DNA from: Amoebophrya sp. A120
Lineage: Eukaryota > Protista > Dinoflagellata
Length of the DNA stretch: 64,000 bases
NCBI GenBank assembly: GCA_905178155.1
Contig: CAJINV010000002.1
Span: forward strand, 12,766,387-12,830,386
Direction: 5' to 3'
The translations under genes were made by a program, and so were the position numbers. The notes under the pieces were generated by a model. The model did no database searches. It saw only the letters and a program-made list of their open reading frames with translations, and had not been told where the DNA came from. Below are positions 1-64,000 of the stretch, piece after piece (within the stretch, counting starts at the first letter, position 1; each line of letters begins with the position of its first letter).

Positions 1-406
1 GGGCCGCCGCGGGCGACAGTAGTTGTCCGCGGCCCTTTAGGGCCGCGGGGAAGTGGTGGAGCCCGCGGCGGCCCGCAGGCTCCTGCGATAAGCTTTGAAT
101 GCGAATCCGGAAGCCCCCGATGACCCAGATACCTTTCTGGCCAGGGGGCCAGTTTCTCATGCAGGGGGCTTGAAGAAGAAGGAGTGGGACTATAATCAAA
201 AATATATAGCGCCAAAGCGCGGCCCGCAGGGCCGCGCTTTCGCCGCGCGGCTGGTTAGGCTTTCGCGCTGGTTAGAATTTCGCGCACGCATTTGGTTACC
301 AATATCGCCCTCCGGGCGCGACCTTCATACAGAAGGAATTCTTGATTTTGCAGTGCTTGTTTTGCTTGTGAACAATTCTTCCTCTTCGTCGAACTGACAC
401 TGCAGG

Positions 407-1559
407 ATTGGACTACGCCACCATGGAAGTTTTGAACAAGCTGGAGGAGCAGTCCCCCGATATTGGCCAGGGCGTGCATGGCATGGGCACGAAAATCTCG
501 CCCGAAGAGTTGGGCGCCGGGGATCAGGGGCACATGTTTGGGTACGCCAGTGACGAGACGCCCGAACTGATGCCGCTCACGCACAGTCTCTCCACGCAAC
601 TGGGGAAGAAACTCACCGACGTGCGCAAGGATGGCACCCTCCCCTGGGTGCGACCCGATGGGAAGACCCAGGTAGAATTTTTTTCTTTTGTAAGGGCACT
701 AACTGCAAACTTTACATGATAGATGCCTATTCAGTGCTGTAGCTACAGAAACAGAAACACGGTGTGTGTGATACTCGGGTTCATCATCGCATCATCAGGT
801 CACCTGCGAGTACCAGAAGGGGCCCAAGGGAGAGATGCTGCCGCAGAGGGTGCACACCATTTTGATCAGTACGCAGCACTCGCCGGAGGTCACACTGGAA
901 CAGCAAAAGAAGGATCTGATGGAACACGTTATTAAGCCGGTGGTGCCTGCGAAGTACCTGGACGACGACACGATTTATCACATCAACCCGAGTGGAAGGT
1001 AGACCCCATTTGTTTCGGCGGTGCTGTTTTTGGGCATGAAATAGAAATACCAGCTATTTGATATAGGAACTTGAATGTTGGTAAAAAATCGAATGCTCCA
1101 TAAAGGTTTGTGATCGGCGGGCCGCATGGCGACGCTGGGTTGACGGGCCGAAAAATCATCATCGACACGTACGGCGGCTGGGGCGCTCACGGTGGTGGTG
1201 CCTTCAGTGGAAAGGACACGAGCAAGGTGGACCGGTCCGCCGCCTACGCCGCCCGCTGGGCCGCGAAGTCGTTGGTTGCGGCTGGGCTGGCGAAGCGCGC
1301 ACTGGTGCAGGTGTCGTACGCAATCGGTGTGGTCCAGCCCTTGTCCATGTTCGTCGACAGTTACGGAACTGGTGCGAAGGACGATGAAACGCTGTGCGAG
1401 ATCGTCAAGCGTAACTTCGACTTCCGCCCGGGCTGCATCCAGCGCGACCTGAACCTGAAATCGCCGCAGTTCCAGCCCCTGGCCGCCTACGGACACTTCG
1501 GCCGCGACGACCTGAAACCGGCCTGGGAGGTGGTCAAAGATCTGAAGCACGAAGTGTGA
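407..1559 (+). CDS. MAT: S-adenosylmethionine synthetase (canonical MAT type), 5' part outside window; GT-AG introns 672-798 and 999-1105
   Basis: Motifs [49 protein letters not shown] and YGHFGR; spliced exons join in frame. Confidence 0.96.
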
Positions 1560-3064
1560 ATGTCGAAAGCATCTTTGTTTTTCAACTGACTTGTCGGCAG
1601 TGCGCCTGATGTTGTCATTGTTCAACACTGCAATAGCATTGATATTTGCTGTCCTTCTTGAAGCTTGAATGTAGGTGAACAAAGGTTTCTACTTACGGCC
1701 AGGACATGTGGAAAGGAGAAACGGCCGCTTTTTGGACACGCCGAAGTGCAAGTTTTACTTTTAGCGACAGGAGTCAGGAGTATACCATTGATTTTGGATG
1801 TGGAGTTTAAAAATGGGTACGAGTCCAGGAATAATTCATCAGTTTATAAATAGATACAGCAGGTATAAGCGCTTGAGGCCGAATTGTTTTGAAATGGGAA
1901 TATGAAGAAGAACATTTGCAACGTCTCGCGACAAGGACTGCTTGCAATCGCAGGTTTCAGTTCATTTGCACGCCAGGTACTTTGGAATTTTATAATCAGA
2001 TTTCACTTACGAGATGGGGGTCTTTGTACTTTCCTTGATAAACGGAGAACGACGTTCGGGTTTACAGACGACGAGTCTCTAGTAACTATGGGCAACAAAA
2101 ACGTGAATCGAATTCTCGCACTTGCACTCCCAGAAGTTCTTTGCTATGCCCGACCGTGTGGCATGTGAGAGCAGTGACTACTTTTTCAAACACAAAACTA
2201 AGCTAAGCAGCCCGCATGAAAGGCACGTTATAATTTTGATATTGTACGTAGCTTCTGAAGAAATAAGCGTGAGCGCAAGCAGCATCGCTGTTGCAAAATC
2301 CAAAGCCAAAATGCAATACTGGCCTCGCAAACTGTGAAGCGGTGCCGCTGCGTTGACGGTGGTCATCGCAGGTCCGCGTGTATCCATGATGAAACGTCTC
2401 GTGCAGGATCACTCTTGCTTTTTCGTGTCGCATTTCAGTTTCTTTTAGCGACTTCTTGCTTGTTCTGTATTGGATGTCTTGCACTATGGTGCACTTGCGG
2501 CCTGAAAGTCACCTACATCGGTGTTGCTCTCTGTCAGTATCGGAAGTGTGCGGCTTATGTCACAACGGAAAATAAGAATGTGCTTCGTTACCCTTCCAAC
2601 TTTCTCAAGTCGGTACGTCGTGGGTGTGCGGATGAAGTTTCGGTTTTATGTACCAACTGCTTTTCTCCAAGTCCAACAAGTTGTTGGTTTCGGTTGTGTG
2701 GACATAAAAAAACAGTAAGTAAGTCTCTCGGTTGCTGTCGCACTTCGTTTTTCGTATGTTTGTACTTGCTTACTTATGTGCATGCAGATGCAGCGGTAGT
2801 GATGAGTCGGCTGTGTGCAATCTGCAGTCATTGTATAGTTCTTGTTTCAACCTCGCCAGGTTCACCTACTGACAGTTCGCGCAAATTATTTGCAACGTCC
2901 TGCACAAGAACCTAGCACTTCCACGAACGTAGTGCCCCAAATCCGCATGAAAAACTTTCTTCGGATCGAAGAATAAAAGAGTCGAACTTCGTTCAATTAT
3001 ACTTACTTCACTGCCTTCTACTTATTTCCACAAATTGATATAGCACAACTTCTGTCCTTCTAAA

Positions 3065-4553
3065 ATGGATGCGAGAGATGAAATTGACCGCCCAGCTGCT
3101 TCCAGCACCGCACTGGATTCCGACTCCAATCCTTCCGCAATTATCCCCGCTCGCACATCACAAGCGAAAACCGGTGTGCGCCAAGTCGGCGGGCGCCGCG
3201 TTCGGCAGGCGGGGTCCTCGACGAAGCGGGTTATTTTGGTGGATAAAAACCACGGAGCACACGACAAGAAGCGAGCTCTTGCCCAAGGTCTACAACAAGA
3301 ACTTCGCCGGGTCATTCAAAATGCCTCCAAGAACAACGGGGTCGTCCACGACGACCAGGTTGCGGTCGCCAAAAAGCTTCAAAAGATGCTGGGACTCAGT
3401 CCCCGTGTAGTCTTGCGACGCGACAAGCGGCTGGCAGCTGCGATCACTGCGCTTCTGTCTCTGCACTCCTGCGGTCGTGTTCTTGTACCCATGAACATCA
3501 TGCTACAGCCACCGGCCGTAGCTGCTGCCATGTCCTCCGCCTCCGCATCTTCAGCCCAGGGAACTACAAGCAGCGGCCGTGGACAACCAGGACAGGAGAA
3601 TGTTTCGGAGGAGAACCTCCTGCCCTTGCTGGATTTCTTGTTGGGCATGAGCAAGGATCGTGGGAAGAACGACCACATGGACACGTTCGAAAAGCTTCGC
3701 GAGCGGCTAAATGTGCGGAAAAACCTGCGGGACCACGGGGACGAGCGCCAAGGCTTTTTCAACCTGGTACTTGCCCACCTGGACGCGGTGCTTGAGTTCT
3801 TGGGCGTGCACCCCGCGTTTCGGTTCGCGAGAACAACAACTGGAAGTACAACCACGGAAAAGACCTGGAAGTACAACCTCGCAAGTTCGACCATGGAGAA
3901 ATATCAAATGTAAAAATGTATGGGTCTTGAGGAATGCAACTTGTGATGCTGCATTTGGATTCCATAAAAAATCTGTATTGCATGAGTACCAAAGGAAATG
4001 CAACTTTTGCTACACTGAGAAAGCATTTTTCATGCGGATTACGCATCAAGAAGCCCTGAAAAAATCTGTATTGCTAGGGTATGCATCACAGACATCATGG
4101 CTCATGCAAAACGTGCATGACAAGTGTCAGAATCTTCCAGACCCAGACATTTTTACAGTTGATAAGAAAATCAAAAGTACTACGGAGGGGCCGTTTGCCG
4201 TGTTGGTTGAAGACGCGGAGACCCGACGCGTCCGCCAGGCCTTCACCGCTTACCACCCCCCGGCCGTGACCGGCAAGCCGCGGAAGCCGTCCTCATACCA
4301 GCGGGCGTTGGCTAACAAAAAGGAGCCCGCGGACACCTCTGCCAGTGGTCACCTGGAGCAGCTCATCTCGCGCTGGCTGGAACGCATGCGGTTGAAAGTG
4401 GTGCACCCGCTCATCAACTTTGCGCAGGACTGGAAGGAATCGGCTATCGCGTGGGACCACCAGATCACATACGACCAGCCGCACCGCCTGTTTCAGAACT
4501 ATCGGGACGCTCTCCCGTATGACCCCTATTCACTATCAGCTCGATACTCATGA
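3065..4553 (+). CDS. Hypothetical protein, split by introner 3902-4164
   Basis: ORFs 3065-3913 and 3711-4553 join in frame (MEK|IKSTTEG) after removing the element plus one AGAAA. Confidence 0.65.
3902..4164. mobile_element. Introner, TIR family A (263 bp)
   Basis: TATCAAATGTAAAAATGTATGGGTCT...AGACCCAGACATTTTTACAGTTGATA; DR AGAAA/AGAAA. Confidence 0.92.
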
Positions 4554-5041
4554 TCCTGCTCCCGTGGAAGTTGACTTCTTCTGAACACAACGACCCATCA
4601 AGGAAGAATTCTTCAACAAAGTGCTGGCATGAAAGCTGCTGATGCGAGGAGGGTAGTCTTTACTTATTTCGGTAGTGCGTTCTTAGTTTGAACTTATTTC
4701 GGTAGTGCGTTGTTGTTTTCGGCACTGGCATTGTCAATAGCTACGCTGCTGCCTCTCCCTCTACGGAAGAGGCATGCGGTTTTTGTAGAGTTTTGACCAA
4801 CTACCTGAACTTTCGTGGGGCCTGTGCGTGGCTGGCGAGCGAATACTTCGACAAACCGCTGTCTATTATACAGAAAAAGGTAAAGAAGTAATGTCGTTGC
4901 ACAGTTAGTACGGAAACCTTGAAGAAGTTCAGAACCGCAATGACAACTAGTAGTTCCTGGTCCTCTTCTTGCATAGAACAGCGTATTTATTAACTTCCTG
5001 ACGCAAGAAAAGTACAACTGCCACAAATTTCGGTTGCATAT

Positions 5042-6612
5042 TGGTACCGAAGGTCGGGCAGTGGTCCATCGGTTCCGGAGGGAAAATTCTTTGACTCGGA
5101 TGGGGAGGTGAATAAGGAGGTATTGAAGCGGTGGCGGGACATACCCTGGGCGATTCGTCTTTTCGTCTACCCCACGCTGAGCCCGGACGACCAAAACATG
5201 GCGACCCCCGTATCAAACGGGAGCAAAGCTGCAAAGGGCTGCTCTATTTTCATCTCCGAGGCGCTTAACGAGTGTTACTCATTTTGCATTTGACCAGCTT
5301 GGTTCTTCTGTGTTTGCCTCCTTGGGGAATAAGCGGAAAAAAGATTGATGTCATGGAGTATGGAAAAGGCGACATCAGAAAGAACTGATTTTTAGGTACA
5401 CACGACAAATCGTGATTTTTATGTTTATTATGGTCTACTTTACGGGGAAAAAGACAAAGAGGAGCCCGTGTTTTGCTGGCGATACCGTGGCGAAAGTGGT
5501 ATCCCAGAACTCGCAATGGATGACAGCCTTCTGAAGACCGTGGAAGTGCTATGTTGTGTAAGAACGCACCTGCCCCACAGCTAAAACGTAAATTCCGTAC
5601 TTAGTTTGAGGTGCGAGTTGCCCATGACAAAACTGGCTTCGCAATTTCCATATCGACCAGGTAGCAACGTTGCCCTCATACAGAGCAATTCGCTGCTTCT
5701 CCTGATTGGCGCTCCATCCAGGATAAATCCATAGTCTTGTGGTCTACTTGTTGATAGTATTATTACAGTCTAGTCTTATACTCTTGAGAGGTGATCAACA
5801 TTACACGTGTTTCTTCTACAAATGCAAATATTTTCAAATCTGAATGACAAAAATACATATCGTCCTACTAGCGTGGGTGGGGGCGTTTTTTCCAGGGATA
5901 AGTTTTCCTGAACGGGCGGTCAACCGAGCTGTTGGATGAGAACCCACAGCCCGTGGGAACTCCGCGGAGAGCGGCCTCTTCGGCAGAGGAGCTTGCGAAA
6001 AATCCGATGAAGCAGTTTCTGTACAAGTTTTTTGTTGGGGACGAAGCGAACAAGCATGAAGTTTTGCAGAAGGCCACGTCTACGCAGCCCGTTCCGGAGC
6101 GGCAGCAGACCCGCGGAGTCGAGCAGCCGCAACGTGAAGACGATGCCCGTGCAAAGAAACCGTTTCTGGCCAGAAGCGGGGACAACAACAACAAGAACGC
6201 AGGGAGGGACCACGAGGTCCGCGAGCAAAGCCTAAGCGGCGCGTCGGCGGGAACCACATCAACAACGCCGGAGTTGTTGTCGCAGGAAGAGCAGAAGCTC
6301 GTTGCGCAGTACCGAACGGATTACCTGAGTCGGTGCGTGTCCCCCAACTTGCACAAACATTTCATCATGGAAATCGCACGGTGGGGCGCGCCGCGCGACT
6401 GGTTTGCCGCGATCTTGCAGACGTATGTGGACCAGAAGGCGGAGGACAAGGCGGAGCTTCTGGGGCGGGAATACTTGGCGGGCGGGACGTGCGAAGTTCC
6501 CGCGGCAGCTGAGTCTTTTTTCCCACACGCGGGACAGGAAGGCTCCCAAAACGCGCAGTGCAGGGACAGCACCGGCGTATTCCTGAATATTTGGCAGGAA
6601 GGTCAACTTTGA
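5042..6612 (+). CDS. Hypothetical protein (start uncertain), split by two degenerate introners
   Basis: Exons ~5042-5210, 5490-5549 and 5906-6612 read in one frame (NMATP|GESGIPELAMDDSLLKTVEV|FLNGRSTELLDENP). Confidence 0.55.
5211..5484. mobile_element. Degenerate introner (274 bp)
   Basis: TATC...GATA ends, weak TIR, DR CCCCG/CCGTG; element+5 nt restores frame. Confidence 0.5.
5550..5900. mobile_element. Degenerate introner (351 bp), right end resembles families D/F
   Basis: TATG...GGGTGGGGGCGTTTTTTCCAGGGATA; DR AGTGC/AGTTT; element+5 nt restores frame; internal CATGACAA. Confidence 0.55.
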
Positions 6613-7986
6613 AGGAACTGCTTGTCGTGCCTTTTTGAGACAATTTTTCAGTTTCGGTCACGTGCTGAGATTTGTCTTGATCTTGCAAAATGCCGGAAGC
6701 TTACTTTTGTTTTCCTCTCCTGTTCGTTCGGAAGAGCCCATTTCGCTTGCTTTCGACGTCTCTTGATGTCTAAACAAGCATCTCCATCAATCTGCGCACA
6801 TGGACATAAAATCTTCATTCATGCTGGAGCACGGTGCATTCATCTTTTGCAGTGTCTTTCCTTCGCGCACAGATCATATTTGATTTCCTTTAAACGCGAA
6901 ACAAGCCCGAGAAGGCAGATTGTGTTGAAAATTCTTAACTATTGAAACGCTATATCTTCAAAAATTTCCAAAATTTGTTACCGTTTTCTGTTGTACGCAA
7001 AACCAAACACCAGTGGTAGAGTCAGTTTGCTTTGTTTTCTGCCTAGGTACACGTGTTGAAATTAATTCGTTTAACAAGTAGAATTTTTGTTTTGAACATG
7101 CGCATAATTTGTCTCGACTTTACAGTATTGATTCAGTATCGACCTCACGTTTGGGTATTTCATCATCATCGTCAGCTTTTTTCTCAAAATCGAAAGCCAA
7201 AAAACAGCGAATGTTGAATGTGCTCAAAAAATGTGTAACAAGTAAGTACAGGAAAAATGCTATGAATGTTGGTTAGTCCTCTGGAATTATACAATCATCT
7301 GTGGACTTCGTGTATCTGCCATTTCTTTGCAAAGCAGCTCACTGTCACGTCAGGAAATGAGCACTCGCATTGTTCGTCTCTATGTCATTCGTTGAAGGTG
7401 TCCGTCTTATTTTAGCCGAAGAACCCGAGTCAAGAATGATGTTGAACAGCTATCAGATCTGAACGTAGGATGTAGCCCAAGAATGTTTACTTCGTGCCTA
7501 CGAAATAGTTGCTTCAGATCGTCATCGTCACTACTTATCATCTTCTTAATCATGCATTTCGGTCGCATTTCCATGTCATCGATCTCATGATTGACCGCAA
7601 TATGGAATTCTATGGAATATGCTAGAGCAAAAGCAGTTGTTTCGGGGTCTCACACGGGAAGCAAAAAATCGCGTCTATCGTACTTTTTTCTCGTCTTTTT
7701 TCGTGATTCATTTGAATTGTAGTTCGCAAGTGCGCAAAAGCGTCGCGAATTCCTCTCGTTCAAAATCCGCACCAATTTTTGTCACATTCCGAATCTTTCA
7801 GTGTTTTTTTTTCGAACCGGGGAACGATTTACGAGAATAGACCACGCGTGAAGACAAGGCGGCAGCAGTTGCTAGGCTAAGTCTACTAAGCCACAGACGA
7901 CCAAGTATTCTATCTTTCTATAGTGTTGTTCTCCACTGCTTTAGCTTTTGTTGACGCCGACCACCGCGACAGAATTGAACAACAAG

Positions 7987-10900
7987 ATGGTTGTCCAAAC
8001 GGTTCCCGACCAGGGAAAGCAAGTGCAGCTCGCCGTTGGTGAGCAGCAGGTGGTGGAAAAGTCAGCCGGGCCGTCCTCTCCGCGGCGGTCGCTGTCGCCG
8101 AAATTTTCGCAGAAGAAGGCACGCATGCGGGAGTTCGACAAGATTGTGAAGTCCATGCCGAGCGCGCAGTGGATCTTGGAGACCGACGACTTTTTCGCCA
8201 AGAAGGTTGCGAAGCCGAAGTGGAACAACCAAGTGTCGTTGTTCGAGAACGTTTATGCATTGCAAAAGTATCGTACAAATCTCCTCAGCATGAGAAATAA
8301 AATTTGTCATGCGGATTTACCTTACGAAAAAAATTTGTAATGGCATGACTGCAAATCATACGAGTGCGATACTTTTCCTTTTGCTGAGGATAACGTGGGT
8401 TGTTGCGCGAACGGACGCAGTTACTTTGACCGCTTCCGGCCGCGGGCCAAGGACCACGCCAGCAAAACCGGAAACCTGAAGTCAACCTGGCTCATGGACA
8501 ATGTGGCTGACAACGAAAAGCATCTCATCGGCGGACCAAAACTGAAATCCCGTACACTTATAATTGACTTTACGTAGTTGGATTTGTAAAACAAGTTCAT
8601 CTGCGCGTGCTTTGCCTTGCCTCTTTTTTGTGCATCTAGTTCAGTTTTTCCTCTGCGGTTTTTTCATTTGAAGCAACATGTGCAAGGAGTCGGCGTGAAC
8701 ATGGTTCTCTGGTATTCATTACTGCTTCATTTCTTACAGCCGCGTGCAAGATCCTGTATTCGCACGTGCACCGAGTTCCGACGCCCCGGCAAAATTATTT
8801 GACGAAGCACGGTCTCATATTCTGAGTAAAGACGTCCCCACCCCATAGTTGTCATGCAATTCCGCATGCCAAAAAAGTTTCTCATGCAGAGCCCTATGCG
8901 AAGCATTTTCTATTCGTGTTTTGGAATTTGTGACGCTAGAGTCAGCATCTTATGCTAGATCTGTGATGCTTCTTCACTAGCTAAACAGGATTACGCTACG
9001 CGGACAAACTTGTCATGCCAAACAAGCAAAGCTGGCTGATTTGTCTAGCAGATTATCCATCTTGACTCTGGTGTGGGGACGTTTTTACTCAGGATATCTC
9101 ACGCCAGTGGTGTGTCCCGACGACCCGATTCCAAAGCCGGAGATCATCGCCGGGAGCGGGTACGTATCAACTGTAAAAATGTCTGGGTCTGGAAGAATCC
9201 AACTTGTCATGCTGATTTTGGATTCTAAAAAAATCTGTATTGCATGAGCAGCAAAGAGAGTCCAAGTTTTGCTGCACGGAAAGAGCATTTGTCATGCGGT
9301 ATAGGCATCAGAAAGCCCTCACAAAATCTGTGATGCTAGAGCATGCATCACAGACATCAGGAGTCATGCAAAATGTGCATGACAAACCAATAAACCTTCA
9401 CTAGATCGCATGCAAACAGGCCTCGGCACCTGTTTGCATATCGGTCGACGTGAGCACCGCGGCAGCATTAAGGTCAAAATGAAAACTAGGAATGAGATTC
9501 ATCGTAAGTTTAGTAGCCAAAATTCAATTCAGCGTCGGTTCGTGCACGAAGCCGACGCTGAATTGAAGCGTCGGTTCGTGCACGTGTGTCGCCCTTCGTT
9601 CGTTGCTTCCAGGAGCATGATCGCAAATTCGTACGCTCCTCCTGCTTTGAAAAAAAAAATCCGATCTTCCCGTCTGCCCCCATCTTCCCATGTAGAGTTA
9701 GGTCTCTGCCCTTTTATTGCTTCTCTCGTGTAGATGTGTTGTTGTTTTACCTGACTCGCCTTCTTAGCGCTAGCCCGCGTAGCCCGCGTCCTTGCAGGGG
9801 CAGCTGTTTTTTTTCCGCCTTGCCAGCGGGTTTTGTCGCGGGGAAGAAAGCAATCTGGGTTCAACGGTCCCCGCCCCCCCATCATCGTGGGTTCGACGGC
9901 CCCCGCCCCAAAGGAGACCACTTAGAAATATTTTTTTTGTAGAGTGCAAATTTTCACTGCGATCAACCGTTCACCATCGGCTGAAGCTGCACATGCATCC
10001 GGAGTAGTTTTGAAAAATTAACTTTATTGCCCGCGGCTTACGGGTTTCGTCTAAAGGTTCTTCGTCAGGGTGCGCGGTTTCTATTATTGGCGTTCGGCTT
10101 GGTCGCACCCTATGGCTAGTATCTGAGATCAGAAGACCATTTATTTCGGGGGACAGTAGCGCGCGAAAAAAGTTCGTCGCGGGGGCACCCCGCATGGTTC
10201 GTTTTTATATGCTTTCCGCACCATGCATCGATGGCCGGGGGTTCGGTCGTGTTTCCCGCTGGGCTTTTCAAACGCGGGTTTGCAAAGCCCGTTTGCATAG
10301 GGCGTTCCCAGTATCCGCGTTTACATAGATCCCGGATATCGCCCCCTATGGGCAACTATCTCCCTAGACAGTGGCTCCTCCCTATCTTTACTACCGTCAG
10401 GTGCAGCGGCTTTCTGCACATAGCGCCTAGTCTCGACCCATATCGACCCCCCTTGCTATTCGTCCCACAGCATAGCAACGTCCGCCGCGGCTTACGGCTA
10501 TAGACGTTAACTATATCGTGGGGATTTTCTATGCGTGTGTCCGGTCCGAGTTCGAAAAAGGGTTCAGGGGTGACCCCCCTGTATGCATGCGGATTTATGC
10601 TTCCGAAGGGTTTAGGGTTTTGATTTGTATGGACCAATGCGGCGCGCACATCGAGTTTCCTGGCAGTGTCGACCTGCTGTACACGGCGTAACCCCCGGCG
10701 GAAATAGACCGGAAAACGCATCTGAAACTGAAACTGAGCTTGATCTCGATGTTCTATCGACCACCGATGTCGACCTTTTGCAGTATGCACGCACAAACGA
10801 GATTTTCGAAAGCGGAGGGGGGGGGGAAGAGACCCCCATTTGGTTGTCGCGGCGCGAAGCCGCAAATCCTTGGGCCACGTCTACCACCAGAAGTATTCCG

Positions 10901-11188
10901 CCCGGGGGACGCCTCCAGTTCAGTTCAGTTCAGTTCAAAACAAACTGCCGCCATGTAAAAAAAAAAAAAAAATGTGCATGACAAACCTGGCAATCTTCCA
11001 GACCCAGACATTTTTACAGTTGATAATACGGCATGAAATACAACACGGTGGCGCACTCTGATTTCCGGGAGTACTTCGGTCACCACAAGCAACACCGCAC
11101 GTTGCAGCGAAGCGTGGAGGAGTCAAACAAGGCCCTGCAGCTCAACTCCCTCGAGAAGGCAGGACTCCGCCCGGAAAGAGTACATTGA
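7987..11188 (+). CDS. Hypothetical protein with three introners and one GT-AG intron (8552-8739)
   Basis: Reconstructed continuous frame FENV|GCCANG...LKS|PACKILY...KHGL|TPVVCP...GSGY|GMKYNT...ERVH*. Confidence 0.7.
8254..8392. mobile_element. Short introner (139 bp), family H
   Basis: TATGCATTGCAAAAGTATCGTAC...GTGCGATACTTTTCCTTTTGCTGAGGATA; DR ACGTT/ACGTG; internal TTGTCATGC. Confidence 0.75.
8818..9096. mobile_element. Introner, TIR family B (279 bp)
   Basis: TATTCTGAGTAAAGACGTCCCCAC...GTGGGGACGTTTTTACTCAGGATA; DR TCTCA/TCTCA; same TIR and length as 57005-57283. Confidence 0.9.
9165..11025. mobile_element. Introner family A expanded to 1861 bp by a nested retroposon
   Basis: TIR TATCAACTGTAAAAATGTCTGGGTCTGGAAGA and its reverse complement; DR GTACG/ATACG; 262 bp remain after subtracting the insert and one 19-bp TSD. 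Confidence 0.9.
9389..10968 (+). mobile_element. Poly(A)-tailed retroposed insert (~1580 bp, non-coding) with 19-bp TSD
   Basis: AAAATGTGCATGACAAACC at 9370-9388 and 10969-10987; A-run 10957-10972; (CAGTT)4 just upstream; no long ORF. Confidence 0.8.
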
Positions 11189-13175
11189 ATGATAAATTGA
11201 GTGAAGCAGGAATTTTTGCAAAGTCGTGCTCTTCGTGCTGCAAGGAGTGTGTCTACTTACAATGCTTGTGTTTTTGCTCGCTGTAGTGTCTTGGTCGTTC
11301 GATACTTTACAACTGCTCCTTTTGATGAAGCCTAAAAGTTATTCAGTGAATACTATTTCTAGCATCTTCGTAACGCTAGAACGCCAGACACGCAAAATTG
11401 TTTTTGAAATGAAACATCAGCTGCCATCGCGGAAGCGGCGGTTGGAAATGCGATACAGTCAATCGCAGCCGATGCTCACGTATCCTGCAAAAGAGCCTCG
11501 CACGCGCATTTCAGACTACTAGCGATGTCAAGAAGGGGCATGTGATGCTGACAGCTAGCGACAAACTTAGTCCGACTTATCTACGGTGAGCTGTTGTGTT
11601 TCAAATTCAATATCTTCTCTGCAGCATGAAACAAAGAGAATAAACAATCGAGTTTGATGTACTAATCCTAACCGCAGCTAATGCACCGAAATGCGTATGC
11701 GAGAAGAAAGTTTTGCGCTGCATACCGCCGGACCGCTGGGATACGAAAGTATGGATTCTAGCCTGCAAGGAACCATGTACAACACGGCCGAATGGACTCA
11801 GAAACTCGGCGGAGAGCACTGAGCACCGGCGTAGATGTTGCATGATTTTATTGTTCGTTTGCTTTTTCGTGATTGTGATTGAGATAGAGATTGCATTTTT
11901 GCGGCAACACGCACATACCGCATGTTGCGAACGTGCATGCTCCAGCTCACGCTACTGCTGTACAAAAAGTCTGAGTGCACATTCATTCGATAAATACGAT
12001 ATTTTACGCAAGATTTGCTTGTTGTTTTTCGTTTTTCACGCTTAATTTGATATTCTCTACACATTTCCTGTAATTTAGAAACATTGGATTTTTTTTCATA
12101 TCATAGAGAACCGGGAAAGTATTCTCAGTAGCTTTAGCTTTATACACATTGTGCACGTGCTATACCTGGATGCTATGTATTGCGCGCATTCCGAATTCAT
12201 TGTACAATATAGTTTTGGTGCTACTGTGGATCCTGATTTTATTTTGGTCTTGGGCACTAAGTGACCCCCTGTAGCAGTCGTCGGCTACAACATGATCGAC
12301 GCGCAAACTACAGTGCGATGTGTTCGAGCACCAACGATTAACTAGGAAATCCCATCTCCCACGAGGAGACAGCGATAAAAGTGATCCGCATCAACAACGC
12401 AAGATCATGACACACACTAAAAGTGTGGAAAAAGAATCTCAATGTTTGAAGATGTTGAACGCCCACCAGCAAAATAGAGGTGGAGCTTAAAGCCTGTAAA
12501 CTACGTATTTAGCTTAAGTGCTGCTCGACTCTAAGCTTTTATTCGCAGCTGATGCCTGAATCGTGTACCACCTGGTCCTGGTTCTATTATCCATCCTCTC
12601 AGTTCCTTTACTTTGTCGATACTTGATAGCAATTTTTATTTTTGTATAATTTTTACGGCGAGTGCTCTTTTTGCTAGTAGATCGGTCGCATTCCTGCTAT
12701 ATATTTGGTGTAGTTGTTATGACTTTCTAGAAACCTCCATGATGAGACCGGATCGCAACTAAAAAGTGTAGATGGGAAACAAGAGGCGAAGGCATCATGT
12801 TGAAGCGACGTGGACGACGGCGGGCGGCTGCACTGCCGCGTGACCTGAAAGGCCTCCAGCCTACCGCGGAGCCGTTGCTTTGAGCGATTCGCTTTTAGTG
12901 CTGCACGTTGTAGACGTAAAAGTTCGAGCCTGCTTGCCTTCCGATTGCCGATTCATCCTACTTTTGTTTTGGTCGCAACGACAGCACGGGCAACACCCCC
13001 CTCGAGCTCGCGAGTCCCGGGTACTTAGAAAATAGTTCGCTGCACTTGGAGCAGCAACGAAAACCGCAGCGCATCTTCTCTGTGCAAGTAGCACCACAGC
13101 TCCGGACGACAGGGACTTTAAAAAACGTTTGTTTGAACAAAAAGTTTCTTCATCCCGTGACACGCCTCCTTCAAG

Positions 13176-16100
13176 ATGAACGTTCACGAGATGGAAGCCA
13201 AGGATGGCATCCGCATGCCGTGGAACGTTTGGCCGCCAAACCGGCTGGGCATGCAGCGGATTCTGCTGCCTTTGGGGTGTATGTACACTCCCATCAAGCA
13301 GACTAATGAGCTGAAGCTCGTGCAGTACGATCCGGTGGTTTGCAACGGCGAGAATCGCCAGTGTGGAGCCATTTTCAATCCCTTCTGCTACATCGACCTC
13401 AGGTACTATATTACCCAGACGACGACAGCAGATGTTGATTGTATGAAAAATGTTTGATGAGAAGGTTTCTTTGTCGGAAACGACGTATTGGTGGTCTCCA
13501 ACAATCTTTTTTTGTTGCATTTTTCTAGCAGGCACCTTGAAAAAACAAAAAGCTGCTCGTGGTAGTATGATAAGGACACTTTTATCTTCAGGTCGAAGTG
13601 CTGGACGTGCAACTTTTGCGGGTGCCGAAATGCGCTGCCGGCATTCTATGCGGAACACATATCAGAGACGCAAAAACCGCAGGAGGCCATGTTTACGACT
13701 ATCGAATACCTGTTGCCAAATTCAGCCGTGCCGCCACCGGTAGGTTTTGTTTTAAAGTCCCTCCTCCTCTTTCCGAAACAAGAAAAGCAACATCAATAGA
13801 TATTTCCATGTTACATGAATGTTGTTCTGTAGGTCGTGGTAGGGTGCAGATGCTTTATAGCAATCAAAGCAGCGGGTTCGAACTTGGAGATGATCCGGTT
13901 CAGTTGTTCCGAATGCTCGCATTTGCACTCTGCGGAGAGTCGCCCCCTCGCGGCCACCGCGTCTATAGAGGTTGAAGAGACCTCCACCTAAAATACCATA
14001 CTACCCTGCAGGTTTTTCTGTTCGTACTGGACACCAGTTTGAACAACTCGGAGGACGAACCGGAGTTCGAGAAGGCGAAGGAAACGCTGCAGCAGGTGAT
14101 GCAAAGTATCAAATGCAAATATGTCTGAGTCTGGAAACTTGTGATGCTGGCTGGACAGTCTTGAGGACGTCCCGATTGGTGGCCACGCATGACAAGTGTT
14201 TGAGCTGCTATGTGTTGCCTGTTCTGCATGGCAAACCGCGTTTCCGCACGACAGAAAACTTGGATACTTGCCTAACGCGCATGACAGACTTGAGAGTCAT
14301 GCTAGCCGAGCATGACAAACTCTGCATTCTTCCAGACCCAGACATATTTGCAATGCATACAAACTATGCCGGTGACAAGTTTGGTCGGGTTCATCACCTT
14401 TGGCACGCTGGTAAACGTGCACGAGCTCGGGTTCCAGGAACTCAGCAAGAGCTACGCCTTCCGGGGCACCAAGGGGTACAACGCACAGCAAGTCGCCCAG
14501 CAACTCGGCCTTCCAGCAAGAATGGACCCGAGAGGAAACACTGCTGGTACGTAACGCTGGTTTTAAAGAGTTGGCAATCTGTGATTGCTGGGGCGGTACT
14601 TGAGCTTCGCGGTTGCGGTGTGATAGATTCTTGCATAACTCTTGCACGCGTTACTGCGCTTTTTCAGAACTCGCTCCAGACAGTGCGGGCATCTTGGTCC
14701 AATTGAAGGTTTTTCTATGAAGACAGGATCACCACGACGTGGGCATGAAAATGAATGATCTTGGTCTCCTCGGAATAAACTACAACTAGCATATTGAAAA
14801 GTAATTTTGACACCGAAAAACAGCCCGATCGCGGTTTCTGTTGCCGATTTCCGAATGCGAATTTAGTCTAAACTCTGTTTTGGACGACCTGCAGCGGGAT
14901 AGGTGGCCTACGCAAACGCGAGACGTCCGCTGCACCAGGTGTACCGGCGCTGCACTTTCCGTCGCAATAGGATTGCTGGAGTGCACGTAAGCAGATGAAT
15001 TTTCACAGCTGCATCACCATGGACCTTCATGTTATAGTTCTGGTCGGAGATGATGATTCATTATAGTCGTGTTATTACTGTTACTCGAACTCGTATCCAA
15101 TTTGAACTTTCTAAGGCACGTAGAAGTGCCTATTTATTGCAGAATTTATTGCGTTCGTCATTCTGTCTCGGAAAGTTTTGAATATAGATCACGGAAACTG
15201 AAAACAGATACGCGAACCAGGCGGGAAGGGTTGTTTTGCTCTCGTCCGGCCCCTGCACCGTGGGGCCCGGTCAGATTGTAGCACAAGACAAGGCCGAAGT
15301 CATGCGTTCGCACCAGGACCTGCAGAAGGAAAGACCAAACACAAAGTAATTAATGATTCTAGTAGCAGCGAATCAGTTGCAGTTCATTTTCGATCAGAGT
15401 CGATACAGCTCCCACTTGAATTCCAGCTTTGTGACTGCGCATTTCTAACCGCTCTTTCAGAAGTAGATAAAGGGATGATTCTTGTTCATTCAACTACAAT
15501 TTGCTTGCCTGTCCCTGCGCACTTGTGCTGTTCTTTTGACGCCGGCCACTCCCACATTTCACAGGCACACGAAACCCGCCATCCAATTCTATGCGGGCCT
15601 CGCAAGCCGGGCAGTAGCGTCTGGGCACGCGGTCGACATTTTTGCGAGCAGTTTGGACCAGATTGGAACGCACGAGATGCGAGTATTGTGCGATCGAACG
15701 GGTTATCAAATGCAAAAATGTCTGGGTCTGGAAGAGTGTAAACTTGTCATGCAGGTTTTTCATGACCCATGAGGTCTGGAATGCGGGACCTAGCATGACA
15801 GAGTCTGTGAGGTTTCTTCCATGCCTATCCTGCATGAGAAACTCCCTCCAAAATTGGTCGAAAGTGGACAGGTTTTGGCACTCATGCAACACAGATTTCT
15901 GCATGATTCGGATTTAGCATGACAAGTTGCGATCTTCCAGACCCAGACATTTTTGCAATCCATAAGGGTGGGACCCTGGTGATGGCCGACGGTTACTCAA
16001 CACACGTGTTTCGTGACAGTTTTAAAAAACTTTTCGAGACCGTCGACGAGTCAGGTATTTCCTACTTCACACTGCTATATCATTAACTCGCAAACAAGTT

Positions 16101-17971
16101 TCTGAATCTGTCCCGGTGTAGTCTGGACAATGGCCGATTGCGAAGATTTCGTTCTTCCAACGGGCGGGACGACCGCGCACAATGCTGATAGGGAACAATC
16201 AAGAACTTTTCGTTGAACCAACCCGGGGCGTCACCACCCGGAATTAAATCGTGGACCACCACCGCATGTTCAACAATTATCCCTCAGGTTTCCTGCAGAT
16301 GGGGTTCAACGCGAACATAAAGGCCGTGTGTTCCCGTGAGTTCAAGATTAGCGGTTGCGTGGGCCCCTGCTGCGGCACGCAGAAGAAGAACAAATCGGTG
16401 GGCGAGACTGAGATCGGGGAGTCGGGCACCATCGAGTGGCGCATGGGGGTGATGGACCCCACCACCACGCTCGCGTTCTTTTTCGAGATCGCCGGCGACC
16501 TGTCGCAGAACGGCGGCCAGGCCATGGGCCAGAACGCGGCGTATCTGCAGTTCCAAACGCTGTACCACCATCCCTCCGGGGTCAAGCGCCTCCGCGTCAC
16601 CACCGTCGCCCGGGCTTTCGCGGACCCGCAGCTGACCAACATCGCGCACGGGTTCGACCAAGAGGCCGCCGCGACCGTGATGAGCCGGAACGTGATGTTT
16701 CAGCTCGAGGGCAGCGAGATGAGCGACGTGCTGCGGAGGATGGACCGGATCCTGATCCGCCTCATCTCCAAGTTCGCCAGCTACAACAAGGACGACGTGT
16801 CCTCGTTTCAGCTTACCGAAGAATTCACCCTGTTCCCCCAATTCATGTATGACAGTGTTTTCTCGCTTGCTTGCTATTGCTACTTGCTATTTGTTACTTT
16901 GGAAGATCATTCTCAATGGTCATGGTGATGGTCTGCCCGCTTCGCGCTTCATCTCCATCGAGCTGTATGAGTTTCTTTTCCCGTAAGTGCGCATTTCATT
17001 GTTCTACTCATGCGCACTCTGATCGTGCAGCCGTAAAGTATTGTGATGTGTACAACTATGAATTTCAGGTACTACCTGCGACGATCCCCGTTTTTAGATT
17101 TTTTCAACACGTCCCCCGACGAGTCCGCCTTTTACCGCACCTGCCTGCTCCGGGCCACCACCTGCCAGTCCCTTGTCATGCTCCAGCCCGCACTCCTGTG
17201 TTACACCCTAGACGACCCCCACCCCCGACCCGTATTTGACCTGTTGGATTAAGTAACCTCAAATGCTGACCTTGATCTTGATTTTTGGAGCCGGGGTCGA
17301 CTTTCTCATATCCACTTTCTCGAGAGATTTAGCATCGGTGTGAAAGAATACAAATGAACTATCACCAGGTACTCCTCGATGCCGCAAGTTTGAAAAAGGA
17401 CATTATCCTGATGATGGACAGCTTCTTTTTCGTGCTCATATGGCGAGGGCAACAGATTCAGCAATGGTACAGTTTTTTTGGACGCTGAATAGTAGTTTTC
17501 CGCAGTGAGCGTATGGGAACGAGCTTCTCAATCAGCTGCAGCCGGCTAGACTAGTTCGAAGCATCGTGAGAACAGGAAAATTTGGTTCTTTTGCGAATCC
17601 GGTTTGGCTTGAGAGATTCCAGTTCTTTAATATCCTTCAGGTATGACGCGAAATACCACGAGCAGGAGGAGTTTGCGCATCTGAAGGAGCTTTTGGTCGC
17701 TCCTACTGTCGACGTGAAGAACATTCTTGCCGAGCGGTTTCCGTCGCCAAAATTTATCCAGACCGCGGAGGGCGGCTCACAGGCACGCTTTCTGATGAAC
17801 AGGGTCAACCCGAGCCGAACGCACACGAAGGTGGATACCGACGACGGTCAGGGTTGGGGCGGCGTCCGAGGCGGCGGTAACCCGCAACAGGAAAGTTCCA
17901 TCGTGCTCACGGACGACGTCAGTTTGAAAACTTTCATGCAAGCCCTGATTCGCTACGCTGTGGCTAGTTAG
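13176..17971 (+). CDS. SEC23: COPII coat subunit Sec23 (multi-exon, two introners)
   Basis: [11 protein letters not shown], Zn finger ([10 protein letters not shown]), [44 protein letters not shown] and GGSQARFL motifs. Confidence 0.96.
14107..14359. mobile_element. Introner family A (253 bp) in SEC23
   Basis: Family A TIR; DR CAAAG/CAAAC; removal gives QVMQ(T/S)[13 protein letters not shown]. Confidence 0.92.
15704..15964. mobile_element. Introner family A (261 bp) in SEC23
   Basis: Family A TIR; DR CGGGT/AGGGT; removal gives [13 protein letters not shown]; interior closely similar to 41952-42213. Confidence 0.92.
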
Positions 17972-18871
17972 CGGAACCGAACGAGGAGGAGGCGGGAGAA
18001 TTTCAGCATACGCTCGCACAGCAGTAGTGCAGGAGTACTAGGATTCTTCCACAGAAACTTTGCGAAGTGCGGAAAGCAACGGCCAGCGATCATGGCTGGG
18101 GTGTTTCGACGTCCTGATTGGCAACATTTTTTTCTACAGACGACAGATGAATTCCTCATCGAAAAATCATTGATACGCGTTATTTTCACAGAGCGAAAAA
18201 AAAAACTTGTGCTTTTTTTCGAAGTAAAATACGTATGTGGGTATTTCTATGTCATTTTCCGAACTCTCTCTCGCGAACTCGTTCAAAACTTATACTTTGT
18301 TTTAGTTGGTATCTAGAATGATCTGTACCTGTTTATGGTGTGTTGTTTTTGGAAATAATGAACCGAGAAAAAGACATGTGCTGGAACCATCAAACTACAC
18401 AAACATTATTGCGACCCAGAGGTTCCAAGAAACCAGCGAGCTTTACTCGTTCCTTGTCATTATTATCCCGCTCAGCTCTTGAGACAAGATGAAGGTGGAC
18501 GATAAATGAAGAAGATTCTAACGACGGCCGCACGGCTGTCTGATGGCGGGAAGCAACCTTTCTAGTTGCCGTTGCCATTATTTTTCAGACGATGAAATTT
18601 GTTTCGCTGTGTGTGCGCTATTTGCAGATCCAGGTTGGCGAAGGGTGCGTATGGGGTTGATTTGCGTCGTGCCTATGCTTGGTGGTTGAAGGGAAAGTTT
18701 TCGTCGAGGCCTCATCGTTATGTCGTGACGGAACGATGGACACGCACAGAAAGTTTGTCTTTGCGCTACTATGAATGAAATTCTTCGGGTGATGGAATCA
18801 TAGCGGGGTTTTACTAGTGCCGAAGATTAGTGTGACATCAGAACCGTTGGTATCAACAAAATAGAAACGGC

Positions 18872-20032
18872 ATGCCTGTTTCTGATGTTCCGGTTTACAC
18901 AGCGCATCCACACTTTTCGGAGGAGGAAGCGAGCCTTTCCGCTGCCACCGTCGACGAAATATGCCGCGCCTTGTCCACGGAAGCGGCAGACAGTCCGGGC
19001 GTCGTGGTCGTGAAAAACGTGTTTCCTCCTGGTTGGGTCCGGGACACACTCGGCCCCTGGATCACCGGTTACTACGCCTCGCATCAGACCGACAGCCCAA
19101 AGAAGGACCACTTCAGCAGTGGCAACAAGCGAATCTGGCGTCTCCCGGAGAAACTGCCCGCCGAAATCCTGCTGCGGCTGTTCGATGAGAAGAGCGCACT
19201 CTGCCGCATTCTGGACCAGTTTCTGGGACGGTTCCACATTGGCTCCCTAGCGGTGAATACGGTGCTGCCGAATGGCAAGCCGCAGAAGATGCACACGGAT
19301 TACCCGCCCGGGTTCTACGAGCCGGTGGAAATGCAAGACCTGTTCTCGTCGCACCACCTGGAGAAAATTCTGCCCTTCTTCAGCCTGCAGGTCGGGATCG
19401 CTGTCACCGCAGTGACCAAAGAGAACGGGGGCACGCAGTTTGTCTGTGGCAGCCACCGGGGAAAGGGTGTCGACCACCAGCTTGCGGAGTACAGTAATGA
19501 TAGCATTGACGCTTCTAAGAATTCCAGCTCAACAAAATCCCCGCCGTTTCTGGAAGAAGCCGTAACGACGTGTCCAGAGCTGGAACCGGGTGACTGCTTG
19601 TTTTTCAACCGCAAGCTGGCGCACCGCGGTGGCGGGAACGAAACCGCGCAGGACCGGACCGTCGTGCTTCTGCAGGCTATCATGCCATTCGGGGTGAAAA
19701 TGGAGGTGGTCGATAGCGACCTTGTGATCGACAAACTGAAGAAACATTTTGATGAAGAACAGAGGGACTTGGCTGGAAAGAGCACTATTACAGCTGCTCA
19801 GGAAGGAGCTGTGGCACATGTAGAGCTTGAAAAAACAAGAACAGTAGTTGGGGTAAAAGATCATGTCGTTGCAGATGATTCAATTGGAACTTCAACACGT
19901 ACTGCTGGTGATGATGGAACCACGAGAACGATTTTGACGGAAGAAGAGAAACGTCGTTTGTACTACCGTTTCTCGGGACCGACGTTTCCGCGCGACCTAG
20001 ACGTGGCTGCAGCCAGTGAAAAAAATGCGTGA
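18872..20032 (+). CDS. Phytanoyl-CoA dioxygenase (PhyH)-family 2OG-Fe(II) oxygenase, single exon
   Basis: HxD (MHTDY), ENGGTQFVCGSH and GDCLFFNRKLAHRGGGN...R motifs. Confidence 0.85.
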   Translation: MPVSDVPVYTAHPHFSEEEASLSAATVDEICRALSTEAADSPGVVVVKNVFPPGWVRDTLGPWITGYYASHQTDSPKKDHFSSGNKRIWRLPEKLPAEILLRLFDEKSALCRILDQFLGRFHIGSLAVNTVLPNGKPQKMHTDYPPGFYEPVEMQDLFSSHHLEKILPFFSLQVGIAVTAVTKENGGTQFVCGSHRGKGVDHQLAEYSNDSIDASKNSSSTKSPPFLEEAVTTCPELEPGDCLFFNRKLAHRGGGNETAQDRTVVLLQAIMPFGVKMEVVDSDLVIDKLKKHFDEEQRDLAGKSTITAAQEGAVAHVELEKTRTVVGVKDHVVADDSIGTSTRTAGDDGTTRTILTEEEKRRLYYRFSGPTFPRDLDVAAASEKNA

Positions 20033-20629
20033 AGTGCATTTATCCACCCGACACGAAGCGTCCTCGAGGGGTCTTCTTCGCGAAAGGCAGCGACGCACGA
20101 CCCTATAACTAAGAGATAGCCCGAACTACTACCCTGCTGTTCTGGGGTTGGGGGACGGGAGAGAAGCCTTCGCTTGTTTCGATGAAATTAGTTGTTGCCG
20201 AGCATGTAGTACACGCGCGATTCCATCAACTCATTGCATATAAGTAATTGAGTGACGTGGTCGCACGATCAGGCTCAGGGCTCGTGTAGTACGCGGCAGG
20301 TGGAGGTGATTTCAATCAGAGTCTTCTTGCGGTACCGTGAGTTCGGGGCTCTTCTGTTGGCAGAGAAACCTGGAAAAATGCCATGGACTGACAACGCTGT
20401 CGCAGTAGTTTGTTTCGCTGAAAAATGAAATTACAGTGATCTTCCAGGCGGAAGTAGAGGAGCTCTACATGCTCAACACTAATATGGCACCTGTGGGAAT
20501 GCAGGGGGACCCTCCGGGCGGGGAACGGTGCCTTGGAGTTTCGATTGCCACATTCATAAAAATAGCGGCACAGTAAAAGTACACCTCGTTTCTCGGGAAC
20601 AGCAGGTCCAGGTGTCCCGCAACCCGAGA

Positions 20630-21952
20630 ATGGCAACACCTGTCATTCCGCCCTCCGTTCCAGCGCCGCTGACGGAGCGCGAGCCACTAGTGGGGAGCAA
20701 GAAGAACGCAAGCCAGCGCTACGTCAAGCAAGGCCTCGAGTTTGCGCTGAGGCTGCAGGAGTACTTCGTTCACGCGTATGCGGTTCTTATTCTCCTCACC
20801 ATTGGCGTCTGCAGCTACTTCGGCAGTACCGAGGTGTTACAGTACCTGCTTTCCCTGTCGACGAAGTGGCAGGGGATGTGGCAGAAGACGGCTTTCATGT
20901 ACGTGTGCGTCACATTTGCGCTCTTTCTGTGTCTCCCTGTGGTGCCGATCCTGATTTTGTGTGGGTTTGTGGTGAACGATTGGGAGCGCGCGATTGCCGC
21001 AAACGCGGCCGGCCTCGTCACAGCGACCTACGCCCAGTACTTGATCGCGCGCTCCCATCAAGCGATCGTGAAGGAGGTACTACTTCTTGAGTAGGATATC
21101 GCTGCTGAAGGAATAAGCAACAGCGGTATCTTTTCAACATCTAGACCGATCCAATGTATTTTTGTGTGTGATTCTGGGTGCATGTAAAGAATATGAATAT
21201 CCGATAAAAGAAATTCATCAATTTGAAAAACGCAGTCGCTGTCGACGCGGTTTCCGGCATTTTTTCGCGTCGCGCACGTGCTTGCCACTGATTCTCAGCT
21301 GATTTTTCTTTTCCGGTTCGTGTTTTTTCCGCTTTTCGCGAAGAACTTTCTGGCGGGCGTGCTCAGTTTTCCGCCGAATCTGTTTCTCTTTTCCGTCGTC
21401 CTCCACTCGGTCTACCTGGGTGGGCTGTTCGCCTGGGTGGGGTCCGTGTCGCGCGACGTCACGAAGACGGTGCTGGACACGACGGCGCACAGTCCCACCA
21501 CATCCAACGTGAGCGACTACTACAAGATCGCGGCCACCTTCATGGTCAGCGTGGTGGCGACCATCTGGTTCGTCCTTCTTCTGTATTTTTCCCACCGCCG
21601 AGCCCTCCTCGGCGACCACCAGCAGGGCGGGTTTTGGTTTGAATCTTTCGCGATCGGCAGGAGCTCCACCATCACTGGGATTGCTGACGAGGAAAACAAT
21701 GACGATTATCCCCTGCCAGTGGACACCACGGACGAGACCAATCTCGGCCGCAAGGAAATGACGCCCCGGCACGAGACTTTTGACGAAGCCGATGCCTATC
21801 ATCGCTACCCCGAGGTGCGCGTGCACGATGCCGAGGCGGGGGGCACAACTGCGCAGAGAAGTCGAGAAGACCGCGGGGCGGCGGGTGCTCCAGGAGCTGC
21901 AAGTAGGTCAGCGCAGGGGCAAGGGTCAGCAAAAAATACAGCGCCCTCCTGA
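20630..21952 (+). CDS. VTT/SNARE-associated (TVP38/TMEM64-like) membrane protein, one GT-AG intron
   Basis: Several hydrophobic helices; LILCGFV...YLIAR and FRFVFFPLFAKNFLAGV...WVGS resemble the VTT domain. Confidence 0.6.
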
Positions 21953-22705
21953 CAGAAAGCCAAACAGGCGCCACCGGGGCGAAAAAAGTAGACGTAAGTA
22001 GTTGATGTGTGCAACAACATTAGAATCGACAGTACCTAACTGCGGCGCTTTTTTCGTAACACGAAGATACTGGGTTGCAAATGCAATATGTATGCTGGCT
22101 GTAACTGTAAGGCAGATAATTGTTTTTCAGCAAGCATCTGGAATATGGTGATACCCACAAGAATCATCTTTCATTCAATCATGCTTTCTTGATGTTGAAA
22201 GTAGTGTTGTTGCCTTCCTCGGTTCTGAGGCGTGAATAATGAATTTTCGGTGTCCTCTAGCTCTACTTCGGACTCTCTACCTCTTCGTGCACATAGATGT
22301 GGCTGTTGTCATCTTCAGCCTCGTGTAGTTGTATCAAGCTCGCTTTCGTACTACGTTCGGTCGTTCATTGGCAACCTGAAACTTCGTGCAGCACATGGCA
22401 TTCCAATTCGGTGTGTGGTCATCTTTCGTCCTCTGTCAACATCGTGCAGCAGTACAGATTTTGTCGTGCGTTTCGCTGTATTGTCGTGCTAACCGTACCA
22501 TCAAAAAAATTTAAAATACTAGCAATTCTTTACCTGGTTCGAGGATGCCCGTTGTACGAAACTTTTTTCCCAACAGGTGCGTCAGCACTCCCCAAATTAT
22601 CTTTGCTTCCCCGTTTCATCATCATCTCTCTGAACCCTTTTTCACTGAACGAATTTACGAACGGTAATCACAATAATTTTCGTTTCTTCTTCAGAGAATA
22701 AGTAA

Positions 22706-25486
22706 ATGTATCGCAATTACGACCCGGAAGCGGGTCCGCCTTTGTACACGGGTTCCATTCCGCCCTTGATGCCCCGTGTTCCGAAGGGCAGCAAGAGCCG
22801 GCAGCAAGTGCAGCCGCCGAAGCTGCGGGGCGGCGCTCGGCCGGCGCGGATGGACCAGTCCCCGAGTGACACCATCTCGGTGCGGCGACGGTGGTCGGAC
22901 GCGCGCGACGACGGCATGATTGCGCACGCGCGGCGCAGCTCCTCCCTGGACCAAGCGAGCCCGCCCTCTGCGGTGGCCCAGATGTACAACATCGGCAGCG
23001 TGAAGAAGGAAAACATCGCCCCCGAGTTCAACAGCATGTTTGCGCTGACCGACTCGCGGTGGGCGCCGGCGAAGTACGAGATCGTCGGCGAGAACGAGAC
23101 CATGGACATGTGGACCGTTCAGGGCATGATGGCGCTGTTGAAGCACGCGTCCGGCATCTACATCACGGTGCTGTTCCACATGGTGGTCATATCCAAGAAA
23201 AAAAAATTGTAGGTGTAACTTTTTTGGAGGAACAGCATTACAAATTTGTCTTGCATGACAGCAAAAATAACCTGTCATGCGCAGATAGTACGTGAAAACG
23301 CCCTTATTTAGTGGACCCTACAATGCATGCCAAGCATGACAGACGCAATCATCTTGCATGTTCCGCATCACAAATTTACACTAACAGCGTTTTTTTCTCT
23401 CCATAGGTCACGGTGTGTGTACTTGTCGGGCTTCGGCTGGCGGAGAAGGCGCTGGACGAGAACATTTTCCGCGACATCGTCGACGAGACCGTGGTATCAA
23501 ATGTAAAATTGTCTGGGTCTGGGAACTTGTGATGCTGGTTGGCGTATCATGATGAGGCTACAAATGCTGGCTCAGCATGACAAGTTTCTGAGCTCCTAGG
23601 TGTTGCCTATTCTGCATGACAAACTGCGCTTCTGCATGACAAAAAAACGGGACTCTTGGGTAACGTGCATGACAAACTTTGGGGTCATGCTGGCAGAGCA
23701 TGACAGACCTTCCATTCTTCCAGACCCAGACATTTTTACACTTCATACGTGGTGAACCTGGTGACCGGCATCGTGGCCTTCGCGCTGGTGTTCCGCATCA
23801 ACTTAGCCTACGCGCGGTGGTGGGACAGTCGGCGCAGCTGCGAGGACTTTGCTGCGAAATTCTTCATTGCCTGCATGCTGTCCTACAGTTTCGACCAGTT
23901 CACGCTGGCCACCGCCCGCTCCAAGGCCGCCTTCCGTCTGCGCATGGCCGGGGTGTGCTCCCTCCTGCACGCCGAGGCGCTCAAAGAGTTGGGGTCCATG
24001 GTAGAGCTGCCCTGTCTGGGGTCGCGGGTGCTGAACCAGAAACAGGTGCAGATGACGTTGGGCGGCCCGGCGGGTGCCTTTGACCAGCACGGCCGGCTGC
24101 CCAAGGGCCTGCAGGGCCGCTACTCCAGCGAGTCGGTGGCGCACAACGTGCCGGCCACGCGGAACGGCGTCGCGCAGGGATACATCTGGACCGTCATGCT
24201 CATTTCCGGCCGCTTTAACCAGCACATGCTCGCGTCTCCCATCATCGCCAGGCTCTACGCACTGCTGGATGACGGTATAAAAATTTGTTTTTGGTTAGCT
24301 GAGCTGAAAGCCATCTGGATCTGTCGTGTGGCACTCTGCATGTTCATGATGAATTTGTTCGCGGTAATTTTGAATGAAATTGACTCTGACTGTACAACTT
24401 ATCAAAATTCAGGTGTCGCCTCTTACTTCGACGCGCTGGTGGTCCGCACCACGCCGTTCCCCTTCCCGTTTATGCAGATCATCAATTTTGGGTTGTTCCT
24501 GATCAAGATCATCGTTCCCGTGGTGGTGCACCAGACCGGCGTGCCGTTGATTTGGGCCATTCCCCTGACGTATCAAATGCAAAAATGTCTCGGTCTGGAA
24601 AAAAGCAAGGTTTGTCATGCTAGGCTAGCAGGACTTTCAAGTCTGTCATGCAGGGTACCCAAAGACCAAAAACCCTGTCATGTGATGCAGAGTCGCTGTT
24701 TGTCATGCAGAGTAGGCAACACTTAGAAGCTCAGAAGCTTGTCATGCTGGGCCATCATTTGTGGGCTCCTCATGCTACGTCACTTAGCATTACAAGTTTC
24801 CAGACCCAGACATATTTGCAATGCATATGACGTGCTGCTGCGTGTTCGGGTTTTTCGGGATCGGTCGCGTCGCGGAGGAGCTGGAACAGCCGTTTGGGTC
24901 GGACTTCTACGACCACCCGCTGGAGAACTGGCAGATCGACTTTGATTTGTGCCTCCTGGACCTGGTGGAGAACCAGTCCTTCGAGGTGCCGCGGGTCGAC
25001 CTGGTGCCGCAGATGGCCCCGTCCCTGGACGGCATCAAGGCCGAGGTGGAGGAGAAGCCGGACCTGACTAACGAGGCGAAGGAGGTCCTGAAGCTGGACT
25101 GGACGCAGCTGGTGCACCCGGCGCTGGCTTCGGAGTACACCAAGGAGCTGGACCAGCGGGTCCCGCACAGCATGCGGGAGGTGTCCAAGGATCACGTGCA
25201 CACCTCGCCGCTGGCGGAGGTGGCCGCGCCCTCGCCGAACGTGAAGCCGCTGATGGCCCAGAACCAGAACAACCTGCGCAGCTCTTTTACCACGTTCTCC
25301 GGCATCCCCGGGGATCTGGGCGGCGTGCCCGCCTGGCAGGCGCAGTTCGACGTGGTGGCCGGGTTGGGCCCCGAGGCAGTGGAGGAGGACACCATCGCAG
25401 ACACGGAGTCGGAGCATGGTGGAAGGCCGGTGCTGCCCGGCCAAACCACGCAGTTCAACCAAATCATGCCGAACGGAAGGAGATGA
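22706..25486 (+). CDS. Bestrophin-like (UPF0187) anion channel with three introners and one GT-AG intron
   Basis: FRINLAYARWWDSR, TPFPFPF and EELEQPFGSD motifs join in one frame only after introner removal. Confidence 0.85.
23190..23405. mobile_element. Introner family C (216 bp)
   Basis: TATCCAAGAAAAAAAAATTGTAGGTGTAA...TTACACTAACAGCGTTTTTTTCTCTCCATA; DR GGTCA/GGTCA; frame restored (HMVV|TVCV). Confidence 0.85.
23495..23747. mobile_element. Introner family A (253 bp)
   Basis: Family A TIR; DR CGTGG/CGTGG; frame restored (ETV|VNLV). Confidence 0.93.
24571..24827. mobile_element. Introner family A (257 bp), opposite orientation to 23495-23747
   Basis: Family A TIR; DR TGACG/TGACG; interior matches the reverse complement of the 23495 copy; frame restored (IPLT|CCCVFG). 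Confidence 0.93.
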
Positions 25487-26633
25487 GAATGAATTTTACA
25501 ACCCAGCCGTCAATAAAGTAAAGTTTGTTTCGTCTAGAACTACTTGATAGGCATGACTTTTTTTTTACATTGTACCGTAACCACTTTCTTGTTAGATTAT
25601 GTCGACGCACTGTACGTACACTTTTTTTGCTTTTTCTACCCCAACTTTTTTCAGAAAGACCATTTTCCATTTTTTTGCAGTTCGTTCCCTAATCCCGGAG
25701 GAGTTTTTTTAGATAGACGGAAGATCCTAAAAATCCTACATGCGAGGTGGTCCCCAAAGAAAGCCGCAGTTCTTGCTGCGCCTTGAGAAGGTGCTAAGAG
25801 GAAGTTCTTGCCCCAAACCTTGTACAGTAACATTCCTGACGTTCTTTCATCGACGCAGATGAAGGAGGCAGTCAGAGAGTAGTTTGGATTCGCAAGATGA
25901 TACGTACTGCTTCGCTTTGGTCAAGGTCGTCTCGGCCACACAAACGACGTTCGTGATTGTTCCAGAAGCGCGATGATCACACTCCGCTTGTGTGTTTGTC
26001 AGTTTCATCCTTCTTTACCAGCGTAGATCGTAGCGGACGCGTCACGAAGTACTGCTTGTCGGTCCAAAAAAGGAAAATCAGTATCTTCGGTGCAATCTCC
26101 CTTTCGTCACGCCATCCTCTGTCATTTCGTCCGCAAGAAAATGTCGTTCGTACGGTTGACACAACACACGAATTTTCGGTAAAAGCACAATTCACGATCG
26201 GTGTCCTCGTAGCGTCCACTTCGTGCAAAAGAAGCAAGGTTCTTCATTTGTGGATTTGTTTGTTCGTTTATATAGAGGTTCGGTTCTCGTGCCCTTGCGA
26301 CGTCTCCGGTTCTGTAAATACTTACTGTGAAAAACCATTTGCAACGTCACTTTGATTTTTCCAAACCTTCTTCAGTGTTTGTGATCAAGCTTCCAAAGAA
26401 CTTGGAAATTGATTGTCGCGACCTTTAAGTAAGTATCCCAAAACTCTTTACACCAACACCGACGACCCCTCATCAAACAGCCGAAGAGCTCAAGTGTAAC
26501 ACATCAAGAAGTCTACAACTTCGTACAACGGTAACAAAAAATCCGAATAAAAAATTCCACATACTCGGAATATTTTAAACACATTTTGAAATTATAATCC
26601 ACTTCGTTTCCGCGCACATTTGTTTCTAAGAAA

Positions 26634-28622
26634 ATGGCAGACACCGTTGAGCAACAAGTTTCTGTCCCGGCTTTGGACAGCCAGACCCAGGAGGAAGTGA
26701 ACCTGTTTCTGCGGAAAACGCAGGAAACCGACGTGGAACCGGTTTTGGCTGCTCCCAAGGCCGCCCCCTTCTCTGACATTGTTGCCTATCAAATGCAAAA
26801 ATGTCTGGGTCTGGAAACTTGTGATGCAAGTCCGTGAACAATAAGTGCTCTGTAATGCGCCGCCAAGCATGACAAGTTTTTCTTTTTTCGTGCTTCTGTG
26901 ATGCGTATTTCGCATGAGAAACTGCGCTTTTGCATGACAGGCAAGAGGACCTCTTGGTGGCCGCGCAACACAGAGTACAGAGTCATGCCAGACTAGCATG
27001 ACAATGTTGCAGACCCAGACATTTTTGCGTTTGATATTGCCTCCATGGCTGCGATTCCGGAGCAAACTGCTGCCGAGTCCCGCAAGGTGGAAGTCGCGGC
27101 CGGTACCACTGTCGCTGTGCCAGCGAAGAAGGACGAAGAAGACTCTGCCACCGAAGCACGTATATATATATACATAACTTTGATTATATGGAGCTTTTGC
27201 TTTTTCTAGCAGCATTGCGTTGAAAATCTAGCAGCATTGATTTTTTATTTTTACCTATTTGAGCATGGCATGCGATGCAAACTGAAACTTTGACTTTCGT
27301 AAAACCACTGCACAGTGCGCGGCTCCACCAGCGCGGGATCCAGCAACCCGTCTTCCTCTTCCAGTGCGGGCGCTTCCACCGCGACGGATGCGTCTTCTTC
27401 CGCGGCCGAGACCGAAACCGAGGGCGCCGGCGGCAAGAAGGGCGTGGACCTGAAGGCGTTCAAGAACATGCTGAAGTCGTTCGCGGACTACAAGGATCCG
27501 GACACCTGGTCGCAGGTGTTGAACCCGAACAACAAGGCCTACAACCCGCAGTTGGCCACCCTGCACAAGGCCATCCAGTGGGCCACGCAAAAAACCCGCA
27601 CGCCGAAGGACAAGAAGAAGAAGGAGGAGGAGAAGGCGGCCGCCGAAAAGCAGGCCGCGGGCGAAAACTCCGGCTCCGGCTCCTCCGCCGAGGAGGGGGA
27701 AGCTTCGTCCTCCTCCGGCAACAAGAAAAAGTCCGCGACCACCCGCGCCAGCGCCGCGACCGGAACCTCCTCCGGCGCGGAGTCTACGGATGGCACGGAG
27801 CAGCTGCTGATGGGCAAGTTCGCGCAGCACCTGATGGCCGCCAAGGGGCTCACCCCGGCGAACAAAGGGGCCGCGAACAAGGGAAACAACGGTAGTTCTG
27901 CGGACTACCACTACGGCGCCGCCTTTTTCGGCAAGAACGGCGGCTCCTGGGGGCAGCACGGGAAGCACCACTTCGGGAAGAATGGCGGTGGTCACCACCC
28001 GCAGGGCTACAACTACAACAAGGGCGGCAAGTACTACAACAGTCAGTACAGCCAGTACCAGTACGGCTCGGCCTACCAGCAGCAGCAGGCGAGCAAGGGC
28101 TACGGCAAGCAGGGCAAAATGAACCACTATTACAACAACCAGTACAACAACCAGGGCAAGTGGGGAAACACCGGCGCGACCAACGGCTACTACAACGCGG
28201 CGGGCAAGGACCAGAATGTCACAGCGTCCTACAACAAGAACGGCCAAACGACTACGACCTACTACCGTGCCGGCTTTGTGGATGCGCAAGCGGGTGAGGG
28301 TCAACAGGCGGGGAACAATGCGGCTTCCTACCAGAAGGGCGGTGCGGCTTCCGGTAGCCATTTGCAGTCTACCGCGGCTCCCTTCCACCCCAACAGCGGG
28401 GAACAGGGTGGCGCAGCGGCTTCCGGTGCGCCGAGCGAGATGCTGTCGCCCCTGCCCACGTCGCCGTTCGACATGGCCGGAATGCCCCCGTTCGCGCTTC
28501 CGCCGATGGACCCGTGGACCATGTCCATGATGATGGCGGGTTTGCCCCCGATGGGCCAGGACCCAGCCGCCTGGGCCGCTGCGGCGCACAGCGCGGCTGC
28601 GCCGGGCGGTTCGCCAGCCTGA
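26634..28622 (+). CDS. Low-complexity protein with G/N/Y/Q-rich region; one introner and one GT-AG intron (27160-27315)
   Basis: Exons join in frame; GC-rich coding-like codon usage; S/A-rich then GNYQ-rich segments. Confidence 0.7.
26787..27036. mobile_element. Introner family A (250 bp)
   Basis: Family A TIR; DR TTGCC/TTGCC; frame restored (DIVA|SMAA). Confidence 0.92.
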
Positions 28623-28987
28623 GCGACTGAAAAAGTATGAGAAATGTTGCTGAATATTATGATGAGCCAGATCGATAATTTATTATTTGATCGGGCGGCG
28701 GCTTGTTCTTTCGCGCAGCTTTCTTGTCACTACTGATCGTCTTCAAGGACGAAGATGAAACAATCCAACGTCGAAACCGCACTGGCTGTCTTGACCGGTT
28801 GTGTCAAGTGGAGGCTACTGCGGTTGGAAATAGAATGGACGATAGATTCGATCGATCCTTTTTTGCCGAGCACGAAAGGAATCACACTTTCTGCTTTCTC
28901 ACGAAAAGCAGAGTATAACTTTTTTCTAGATGTTATCATATTCCGCGACAAGCTAGTGGAAGAGGATAGTACACTACTTGTAGGAAG

Positions 28988-29196
28988 TATCGCAAGAAAA
29001 AACTGTTTCACTGTAAACTTGTGATGCATAAAATGGAACACAGAAGTGTTTGTCTTGCTACATATGCAAGAAAGAGGATTTTTAGCTGTGTTTTCCCTTA
29101 GGAAGCTTGCATGGCAAATTTTCTCTGTCATGTAGAACGAACTTGTGATGCAAAACCTGCAAAATCCTTACAGTGAAACAGTTTTTTCGTGGGATA
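28988..29196. mobile_element. Family C-like TIR element (209 bp) outside recognisable CDS (3'UTR or intergenic)
   Basis: TATCGCAAGAAAAAACTGTTTCACTGTAA...TTACAGTGAAACAGTTTTTTCGTGGGATA; DR GGAAG/GGAAG; internal TTGTGATGC. Confidence 0.88.
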
Positions 29197-30273
29197 GGAA
29201 GGACGAGGACCGGATTTTTACGTTTCTGAAAAAGGAAGGACGAAGGCGAATCGCCCTCGATGAACACGAAATGCTTTCTTTAAGGAGTAGATGAGATGAA
29301 GACTCCATCGATTTCAAAAGTAACAGTCTAAGCTTTTCTGTATTTCACGGCCTTCATCTATTTTCTTCCAACTCGCAATAAGTAAAGCTTATATTCACTT
29401 CAATTTGAAATCAATCTCACCACAAGCTTCAAACCCCCATTCACCTTTTTTGAACCGCATTTCAAAAAACATATCAAATTCACATAAACTCTCTCCCCTT
29501 TGTATTTGTTCCCACGTTTCCATCTTCAACATTGTCTCTCCCCGGACCATGTTTTCATATTGTAAAGAATTCTTTTCGATTTTCGCGACCCTTGACGCTC
29601 TTTTCTCGGTAGTTGCTCTCTAATCAAGAATTACTTTCCTAAAACCCAGCTCTTGTTTTGAAAAGTAACATACTAAATCAGTAGCTCCAGAAGTTGTTGA
29701 AGACATACCACGTTTCGCGTGAAAAAAAACCCAATGTCATATCTTGGAAAATGAATCTTCAGAAACGAGGGGCGGATGATATCTTGACGGATATGCCGCT
29801 CGACGTGTCTGCAGATTGTTAAAAAAACAAATATAAAAAATTGCGCATTGCTATGTCTCCTATGTAAAAATAATCGCTACGTAATTACCTCAGTAAACAC
29901 GACACGTTGTGTGCCGTTCGTTCCCCGGACGAGCCTGCAACTACCGGAAATTGAACAAACATGCCAAGAAAAAGCGGAGAAGTACAGAACCCACAGCTGT
30001 CCCCCCGCAATGCAGAAGTTTCCGAAAGAAAAAATCGTTTTCGCAATCGCGGCTAGCAGCTCTGGACGAGAGATGAGCTTTTGTGACACGAAGAAGTCGT
30101 CATCACACTTGGATGTTCTATCACCTTTCCGCTGCGGTTTGAATTTTTGTTGATCTTTTCTTCCATCACCTGTCCTGGGTAAAGTAATTAGAAGTTGAAC
30201 TCGGTATAGGGGCAATCGTTCGTGTCGCACCTCCCCCCGCGCATCATCAAACAGCCTCGTTTTTTATCCTGGC

Positions 30274-32064
30274 ATGGCGCTCGCCAGCTCCCCCAGCAGA
30301 TGGCGGATGTTCGTGGCGGGTGGGCACACGACTCAATTTTTGGGCAAGGGCCACCCGAGTTTCATCCACCCCAAGCACCCGGAGTTTGGAAAGAAGCACA
30401 ACCCCTCGTGGCGGGACTACATGCAGGAAAGTGTGGTGGGTGCGGTAAAGGATGCATTCGGCCTACCGGACGACGACCCGGGGGCGCTCGACGCCGCGTG
30501 TGCTCAGGTCGACCGACTGTACGTCGGCAACTTTGCGGGCGAGCTCTTTGTGCAACAGGGGCATCTGGGGCCCGCCCTGGTCGGGGTGTCTAAGCAGTTC
30601 CAATACAAGCCGGCCATGCGAATAGAAGGCGCCTGCGCGAGCGGTGGCCTCGCGCTTGCCGCAGCGGTCGACGCGTTGCAAGCAGGGCAGGGAACCGATA
30701 TTGCACTCGTCGCAGGGGTCGAGGTGCAGTCGACAGTAAGTGCGCGGGAAGGAGGTAGTACTGTTGATTCGTTAGTACGTCTTGCTGTAATACTTATATC
30801 GGGTTGTAGATGCTCTTCTACTTCTACTCGCGCATCCATTTGTGCTGTGAAAAATTTCTAGGTCATTTTCGAGTACTCAAATGAAAAAGTAACTTCTACA
30901 GGTACCTTTCTCGCGCGCGCGGCGGATTTTGACCGACAAGCGAAAATCGACGATTTCGCGTTTCCGTGTTTGCTGGCGCGCCGGGCCAAGGCCTACTTGG
31001 ACAAGTACCCGCGAGCGACCGGCATGGCCAGCCTGAATCCTTTCGTGGAGAAGGCCTACCGCAACGGCAACCTAAACCCGAAGGCGCACATGCACAAGGT
31101 GCAGGTGAGCAGTGAGGCCTTGAATTTGGACGACAAAAATCCGTGTTTTCTGTCCAACGACGACTACAAGAGCTTCGTGCGGATGCGGGACTGCATATTG
31201 CAAGGAAAAATCCTCCCTCCCCATACCAAAAGGGGACACTTCTGAAAATTTGTGATGCTGATTTGAGACCACAAATCGTCTCTGTGTTGCAAGAAGGCAA
31301 ATCCAAAATCTCCGCCGCGTTCTGCAGGCAATTTGTAATGCTGTATGGCCTACGGAGGACGCGCCTGCCTTGCCTCGCATTAACACCAAAGCGCCCCTAC
31401 GCCGGCTTTGTATCTGGTTGCAGTCTTTCACTGCAAGACGCAGCCGATTTGTGTACACAAATGCCGCATCACAGAGCTCCATTTCGATATGGGGAGGGGG
31501 GGCGTTTCCTTTTGATACTGCAGTCAAGTTTCTGACGGCGGCAGTTGCTTGGTCTTGTGTAACGAGAAGGGCGCCGAGAAGCTTCGCGGCGGCGTAAAAG
31601 AGAACCTCGTGGAACTTTGCGGCATCGAGTACGGGTGCGGGAATCTGTACCAGGACCCGGACGACTTGGCGAAGATGGACACGGCAGCGGCTGTGGTGGG
31701 GCGTTTGCTGAAACGCACGGGCGTTTTGAACCCCAAAGAGGAAGTCGACGTGTTCGAGGTGCACGACTGTTTCAGCATCGCGGAGGTGCTCATGTACGAG
31801 GCCATCGGGCTCACAAAGCCGGGTGAGGCGCTCGCAGAGGAAGTGGCAGCCACGGTCGGCAAAAAAGTCAATACCGGTGGTGGATTGCTCAGTTTCGGAC
31901 ATCCAGTCGGGGCGACCGGAGTCAAGCAGGTGCACGAGTGCTACCGACAGATTCGGGGACAGAGCGGCGACTACCAGCTCGCAGGAGAAGTAAATCGGGG
32001 CCTTGCTGTGAATATGGGCGGCGACGACAAAACCATTGTTGCAACACTGCTGCAGAAGTTGTAG
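30274..32064 (+). CDS. SCP2-type thiolase (HDCF type); one GT-AG intron and one introner
   Basis: EGACASGG, DCSQVSDG (after introner removal), EVHDCF, GHPVGATG and NMGGDDKT motifs. Confidence 0.92.
31196..31517. mobile_element. Introner family D (322 bp)
   Basis: TATTGCAAGGAAAAATCCTCCCTCCCCATA...TATGGGGAGGGGGGGCGTTTCCTTTTGATA; DR CTGCA/CTGCA; interrupts the conserved thiolase DC|SQVSDG. Confidence 0.9.
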
Positions 32065-32415
32065 AGGTAAAAGCCTTGCAAGCGACGCAGCCCGCCACGA
32101 TCATCAGCAATAGAAATGCTCTTTTCCGACGTGTAACCATAGTTTTGCTTCGTTCGCTTTTTGTGTTGTGAACGCTTCGCAGAAAAACAAAAATTGCCTT
32201 GGCACAAAACAGCTGACGTTGCTTTTCGCATTCATCTTGGTTCTTGCTGCAAATGTTCATACTTTTATCTTCGCATGAATGATTTTTTGAAATAATAATT
32301 TGTTCGTGCTGATGCTGTATGTTTCCTTTTCTATTTTCTGACTCTGCTTTCGCAAGCAGAAAAGGGCCAGAGATTCAGTGTTCTGCTACACTGGTGTTTT
32401 GCATAGGAATAGTTG

Positions 32416-32568
32416 ACAGCAAGCAGCGTCAGCATTTCTTCCGCTGCGTCCTTCCAAGAGCAAATTATTCCTATTCAGCAAATGCGAAGACTCCAGGGAC
32501 GAAAAAGAATAGGAGTGAATCGCACAGGGACAATCTAAGGCTTAGAGTCGAACAGATTCAAATCATCA
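32416..32568 (+). mobile_element. 5'-truncated 3' end of RTE-like LINE (~153 bp)
   Basis: Near-identical to 56689-56841; both end in TCAAATCATCA. Confidence 0.7.
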
Positions 32569-32863
32569 GTTCGCAAGAAATGGATCAGTCCAGTGGCAGA
32601 TTCAGTTAAGTACTGTAGCTGTGTTGTAGTTCACCACTTGGAGCCTTGCTTGCGATCTTTTTTGGTGGACGAAATGAGTACTGACTCCGACTCGAGTACT
32701 TCATTCTGATCTTGAATTTTTTGAAGCAAGATTTTTCTGCTCGCGTTGATCACTCGAGAAAAAGCGACGGAGCCATTGCTATGGGAAAAGTGGTGGATAA
32801 AGTACTACAATTCAACAACATTGCGGCCCCTCCTATATAATTCAAAATGTTCTTTGCTGGATC

Positions 32864-35584
32864 ATGAGAAAGCCTTTTCCTTCCGGACTCCACCTCCCGA
32901 ACGGAACCAGAGTAAACCACCCTCAACGTGCAAGAGCCAGAGTTTGTTCGCCACCACGCGCCAGAACCTCGACAGCACTTTGTCACCTCAGCGACGGCAG
33001 TTTCAAAAATTCGAAATCCTCGGAATCCCTCACCACTAGGTTTTTGCTGCCCGCCGTTGTGAAGCAGAACCTAAATCACACAGTAGTTCTTCCCAGGAGG
33101 CAATTCGGCGTTTACTGTCGAACAAAACCGCTATTTGCGAGCTACGAGGAGCAGAAATGGTTGGACTTCAAGCGATCGCTGGACGAGGCGGAGCCCGACC
33201 GGCGGTTGATCACCGAGGAAGAAGTGCTGCGGTACTACCTACTGACAAAACGCGACTTGGTCGCCCTCGAAAAGATCGAGGAGGAAAATCCCTACGCCGT
33301 CGTGGGGCAAAGCGGTTCGTTCCAACAAGGGAACGACCAGGTGGACGTGCGTGGAGCAACAGAGGAAAACGGCCAGCCCACGTCGGATCCGGCAACGGAC
33401 GCGGCGATCGTGAATTCCTACTGGCTTTCGGACATTGCGCCCCTGGCATTGAGGATACACGGCCGGGAACGACTGGAAACGAACTTTCACCGACATTTCA
33501 GGGACCCCGCAGCACAACATCATTTTCAAGGCGACGACCACGAAGCCGGCGGTCAAGTACGAGAACAGGCAAGAACATGTTATACGTCATCAATTCCCGG
33601 TTATACATCAGAGGGAGCTGCAGAGGGGACGACGACAGCTGGGGGTGACGATATTTTATTTACGCAGAGCGACAAAACAAGGCCCTTCGAACAACTGCAA
33701 CGAGAGGTGGACTCCGGGCAGGAGCGGAATGCCACGCCTTCGAATGAGCAGCCGGAAAGTCGGATCTTCGGGTTCTTAGCATGGCACACTACCACCGAGA
33801 ACCTGATCCAGAGCAAGCGACGATGGTACACGAACCGCCCGGCGGGGTCGGCGAATGGCTCCGGCAAACACGGCGCGCCCGCTGGTGCGTTGGGCGGGCA
33901 GGAGCCGCAACAGGAGGGGAAGATCTCTTTGTGGCAAGGGTTGATCTCGAACTCGCTGATCCTATCCATCAAGCTTGCCGTCTTCCTGGTTTCCCGGTCG
34001 CAGGCAATTTACGCCGAGATGATGCACTCCGTGGCGGACGTTACCAATTACTCCTACCGGCTTTTGATGCTGCGGCAGGCGGAGCGGCAGGGGCCCAACC
34101 TGCAGCACCCCTACGGCTACGCGCCGTTGCGGTACATCACGGCGGACCGGAGCTTCGTCGTGCTCGGAATCATCGGCGGCGTGTTTCCGCTGTTGCACGG
34201 CCTGTTGGAAATGTGGGAACTGCACACGAACCTTCTCGAAGCGGTCGCTAGTACGCCAACAGCTGCTTCGGAAGAGCTGACAGCAGGTGTCGTGGTGGAC
34301 CTACACAGTGGCTCTACTGGCACACCTGATTCTGCTGGGTGCGTAGGAGGAGAGGCTCGCACTTCTGCCGACGGAGCACCAATTGATGTTTCACCTTCAT
34401 CCCTCGAAGTCCTCGAGGGCACTACGCAGAAAGTGATTCACTGGTCCTCCATTCTGCCGGCGATCACGGTGCTGGGCGCCTCCTGCGGTCTCGAGTTTCG
34501 CGCCGCGCAGGTCAGCTTCCGCGAAATCGAACAACTAGCGCAGCGCAGCTTTCTCATTTCCGATCCCGTCGCTAGTGCTCAGCAGGACGTTGGCGTAGGA
34601 AAAAATTCTTCGAATGTGAGCAGAAGCAGAATATCGAAAATTTTTACTGGTGGGGCCGCCCGAGGTGGTCATTTTTACGGCTTGTTCGGCAGCAAGTGGT
34701 TCCATAATTTATTCGACGGCAGCAAGGTGGTCCCGAGCCCGACACAACTCTTGCAGGGGACCACCGCAGCACACCAGAGAGCGAACCGGTACCGCTTAGT
34801 GTACAAGTACCTGCACTCTGGCACGGATGTGATGTCGATTGCCACGTTCCTGGAGGCCAGCGTGGGGGTGATCGGGTGCGTGGTGGGTATGGAGGGACTG
34901 TTGCTCTCCTTCCTGACGCAGAACCCGCTGTACGACATCCAGGCCTCGCTGGCCATGTCCACGATGGTGCTGGGCACCAGCTACTTTCTGCTCACCCGCA
35001 CCACCACGTCATTGCTCGGCCAGGCACTGCCGGAAAAGACCGCCGGGTTTCTCGTGCGCAAGGTCGTCTCGGATTTTCGCACGGTGTCGGACCTGTACGA
35101 CATCAAAACTGAGATTCTAGGCACGGACACCGTGCGCTTCAAAGCCGAGGTCCGCTTCAACCCAGAGGCCATCACCGAGCGAAAAAAGAAAGCCGCGGAC
35201 GAAAAAATTCTGGCGCACATTCTCCAGAAAAATCAAAAAGCAGCGGAAGCCGCTGGAGATGATGATCAGGGTGGTAAAATCAACTCTGGCGAGCAGAACA
35301 TGAGCGACGGAAGTTACTACACAACATCACTCACGGAGAATTTGCAGCGGGTGCTACTACGCCCTCGTACAACTCTAGTAGAACAAGTGCAGAACCAGGG
35401 TGACGACGAAAGTTGCGAGAAATCAGACGAAGCAAAAGTAAATCAGCTGAACCAGTTGCTGATCGAGAGTGATGCGGAATTTTACGTGGCACTCACACGG
35501 GAGCTGAAAAAGGTGGAGGCGACGATCAAGCAAGAACTTGGGAAAGAGTTCAAATACGTGCACGTCGATTTAGAGCCGCTTTGA
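32864..35584 (+). CDS. Cation diffusion facilitator, ZnT9/SLC30A9-like, single exon
   Basis: AEMMHSVAD, HPYGY, YYLLTKRDL...NPY and DIKTEILG..VRFKAEV motifs; C-terminal HVDLE. Confidence 0.85.
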   Translation: MRKPFPSGLHLPNGTRVNHPQRARARVCSPPRARTSTALCHLSDGSFKNSKSSESLTTRFLLPAVVKQNLNHTVVLPRRQFGVYCRTKPLFASYEEQKWLDFKRSLDEAEPDRRLITEEEVLRYYLLTKRDLVALEKIEEENPYAVVGQSGSFQQGNDQVDVRGATEENGQPTSDPATDAAIVNSYWLSDIAPLALRIHGRERLETNFHRHFRDPAAQHHFQGDDHEAGGQVREQARTCYTSSIPGYTSEGAAEGTTTAGGDDILFTQSDKTRPFEQLQREVDSGQERNATPSNEQPESRIFGFLAWHTTTENLIQSKRRWYTNRPAGSANGSGKHGAPAGALGGQEPQQEGKISLWQGLISNSLILSIKLAVFLVSRSQAIYAEMMHSVADVTNYSYRLLMLRQAERQGPNLQHPYGYAPLRYITADRSFVVLGIIGGVFPLLHGLLEMWELHTNLLEAVASTPTAASEELTAGVVVDLHSGSTGTPDSAGCVGGEARTSADGAPIDVSPSSLEVLEGTTQKVIHWSSILPAITVLGASCGLEFRAAQVSFREIEQLAQRSFLISDPVASAQQDVGVGKNSSNVSRSRISKIFTGGAARGGHFYGLFGSKWFHNLFDGSKVVPSPTQLLQGTTAAHQRANRYRLVYKYLHSGTDVMSIATFLEASVGVIGCVVGMEGLLLSFLTQNPLYDIQASLAMSTMVLGTSYFLLTRTTTSLLGQALPEKTAGFLVRKVVSDFRTVSDLYDIKTEILGTDTVRFKAEVRFNPEAITERKKKAADEKILAHILQKNQKAAEAAGDDDQGGKINSGEQNMSDGSYYTTSLTENLQRVLLRPRTTLVEQVQNQGDDESCEKSDEAKVNQLNQLLIESDAEFYVALTRELKKVEATIKQELGKEFKYVHVDLEPL

Positions 35585-36703
35585 GTTCTTGTTCGTGGAT
35601 GGAAACTTTTCTTGCTGCTGGTAGTTTATCTACTTGAAAGGCACGACTGCATAAGGACTACACGCCCGGGGCCGGATTTGAAGAACCTGAGGACGCTCGT
35701 GCCTAACAAAGAATGTATGCTTTCGACTGTCAACATGTTCCTTCGTTTGCTTTCCACTGGACAGCACACATTACAGGTCGGTACTAGTCCCTCGTGCCTC
35801 TTACTGGACAGCAAACAGGTCGGTTCAACTGGACAGCAATGTGAAGCATCGTCCCTCGTGCCTCTGAAGTAGATAATACAGGTCGTCGTGGTTTCATCAA
35901 TCCAGAACTGCAGGTTGATGACAAGAAGAAACTGTAGTTGTACGAGACAAAACTTTTCTAGTGCGTCGTACAAGTGTAACACTTGGACTTGTTTCTCTCC
36001 GCATTCGGTTTCGTCGTACGGTATAAGTCGTTTGAGCACAACTTCTAGATGACTGCGCACCGTGATCGTTCTTGATCGCTCTCTAAAAACGGAGGCCCTT
36101 CATCGTAAACTTCGTTCACTGATTCGTGCTGTTTGGTGACTTCGTAAGAAGTATGGTCTTAGCTCCCGTCCTCGGTCGTGTACCGTATGAAAATAAAATG
36201 CCGTCGGACGACTCACCATCGGTTTGGATCTACGTTACGCGTACTTTTCTTTGACTTTGTCTTCACTTACCTAAGTACTGTCCTCTGTCTTCACTTATCT
36301 GCCATTGGAAGCAGCGCTTAAAAATAGAATTGGATTAGTTGAGTAATCGAAATCAGGACCACACGAGGAAGACCCCGAAGCCCCTTTTCATTTTATTTTC
36401 TTACGATTCTGTATGTAAATCTGGATCCGGTTGGAAGTTGATGATTGTGAACATGTTTTTGATGAAATTTAAAACAACTTTGCGTCGTTCGGCGAGCGCA
36501 GCGAAAAACCCCTGACAAAGAGGACGAGGACAAGGACCCCGGGTACCGACACCGCCTCAACGCAGCGTTTTTCGGAGTAAGTAGGGCTGGTGTACTGATC
36601 CGAAAGGGTTACGAGGGCTCTCTTACCGAGGCGGAGCAGCGGGCATCATAAGTATTGGCTTTGTTCCATCCCCCGCATCTATAGGAAGTAGACTAGCAAG
36701 AAA

Positions 36704-39473
36704 ATGCTGCCTGGACAGAAGCCACTGTCGAGCCGGAACTGGCACATTTTGAAGGCGGCCGGGCATCAACTCCACCAGGATATGCTGAAAAAGAAGGGAC
36801 TGGTAAACGGTCAAGGCGGGTCGACGTGGGACGACCCAAGCTTTTTGCCTAACACGAAAGACAAGGCCCGCAACGTGTTCCGGGCCCTGAAGAAGCTCCT
36901 GCTCTACTGCATATACCCCCTGGTGATTCACACGCTTGCGTGGACGGCGTTGGTTTTCTACTTTGCCCCCTGGAACGGGGGGTTTTGGTACGCTCTTGGC
37001 GGTTGCCTGCTCGCGTTCCTCATCCCGGTCCTTGGGCTAGTGTTGCCGATCTACCTGATGCGCCGGAAGACGAAGCAGACGAGGGTAGACACCGGGTTTG
37101 TCGACTACGGGTGGGCGTCCCACGCGGCGGAGCATCTGCGCTCGCGCATGAATTCCCTGCGAATTCTGCTAAGCGTCGCGGCCATGGTCCTGTTTCTGGG
37201 CTGCGTTTCCCAGGGACTCACCGTACTGTACTTCTTGACCATATGGAAGCGTCAGGTTTGAAATCGACAAAGTTGAAATGATTTGTCATGCATAAAATGG
37301 ATACCAGTTGGAAGCCCAATTTCCAAGCGGCGCATGACAAATTTGCGGAGCACCGGAATCCACTTTGTCATGCTGTTTGGGCACAGAAGACTGTTTTTGT
37401 CATGCTCCTTTAGCAGCTCTATCCCAAACCCTAAATAGGCTCTTAATCTGCCTCGCTTGCTATCCCTGCAAGAGAGGGACTCCTTGTCTTGCAATTTATG
37501 CATGAGAAATCATTTCAACTTTGACGATTTCGATCCTGACACTCCCATAGACCAACAGCACTAACCGCAACGTGCTGGGACTCGAATCCAGCACCGAGCA
37601 CCCCGCCGCGCAGAGCCGGCCCGGCTGCAAGTACGATCCGGCGGACTGCACGGCGTCCCTCCCCGAAGGCAGCACACCCTCCCTGGGGCCCGCACCCGCG
37701 AACGAAGATAGCTGGCGGGGCAGCGCGCAGCAAAGCGACCTCCCTCCGGGTTCCACGCTCAACCGTGGGCGGAACATCGAAGCGCTCGACGCGCCGGAAA
37801 GCGCGGACCTGCTGACCGACCGCGCGAAGTACCAGGGCAGCGCCAACGTCCAGTTTCTGCCTCCCGCGCTGCTCTACATTTGCACCTTGAACGACCGTAA
37901 CACTCCGCTCTTCTCGCACTCGCGGCTGACCATCCCCACGATTTACACGAATTGCGACAAGACCTCCTCAGCCGCGGTGCAGCCGACCTGGTGGAATGGT
38001 ATCCCCCGGAAATAAGTTGGTCGTGGAATATTTACACATAAGCATATACAATGTGCATCGATCATAGGAATAAGTGTGCCGCAAGAAACTTGATGGAACT
38101 AGAAGCGGAGAAATTGAAGCAAAAGTATCGCACGAGCAAGCGCACACCAGAATGCTACTCGATGCAAGGCAAGAACGTTGATTGTTTTGTCGCAGATGAA
38201 TTATTTTCAAATTTCATTCTCTTTTCCGCGAAATAAATGTGTACATACGTGTATGTCTACCGCGCACCAGCTTTTCTGGGGGATACGCAAGTGGGTGCAC
38301 TACGACCGGCTCCAGTTGTGGGGGGTGAACGAGCGGGATGAGACGTACGGGGTTTGTCGCCACGACACGTCCACGACCGCGCAGCGCAGCTTCACGAACG
38401 TGTTTTACCGGCCCGAAAGCGTGGTTCCGGCGGTGTCCGCCTCCTTGGACTTCGCGGCGCAGGAGCGGTCCGCCGCGTTCGCGACGCCCGAGATCGGGGT
38501 GCACACGGGCGGGTGGACGCTCGGCGTGTTTCCCAGCAACTGGCACAAGGGCGAGTGGCCGGACACCAGCGACCCATACATCCGGCACGAGGTTCGCACG
38601 CAGACCGACGGCGTCTCCGTGCAGCGCGCGCAGGAGGTCTGGAACACCGTCGAAGCGTCCAACGCCAACACTGCGTGGACCAACACCCCCAACGGGGGGA
38701 TGGGCACCGAGCCCTGGTGGCGCATCGAGGCTTATGTGGGGCTGAAGCCGCAGATGGCGGGCGGGTTCTTCGGCGCGGGCAGCGAGTGGGTGCTCTCCGA
38801 GAAGCTGTTCGCCACGCAACTGGCCATCTTTGACTCGGTGACCACCCCGGCCCCGCACGCGTCGCGGCTCACGCTGCTGGACTACGTGACCCTGAACAAC
38901 TGGGGGGTGCAGTGGCACTACGACGAGGTGCACACCGACGAGCAGACCGCTTTCCGCAAGGCCTGTGTGGTCGTGGACACCGACACCGAGGTGCTGCTGG
39001 GACCGGTCACGGACGCGGACAGGGACGACGGCTACGACTACGGTTACGCCCTCAAGATGGCCAACTGCGGGGACATGTGGGGCTTCGGTGTGTTCACCAA
39101 CGACCAGTTCTACTACGACACCGAGACCAACGAGATCGCGTGGTGGCGCCCGTGGTTCTTCGACTCCAGCTACCGGCTCGCGTTTTTACCCTACGTCACA
39201 GGCTCGGGGGAATCGCGGACCACGGAGGGCAGGACGGACTTTCGCGTCGGCGTGGTCCACCAATCTTGGAGTGCGTACAACAACCACGCGCTCAAGTTTC
39301 GCGGGCAGGTATACGACCACGGGACGGACGGCTGGGCCTGTCTGCTGGTTCTCACGTCCCTTTTGGCGCTCGGCTCCTCGCTCTACGCCTTTTACATAGC
39401 CATCCACGCCATTCGAGATTTGGGCAGAATCAACGTCACTATGCACACCGAGATGATGGCCATGGGCTATTAG
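36704..39473 (+). CDS. Hypothetical membrane protein, split by two TIR elements
   Basis: ORFs 36704, 37572 and 38178 join in frame; hydrophobic helices at N and C ends. Confidence 0.65.
37242..37549. mobile_element. Introner family E (308 bp, ~55-bp TIR)
   Basis: TATGGAAGCGTCAGGTTTGAAATCGACAAAGTTGAAATGATTTGTCATGCATAAA and its near reverse complement; DR GACCA/GACCA. Confidence 0.92.
38000..38285. mobile_element. Degenerate introner (286 bp), DR lost
   Basis: TATCCCCCGGAAATAAGTTGG...CCAGCTTTTCTGGGGGATA; flanks AATGG/CGCAA do not match but element+5 nt keeps frame. Confidence 0.55.
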
Positions 39474-40510
39474 AAGTGAATGGGAGAAGAAGTTTGTTTC
39501 AAGTTGTCTAGGAATTATGGATACGTGATATGCTGCACACCCCTTTTTACCCCTGATTAGTTTATGTTGAACTATGCGCTGGTTCTTATTCGACATTCCA
39601 TTGCCCCAGGTGCTCTAGAGGTCAAAGCATCGGCCCAATTAGATCTTCTACAAGTACAATAGAAAATGTATGAAGGCATTCGCTCCATTCATCCGAAATC
39701 TTGCAAAAAGAAAAAAACTCGTACATTAGAAGTACCCACCCCTGCTAATAAAAAATTCTGCGCGTCTTCAGGAAAACATAAGAAAAAAAAATCGCATTCG
39801 CATGCATGTAAGTAAACCCGAAAGACACAACTCCCTTTAGAAAATCAGCTGAACCGAAGATAAGAAGTTGTGTGTCAAACTCCAAGCAGGACACCGCTGA
39901 GATCGAAGATCATGTTTCCTGTTGTCTTTGTGGCATGGATAAGAGTTCACTTTCTTGAGCCTAGTGCCATCTGCTTGAAGGATCGAGATCGCAAGAATCT
40001 GCGGCTGAATTTTGTCATAATTGCCTTGATGGTCACTGCGAATTTCATCCCCATCCTAGCTACCGCTTCTGTGTGAAGAGGAATCTTTTGCAATAACACA
40101 ACGAGGATCCACCTTTTTGTTTCAAACCAGAGCACTATTTGATGATCATGTAAGAACAAATGCGTTTTCCTTTTCCTTTTACTTAAAACAGCGATCAGAA
40201 AAGACAAGAGAGTAGCGACAGTAGTACAAGGGTACTCTCACGCATCCGAACCAGATTTTCATGGTTGTCTTTAGTTACACCAACAACGAAAAATATCACA
40301 ATCGCCGCACGGTAATCACTTGATTAAGCGGCAACAATTTTTACTAAAGACAGAGCTAATGGTATTGGAGGTTTCACATGTGCCGCTCAGCAATCGCTGA
40401 CCCCAGTTTTTCCGCTCCGTTTTGGGCAACGTGTGCCCGCCGTTTTTGAAGTTAGTTATCTGTTAGTGTTTGAGAAACTGAAATATCACAAGTAGTCAAC
40501 TTCAAGAACC

Positions 40511-42662
40511 ATGGTGGTGACTGTGTCGTCTTCCCCCGCGACCTCGAGCTCCGGCGGCGCGCCAGCGTCCAAGCCGGCGGCTGCGGAGAACAAGGGAACA
40601 ACGAGTACGGGGAAACCAAAACTAGTCCTCGCGAACTTTTCGGAAAAATCCGCGTTCACGCGCGGCGAGAGGGAGATCGTTTCCCGGCGGGCCGGCATGC
40701 CGCGAATTCTTTGCCCCAAGATAGTGGCGCTGAGCAACCAGCGATTTGAGGAGGTCATGGCCGCCGCGAAGAAGCAGGCCCAGGAGCTGGTGAAAGAGAA
40801 GGGCCAGCCGGTCCCATTGGCGTCTCCGCGCGGGGGGCCGAGCATGCTGCAAGCCAGCGACAAGTTTCACATTATCCACACCCAGCCCAAGGGACGGGAG
40901 GAGACACTAGTGGCCACTCTGTGTGAGGAAGAGGACGAATTCTTCAATGAAGACGAGTTTCAGATGGATACCGACATCGACGATCCAGAGAGATGGGACC
41001 AGGTAGCGGAAGAGATGGACACGCTGGTGCAGGCTATCACCGGCGGCGACAAAAAGGTATTTATTGTTGCGTAAGAAGAAGAACATGAAGATGTACGCGA
41101 AGTTGTACTACAGGTACCAATTCAAATGAGTAAGAACTGCCCTAACATCAAAATAGTTCCACTAACACATCACTGAATGTCCAAATACTTTGCAAAAAAT
41201 ACTCTCTCAACTACAGCCCGACACGCTCGGTATCGGTCCTCTGCCGCTGGGCTGGGTCATTCCGGACCGCCAGTACAAGCCAACGCGGCCGACCCTGAAA
41301 CTGCTGCCCAACAGCAAGTTTGAGACCTTTTTCCGTTCCTGGGGACTCGTGGAGAAGGCCGAAATGGTGTTCCAGCCGGACCGAACCATCTACTTGCTGG
41401 TGAGGTTCAGTCGGTGGGAGGTGATGGCACAGGTACCAAGCGAGTAGCTCTTTTTTTGTGACATTGATGGTATCTTGCTTTCTGTACGGGAGCTCCTAGT
41501 GGTACAAGTGTAGCCAACTGCAGCTACCTATCTTTAGTAGCGAACTTTCGAATCGCAATTGGAATCGACCACGACTATTTTTACGCACGACCACCTTATC
41601 TTTCAGGCCGCACTGTCACTGTGGGGTGGGCGATATTTTGGGTTTGTGCCACCCTCGAGCGACGCAAAGCACGAGGAGATCCGCCCCATCAATTTGGCGT
41701 TTTGCGATTACGAGCAGCGGAAAAAGGAGCTTTTGGCGGAGCAAACGAGTTTTGAGGAGATCACGCGCGGCCTGAACCCCGTGCAGGCCAAAGCCTTTCG
41801 CGAGCTCTCCGACGAAATCGCAAGACTAGAGGTGGAGAATCGGCGCCTGGAAACAGAGGTCCGGCAGCACGAGGAGCGGAAGCGACAGCGCGAAAAGGAA
41901 AAGCAGGCTGAGCTGGACGGCGAACTTGTCGATTTGAACAAGCCCGACAGCTATCAAATGTAAAAATGTCTGGGTCTGGAAGATTGCGAGGTTTGTCATG
42001 CAGATTTTCCATGACCCATGAGGTCTGGAATGCAGGACCTAGCATGACAGAGTCTGCGAGGTCTCTGCCATGCCTATCCCCCATGAGAAACTGCCGCCCA
42101 ACTTGGTCGAAAGTGGACGGCTTTTGGCACTCATGCAACACAGATTTTTGCAATATTCGGATTTAGCATGACAAGTTTTAATCTTCCAGACCCAGACATT
42201 TTTACAGTTGATAACAGCCGCGCAGGAGCAACAGCACCAGTTGTTGGCGGGGAAGCTGCACAAGCCTCAAAGGCTGTTGCTACAACTGTCCCCACCTCCG
42301 CCGCGTCCTCCTCGAACAATGGGGCCGCGGCCCCTCTTCAACCTCTCGCTGACGCCACCGTTCCGAAAGCCTCTGCGCCCGCGGTCGCGGCTAGTAGTAC
42401 CGCAGGGCTTGTTCTTGGTCTAGAGACCGGCACGAGCAGTGGGCAGCCATCACAACCTCCAGCGGCAGCTGCCGAGGACACGACCGATGCTCACAAAGTA
42501 GGTGGTCCGGCTGTAGAAGAAGCAGCAGCTGCGATGGACAGCGCTGCGGCTCCGGCTGCGAAGCGACAGAAGACGAGCGAGGTGCGGGGTGGCGGAGCCG
42601 GTGCTGCCCCTCCTGCGCCAACAGGCGTTGCCGACCTCGGAGCACTAGACGACGAACTGTAA
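40511..42662 (+). CDS. Hypothetical protein with coiled-coil and Ala-rich tail; two GT-AG introns and one introner
   Basis: Exons from ORFs 40511, 41190, 41559 and 42168 join in frame. Confidence 0.65.
41952..42213. mobile_element. Introner family A (262 bp)
   Basis: Family A TIR; DR ACAGC/ACAGC; frame restored (KPDS|RAGA). Confidence 0.93.
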
Positions 42663-43378
42663 CTGTACATCGATATTTTCATAGAGCCGTCACGTCGAAT
42701 GTGATTGTTGTTGTTCACGATCATACATAAGAAGCGCGAAAGACGTTGGTAGACAAGTGCTTACTGAAGCTAAAAATGCTCCTGTGGCAAAGGCAGTGCG
42801 CTTTGTGGTGTTCGCCATTCAAACACTTCACGCAAGAAGAAGAACTGACCTGTTCGCGCAGTCTGACATGGATCCACAGAGGCGAGGATGAAGAATTTCT
42901 GTGCCTTCCGAACGGGGTATGCGCATGCAGCATGCCAAGGATCAATATCGCTATCTATGCTTCCTTATAGTTCCCCCCGCATCTTTTTCTCCTACATCGT
43001 ATGTCCTGCAAACGCGGTCCGACCGCTGGAAACCAAATCTTCTTTGAGCAGACTCACTCTTTCTTCCTGCATGAAGCAAAAACAGAAATTATAGCTGTCC
43101 TTCTAACTTTACATCTGTTGTGCGATTCATCAGCGACCGATCAATATTCCACCATTTTCAACAAAAAAACGTAAGCGACGCCTTCCTAAGATTATCCCAC
43201 TTTTCTAGTATTTCTCAAGTAAAAGCGACATCAAGTTAGTAGTGAGAACAAGTCGGCCGAAAGCGCTTTTCGTTTCAGCAGTACCCGCTTAATACTGCCA
43301 CCGTAGTCAACACGGTTCGTCATCACTACAGCGAAGATTAGTACTAGAATAGTTTAAACCTGTACCAGTATCAGCAAA

Positions 43379-45029
43379 ATGTCGGCCTTCGAGACGGTGT
43401 TCGGACTGAAGGGCAAGGGATTCGCGATTGTGTGCGCAGACTCCCAGATGCAGGCCCATTATCCAGAAGAAAAAAGAACTGCATCACACCACGTCGTCTG
43501 ATTTTACAAGTTTTCTTTTTCGATTTTCATGTGCAAAGAAGAGAAGATTGATTGTCGATCCTATCCGAAAAATAAGGATTGGAATCTCAATTTGCAGCCT
43601 AAATTGTGCGACAACGAACAGTGGTGGGAAAAATGGTGCACTTCTCCCATTTCCATACTCGCCAGATTATTGCGATTAAGACGGATGAGGACAAGATTAT
43701 GGAGGTAGAAAACAAGCTCTTCGGCTGCAACGGCCCCTCCGCGGATCGAACCAGCTTTATGGACTACATTTCCAAAAACATCACCCTCTACAGGCTCCGA
43801 AATCAGGTCGGGCTCTCCACAAAGGTAAGGTCTTCCCAATGCATGAGCAGATCGAAGTCGAAGATCGTTGTTCTTTCACTTCCTGGGTAATCATCAAGGA
43901 AATATCTGAGTGATTTTTCAGGGTGTCAGCCGAAAATCAAAATTCGGCTGGACATAATAAATTGTAGTCAGTGATGAACAAGTAAGTCTGCATGCAGAGA
44001 GCCAAAGCGTTGGTCATTCATTCTCGTTGGAGATCATTTTTCCTCGACAAGATATGAACAATCTTGCAGGCGGCAGCGACTTTCACGCGCAACGAGTTAG
44101 CGACGGCATTGCGAAAAGGACCCTACCAGTGCGACTTGGTGGTGGCCGGTTACGACGAGGAAAACCAGGACGCGGAGCTGTACTTTATGGACTCGTACGC
44201 CTCATGTGCAAAGGTATTGACAGTTTTTCCGCGTCGATACGTGACTCCTTCTCTGCTCGTCCCACTCTCGCGGTTACACTTTATAATTTCTACTTCGCGC
44301 AACTAGCTTCTGCGCAGCGTATTTCCCACAAGGAACGCAAAAGAAAATCCGCGCCAAATACTGCCCCACCTGATTTTGAGTCTCGCACCACGCTGTGCAG
44401 CATAAAGGAGAGCATATGATTTATTTTTGATTTTTGTCGCATCCCCAGGTTAACAAAGCTGCTCACAGCTACGCCGGCAACTTCGTCCACGGGATTCTGG
44501 ACAAAGAGTGGAAAGAGGGGCTGCTATCACAGCAACAAAATCTCGGGTCATTGTCAGAAAGTGCGAGTCGAATAACCTGCATATTCCATAGTTCGTTGTA
44601 GTTTTTCATGCATGAAGATGAAGCGGTCCTGCACCTGGTCGTTCTGAAAAGACTTTTTTTGCATCGCCAGTGTTTGTACCTGTAACTTCAAAGCCAAGTC
44701 AAGCCGAGAGCCAAGGACTTGCGTGCGAGTGTAAAATATGACATGACTATTATAGACAAGAAACAAGCAACTTCTCACGTTTGCTGTGGGTCTGCACGAA
44801 ACCAGGATCCGTGGAGTAGTAAAGACCGCAGAGAAGGTCTGACAAGCACACAGGTTTGGCTTGACTCGAAATTTTGGCAGTACAGCTGACAGAAAAAGAG
44901 GGATTGACGATCATCAAAAAATGCATCACGGAGATCCGGACACGCTTTGCCTTGGGTCGCCTGGACGCGTTCATCATAAAGATAGTGGACAAGAACGGAG
45001 TCAGACACATCAAGCAGAAGGACTTGTAA
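43379..45029 (+). CDS. PSMB2: Proteasome subunit beta type-2 (beta4)
   Basis: ETVFGLKGKGFAIVCAD, KTDEDKI, AAATFTRNELATALRKGPYQCDLVVAGYD, AAHSYAG and IKIVDKNGVR motifs. Confidence 0.92.
43460..43657. mobile_element. Degenerate introner (198 bp) in PSMB2
   Basis: TATCC...CCATA with residual IR; flanks CCCAT/CTCGC differ by three transitions; element+5 nt restores frame (a GC-AG intron 43454-43665 also would). Confidence 0.45.
44525..44884. mobile_element. Degenerate introner (360 bp) in PSMB2
   Basis: IR CAAAATCTCGGGTCA/TGACTCGAAATTTTG; DR GCTGC/GCTGA; no fitting GT-AG found; removal gives KEGL|TEKEGL. Confidence 0.65.
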
Positions 45030-45883
45030 CGAGTATACATTGATGATCCGGTGGAGGACGACCTGCGCCCAGCGGTTCTAATCGCTTGAGATGGACTTCA
45101 TCATCTGACGCAAGAAAACAATAAAACTCTCATGCCAGTTTACTATCGCAAACGCAATGATCAGGCATGAGACCACGAGCGCCGACAAGAAGGACTACTA
45201 TACATAGTCTACATGAAGATTCCTCAGTTGAGTCGAATTCTCATCGAATCATGCGGCTGGGCTACGAGGATTGTTCGAAATCGAAAATACTCTACTAAGG
45301 AGGTACCCAACAGACGACTTTTTGAATCTAGTAGTTGAAATACGCGCAACCATCGTTGCGAACAACTGAACAAGTAGCCTTGTGAAGACCACTACGACCT
45401 GCTCCTGTCTGCTGTTCATGCGTCCATTGCCATGTGCCGGCTTCTTTTTACGTAGCTGATGGTCTGCTGCAGCAGGCGCATTTATTGTCGTCTTTTGAAG
45501 TACTTGTGCTCGTGATAGGAATACCTAGAATGAGAGAGCGTTTGTCTCTGATTTGTCCAAAAAGGCCCTAGCGCATCGCATTCGTTTTCCTTTTGGACAA
45601 AAGGAAACCCGTGTGCATGAGCATGCGCCAGCACGGGGGTGTTCTGATACTACTAGTGCTAGCGAATATGATTTCATGTAGCTGCTGCTTCGTCGTGTTG
45701 TAAATGTAATATTGTTTGATATTGTCCGTGGTTTATCTTATGTCATGTACCCCTAGGCAGTTGCAGGTCTCTACATCTTCTTCGTGTTGTGCTCTGTTCA
45801 TTGGACTAAACCAATTTTTCGTGTGTAGTTGTACAGCTTCGAACCGTTTCGGTCTCGCTCCTTGAACTTGGACTTGTTCGAAG

Positions 45884-48800
45884 ATGTTGCGCGGTGGCGG
45901 TCCACCGCTGGCGCTCGGCGGCAGTCATTATCCCGGCGGGCCGGGAACTACCGGACCTTCCGGATCGACGTCGTCCTATCCTGCTCCGCTGGGAGCCGCT
46001 GCTCCCCGGATGCAGCTTCAGATGCAGCAGCCGTTTCCCTTCGGAGCGGTTCCGGGACCAACCGCTGCCATGCAGCCGGTGCAGCAGCTGCAGATGCCAA
46101 TGACGCGTTTCATGGGTGGGTCGTTTGGGACCGTTGGTGCTCCCGCGGGAGGCTTGCCCCGCTCAGGCACCTCCTCCTCGACTTCGTCTACCGCACCCCC
46201 CGCCCAGCAGCAGTTTTTCCAACCGACAAACGCGTCGAATTACGGGCCTCATCCAGTGGGGGCACCAGCAGCATCACAGCAGCGGTCCGCAAATCTTACT
46301 GTTGGAGGTGTGCAGCAGCAGTGGGGGCAACCCCTCACGGCGGGCAACACGACGGCCAAAGTAGCGGCTCCTGGTGCAGCAACGACGTCCAGCTCTGGTG
46401 GCGCGGCGAGTGCAAATGGCGGTGTGGCGCGGTCGTCTGCGGGAGTTGGAGGTGGAGCGCCACCGACGCGACCGACGGTCGGCACAGCGCCTGCCTCCTC
46501 GTCAACTTCTAACAAGTTTGCAACTGTCAACACTGGTGCTGGCAGTCAACAAAGTCAAGGTTCTCACGGACAGCTGCAGCAACAGAGCCGCGGCTCCAAC
46601 CTGGGTAACAGTGCCACAACGGGGCTTGCTCCTCAACATCTTGCTGCTGCACAGACGGGACCAGGAGGGGGCGCAGCAGGATCATCTGCTTCCTCGTCTT
46701 CTACCGGCAGCCACAAGCTTGTTTCCGCGTCCGGAGCAGCGGAACAAGGAACCAGCCTGTCGCGGATTCAGGTTCTGAGCCGGCTGACAAAGGAATCCGA
46801 GGAGACCATGCGGATGAGCGAGTTAATCGAGCACCTAGCCTGTGTGGAAAGCGTGATTTACCAGGCCCTGGAAGTTTTGAAGCAGAACCAGCCCCACTTC
46901 AGCTTCTTCGTCCGCGAGTACTTTCGTTCCTCCTGTTGTCTATCGCACATACCGCTCGAGCACTACCACACCGGGGACAGACAAAAGCGACAACTGCACT
47001 GGGCCCAGATCCTGGAGAGCTGCGGCATGTCACTCGCAGGGTACTAGAGAAGTTCTATTGGAGCTACTGTTCCCACTCTTTTGTTATTTTATTAGTTTTT
47101 TAGGTAGCTCCTAATCCGAAACCGATACCGAAGAAGCTTGCTCTACATTTTTTTTTTGGCTGCAAAAATATTGAAAATTTCGATAAAGCTGATCTGCGCA
47201 AGAACATCCCAGGATTCTGTGTGGGGAGGACGCCACGGAGCTGCACACCGGGGTGCGCACCCGGGTGCGGAACATGATGTACTACCTGCACGAAAATTGT
47301 TTGGTGCTCCTGGACCTGGTTTGCCAGACCTTTCTGTCGGAGATGGACACGCAGAACGGCACGAAGCTGAACCGGATCGAGCTGCTCAACATTGACCTGC
47401 TGATCCGCGTGAAACGGTACCGGCGCATGCGCAAGGGCGACCACCACCACGCACTGCGGCAGCACAACGAGATGATCACCAGCAGTTTGAAACAAATGAT
47501 CCGAGCGGCGCAGGACCCCAGCAAGCGCCCGCGGAGCAAGGAGAACGGAACTTCTGCCTCCGGGAGCAAGAACAACGGCGCAGCTGCGGCCGCTCCAGCG
47601 CGCCCGAGGAACACCTTGGACGTCATTTGGGACATGCTGCAGGCCCGGAGTCCCGACCAGAAGAAGTGCAAGATGATCAAGCAAAAACTACGGGAGCTCA
47701 CGCGGTTCGCGCCCATTCAGAGGACCAACGAACACGGCGAGGAATTGCTTGACGTGTACGACCGCAGCAACACGCACCTGGACCCCCCGAACGTGGAGCC
47801 AAGTACGAGAAATTTCTAGTGAGAAAGAAAGATGAGCAGTGTCCCTGTCATGATATGAACGACGTTGTTGAAGATGCACCTTCTTCGCGACCAGGTGGCA
47901 CGTAGTTATGTGAAATCAGAATAACTTTCGTGCACAGTTTGTTGTTTGTGAAGTGTCTTCATTTATTTATAGATTAGTATATGTTCGTGCAGTATGTACC
48001 ATAGCCAGAGGATGTGTAAACCAAAATCACAACAGCGGAGGGCGCATCAGTCGTGCCGTTCGATGTTTTGCCGCCGATGCTGCCGAATTACGCAAACTCT
48101 CCGTATCTGCCCGCAGTCGCCGACAACCAATTCTTTTACACCATAGTGCTGGACCTCGACGAAACCCTAGTGCACTATTTCGAGGACCCCAATTCAGGTG
48201 AGTAGATCGAAGGCTTTTTGTAAGATTGATAGATGTTTCTGAACTCAAACCAAAGTGGCAGAAGTCCATGTCGTGCTAGTGCCTGCTACTGTTTTGCACC
48301 TTACTGTTGATGTAATCCACGTTAGGTGGCTACTACGACATGCGCCCCGGGTGCGTGGATTTTCTGAGCAAGCTGCGCCAGATTGGTTGCGAGGTCGTTG
48401 TTTGGACGGCCGCCACGATGGACTATGCGGACTGGGTGCTGGACCAAATCGATCCTGATAATAACCTGATTCACCACCGCCTGTACCGGCAGCACGCGGT
48501 CCCCTGGGGCCCGCTTTTCATCAAGGATCTCGCGAAATTGGGAAGTACTTTTGAAATAATGAATGTGGGTTTGAAGATATCTTTAGAGTCATAGGGGCAG
48601 TTGGAGTTGTAGTTCGACGGTTCCTCTCTCTACCACGTAGACGTACCTGGCTGCCGTACTGCCCGTTCCTGGAAATAGAGGACCGAGTTTCTTGTATTGT
48701 ACAGCGTTGTACTAGTGGCCCTCTGAGTCCGATAGCAGGTCGTAACGTGAAAAAACTTGAATCAGACTTCGTGCTTGGTTTTGCATGAAATAAAAAACCG

Positions 48801-50591
48801 TTCTTCAGGACCGCTTGATCGGACCATGATTATCGACAACGTGGCCGAGATATGAATTGCAAATATGTCTGGGTCTGGGAGATTGCGAGACTTGTCTTGC
48901 CAGTCTGGCATGACTCTGAGCTTTGTATTGCGCGGCCGCAAAGAGCTCCTCTTGCCTGTCATGCAAGAACGCAGTTTCTCATGCGGAGTACGCAACTCAG
49001 AACCACGGAAAAACTTGTCATGCTTGGCAGCGCATCAGAGTGCGCTCACTATTTCCTTTTCTTGCATCACAAATCTCCAGACCCAGACATATTTGCATTT
49101 GATACGAGAATTTTATGTTGCAGCCCGACAATGGAATTTTCATCCACGCCTGGTTTATCAAATGTAAAAGTGTCTGCGTCTGGAAGATTGCGAGATTTGT
49201 CATGCTGATCTGGCATGGCCCTTAAATCTGTATTGCGTGGCCACAAACAGCCTCTCTCGCCTGTCGTGAAAAAGCGCAGTTTCTCATGCGGAATACGCAG
49301 CACAGAAGCACGAATCAACTTGTCATGCTTGGCGGCGCATTACAGCGCATTTGTTTATTGACTGACTTGCATCACAAGTTTCCAGACCCAGACATTTTTG
49401 CATTTCATATGGTTCGAGGACCCGAACGACCTGGCGCTGCTGGATCTGCAGCCCCTGCTGGAGGAGCTGGTTGCCTCCCGCGTGACCGTCCCCTTTTTGC
49501 TCGACAAGTACAAGCTCGCCATCCCCCACTGGGCGGGGCACGTGATGGCGGAAGACAATTTTTACGGGGAAGCAGGCGGGGATGGCCAAAATGGAACGCA
49601 GGAAGCAGGGGACAGACAACCTATTCAGGGCAACGTCGACCATGTAGAAGTAGTACAGCAACCACCTCCACCTCCGCAGGAAGTTGTTGCGGCAGAGCAG
49701 CAGCAGCAGCGGGCTGCCGGTTCGCAGCCGAAGGCGGCGCCCTCGTTCGGGCCCTACAGCGGTGCCTTCCAGGTGCAGCGGCCGGGCGGAGTACAGAGCA
49801 ACGCACGGCAGAACGGCGTCGTGCCCACCACGACCACCACCGCAGCTACTAGTCGAAAGTCGTCCAAGACGCCGGGCGCGGCAGTTCTTGGAGCGGACGC
49901 GGGGACGCTGGGACAGCAGCAGCAGGGCGGCAACAAGCCGCGGGTGATGAAAACCAGGAACTACACACCTGGGGCCGCTACGAGTGTCGTCGCCAACCAA
50001 CCTGGCTCAGCGGTGGGGGGCGGTTCGGCTCTCGCGCCGACAACGTCGATTCCCTACCAGTTCCAGCAGCAGCCAATGCTCGCGGGGACACATCAAAACA
50101 GTGGCGCGGTCGTCGGTGCTAGTAGAACTGCAGGGACCACTACTGGTGCTGGTGGTCTTGTTCCCACTTCCACACAAGCGAATCCCTCTGTGTACCATAG
50201 TGCCAGTAGTGCGAGTCTGTTGGCAAGACCAGCGCTCTCCTTGTCGCGGTCGCTCCAGCCGATTCCGCAAGTGATTCCGCAGCCACAGCAGGCCAAGACG
50301 TCCGCCTTTCAGCAGTCGCTGCTGCAGCAGGCCCAGCCGCAGGCGTACCAGACGCCGCAGACACAAGCCGCGCAGCCAAGTTCGCAAGGGGCGCACCCGC
50401 CGACGCAGCAACCGCACGCGGTGCCCGTGTTCCAGTTTGGTGCGGCTTTTCCCGGAAACCAAGCGCTCGCCGCCCACGCGGCAGCCTCGTTCCAACCGCC
50501 TTCGCGAGGGGGAATGTTCAAAAGTCCACAACTACCGGCTGCGGTGCGGAATGGTAAGTACAACCACGATTATTTACACGACGACAGATGA
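45884..50591 (+). CDS. NIF/FCP1-SCP family (CTD small phosphatase-like) HAD phosphatase with long low-complexity ends
   Basis: VLDLDETLVH, MRPG, VVWTAA, FIKDLAKLGR and IIDNVAENF.LQPDNGI.I.AWF (last motif only after removing two introners). Confidence 0.88.
48851..49104. mobile_element. Introner family A (254 bp)
   Basis: Family A TIR; DR CGAGA/CGAGA. Confidence 0.93.
49156..49409. mobile_element. Introner family A (254 bp)
   Basis: Family A TIR; DR TGGTT/TGGTT; only 51 bp from the previous copy. Confidence 0.93.
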
Positions 50592-51882
50592 ACACAATAG
50601 TTTTTGTAGCGGTATGAATACAATTAGAGGAGCAGAACATGTGAGAATTATGCTTTTCGCGATCGTTTAAGTGCTAGTCCTGAACAACGATTCGGAGAAG
50701 AAGTAAAAACCTGTATAAAAAATAAAATCTCAGTTTCTGGTGGACCGCCCGCCGCCTCTTCCTCTTTGTTGCAGAATCCCGGCCTAACTTTTTCGCCGAC
50801 GAAGCTAATGTCGCACCGCTTCCACCACTAGCAGATCGCGGTCTACGAATTTGAGTTCCTCTTTTGGCCAAGCGTACGACAAAAGGAAAACGAGACTCAG
50901 CCCAATTTTAACGAGTGGTAAAATTATTGGGTTTCTCACCACACTGCACATGAATAAAGCTGGACAAAATTATCGAGAACAAGTTTGCTACTTACCGCAT
51001 TTGCTGCATGATTACCAAGTCCAACAGAAGATGAAAAATGGGCGAACACATTGTACGTATTTTTGTAGTATGGTCAGCTACTTTACCACTTCGAACCACG
51101 TTGGCTCGCGCAAGAAAGTCTGCTCATTATTTTGCTGAAATTTTGTTATTCTACTCTGAATTTTCATAACCGTAGGGAGGTTTCCTTGCACATGTGTTTT
51201 TTTGGAAAGTTGTTTTACTTGCTCAGTGCTGTCGTCGATGCAGATGCACGTTCCTGGAACAAAGCGCTTTGCTCATGTCTTGTGGAAAGGCTTACTCCGT
51301 AAATGAACTGACCCCACAACGTTTTCGTTGTACCCTCCAGGCACAGGGTGCAACAACGAGCACCATGTTGCATAATAATGAAATTGGGTTCAAGAACTGC
51401 CGTCAGTGCTCGAAGTGAATACGCACAACATCAGTGCAAGGTGTATGATCATGATGCATGGCTGAGAGTGAAATAGAGTCATATTCTCTGTGAGCAGGAT
51501 GGTAAAATCACGAACATTGAGTTTTTCAGCTGCAACAAATAAAAATATCTGCCTGATTGGTTGGCAAATACACGAAAACTTTGAGTTACACAGTGTATCC
51601 GCAGCGTTATATATCAATACGAATTGAATCATGTTGATCCCGCTATGAGATGAAGAAGTAGTGCATTGTGGAGGTAAAAAATGTGTGTTTTGCTTTTGCG
51701 CTAGTACATCTTTCTTCCGCTAGTACACACAAACAAGTTCGGTTGATATCGAAACTCTCGTTGTCTGTGCAGTTCCACTAGCTTCTTCTACTGTTGCACG
51801 ACGTTGATTATATCCCGCCACAGGGCGAGAGCAACAAACCAAAAATTTCGTCTACATCGCACTATCGGATTCCTACATACGA

Positions 51883-52845
51883 ATGGAGAAGTCCGGGAGC
51901 AGCAGGCGGCCGGTTTCCGCCAGCCACCGTGGCGGCGGTACTACAGATGCTGACCACGACACGACCACGGAAGATCTCAACACTGCGAGCCTAAATGTTG
52001 CTGATGTACGTGGTTTGTCTGTGTCCGAAGAAGAGCTTCTTCACGGAAAACTGTCAGTCAATTTTCGTTCTGTCGAACCAGCTGGTGAATGCGCTCAGGA
52101 AGAATCGGGTGAGGAGGGAGATGACAGCAAGTCTTCCAGTAGTTCTGAAGAGTCAGATCGAGAATCAGGATGGGACCGACATCAGAGTCTAGGCGCTACT
52201 AGGGCTCGGTCCGTCCTCAGAAGAGGACAACTGCCGCCGCCCAAATCTTCTACCAACGTCAGGGATGGCAAAGCTGGCGAAGGCACTCTGTCGGAAGACA
52301 GCGACGCCATTGACGACGAAGATGGCGCCTTTGAAGATGACGAAGGTGAGGCTGTTGAAGAAAATGACGGAGAGGAGCACGAAAATAAAGACGGTGAAAT
52401 GAAAGGTGATATCGGGACGAATTACCTCCGGGATTGCATCTTCCCGACTCACATAGCGAACGGCCGTGCGAAGACTGCCTGGGCGCGGCGCATCGCGGAG
52501 CTAAACCTGAGGGACAAAGACCTCGTTTACAACGACGGCGGCCCGAGCATCAACTTGTTGAGCCAGCAGGATGGTCTCGAAAAACAAGGGTCAGATGGCT
52601 GCAGTGGCAAACGGGCTGAGCAGCAAGAACCCCAAGCTAAGGTGAGAAGAGTGTTGAACAATAAACCGCCGGAAGACTTCTTTGCGACAATACTGAACAA
52701 CCCTGGTCGTGTGGCCGTCAATAAACGCAAAAGCCTCAGTACACATGATAACGCGACGAGCAAAAATTTTATTTCTTCTGCTTCTTGCAGCAGTAAAGCC
52801 AGCACGAGTACGTCAGCAACCTCGACGAGGACCACGGGAATTTGA
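51883..52845 (+). CDS. Hypothetical acidic/Ser-rich protein
   Basis: 320-aa ATG-initiated ORF; no recognisable domain. Confidence 0.45.
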   Translation: MEKSGSSRRPVSASHRGGGTTDADHDTTTEDLNTASLNVADVRGLSVSEEELLHGKLSVNFRSVEPAGECAQEESGEEGDDSKSSSSSEESDRESGWDRHQSLGATRARSVLRRGQLPPPKSSTNVRDGKAGEGTLSEDSDAIDDEDGAFEDDEGEAVEENDGEEHENKDGEMKGDIGTNYLRDCIFPTHIANGRAKTAWARRIAELNLRDKDLVYNDGGPSINLLSQQDGLEKQGSDGCSGKRAEQQEPQAKVRRVLNNKPPEDFFATILNNPGRVAVNKRKSLSTHDNATSKNFISSASCSSKASTSTSATSTRTTGI

Positions 52846-52892
52846 TTTGATGAAAAATCTCAACAGTTATTAAATTACACAGCTTTATCCGG

Positions 52893-54298
52893 TTTTTTGC
52901 GAGCTGGCTTTTGGCTGAAATAGGTCCAATGTCGACCATAGCACCGGGCCCCAGGAATGCTAATCAGATGGCTTTGCTGAGTAGCTTCGGAATTTTTTCT
53001 GCCCAATGTCGAGCCTAGCAGCGGGCGCCGGGAATGCTAATCAGACAGCTTGGTCCTCTTTTTTGCGCGCTGGCTTTGGGCTGAAATAGGTCCAATGTCG
53101 ACCATAGCACCGGGCCCCAGGAATGCTAATCAGATGGCTTTGCTGAGTAGCTTCGGAATTTTTTCTGCCCAATGTCGAGCCTAGCAGCGGGCGCCGGGAA
53201 TGCTAATCAGACAGCTTGGTCCTCTTTTTTGCGCGCTGGCTTTGGGCTGAAATAGGTCCAATGTCGACCATAGCACCGGGCCCCAGGAATGCTAATCAGA
53301 TGGCTTTGCTGAGTAGCTTCGGAATTTTTTCTGCCCAATGTCGAGCCTAGCAGCGGGCGCCGGGAATGCTAATCAGACAGCTTGGTCCTCTTTTTTGCGC
53401 GCTGGCTTTGGGCTGAAATAGGTCCAATGTCGACCATAGCACCGGGCCCCAGGAATGCTAATCAGATGGCTTTGCTGAGTAGCTTCGGAATTTTTTCTGC
53501 CCAATGTCGAGCCTAGCAGCGGGCGCCGGGAATGCTAATCAGACAGCTTGGTCCTCTTTTTTGCGCGCTGGCTTTGGGCTGAAATAGGTCCAATGTCGAC
53601 CATAGCACCGGGCCCCAGGAATGCTAATCAGATGGCTTTGCTGAGTAGCTTCGGAATTTTTTCTGCCCAATGTCGAGCCTAGCAGCGGGCGCCGGGAATG
53701 CTAATCAGACAGCTTGGTCCTCTTTTTTGCGCGCTGGCTTTGGGCTGAAATAGGTCCAATGTCGACCATAGCACCGGGCCCCAGGAATGCTAATCAGATG
53801 GCTTTGCTGAGTAGCTTCGGAATTTTTTCTGCCCAATGTCGAGCCTAGCAGCGGGCGCCGGGAATGCTAATCAGACAGCTTGGTCCTCTTTTTTGCGCGC
53901 TGGCTTTGGACTGAAATAGGTCCAATGTCGACCATAGCACCGGGCCCCAGGAATGCTTCTAATCAGATGGCTTTGCTGAGTAGCTTCGGAATTTTTTCTG
54001 CCCAATGTCGATCCTAGCAGCGGGCGCCGGGAATGCTAATGAGACAGCTTGGTCCTCTTTTTTGCGCGCTGGCTTTGGACTGAAATAGGTCCAATGTCGA
54101 CCATAGCACCGGGCCCCAGGAATGCTTCTAATCAGATGGCTTTGCTGAGTAGCTTCGGAATTTTTTCTGCCCAATGTCGATCCTAGCAGCGGGCGCCGGG
54201 AATGCTAATGAGACAGCTTGGTCCTCTTTTTTGCGCGCTGGCTTTGGACTGAAATAGATCCAATGTCGACCATAGCACCGGGCCCCAGGAATGCTAAT
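52893..54298. repeat. Tandem satellite, ~8.5 copies of a 166-bp unit built from two related subunits
   Basis: TAGGTCCAATG recurs at 52921, 53087, 53253, 53419, 53585, 53751, 53917 and 54086 (variant at 54255); each unit holds two CCAATGTCGA...GAATGCTAATCAGA halves. Confidence 0.97.
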
Positions 54299-55996
54299 AG
54301 TTTCGACGTGTCCCCTTAAGCCTTAATTCAGTATTGATTCTTGACATTGTCCTTGGTGTTATCTCGTTAAAGCCACGACCGCGGGCCGAACGGGGCCCTA
54401 AAGTTGACCCACCTGTTGCAGCGACAGCAAGCGGCCCTGTCTCCGTTCCAATATCTTTCATTGCAGAGTACCTAACTCACGTAGGGTAAATTTTTCCGAT
54501 GCGCAAGCTTCAGCTCAAAAATTAATTTGTTCGCAGCTTTGCGTTTGTCTGCTCCCTGCTACCCGAACTATACAACAAATTGAAACGCGCCTGATTGATG
54601 GAGTACTTGTTAAAGGAGCTGGCGCATTGTAGAGTGATCGAGTGAATCTCATTCTCATAATGGAGCAAAGAGAGAAATACTTAAATCAAAGTTGAATGTC
54701 GACCACGAAGTATGAACAACAAATAAGAGAACGGCCGAGGAGAAAGGGTCATGAACTTGATTCGGCAAAGCGTGTGTCTCTTTCATGAATGAGTCCGCAT
54801 TGGTGGAGCGCGACGAGCGAGATCTTTCTGATGTACGTCATTGACGAATTCACTTGAATGTCGTGATTGCGTTGTAGTTGCGCCTTGTGACACTTCATTT
54901 TTTGCTACTTCACGACTTCCGGAATGTGTGAGTCTGATCCATGGAGCAAACGAAGTTTGGACGAAGATAGGAGACATACTTATCTAGAAGAAGGTATCAG
55001 TAGTACAACCTCCTTGCCACGACTCGTACTACTTTAGCACTGCATATTCCACCGAACCATTGTAAAGTCTTGCCGGCCGGGCATCACCACCACATAGTTT
55101 CTTCGATCAACTTGGATGCGCAAAAGTTCGAGATTGGGGTGCGGTGCTGCCCCCAAGAATCATTGCACCAAGCACTTTTCCCTGCAGCCTCGTCCGTCGA
55201 GCTGCGGCACTCAGAAGTAAACCAACGGGTAATATCGCAGGGCTGGATTTTTTCCAGGTGCTGCTACGCTGCACGAAGGATCTTACGGCATCGGGGTCCG
55301 GGAGCTCACAACGAACAAAGTAGGGTGGAAGAAGTGCCTAGGGTGGTTTCGTACAAATACTCAGGGTGCTTGCGTAGAACACAGAACCCAAAAACAGCGC
55401 ATCACTTCGGGAAAAAACGCACACTTATCAATCTCTACGGAATAAAGTTGCAGCTCTGCTTTCCTGAGGTATCGTGTCGTGGAGTGCCGGAAAACTTCAC
55501 TCTCGGCCGTGTGGAATCTGGACCGTGACACGGGCGAGAAGCGCGAATTTCCCCCCCTGCTGTAGTACAACACGTTCGTGCGTCTCGTAACATTACGGAG
55601 GCTCAGGTCGATTGCTGTGCGTCGCGGTGTGAAAATAGTCAGTGGGTGTCCTTTTTGTGACCGGATCCTGACGAGCACGAGCGAATTCGATTCCACTGCA
55701 GGCGAGACGTGTTACTACACTCCTAGCACCAGATCTTCGACGAACCTGGTGTAGCACCAGTACGCGACCATCGCCTACTTGCCTCGACTCCAGCGAGAAA
55801 TCGAAATACTTACATATACAAGCTACGAAGTTCTTCAAAGTCAACGCAACGCGCGGTGCGGGGTGAACCCATTTCTGCCGCACCGGTAGTGTTCGCTGTA
55901 CTGTCCTTCGGTAGAAACTTTTTGGCCACTACCCAGGGAGCAGCAAGATGGCGGGCGTGGAGAACATGCGCACCATCCAGCGTGCAAAAACGCAGG

Positions 55997-58900
55997 ATGG
56001 ACTCAAGTCCCCGGTATTCTCATCGTCCGGTGGACCAAAAAACGTTGACAGGGAGACAGCAGAGTACTTGTTCGATAGTTCGAGTTTGGAGCTGCCGTAG
56101 TTTCGATCATCAGATTTATAATTTGCGTGTCGCTGCGGCTCCGGTTGCTGGGCTGCAAGAATAGATTTTTCGTGAACAATTGTCACATCATCATTGAACA
56201 TGAAAACGAAAAATGCATTTGAATGCAGGTATTTGTCGTACCTTCGGGCAGCGACGCAGCGGGTTTTGCTGGATGAGACGCTCAAGATCGACACGGCAGA
56301 CTATTACGAGGAAAACAGTCTTTTCGCAAGAATCGCAGCAGACTCGAGGTAAGAAACCCATGCAGGACGAAAAGAATTCTTGTTTGGGAGTAGAACATTA
56401 TGCATGGTCGGTTTTTTTCTGTTGGGTCGTGCTGTGCGAGGATACATACAAATTTTTCATAGACTACCACTTCAGTAGCAAACAGAGCATTATGTATGAT
56501 CGTGTTGGGCCCACATCATGCTGTCAGCAACAGTACAAAAGCAGCGACATGGGCAAGGAGCAACGAAAACTTGGCTGTCCGAAATTCACGCAGACATGAC
56601 GAAAAAGCGCGCAACGGTCAGCGACTGCCTTGATCGAAATCTTTGGCGGCAAATTACAAAGGGAGCGCAAAAAGGCTCCCAACAACAAACAGCAAGCAGC
56701 GTCAGCATTTCTTCCGCTGCGTCCTTCCAAGAGCAAAATATTCCTATTCAGCAAATGCGAAGACTCCAGGGACGAAAAAGAATAGGAGTGAATCGCACAG
56801 GGACAATCTAAGGCTTAGAGTCGAACAGATTCAAATCATCATGTATGATCGTGTTGCTTCTGAGAAAGACTGTTATTGTTTCTCGACAACAGTCAATGTA
56901 CATCAACATCTATTCTTGCAGGTTCGATAACTTCACGCTTTTTGTGATTGTGCTGAACGCGGCCTGGATAGGGGTGGACACGGAGATAAACACAGCGCCG
57001 GATATATCCTGAGTAAAAACGTACCCACACCAGAGTTGTAATGCAGATTTGCAAAGACAGGAAGACTGGTAATGCGCATCCCCATGAGAGCCATTTCCAA
57101 TCGTGTTTTGGAATTTGTGACGCTGTGAACAGGATGAGCAGACGAATCTGTGATGCGGCTGCACTTGCTAACCTGCACTACACTGCATAGCGCAACTTGT
57201 CATGCGGGACTCACAAAGCTCCTAGGTTTGTGTTGCAAAATCCCCTTCCTGACCCTGGTGTGGGTACGTTTTTACTCAGGATAGGATATATCACGCTACG
57301 ACACGGCAAGCGTCATGATCGAGAACCTGTTTTGCTACTACTTCACAATAGAAGTTATCGTACGCTTCAACGCCTTCAAGTACGCCTGCAACTGCATCAA
57401 GGACTTTTGGTATCGCTTTACATATCATTCTGGCATTCATCAACGTGATGGAATGTAGCATTGAGCATTGCAGTTTTTCTTCTTGTTTGAGCATTGACAG
57501 TAAAGAAAACAACGGTTTTTGCGTCTTCATCTTCATCTTCTTCCTTCATCAGTGGCAGCACTGTTGAAAGTCTCCCAATCCAGGCGATTATGAGCGGCCT
57601 GAGAGGTCGAAAAAGGGAACTCTCTGGCGATAACGTCGAACAGAATGCATTCATCAAAGAGAACGGTTCTTGGGAATGTCTATGTCAATCTGAATCTATT
57701 TATACCCTATCAAGGTTCCGCTTCGACGCTTTCCTCGTGTCGCTGATGATAGTGGAGACGTGGCTTATGCCGTTAATCGGCGGCGGCGGCAATTTGTCCA
57801 CCTTGGCCATTTTGCGTCTCTTGCGTCTCGCCCGGCTCACAAGAATGGTCCGAATCATGCGATCTGTGCCTGAACTCCTCACACTGATTAAAGGTACACA
57901 AAATCGAAATCGTCCTGTTGAAGTTGAAGTTGATTGTGGAAAAAAATATAATATGTTTGTGCAGCAGGAGGTAGATTTTGCCGGGGGCTAGTTCGTTGCT
58001 AGGCTATGCGTTTTGCTTGAAAATAAATGATGTATCTATGACAGAAACATCACCGCTAACTCGCAGGTATGGTACGTGCAACAAAATCGGTGGCGTCAAC
58101 TCTTACACTGCTGATCATATTCCTCTATGTGTTATCCGAGATGAAAAGCGTGCTCGTGCAACGTACTTTTCTCATGTTATGAACCATACGTGCCGCGAGG
58201 CGGAGACGTCTGTCATCTAGCTAGCTGGAATTTATTGTATTCTTTGATGATTTTGTTCCCTCCCAACGATGATCTATGTCGAACATAGATAGGACCAGCA
58301 AATTATCATCGGAGACGCGGGTCGTACGACGACCTGTGCCACAAAAGATTTTTTTGTCATGCGTACCTACTCACCGGCTCCGTCAAGTGGACAGTCTATA
58401 CCTTGCTTTCCTGCTTGGAAAGCCCGTAGGTATTAGGAAGTTTCTGTTGCGCACTTTTTCATTCCGATACCGTTTTGGGCTTGTGTTTGCCATGCAGTAC
58501 AAGGACGAGTCGGTAGATGACAACAACCTCGAGGTGTTTGGGAACATTGGAGAGTCGATATTACAGGGAAAAATGCCCCCACCCCCAAATTTGCAGTAAT
58601 TTGTGATGCGAAGTTTCCAAATGAAAACTTTTTGTCATGCATGAAAGGAATATGAATCTTTGACTTTGTGACGCAGAGTCTAGGCGTATATAGCATTGCT
58701 TGCATGACAAGCGCCGCTCTTGCTGGGATCTTTTGTAATACAAATTTTCGCTATTCGTATTCACGATTGGACAGCTGTGATGCTGATAGATGCAAGAGGG
58801 CGAATGTTTCACTTGGAAAGGTTTGCAATACAAATGCTCCCAAGTTCGGGGATGGGGGCATTTTTCATTGTAATAGTCGATGTTCGCGCTCTTCATTGGC

Positions 58901-60954
58901 GGGACTCTGCTTGATGACTTGACGGCCTTCACGAATATCATCCGGGAATCAAAACAGCCAGCGATGCTGATAGCATGGTAACCACAATATAACTATGTCT
59001 ACTATGATTGAATGGTGAAATAGAATAGCGATAGCTCTCTCTCCTTTCTGCTTGTTGTGTTACAGTTCAAATGCAGGTCCTCGCTCTTCACAATTACAGT
59101 TTCAGCTTTGCCTTTATGACAGTAGCACACGCAGACCGACACAAAAAGTTTCGAAGCACGAAGAACAATTGTGTGAATAAGAATAGCGTACAAAAACCTC
59201 CGCGGTCCCTAGGTACCTCTTCGTGCTCTTATCTTCCTTCACGGTGCTCAACATGCTTATCGGTGTGCTGTGCGAGGTGGTGACGCAAACCGCGGAGGCG
59301 GAGCAGCAAAAGATGGTAATTGGTCAGGTTGGGTCGACCATGGTGGAGGTGTTTGCCGAGGTGGACGAGGATCGCTCCGGCTTGATTTCCGCGTCGGAGT
59401 TCGTAGGACAGTTGCACAACTCCCCCTCCCCCTCATTTGTCATGCAAAATACCCAATGCCAATCCACACACACACTTTGCCTCTTGGCACTGTTTGCATG
59501 GTGACAAGTTTTGGTAGCCCAAATAGCACCACAATCCAGTGCAAATTTGTCATGCAAAACCGGCATTCTTGCTGATGCTTGTGTTGCCGTTTATGCCATA
59601 CAAATGAGGGGAAGAGGGAGTTGTGCACTGTCATAGTTCGAGCTGATGAAGCAGAACGACAAGGTGACCGCTGCGCTTGAGCTGCTCGCGATCCAGAAAT
59701 CGCACCTGGTAGCACTCGCGGACTCGGTCTTCGGCGACCCGGCCGGGGGCGAGGGCGGAACCGGGCGGGAAGTCAGCTTCACAGAGTTTCTAGAAATGGT
59801 ATTGTAATATAATCTTCTGTAAGTTTTAGAAGTATAGTTATTCGACGTTTCACTTCCGTTCAGGTTTGGACGCTATTTCGGGGACCCTGCAAATGCGGCT
59901 CGAATTCGAAAGCAAATGCTTAGCTTTCGATGCAAAAAGAAAAATTGCCGGGGAAATACACATTATCTGTATCTCTACCTGCAGGCAATTCACCTGCGAC
60001 CCGAGAACCTGGCAACCGTGCTGGACGTGATTGAGTTGAGGAATGTAATGGGCGCGTACAAAAAGCTATCAAATGCAAAAATGTCTGGGTCTGGAAGAGT
60101 CATGCTGTTTTTGCATGACACAGAAGGTCTGGCATGGAAGCTCTAGCATCACAGTTCTCCAGAAGATTCCGCAATGCCGAATCCGCATCACAAATCCCCC
60201 ATTTAGGTGACAGAAAGTTGGCAGCTTTTGCCGCCTACGCATGGGAAATTTTTCTGTGTTCTGAAATGCGCATCACAAGTTCCTCCAGACCCAGACATAT
60301 TTGCATTGCATAAAAGCGGTTGGAGAACAAAGTCCTGGACTTCGAGGCGAGCGTGATGAGGGAAGTCTTCCGCAAAGGCATGGGCGTGCTGGACAATGGG
60401 CCCTCATTAGAAGACTACGATGACCTCATGGAGGTGAGGGAAAAGGCAGGGCGGGCAACAAGGTGCTGCTTTATTTTTACGAAGGAACAACAACATTGAC
60501 TTCAACTACTTCAGCACTTAAGACAACCAGTTCTGACCTACTCCTAGTCAATGGAAAGCATGGATTAAGATTCTTTTGTTGGAAAGATATAGATGTTCTT
60601 CGGGCCTACTTTCACTTCGCAACAAAAAAAATTATCTGTACTAAATCTACTCCGCCCAACAACTACAGGTTGATGCAAATGCTCGATAACGACTACTACG
60701 CCACCAAGCGACAGCTAGACGACCTGAAACGCGCGAAGGAGGCACACCAGATGCTGCTGGGGCGGGGGAAGATCGCGCGGATGATTTACAAGTTTTTGCA
60801 CGTGGCAGAGAAGATCAGTCTGAAGATCTTCGGGCCGGCCATCGACAAGATGCAGGGTCTGGACGAATACACGGAGCAGATCAAGAGCAAACTCAAGAAG
60901 AAGGAGGAGGCACCCCCGCAAACCGCCGACATCGCCCAGGGATCGAGTTCCTAG
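55997..60954 (+). CDS. Single-domain 6TM voltage-gated cation channel with EF-hand (start uncertain); five introners and several GT-AG introns
   Basis: S1 FDNFTLFVIVLNAAWIG, S4 LRLLRLARLTRMVRIMR, S5 LYVFGLVF, pore SMFALFIGGTLLDD, S6 LNMLIGVLCE and EF-hand DEDRSGLISASEF. Confidence 0.85.
56508..56840 (+). mobile_element. 5'-truncated RTE-like LINE fragment (333 bp) in a canonical intron, 16-bp TSD
   Basis: TSD ATGTATGATCGTGTTG at 56492-56507 and 56841-56856; encodes KTWLSEIHADM...DRNLWR, resembling the RTE ORF C-terminus; ATC-type tail. Confidence 0.75.
57005..57283. mobile_element. Introner family B (279 bp)
   Basis: TATCCTGAGTAAAAACGTACCCACACCAG perfect TIR; DR GGATA/GGATA; frame restored (TAPD|ISRY). 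Confidence 0.93.
58133..58469. mobile_element. Degenerate introner (337 bp)
   Basis: TATCCGAGATGAAAAGCGTGC...GCACTTTTTCATTCCGATA; flanks TGTGT/CCGTT; element+5 nt yields S5 helix IFLYV|FGLVF. Confidence 0.7.
58559..58875. mobile_element. Introner family F (317 bp)
   Basis: TATTACAGGGAAAAATGCCCCCAC...GGGGGCATTTTTCATTGTAATA; DR GTCGA/GTCGA; closely similar to 63375-63681. Confidence 0.93.
59404..59635. mobile_element. Introner family G (232 bp)
   Basis: TAGGACAGTTGCACAACTCCCCCTCCCCCTCATTTGT...ACAAATGAGGGGAAGAGGGAGTTGTGCACTGTCATA; DR GTTCG/GTTCG; sits right after the EF-hand loop. Confidence 0.9.
60067..60312. mobile_element. Introner family A (246 bp)
   Basis: Family A TIR; DR AAAGC/AAAGC; frame restored (AYKK|RLENK). 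Confidence 0.92.
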
Positions 60955-62862
60955 AAGAAGCGGTTTGTACTTGCTCCAGGATTATCTTCGATCCTGTCTC
61001 AGTAGCCAAAAAGAAAAGTACTGGACAGGTCGTTGGATGTCCGTGAAAATTCCGGGAAGCAGAGGGTGCTTTAGCGGCCGTCGCGCACCGCGACCGCCTG
61101 TGCTAGATCTTACACTATACAACGATGGTCCTGTATGAGTTAAAGTTGCTTATGAAGTTTGACAGAAAGCTACCATACATCCAATTTCAAAGTAGTATCA
61201 AACCAACAAGATGATTTTTTTTTCGCAATACGAGGAGGAACGCTGTGATTTTAAAAGCAGTGCAAGTTCAGAGCAGGAGAAGGGAACTAGAACTGAAAGC
61301 CGTTTTATGTAAAAATTGTATCCAAATGCAGTACAGCAAATGCAACTGTCTAAACAGTATCTGAGCACAGGAAGAACTTCCAGTGCAGCTGCCAATGAGC
61401 TTCTGTTTACTTTTTGATTCAGAACAGTACTGAGATCTCCTCTTTTTCTCGGGCTAAAGGAAAAAGCGCCATCAACGCTGTCCGCGCAACTGTCAAAGCC
61501 TCGGATTCACAAACATGCGAAATAAAATTCGTGAGTAAGTACTAACTTGACTTCAAGCGACGGTGACAGGATCTGACCGTTGCGCAGGAACAGGATATGT
61601 TTGTCCTCGAGCTTTACAACTACCTTGTACGAACACTTAATACAATTCTCACAACTTCAAAAATTGTGGGAAGCAATGAAGGTGTGACAGGGCTCCTTCT
61701 TTTTAACACAGCAGGAGATTCGAGATTCATCTTTCACAACAAACAATATGTTATGATACACACTACAAGACGCTAGAGGTAGGCCTGTCTCATCGCGTCC
61801 GCCACAACTTTCCGATATAATTTGCTGAACTTGTTCGAGGGACCGAAGAAACGTCACTGTCAACCATCCCTCCGTGTATCAACAAAAATGGCTCGTCCCG
61901 AGAAGAACCTTGTAGTCTGTCGTTGCATTACCCGATGAATTAGAACCGCCTACCGCCTCCGCCCCTATTTAGAGGTCCGTCGCTGCGTAAAAATCTCCAG
62001 CAGCCTGTTACAACTTGAGGTTGATTGAACAAAAGGGTGTCGTTTTCGTACTTCCCTCTCAGTGTTCCTTCGGTGAGGAACGTCAGGACTTTCTGTTGCG
62101 ATGTAGAACGCAGCTCTCTAGTTGATTTATTCGCATATGTTGCTCTGCTGGCCGCTTGCAGTCGGCTTTCGCTTTTGTAACGTTTTGGCATATTTTATTC
62201 ATCGTGGCAGTTCGTCGGCAGTACAATGTCCTGGGTCATCAACGTAAAAGAGAAGTTGCACTCTTGATCTGCAACTTTTAGGAGCACGCAGAAAGAAAAA
62301 AAGTATTTGAACAAACTAGCACAGGGATGCACGCGAACCAGATCCACCCAGATGTCTTTAGCGCGCCACAAATCTTCACACGCAAATTAGTAAATACCCT
62401 TTTATCATCTTCAAGAACGAAGACGATCTTGATGACTTTTGCAAATAGCACGGCTCGTTGTTGGACACTGAATAGAAGGATCTTGGTTGAGGTATCAAAA
62501 GCCGGTCTGTCAAACTGATCCCGCCCAGCTTGTTGCCTATCCCTTCATAGCTCGCAAAGTGCCGAACTACTTAGAACTGATTTCTGCACTGATCAACTGC
62601 AGTTTTGGAAAGAGAAGCAAAGGTTCCAAAAGTACACTGGCCGTCAAATATTGAATTTCAATTTTGAATACAGCGACTTAGAAGACCTAGTTGTAGGTGT
62701 ACTAGTCGATGAAATTGAAGCTGTCCCACTTCTTCATCTACACCAGCAGCTGTCTATCGATGTAAGGAGTAGAATGTGCTGGTAACAATTTCTTTCGTGT
62801 TTGTCTACTTTGTGAATTGAAAAAAAAAAGATTTTTACCTAAGATCTTTACTCGCCATAAAA

Positions 62863-64000
62863 ATGTCAGACGGCGGGCGCGACTTGTCCCTGTCGCGGAG
62901 CGCCAAGAACGAAGAGCTATCCTCGTCGGACGTGGAAAACAAGCAGAAGGCCCCCTCCGCCGCGGAAGAGGACCCCGCGCCGGCGGAAAAGGTTACCGCG
63001 AACGGCCATCATGAGGATGAAAAACCCGCGACCAAGCCCGCGGTGGTGTTGGCGCCTGGGGTCGATTATGGATTGCAAATATGTCTGGGTCTGGAAACAT
63101 GTAATGCTGAAAGTGAATCATAGACGCACTGCAATACGCAGCTATGCATGACAATTTTTTTGACTGCCATGTCTTACGTATTCCGCATGGCAAACTGTGT
63201 TTTTGCGCGACAGGTAAGAGGGCCTTTTCGTGCCTATGCAACACAGAGTCTTGAGTCATGCCAGACAAGCATGACAAGTCTCGCAATCTTCCAGACCCAG
63301 ACATTTTTGCATTTGATATCGATCCTGAGGTGATGGCAATCGCGCTGTCCTGGAACAAAACGGACGAAATTGGGTATTACAGTGAAAAATGCCCCCACCC
63401 CCAAATTTGCAATAATTTGTGATGCGAAGTTTCGAAATGAGAACTTTTTGTCATGCATGAAAGGAACATGAATCTTTATGATGCAGAGTCTAGGCGTATA
63501 TAGCGTTGCTTGCATGACAAGCGCCACTCTTGCTGGGATCTTTTGCAATACAAGTTTTCGCTATTCATCACGTTGGACATCTGTGATGCTGGTAGATGCA
63601 AGAGGGCGAGTGTTTCACTTGGAAAGGTTTGCAATACAAAGACTCCCGAGTTCGGGGGTGGGGGCATTTTTCATTGTAATATTGGGAACGACCGGCTGCA
63701 AGCGCGGGAAATGTGGTACAAGTGGGCGAACGCCAACGGCAAAATCTCCGCGGCCTTCGGGGACGTGTGGTATCAAATGCAAAAATGTCTGGGTCTGGAA
63801 ACTTGTGATGCTGGGTGGCGTATCATGATGAGGCCACAAGTGCTGGCCCAGCATGACAAGTTTCTGAGCTTCTAGGTGTTACCTATTCTGCATGACAAAC
63901 TGCGTTCCTGCATGACAGAAAAATGGAGCGGTTGGGTAACGTGCATGACAGATTCAAGAGTCATGCCAGACAAGCATGACAAACATGCATTCTTCCAGAC
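62863..64000 (+). CDS. Hypothetical protein, 3' part outside window; three introners within its first ~115 codons
   Basis: Frame APGVD|PEVMAIALSWNKTDEIG|NDRLQAREMWYKW...GDVW| is continuous after removals. Confidence 0.65.
63067..63318. mobile_element. Introner family A (252 bp)
   Basis: Family A TIR; DR TCGAT/TCGAT. Confidence 0.93.
63375..63681. mobile_element. Introner family F (307 bp)
   Basis: Family F TIR; DR TTGGG/TTGGG. Confidence 0.93.
63771..64000. mobile_element. Introner family A, truncated by window end
   Basis: Left TIR TATCAAATGCAAAAATGTCTGGGTCTGGAA; interior like 23495-23747; right TIR begins (TTCCAGAC) at the window edge; predicted DR TGTGG. Confidence 0.88.

What the first reader, a model, noticed from the sequence alone, without database searches (positions are those of the whole stretch)
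3897..64000. Mass invasion of coding exons by TIR transposon-like elements that must be removed precisely without GT-AG signals (non-canonical introner system)
Seen: ~29 elements with TAT...ATA ends, TIRs and a 5-bp flanking DR of arbitrary sequence (AGAAA, TCTCA, CGTGG, TGACG, TTGCC, CTGCA, GACCA, ACAGC, CGAGA, TGGTT, GGATA, GTCGA, GTTCG, AAAGC, TCGAT, TTGGG...). They interrupt housekeeping genes (SEC23, PSMB2, thiolase, NIF phosphatase) whose exons are otherwise intact. Removing element plus one DR restores frame and conserved motifs. No single junction register gives GT..AG across copies, although ordinary GT-AG introns occur in the same genes. Established: TIR plus TSD is DNA-transposon (MITE) architecture, and IR/DR-bearing non-canonical introners have been reported in Amoebophrya, with, to my knowledge, no resolved removal mechanism. 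Inference: a second excision pathway reads the TIR stem or ends, either at RNA level or by IES-like DNA excision.
Basis: partly seen in the sequence, partly recalled or inferred. Interest (0 to 1): 0.93.

Follow-up and report, generated by a model that had tools for sequence, protein, structure and literature searches.

The report
Amoebophrya introners cut at fixed offset
These are the already published transposon-derived, non-GT-AG introns of the marine parasite Amoebophrya A120: RNA-like sequencing contigs lack them exactly, and the copies that can be read all fit one cut position, which likely points to a relaxed spliceosome and makes the unsolved removal mechanism easier to test.

Summary
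The window is Amoebophrya sp. A120 DNA. It holds 27 complete TAT...ATA elements, one cut by the window end and two doubtful ones. They match the introner elements of Farhat 2021 and the '5-bp TSD, TA/TA termini' TIR class of Gozashti 2025. RNA-like contigs skip element+5 nt at 6 of 6 sites tested; annotated proteins require it at 9 of 9 more. DNA-like contigs keep the elements, so removal is at RNA level.

What I add: copies with eroded repeats all fit one register, with the cut 1 nt before TAT and 4 nt after ATA. The direct repeat is dispensable (0/5 identity at 38000). That register gives N-T-A, matching +2/+3 of this genome's GTA donors (28 of 30). I found no selection for +1 G or 3' AG, and no G-U bias in the stems. 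The likely mechanism is a relaxed, U1-less spliceosome (0.55); the rival is an endonuclease/ligase. This scan noted similar introns in other genomes.

The parts
3902..4164 (.). Introner, main family, DR AGAAA (perfect)
   Evidence: frame open 132/128 codons after removing +5
8254..8392 (.). Short introner, DR ACGTT/ACGTG; needs k>=1
   Evidence: RNA-like contigs skip 144 nt
8818..9096 (.). Introner, DR TCTCA
   Evidence: skip of 284 nt
9165..11025 (.). Main-family introner stretched to 1861 nt by a nested insertion; DR GTACG/ATACG
   Evidence: skip of 1866 nt in 4 of 4 runs
9389..10968 (.). Nested insertion with a 19-bp duplication and a poly-A end (retroposon-like, inferred)
   Evidence: sequence; no Pfam hit for its longest ORF
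11481..11724 (.). Degenerate introner, DR TCACG/CCGCC (2/5); allows k=1 or 2 only
   Evidence: skip of 249 nt, 1 nt ambiguity
13176..17971 (+). SEC23 gene, 9 GT-AG introns and 2 introners
   Evidence: modelled middle part of 950 nt equals the RNA-like contig
14107..14359 (.). Introner in SEC23, DR CAAAG/CAAAC; needs k>=1
   Evidence: skip of 258 nt
15704..15964 (.). Introner in SEC23, DR CGGGT/AGGGT; needs k<=4
   Evidence: skip of 266 nt
23190..23405 (.). Introner, DR GGTCA; the only one with a possible GT-AG register (k=4)
23495..23747 (.). Introner, DR CGTGG
24571..24827 (.). Introner, DR TGACG
26787..27036 (.). Introner, DR TTGCC
28988..29196 (.). Element with DR GGAAG in no evident reading frame
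31196..31517 (.). Introner in thiolase, DR CTGCA
37242..37549 (.). Introner, DR GACCA
   Evidence: annotated protein P0005 needs 313 nt removed
38000..38285 (.). Old introner with no DR left (AATGG/CGCAA); single placement 37999-38289, k=1
   Evidence: P0005 reads WWNEWVHY
41952..42213 (.). Introner, DR ACAGC
43379..45029 (+). Proteasome beta-2 gene, 2 GT-AG introns and 2 degenerate introners
   Evidence: P0001, 100% identity
43460..43657 (.). Degenerate introner, DR CCCAT/CTCGC; allows k=0 or 1
   Evidence: His conserved in P0001-P0004
44525..44884 (.). Degenerate introner ending ACA, DR GCTGC/GCTGA; needs k>=1
   Evidence: Thr in P0001, P0003, P0004
48851..49104 (.). Introner in NIF phosphatase, DR CGAGA
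49156..49409 (.). Introner in NIF phosphatase, DR TGGTT
55948..60954 (+). Ion-channel gene (PF00520) with 5 introners and 7 GT-AG introns
   Evidence: P0006
57005..57283 (.). Introner, DR GGATA
   Evidence: 284 nt
58133..58469 (.). Old introner, DR 1/5 (TGTGT/CCGTT); needs k<=2
   Evidence: 342 nt; same residues in A25 orthologue P0007
58559..58875 (.). Introner, DR GTCGA
   Evidence: 322 nt
59404..59635 (.). Introner starting TAG, DR GTTCG
   Evidence: 237 nt
60067..60312 (.). Introner, DR AAAGC
   Evidence: 251 nt
63067..63318 (.). Introner, DR TCGAT
63375..63681 (.). Introner, DR TTGGG
63771..64000 (.). Main-family introner cut by the window end

Best explanation
These are the Amoebophrya A120 introner elements: non-autonomous DNA transposons with TAT...ATA inverted ends and a 5-bp target duplication, missing together with exactly 5 flanking bases from RNA-like contigs, and likely removed from pre-mRNA by a relaxed spliceosome that likely cuts one base before TAT and four bases after ATA. 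Shown: the architecture, removal of element+5 nt, retention in DNA, both orientations, and that the repeat is dispensable. Inferred: one register (k=1) for all copies; the 5' cut is read as N/UA like the genome's G/UA donors; the inner stem (pairs 9-30) holds the ends together; the 3' cut is counted from the [CG]AUA end and needs no AG; mobilisation is by an integrase-like (Ginger-like) transposase not seen here.
For: Identity: 100%, 100% and 96% matches to proteins named Amoebophrya sp. A120; the ends fit Farhat's A120 motif TAT-N7-AAA. Removal: 6 of 6 joints, 9 of 9 protein junctions. Register (k = bases of the upstream repeat inside the intron): 38000 k=1 only; 11481 k=1-2; 43460 k=0-1; 58133 k<=2; 8254, 14107 and 44525 k>=1; 9165 and 15704 k<=4. 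k=1 is the only value all nine allow. For the spliceosome: k=1 puts TA at +2/+3, and 28 of 30 canonical donors here are GTA with little information beyond +3. Farhat's top A120 classes all start N-T, and A25 classes start TT with a TTA repeat, again x-T-A. Nearly all spliceosomal proteins are present and U1 snRNA is undetected. Amoebophrya sp. Kv has U1 and canonical introns. The U2 spliceosome removes TIR-derived non-canonical introns in Fritillaria.
Against: No enrichment of G at +1 (56 seen, 56.2 expected) or of AG at the 3' end (16 vs 15.4) in 167 oriented copies; a shared active site preferring GT-AG should leave one. No G-U over A-C excess in the stems (125 vs 122, 180 copies), so selection on RNA pairing is not shown. 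No fixed branch-point position in 30 canonical introns. The only single-value register comes from an annotated protein, not from reads, and happens to give GT. A codon-score test of register on metagenome copies was inconclusive (k1 over k2 7 of 8, p=0.07; k1 over k4 9 of 14). Farhat's Fig. 3 legend calls the splice sites variable relative to the hairpin. The four RNA-like runs are guessed to be RNA and come from 2 samples of 1 study.
Confidence: 0.55

Rival explanations
1. The same elements are removed from RNA by a spliceosome-independent endonuclease and ligase that measures from the hairpin ends (1 nt 5', 4 nt 3'), as proposed for euglenid nonconventional introns.
For: Both splice sites are blind to sequence. 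Elements work in both orientations (90 vs 81 of 194). They fold into long stems (z -3.1 and -4.5). A 1.86-kb copy is still removed exactly. Euglenid introns with TIR-like ends leave as circles by an unknown route.
Against: The register coincides with the canonical donor's +2/+3 in A120 and, from Farhat's tables, in A25. Position 4 is C or G on each arm yet unpaired in 64 of 194 copies, and there is no G-U bias. Both suggest the ends are read as sequence. No such enzyme was looked for.
Confidence: 0.3
2. The elements are excised from DNA, like ciliate IESs, in the transcribing life stage.
For: TIR plus target duplication is DNA-transposon architecture. Only one DNA-like run was laid, and contigs drop rare variants.
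Against: DNA-like contigs run into or through the elements without branching, e.g. 11000-14133 holds the whole 11481 element. A low-depth contig of an RNA-like run still holds that element. Four of four informative copies exclude the mirror register k=4, so the cut follows transcription direction. No separate germline nucleus is known in this organism (my knowledge), so excision would be inherited.
Confidence: 0.04
3. The joints are reverse-transcriptase template switches at repeats flanking a hairpin, and the genes are broken or spliced at nearby GT-AG sites.
For: Hairpin plus direct repeat is the classic setting for such artefacts (my knowledge).
Against: Removal occurs with 2/5 repeat identity in RNA-like contigs (11481) and with 0-2/5 in proteins. 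The junction residues are conserved in relatives. Only 1 of 29 window copies and 13 of 132 oriented copies have any GT/GC-AG register.
Confidence: 0.02

Closest known systems
Introner elements (IEs) of Amoebophrya sp. A120 (Farhat et al. 2021, PMC7789003)
   Same: Same organism; IR starting TAT, seven variable bases, then AAA; 3-5 nt DR; about 240 nt; mixed with canonical introns; RNA-seq-supported removal; tens of thousands of copies.
   Different: Nothing in kind. The paper's text calls the splice sites variable relative to the hairpin. Here one register fits nine informative copies, the duplication is strictly 5 bp, and the repeat is dispensable. Its figures (Fig. 3, S19-S25) were not visible to me and may already show part of this.
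A120 TIR-DNA introner families, incl. fam38 'Ginger; 5-bp TSD, TA/TA termini' (Gozashti et al. 2025, PMC12130899, Dataset sd07)
   Same: TA/TA termini, 5-bp TSD, 200-330 nt TIR elements, mostly non-canonical annotated ends.
   Different: fam38 is about 810 nt with Copia/Gypsy-like ORF homology; no such element was found in the window or in 159 fetched loci.
MITE-derived non-canonical introns of Fritillaria borealis (U2 spliceosome; bioRxiv 10.1101/2025.08.15.670264)
   Same: TIR transposons turned into non-GT-AG introns on a genome scale.
   Different: There the splice sites are preferred dinucleotides (AG-AC, AG-AT) and U1 is conserved; here both ends lie in the arbitrary target duplication and U1 is undetected.
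Euglenid nonconventional introns (PMC12501133, PMC11282704)
   Same: Paired ends offset from the junctions, TSD-like repeats, unknown machinery.
   Different: A CAG/CTG core and release as circles there; TAT/ATA ends here, and the excised form is unknown.

Membership tests
Amoebophrya A120 introner elements (Farhat 2021) | Located in the A120 genome | tested here: met
   window exons match proteins named A120
Amoebophrya A120 introner elements (Farhat 2021) | IR begins TAT, 7 variable bases, then 3 or more A | tested here: met
   positions 11-13 are A in 87-94% of arms of 303 elements (TAT itself was required by the scan)
Amoebophrya A120 introner elements (Farhat 2021) | 3-5 nt direct repeat at the exon-intron boundary | tested here: met
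   262 of 378 repeat-blind calls have an exact 5-bp DR; 2 of 4 bp; none of 6 or 7 bp
Amoebophrya A120 introner elements (Farhat 2021) | Absent from transcripts, with non-GT-AG ends | tested here: met
   6 of 6; 1 of 29 with a canonical register
Amoebophrya A120 introner elements (Farhat 2021) | Repeated in families across the genome | tested here: met
   21 of 28 short window candidates have relatives (77-95% best identity) in the fetched loci
MITE / non-autonomous TIR DNA transposon | TIRs, fixed-length TSD of free sequence, no ORF, either orientation | tested here: met
MITE / non-autonomous TIR DNA transposon | Empty orthologous site proving insertion and duplication | tested here: inconclusive
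   Relatives' proteins are colinear across junctions, but no orthologous DNA was obtained
Ginger-type (integrase-like) DNA transposon | Autonomous copy with an integrase-related transposase between the same TIRs | tested here: inconclusive
   No genome held; 3 long elements in the loci, the longest ORF without a Pfam hit; Gozashti 2025 report homology for fam38 but say it lacks Ginger termini
Canonical U2 (GT-AG) intron | GT/GC at the 5' end and AG at the 3' end | tested here: not met
Spliceosome-removed intron (any ends) | Lariat intermediate and dependence on U2/U5/U6 | not testable with these tools
   No raw reads of this organism covered the window
Ciliate-type IES (DNA elimination) | Element absent from a somatic DNA form | tested here: not met
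   one DNA-like run only

The most novel reading that the evidence does not exclude
Amoebophrya A120 removes tens of thousands of transposon insertions from mRNA with a ruler-type machine that ignores both splice-site dinucleotides and the target repeat and cuts 1 nt before TAT and 4 nt after ATA. It would be a non-spliceosomal endonuclease-ligase that makes any insertion of these transposons harmless, in either orientation and at any site.
Probability: 0.3. Interest if true: 0.85.

Novelty: already known. Interest (0 to 1): 0.33.

Why it matters
The system is published, so the discovery value is low. How these introns are removed is still open in the papers I could search. A fixed register with a dispensable repeat turns that into specific predictions: the exact ends of the excised RNA, a candidate branch A at -7 or -5, and the +2U/+3A requirement. 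If it holds genome-wide it would also let the ambiguous intron borders of the A120 annotation be set by rule.

Tried and rejected
Whole-genome search for a transposase: no genome is held. TIR pattern in viral contigs: 0 hits. Long TIR elements in the window and 159 metagenome loci: 3 found, and the one 238-aa ORF has no Pfam hit. Raw RNA reads X9 and X10: 2 reads each laid, so no information; no listed holder is on record as RNA. Orthologous empty sites in the metagenome loci: none, only element matches. Selection for +1 G or 3' AG: none; an apparent excess vanished once codon position was controlled. G-U versus A-C test: no signal. Codon-score test of register: inconclusive. Fixed branch-point spacing in canonical introns: no clear peak; AT starts within -10..-6 in 16 of 30 against 33% background. 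Pairing 38000-38235 rejected because the frame is not restored. Candidates 5359-5652 and 35627-35875 left doubtful. A 2026 review of non-canonical splicing had no mention of Amoebophrya or introners.
Full report
Observation. A scan for TAT...ATA elements with TIR >=12/20 and DR >=4/5 gave 20 calls against a mean of 0.8 in 30 resampled sequences; with TIR >=15 and a perfect DR, 15 against 0. An end profile, RNA joints and protein alignments added degenerate copies. The final list is 27 complete supported elements, one cut by the window end (63771) and two doubtful (5359, 35627). One early pairing (38000-38235) was wrong; the element ends at 38285. Host genes Sec23, proteasome beta-2, thiolase and NIF phosphatase are confirmed by Pfam.

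Identity. Three window exons match proteins named Amoebophrya sp. A120 at 100%, 100% and 96%. Farhat et al. 2021 (PMC7789003) describe A120 introner elements whose IR starts TAT, has seven variable bases and then AAA, with 3-5 nt DRs and 29,850 repeated introns. Gozashti et al. 2025 (PMC12130899) list 58 A120 families, many TIR-DNA, and annotate fam38 as 'Ginger, 5-bp TSD, TA/TA termini'. The finding is therefore a known system in its known host.

Architecture on a larger set. One end pattern retrieved 159 loci (593 kb, overlapping) from metagenome contigs, all with accession prefix JACKZZ01. A repeat-blind call on these and the window gave 378 elements: 262 with an exact 5-bp DR, 2 with 4 bp, none with 6 or 7; the 75 with fewer than 4 of 5 matches include many mis-paired inner TATs. 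Lengths+5 are even modulo 3 (102/98/103). The end consensus is TAT[CG]NNNTGYAAAA. An internal motif (TGT[CG]ATGC and variants) occurs at 15.3 per kb inside elements against 1.3 outside and points inward from both ends. Of 63 elements with coding-like flanks on both sides, 18 had discordant strand calls; 38 of the other 45 keep frame after removing element+5. Among imperfect-DR copies with coding-like flanks 24 of 26 do. Elements lie both ways in genes (90, 81, 23 unclear, of 194).

Removal is at RNA level. Contigs of four RNA-like runs (kind guessed; 2 samples, 1 study) show 14 joints in 7780-16400: 8 GT-AG introns and 6 of 6 elements, each skipping element+5 nt, including the 1861-nt nested copy. 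Annotated A120 proteins need element+5 removed at 9 of 9 further elements, and relatives have the same residues there. The other 12 supported elements rest on architecture and open frames only; 28988 has no evident frame. A DNA-like run (flat depth about 45; possibly the source of the assembly) runs into or through the elements without branching. One low-depth contig in an RNA-like run still holds the 11481 element. Raw RNA reads from 2026 did not cover the window.

Register. Let k be the number of upstream repeat bases inside the intron. From RNA joints: 8254 k>=1, 14107 k=1-5, 9165 and 15704 k<=4, 11481 k=1-2. From proteins: 43460 k=0-1, 44525 k>=1, 58133 k<=2, 38000 k=1 only. I predicted Glu for k=1 at 38000 before fetching P0005, and it reads WWNEW. 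k=1 is the only value allowed by all nine. The intron is then N-TAT[CG]...[CG]ATA-NNNN. The repeat is dispensable: identity is 0/5 at 38000, 1/5 at 58133, 2/5 at 11481 and 43460. Caveats: the protein cases rely on a transcript-based annotation; nine copies is a small sample; an independent codon-score test was inconclusive.

Mechanism. No canonical signal hides in any register: 1 of 29 window candidates and 13 of 132 oriented copies have GT/GC-AG anywhere. After codon-position control, G at +1 (56 vs 56.2) and AG at the 3' end (16 vs 15.4) are at chance in 167 copies. For the spliceosome: k=1 places the invariant TA at +2/+3, and 28 of 30 canonical donors in the window are GTA (20 verified by RNA or protein, 10 predicted by eye). 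Farhat's top A120 classes all start N-T, and A25's start TT with a TTA repeat. The spliceosome is nearly complete but U1 snRNA is undetected, whereas Amoebophrya sp. Kv has U1 and canonical introns. From my knowledge, the +1 G and the 3' AG dock on each other in the second step, so losing both together and counting the 3' site by distance is coherent. Against it: the lack of any canonical bias, and no fixed branch spacing in canonical introns. On the stem: elements fold well, but G-U and A-C mismatches are equal (125 vs 122 in 180 oriented copies), and position 4 is C-C or G-G in 64 of 194. The outer end looks read as sequence on each arm, by the transposase, the splicing machinery or both; this test cannot tell which. 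I put a relaxed spliceosome at 0.55, an endonuclease/ligase at 0.3, DNA excision at 0.04 and artefact at 0.02.

Mobilisation. No transposase was found: no genome is held, viral contigs gave no hit, and three long elements gave one 238-aa ORF without a Pfam match. A 5-bp duplication fits an integrase-like enzyme (my knowledge), as Gozashti suggest for fam38.

Literature seen. PMC7789003: abstract, passages, sections 10, 11, 12, 16, supplement passages and part 3 (Tables S4-S6); figures not seen, and Fig. 3 and S19-S25 may already show the register. PMC12130899: passages, supplement search (files 13 and 14 not searched), file 8 parts 15 and 17 (part 16 not read). PMC11282704, PMC12501133, PMC12005148: passages. 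bioRxiv 10.1101/2025.08.15.670264: introduction and one passage; its supplements are closed. PMC13149111: term search, no hits. Roy 2023, Henriet 2019 and Guminska 2021: known only as cited in these papers. My claim that the mechanism and fixed register are not in print rests on searches of an open-licence library that lacks most subscription journals.

Verdict. Real, already known. Interest 0.33, for the fixed register and dispensable repeat, which make an open question testable.

Noticed in passing
window 9389-10968: A 1.58-kb insertion inside the 9165 introner, with a 19-bp duplication and a poly-A end, like a non-LTR retroposon; the host element is still removed exactly.
   Followed up: partly
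elements in window and L001-L159: A shared internal octamer (TGT[CG]ATGC and variants), 12-fold enriched and pointing inward, occurs in families with unrelated TIR interiors; a likely transposase- or splicing-factor binding site.
   Followed up: partly
L001-L159 and window, 194 oriented copies: Insertion phase at k=1 is uneven (89/42/63, p=0.0002); it may be a bias of my frame calls.
   Followed up: no
window 52873-54340: Tandem array of about nine 166-169 bp units, 97% alike, between genes.
   Followed up: no
window 32416-32568 and 56689-56841: A 153-bp repeat at 99% identity; the second copy lies in a GT-AG intron and seems flanked by a duplicated stretch, so it may be another mobile element.
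   Followed up: no
window 35627-35875: TAT...ATA element with TIR 18/20 but no 5-bp repeat, just after a stop codon; possibly another family.
   Followed up: partly
whole window: All genes I modelled lie on the + strand, as in the unidirectional clusters reported for this genome. Canonical donors are almost only GTA with little information beyond +3.
   Followed up: partly
L001-L159 (contigs JACKZZ01...): A metagenome assembly carries the same element families (best identities 77-95%), so A120 or a close relative is in it.
   Followed up: partly
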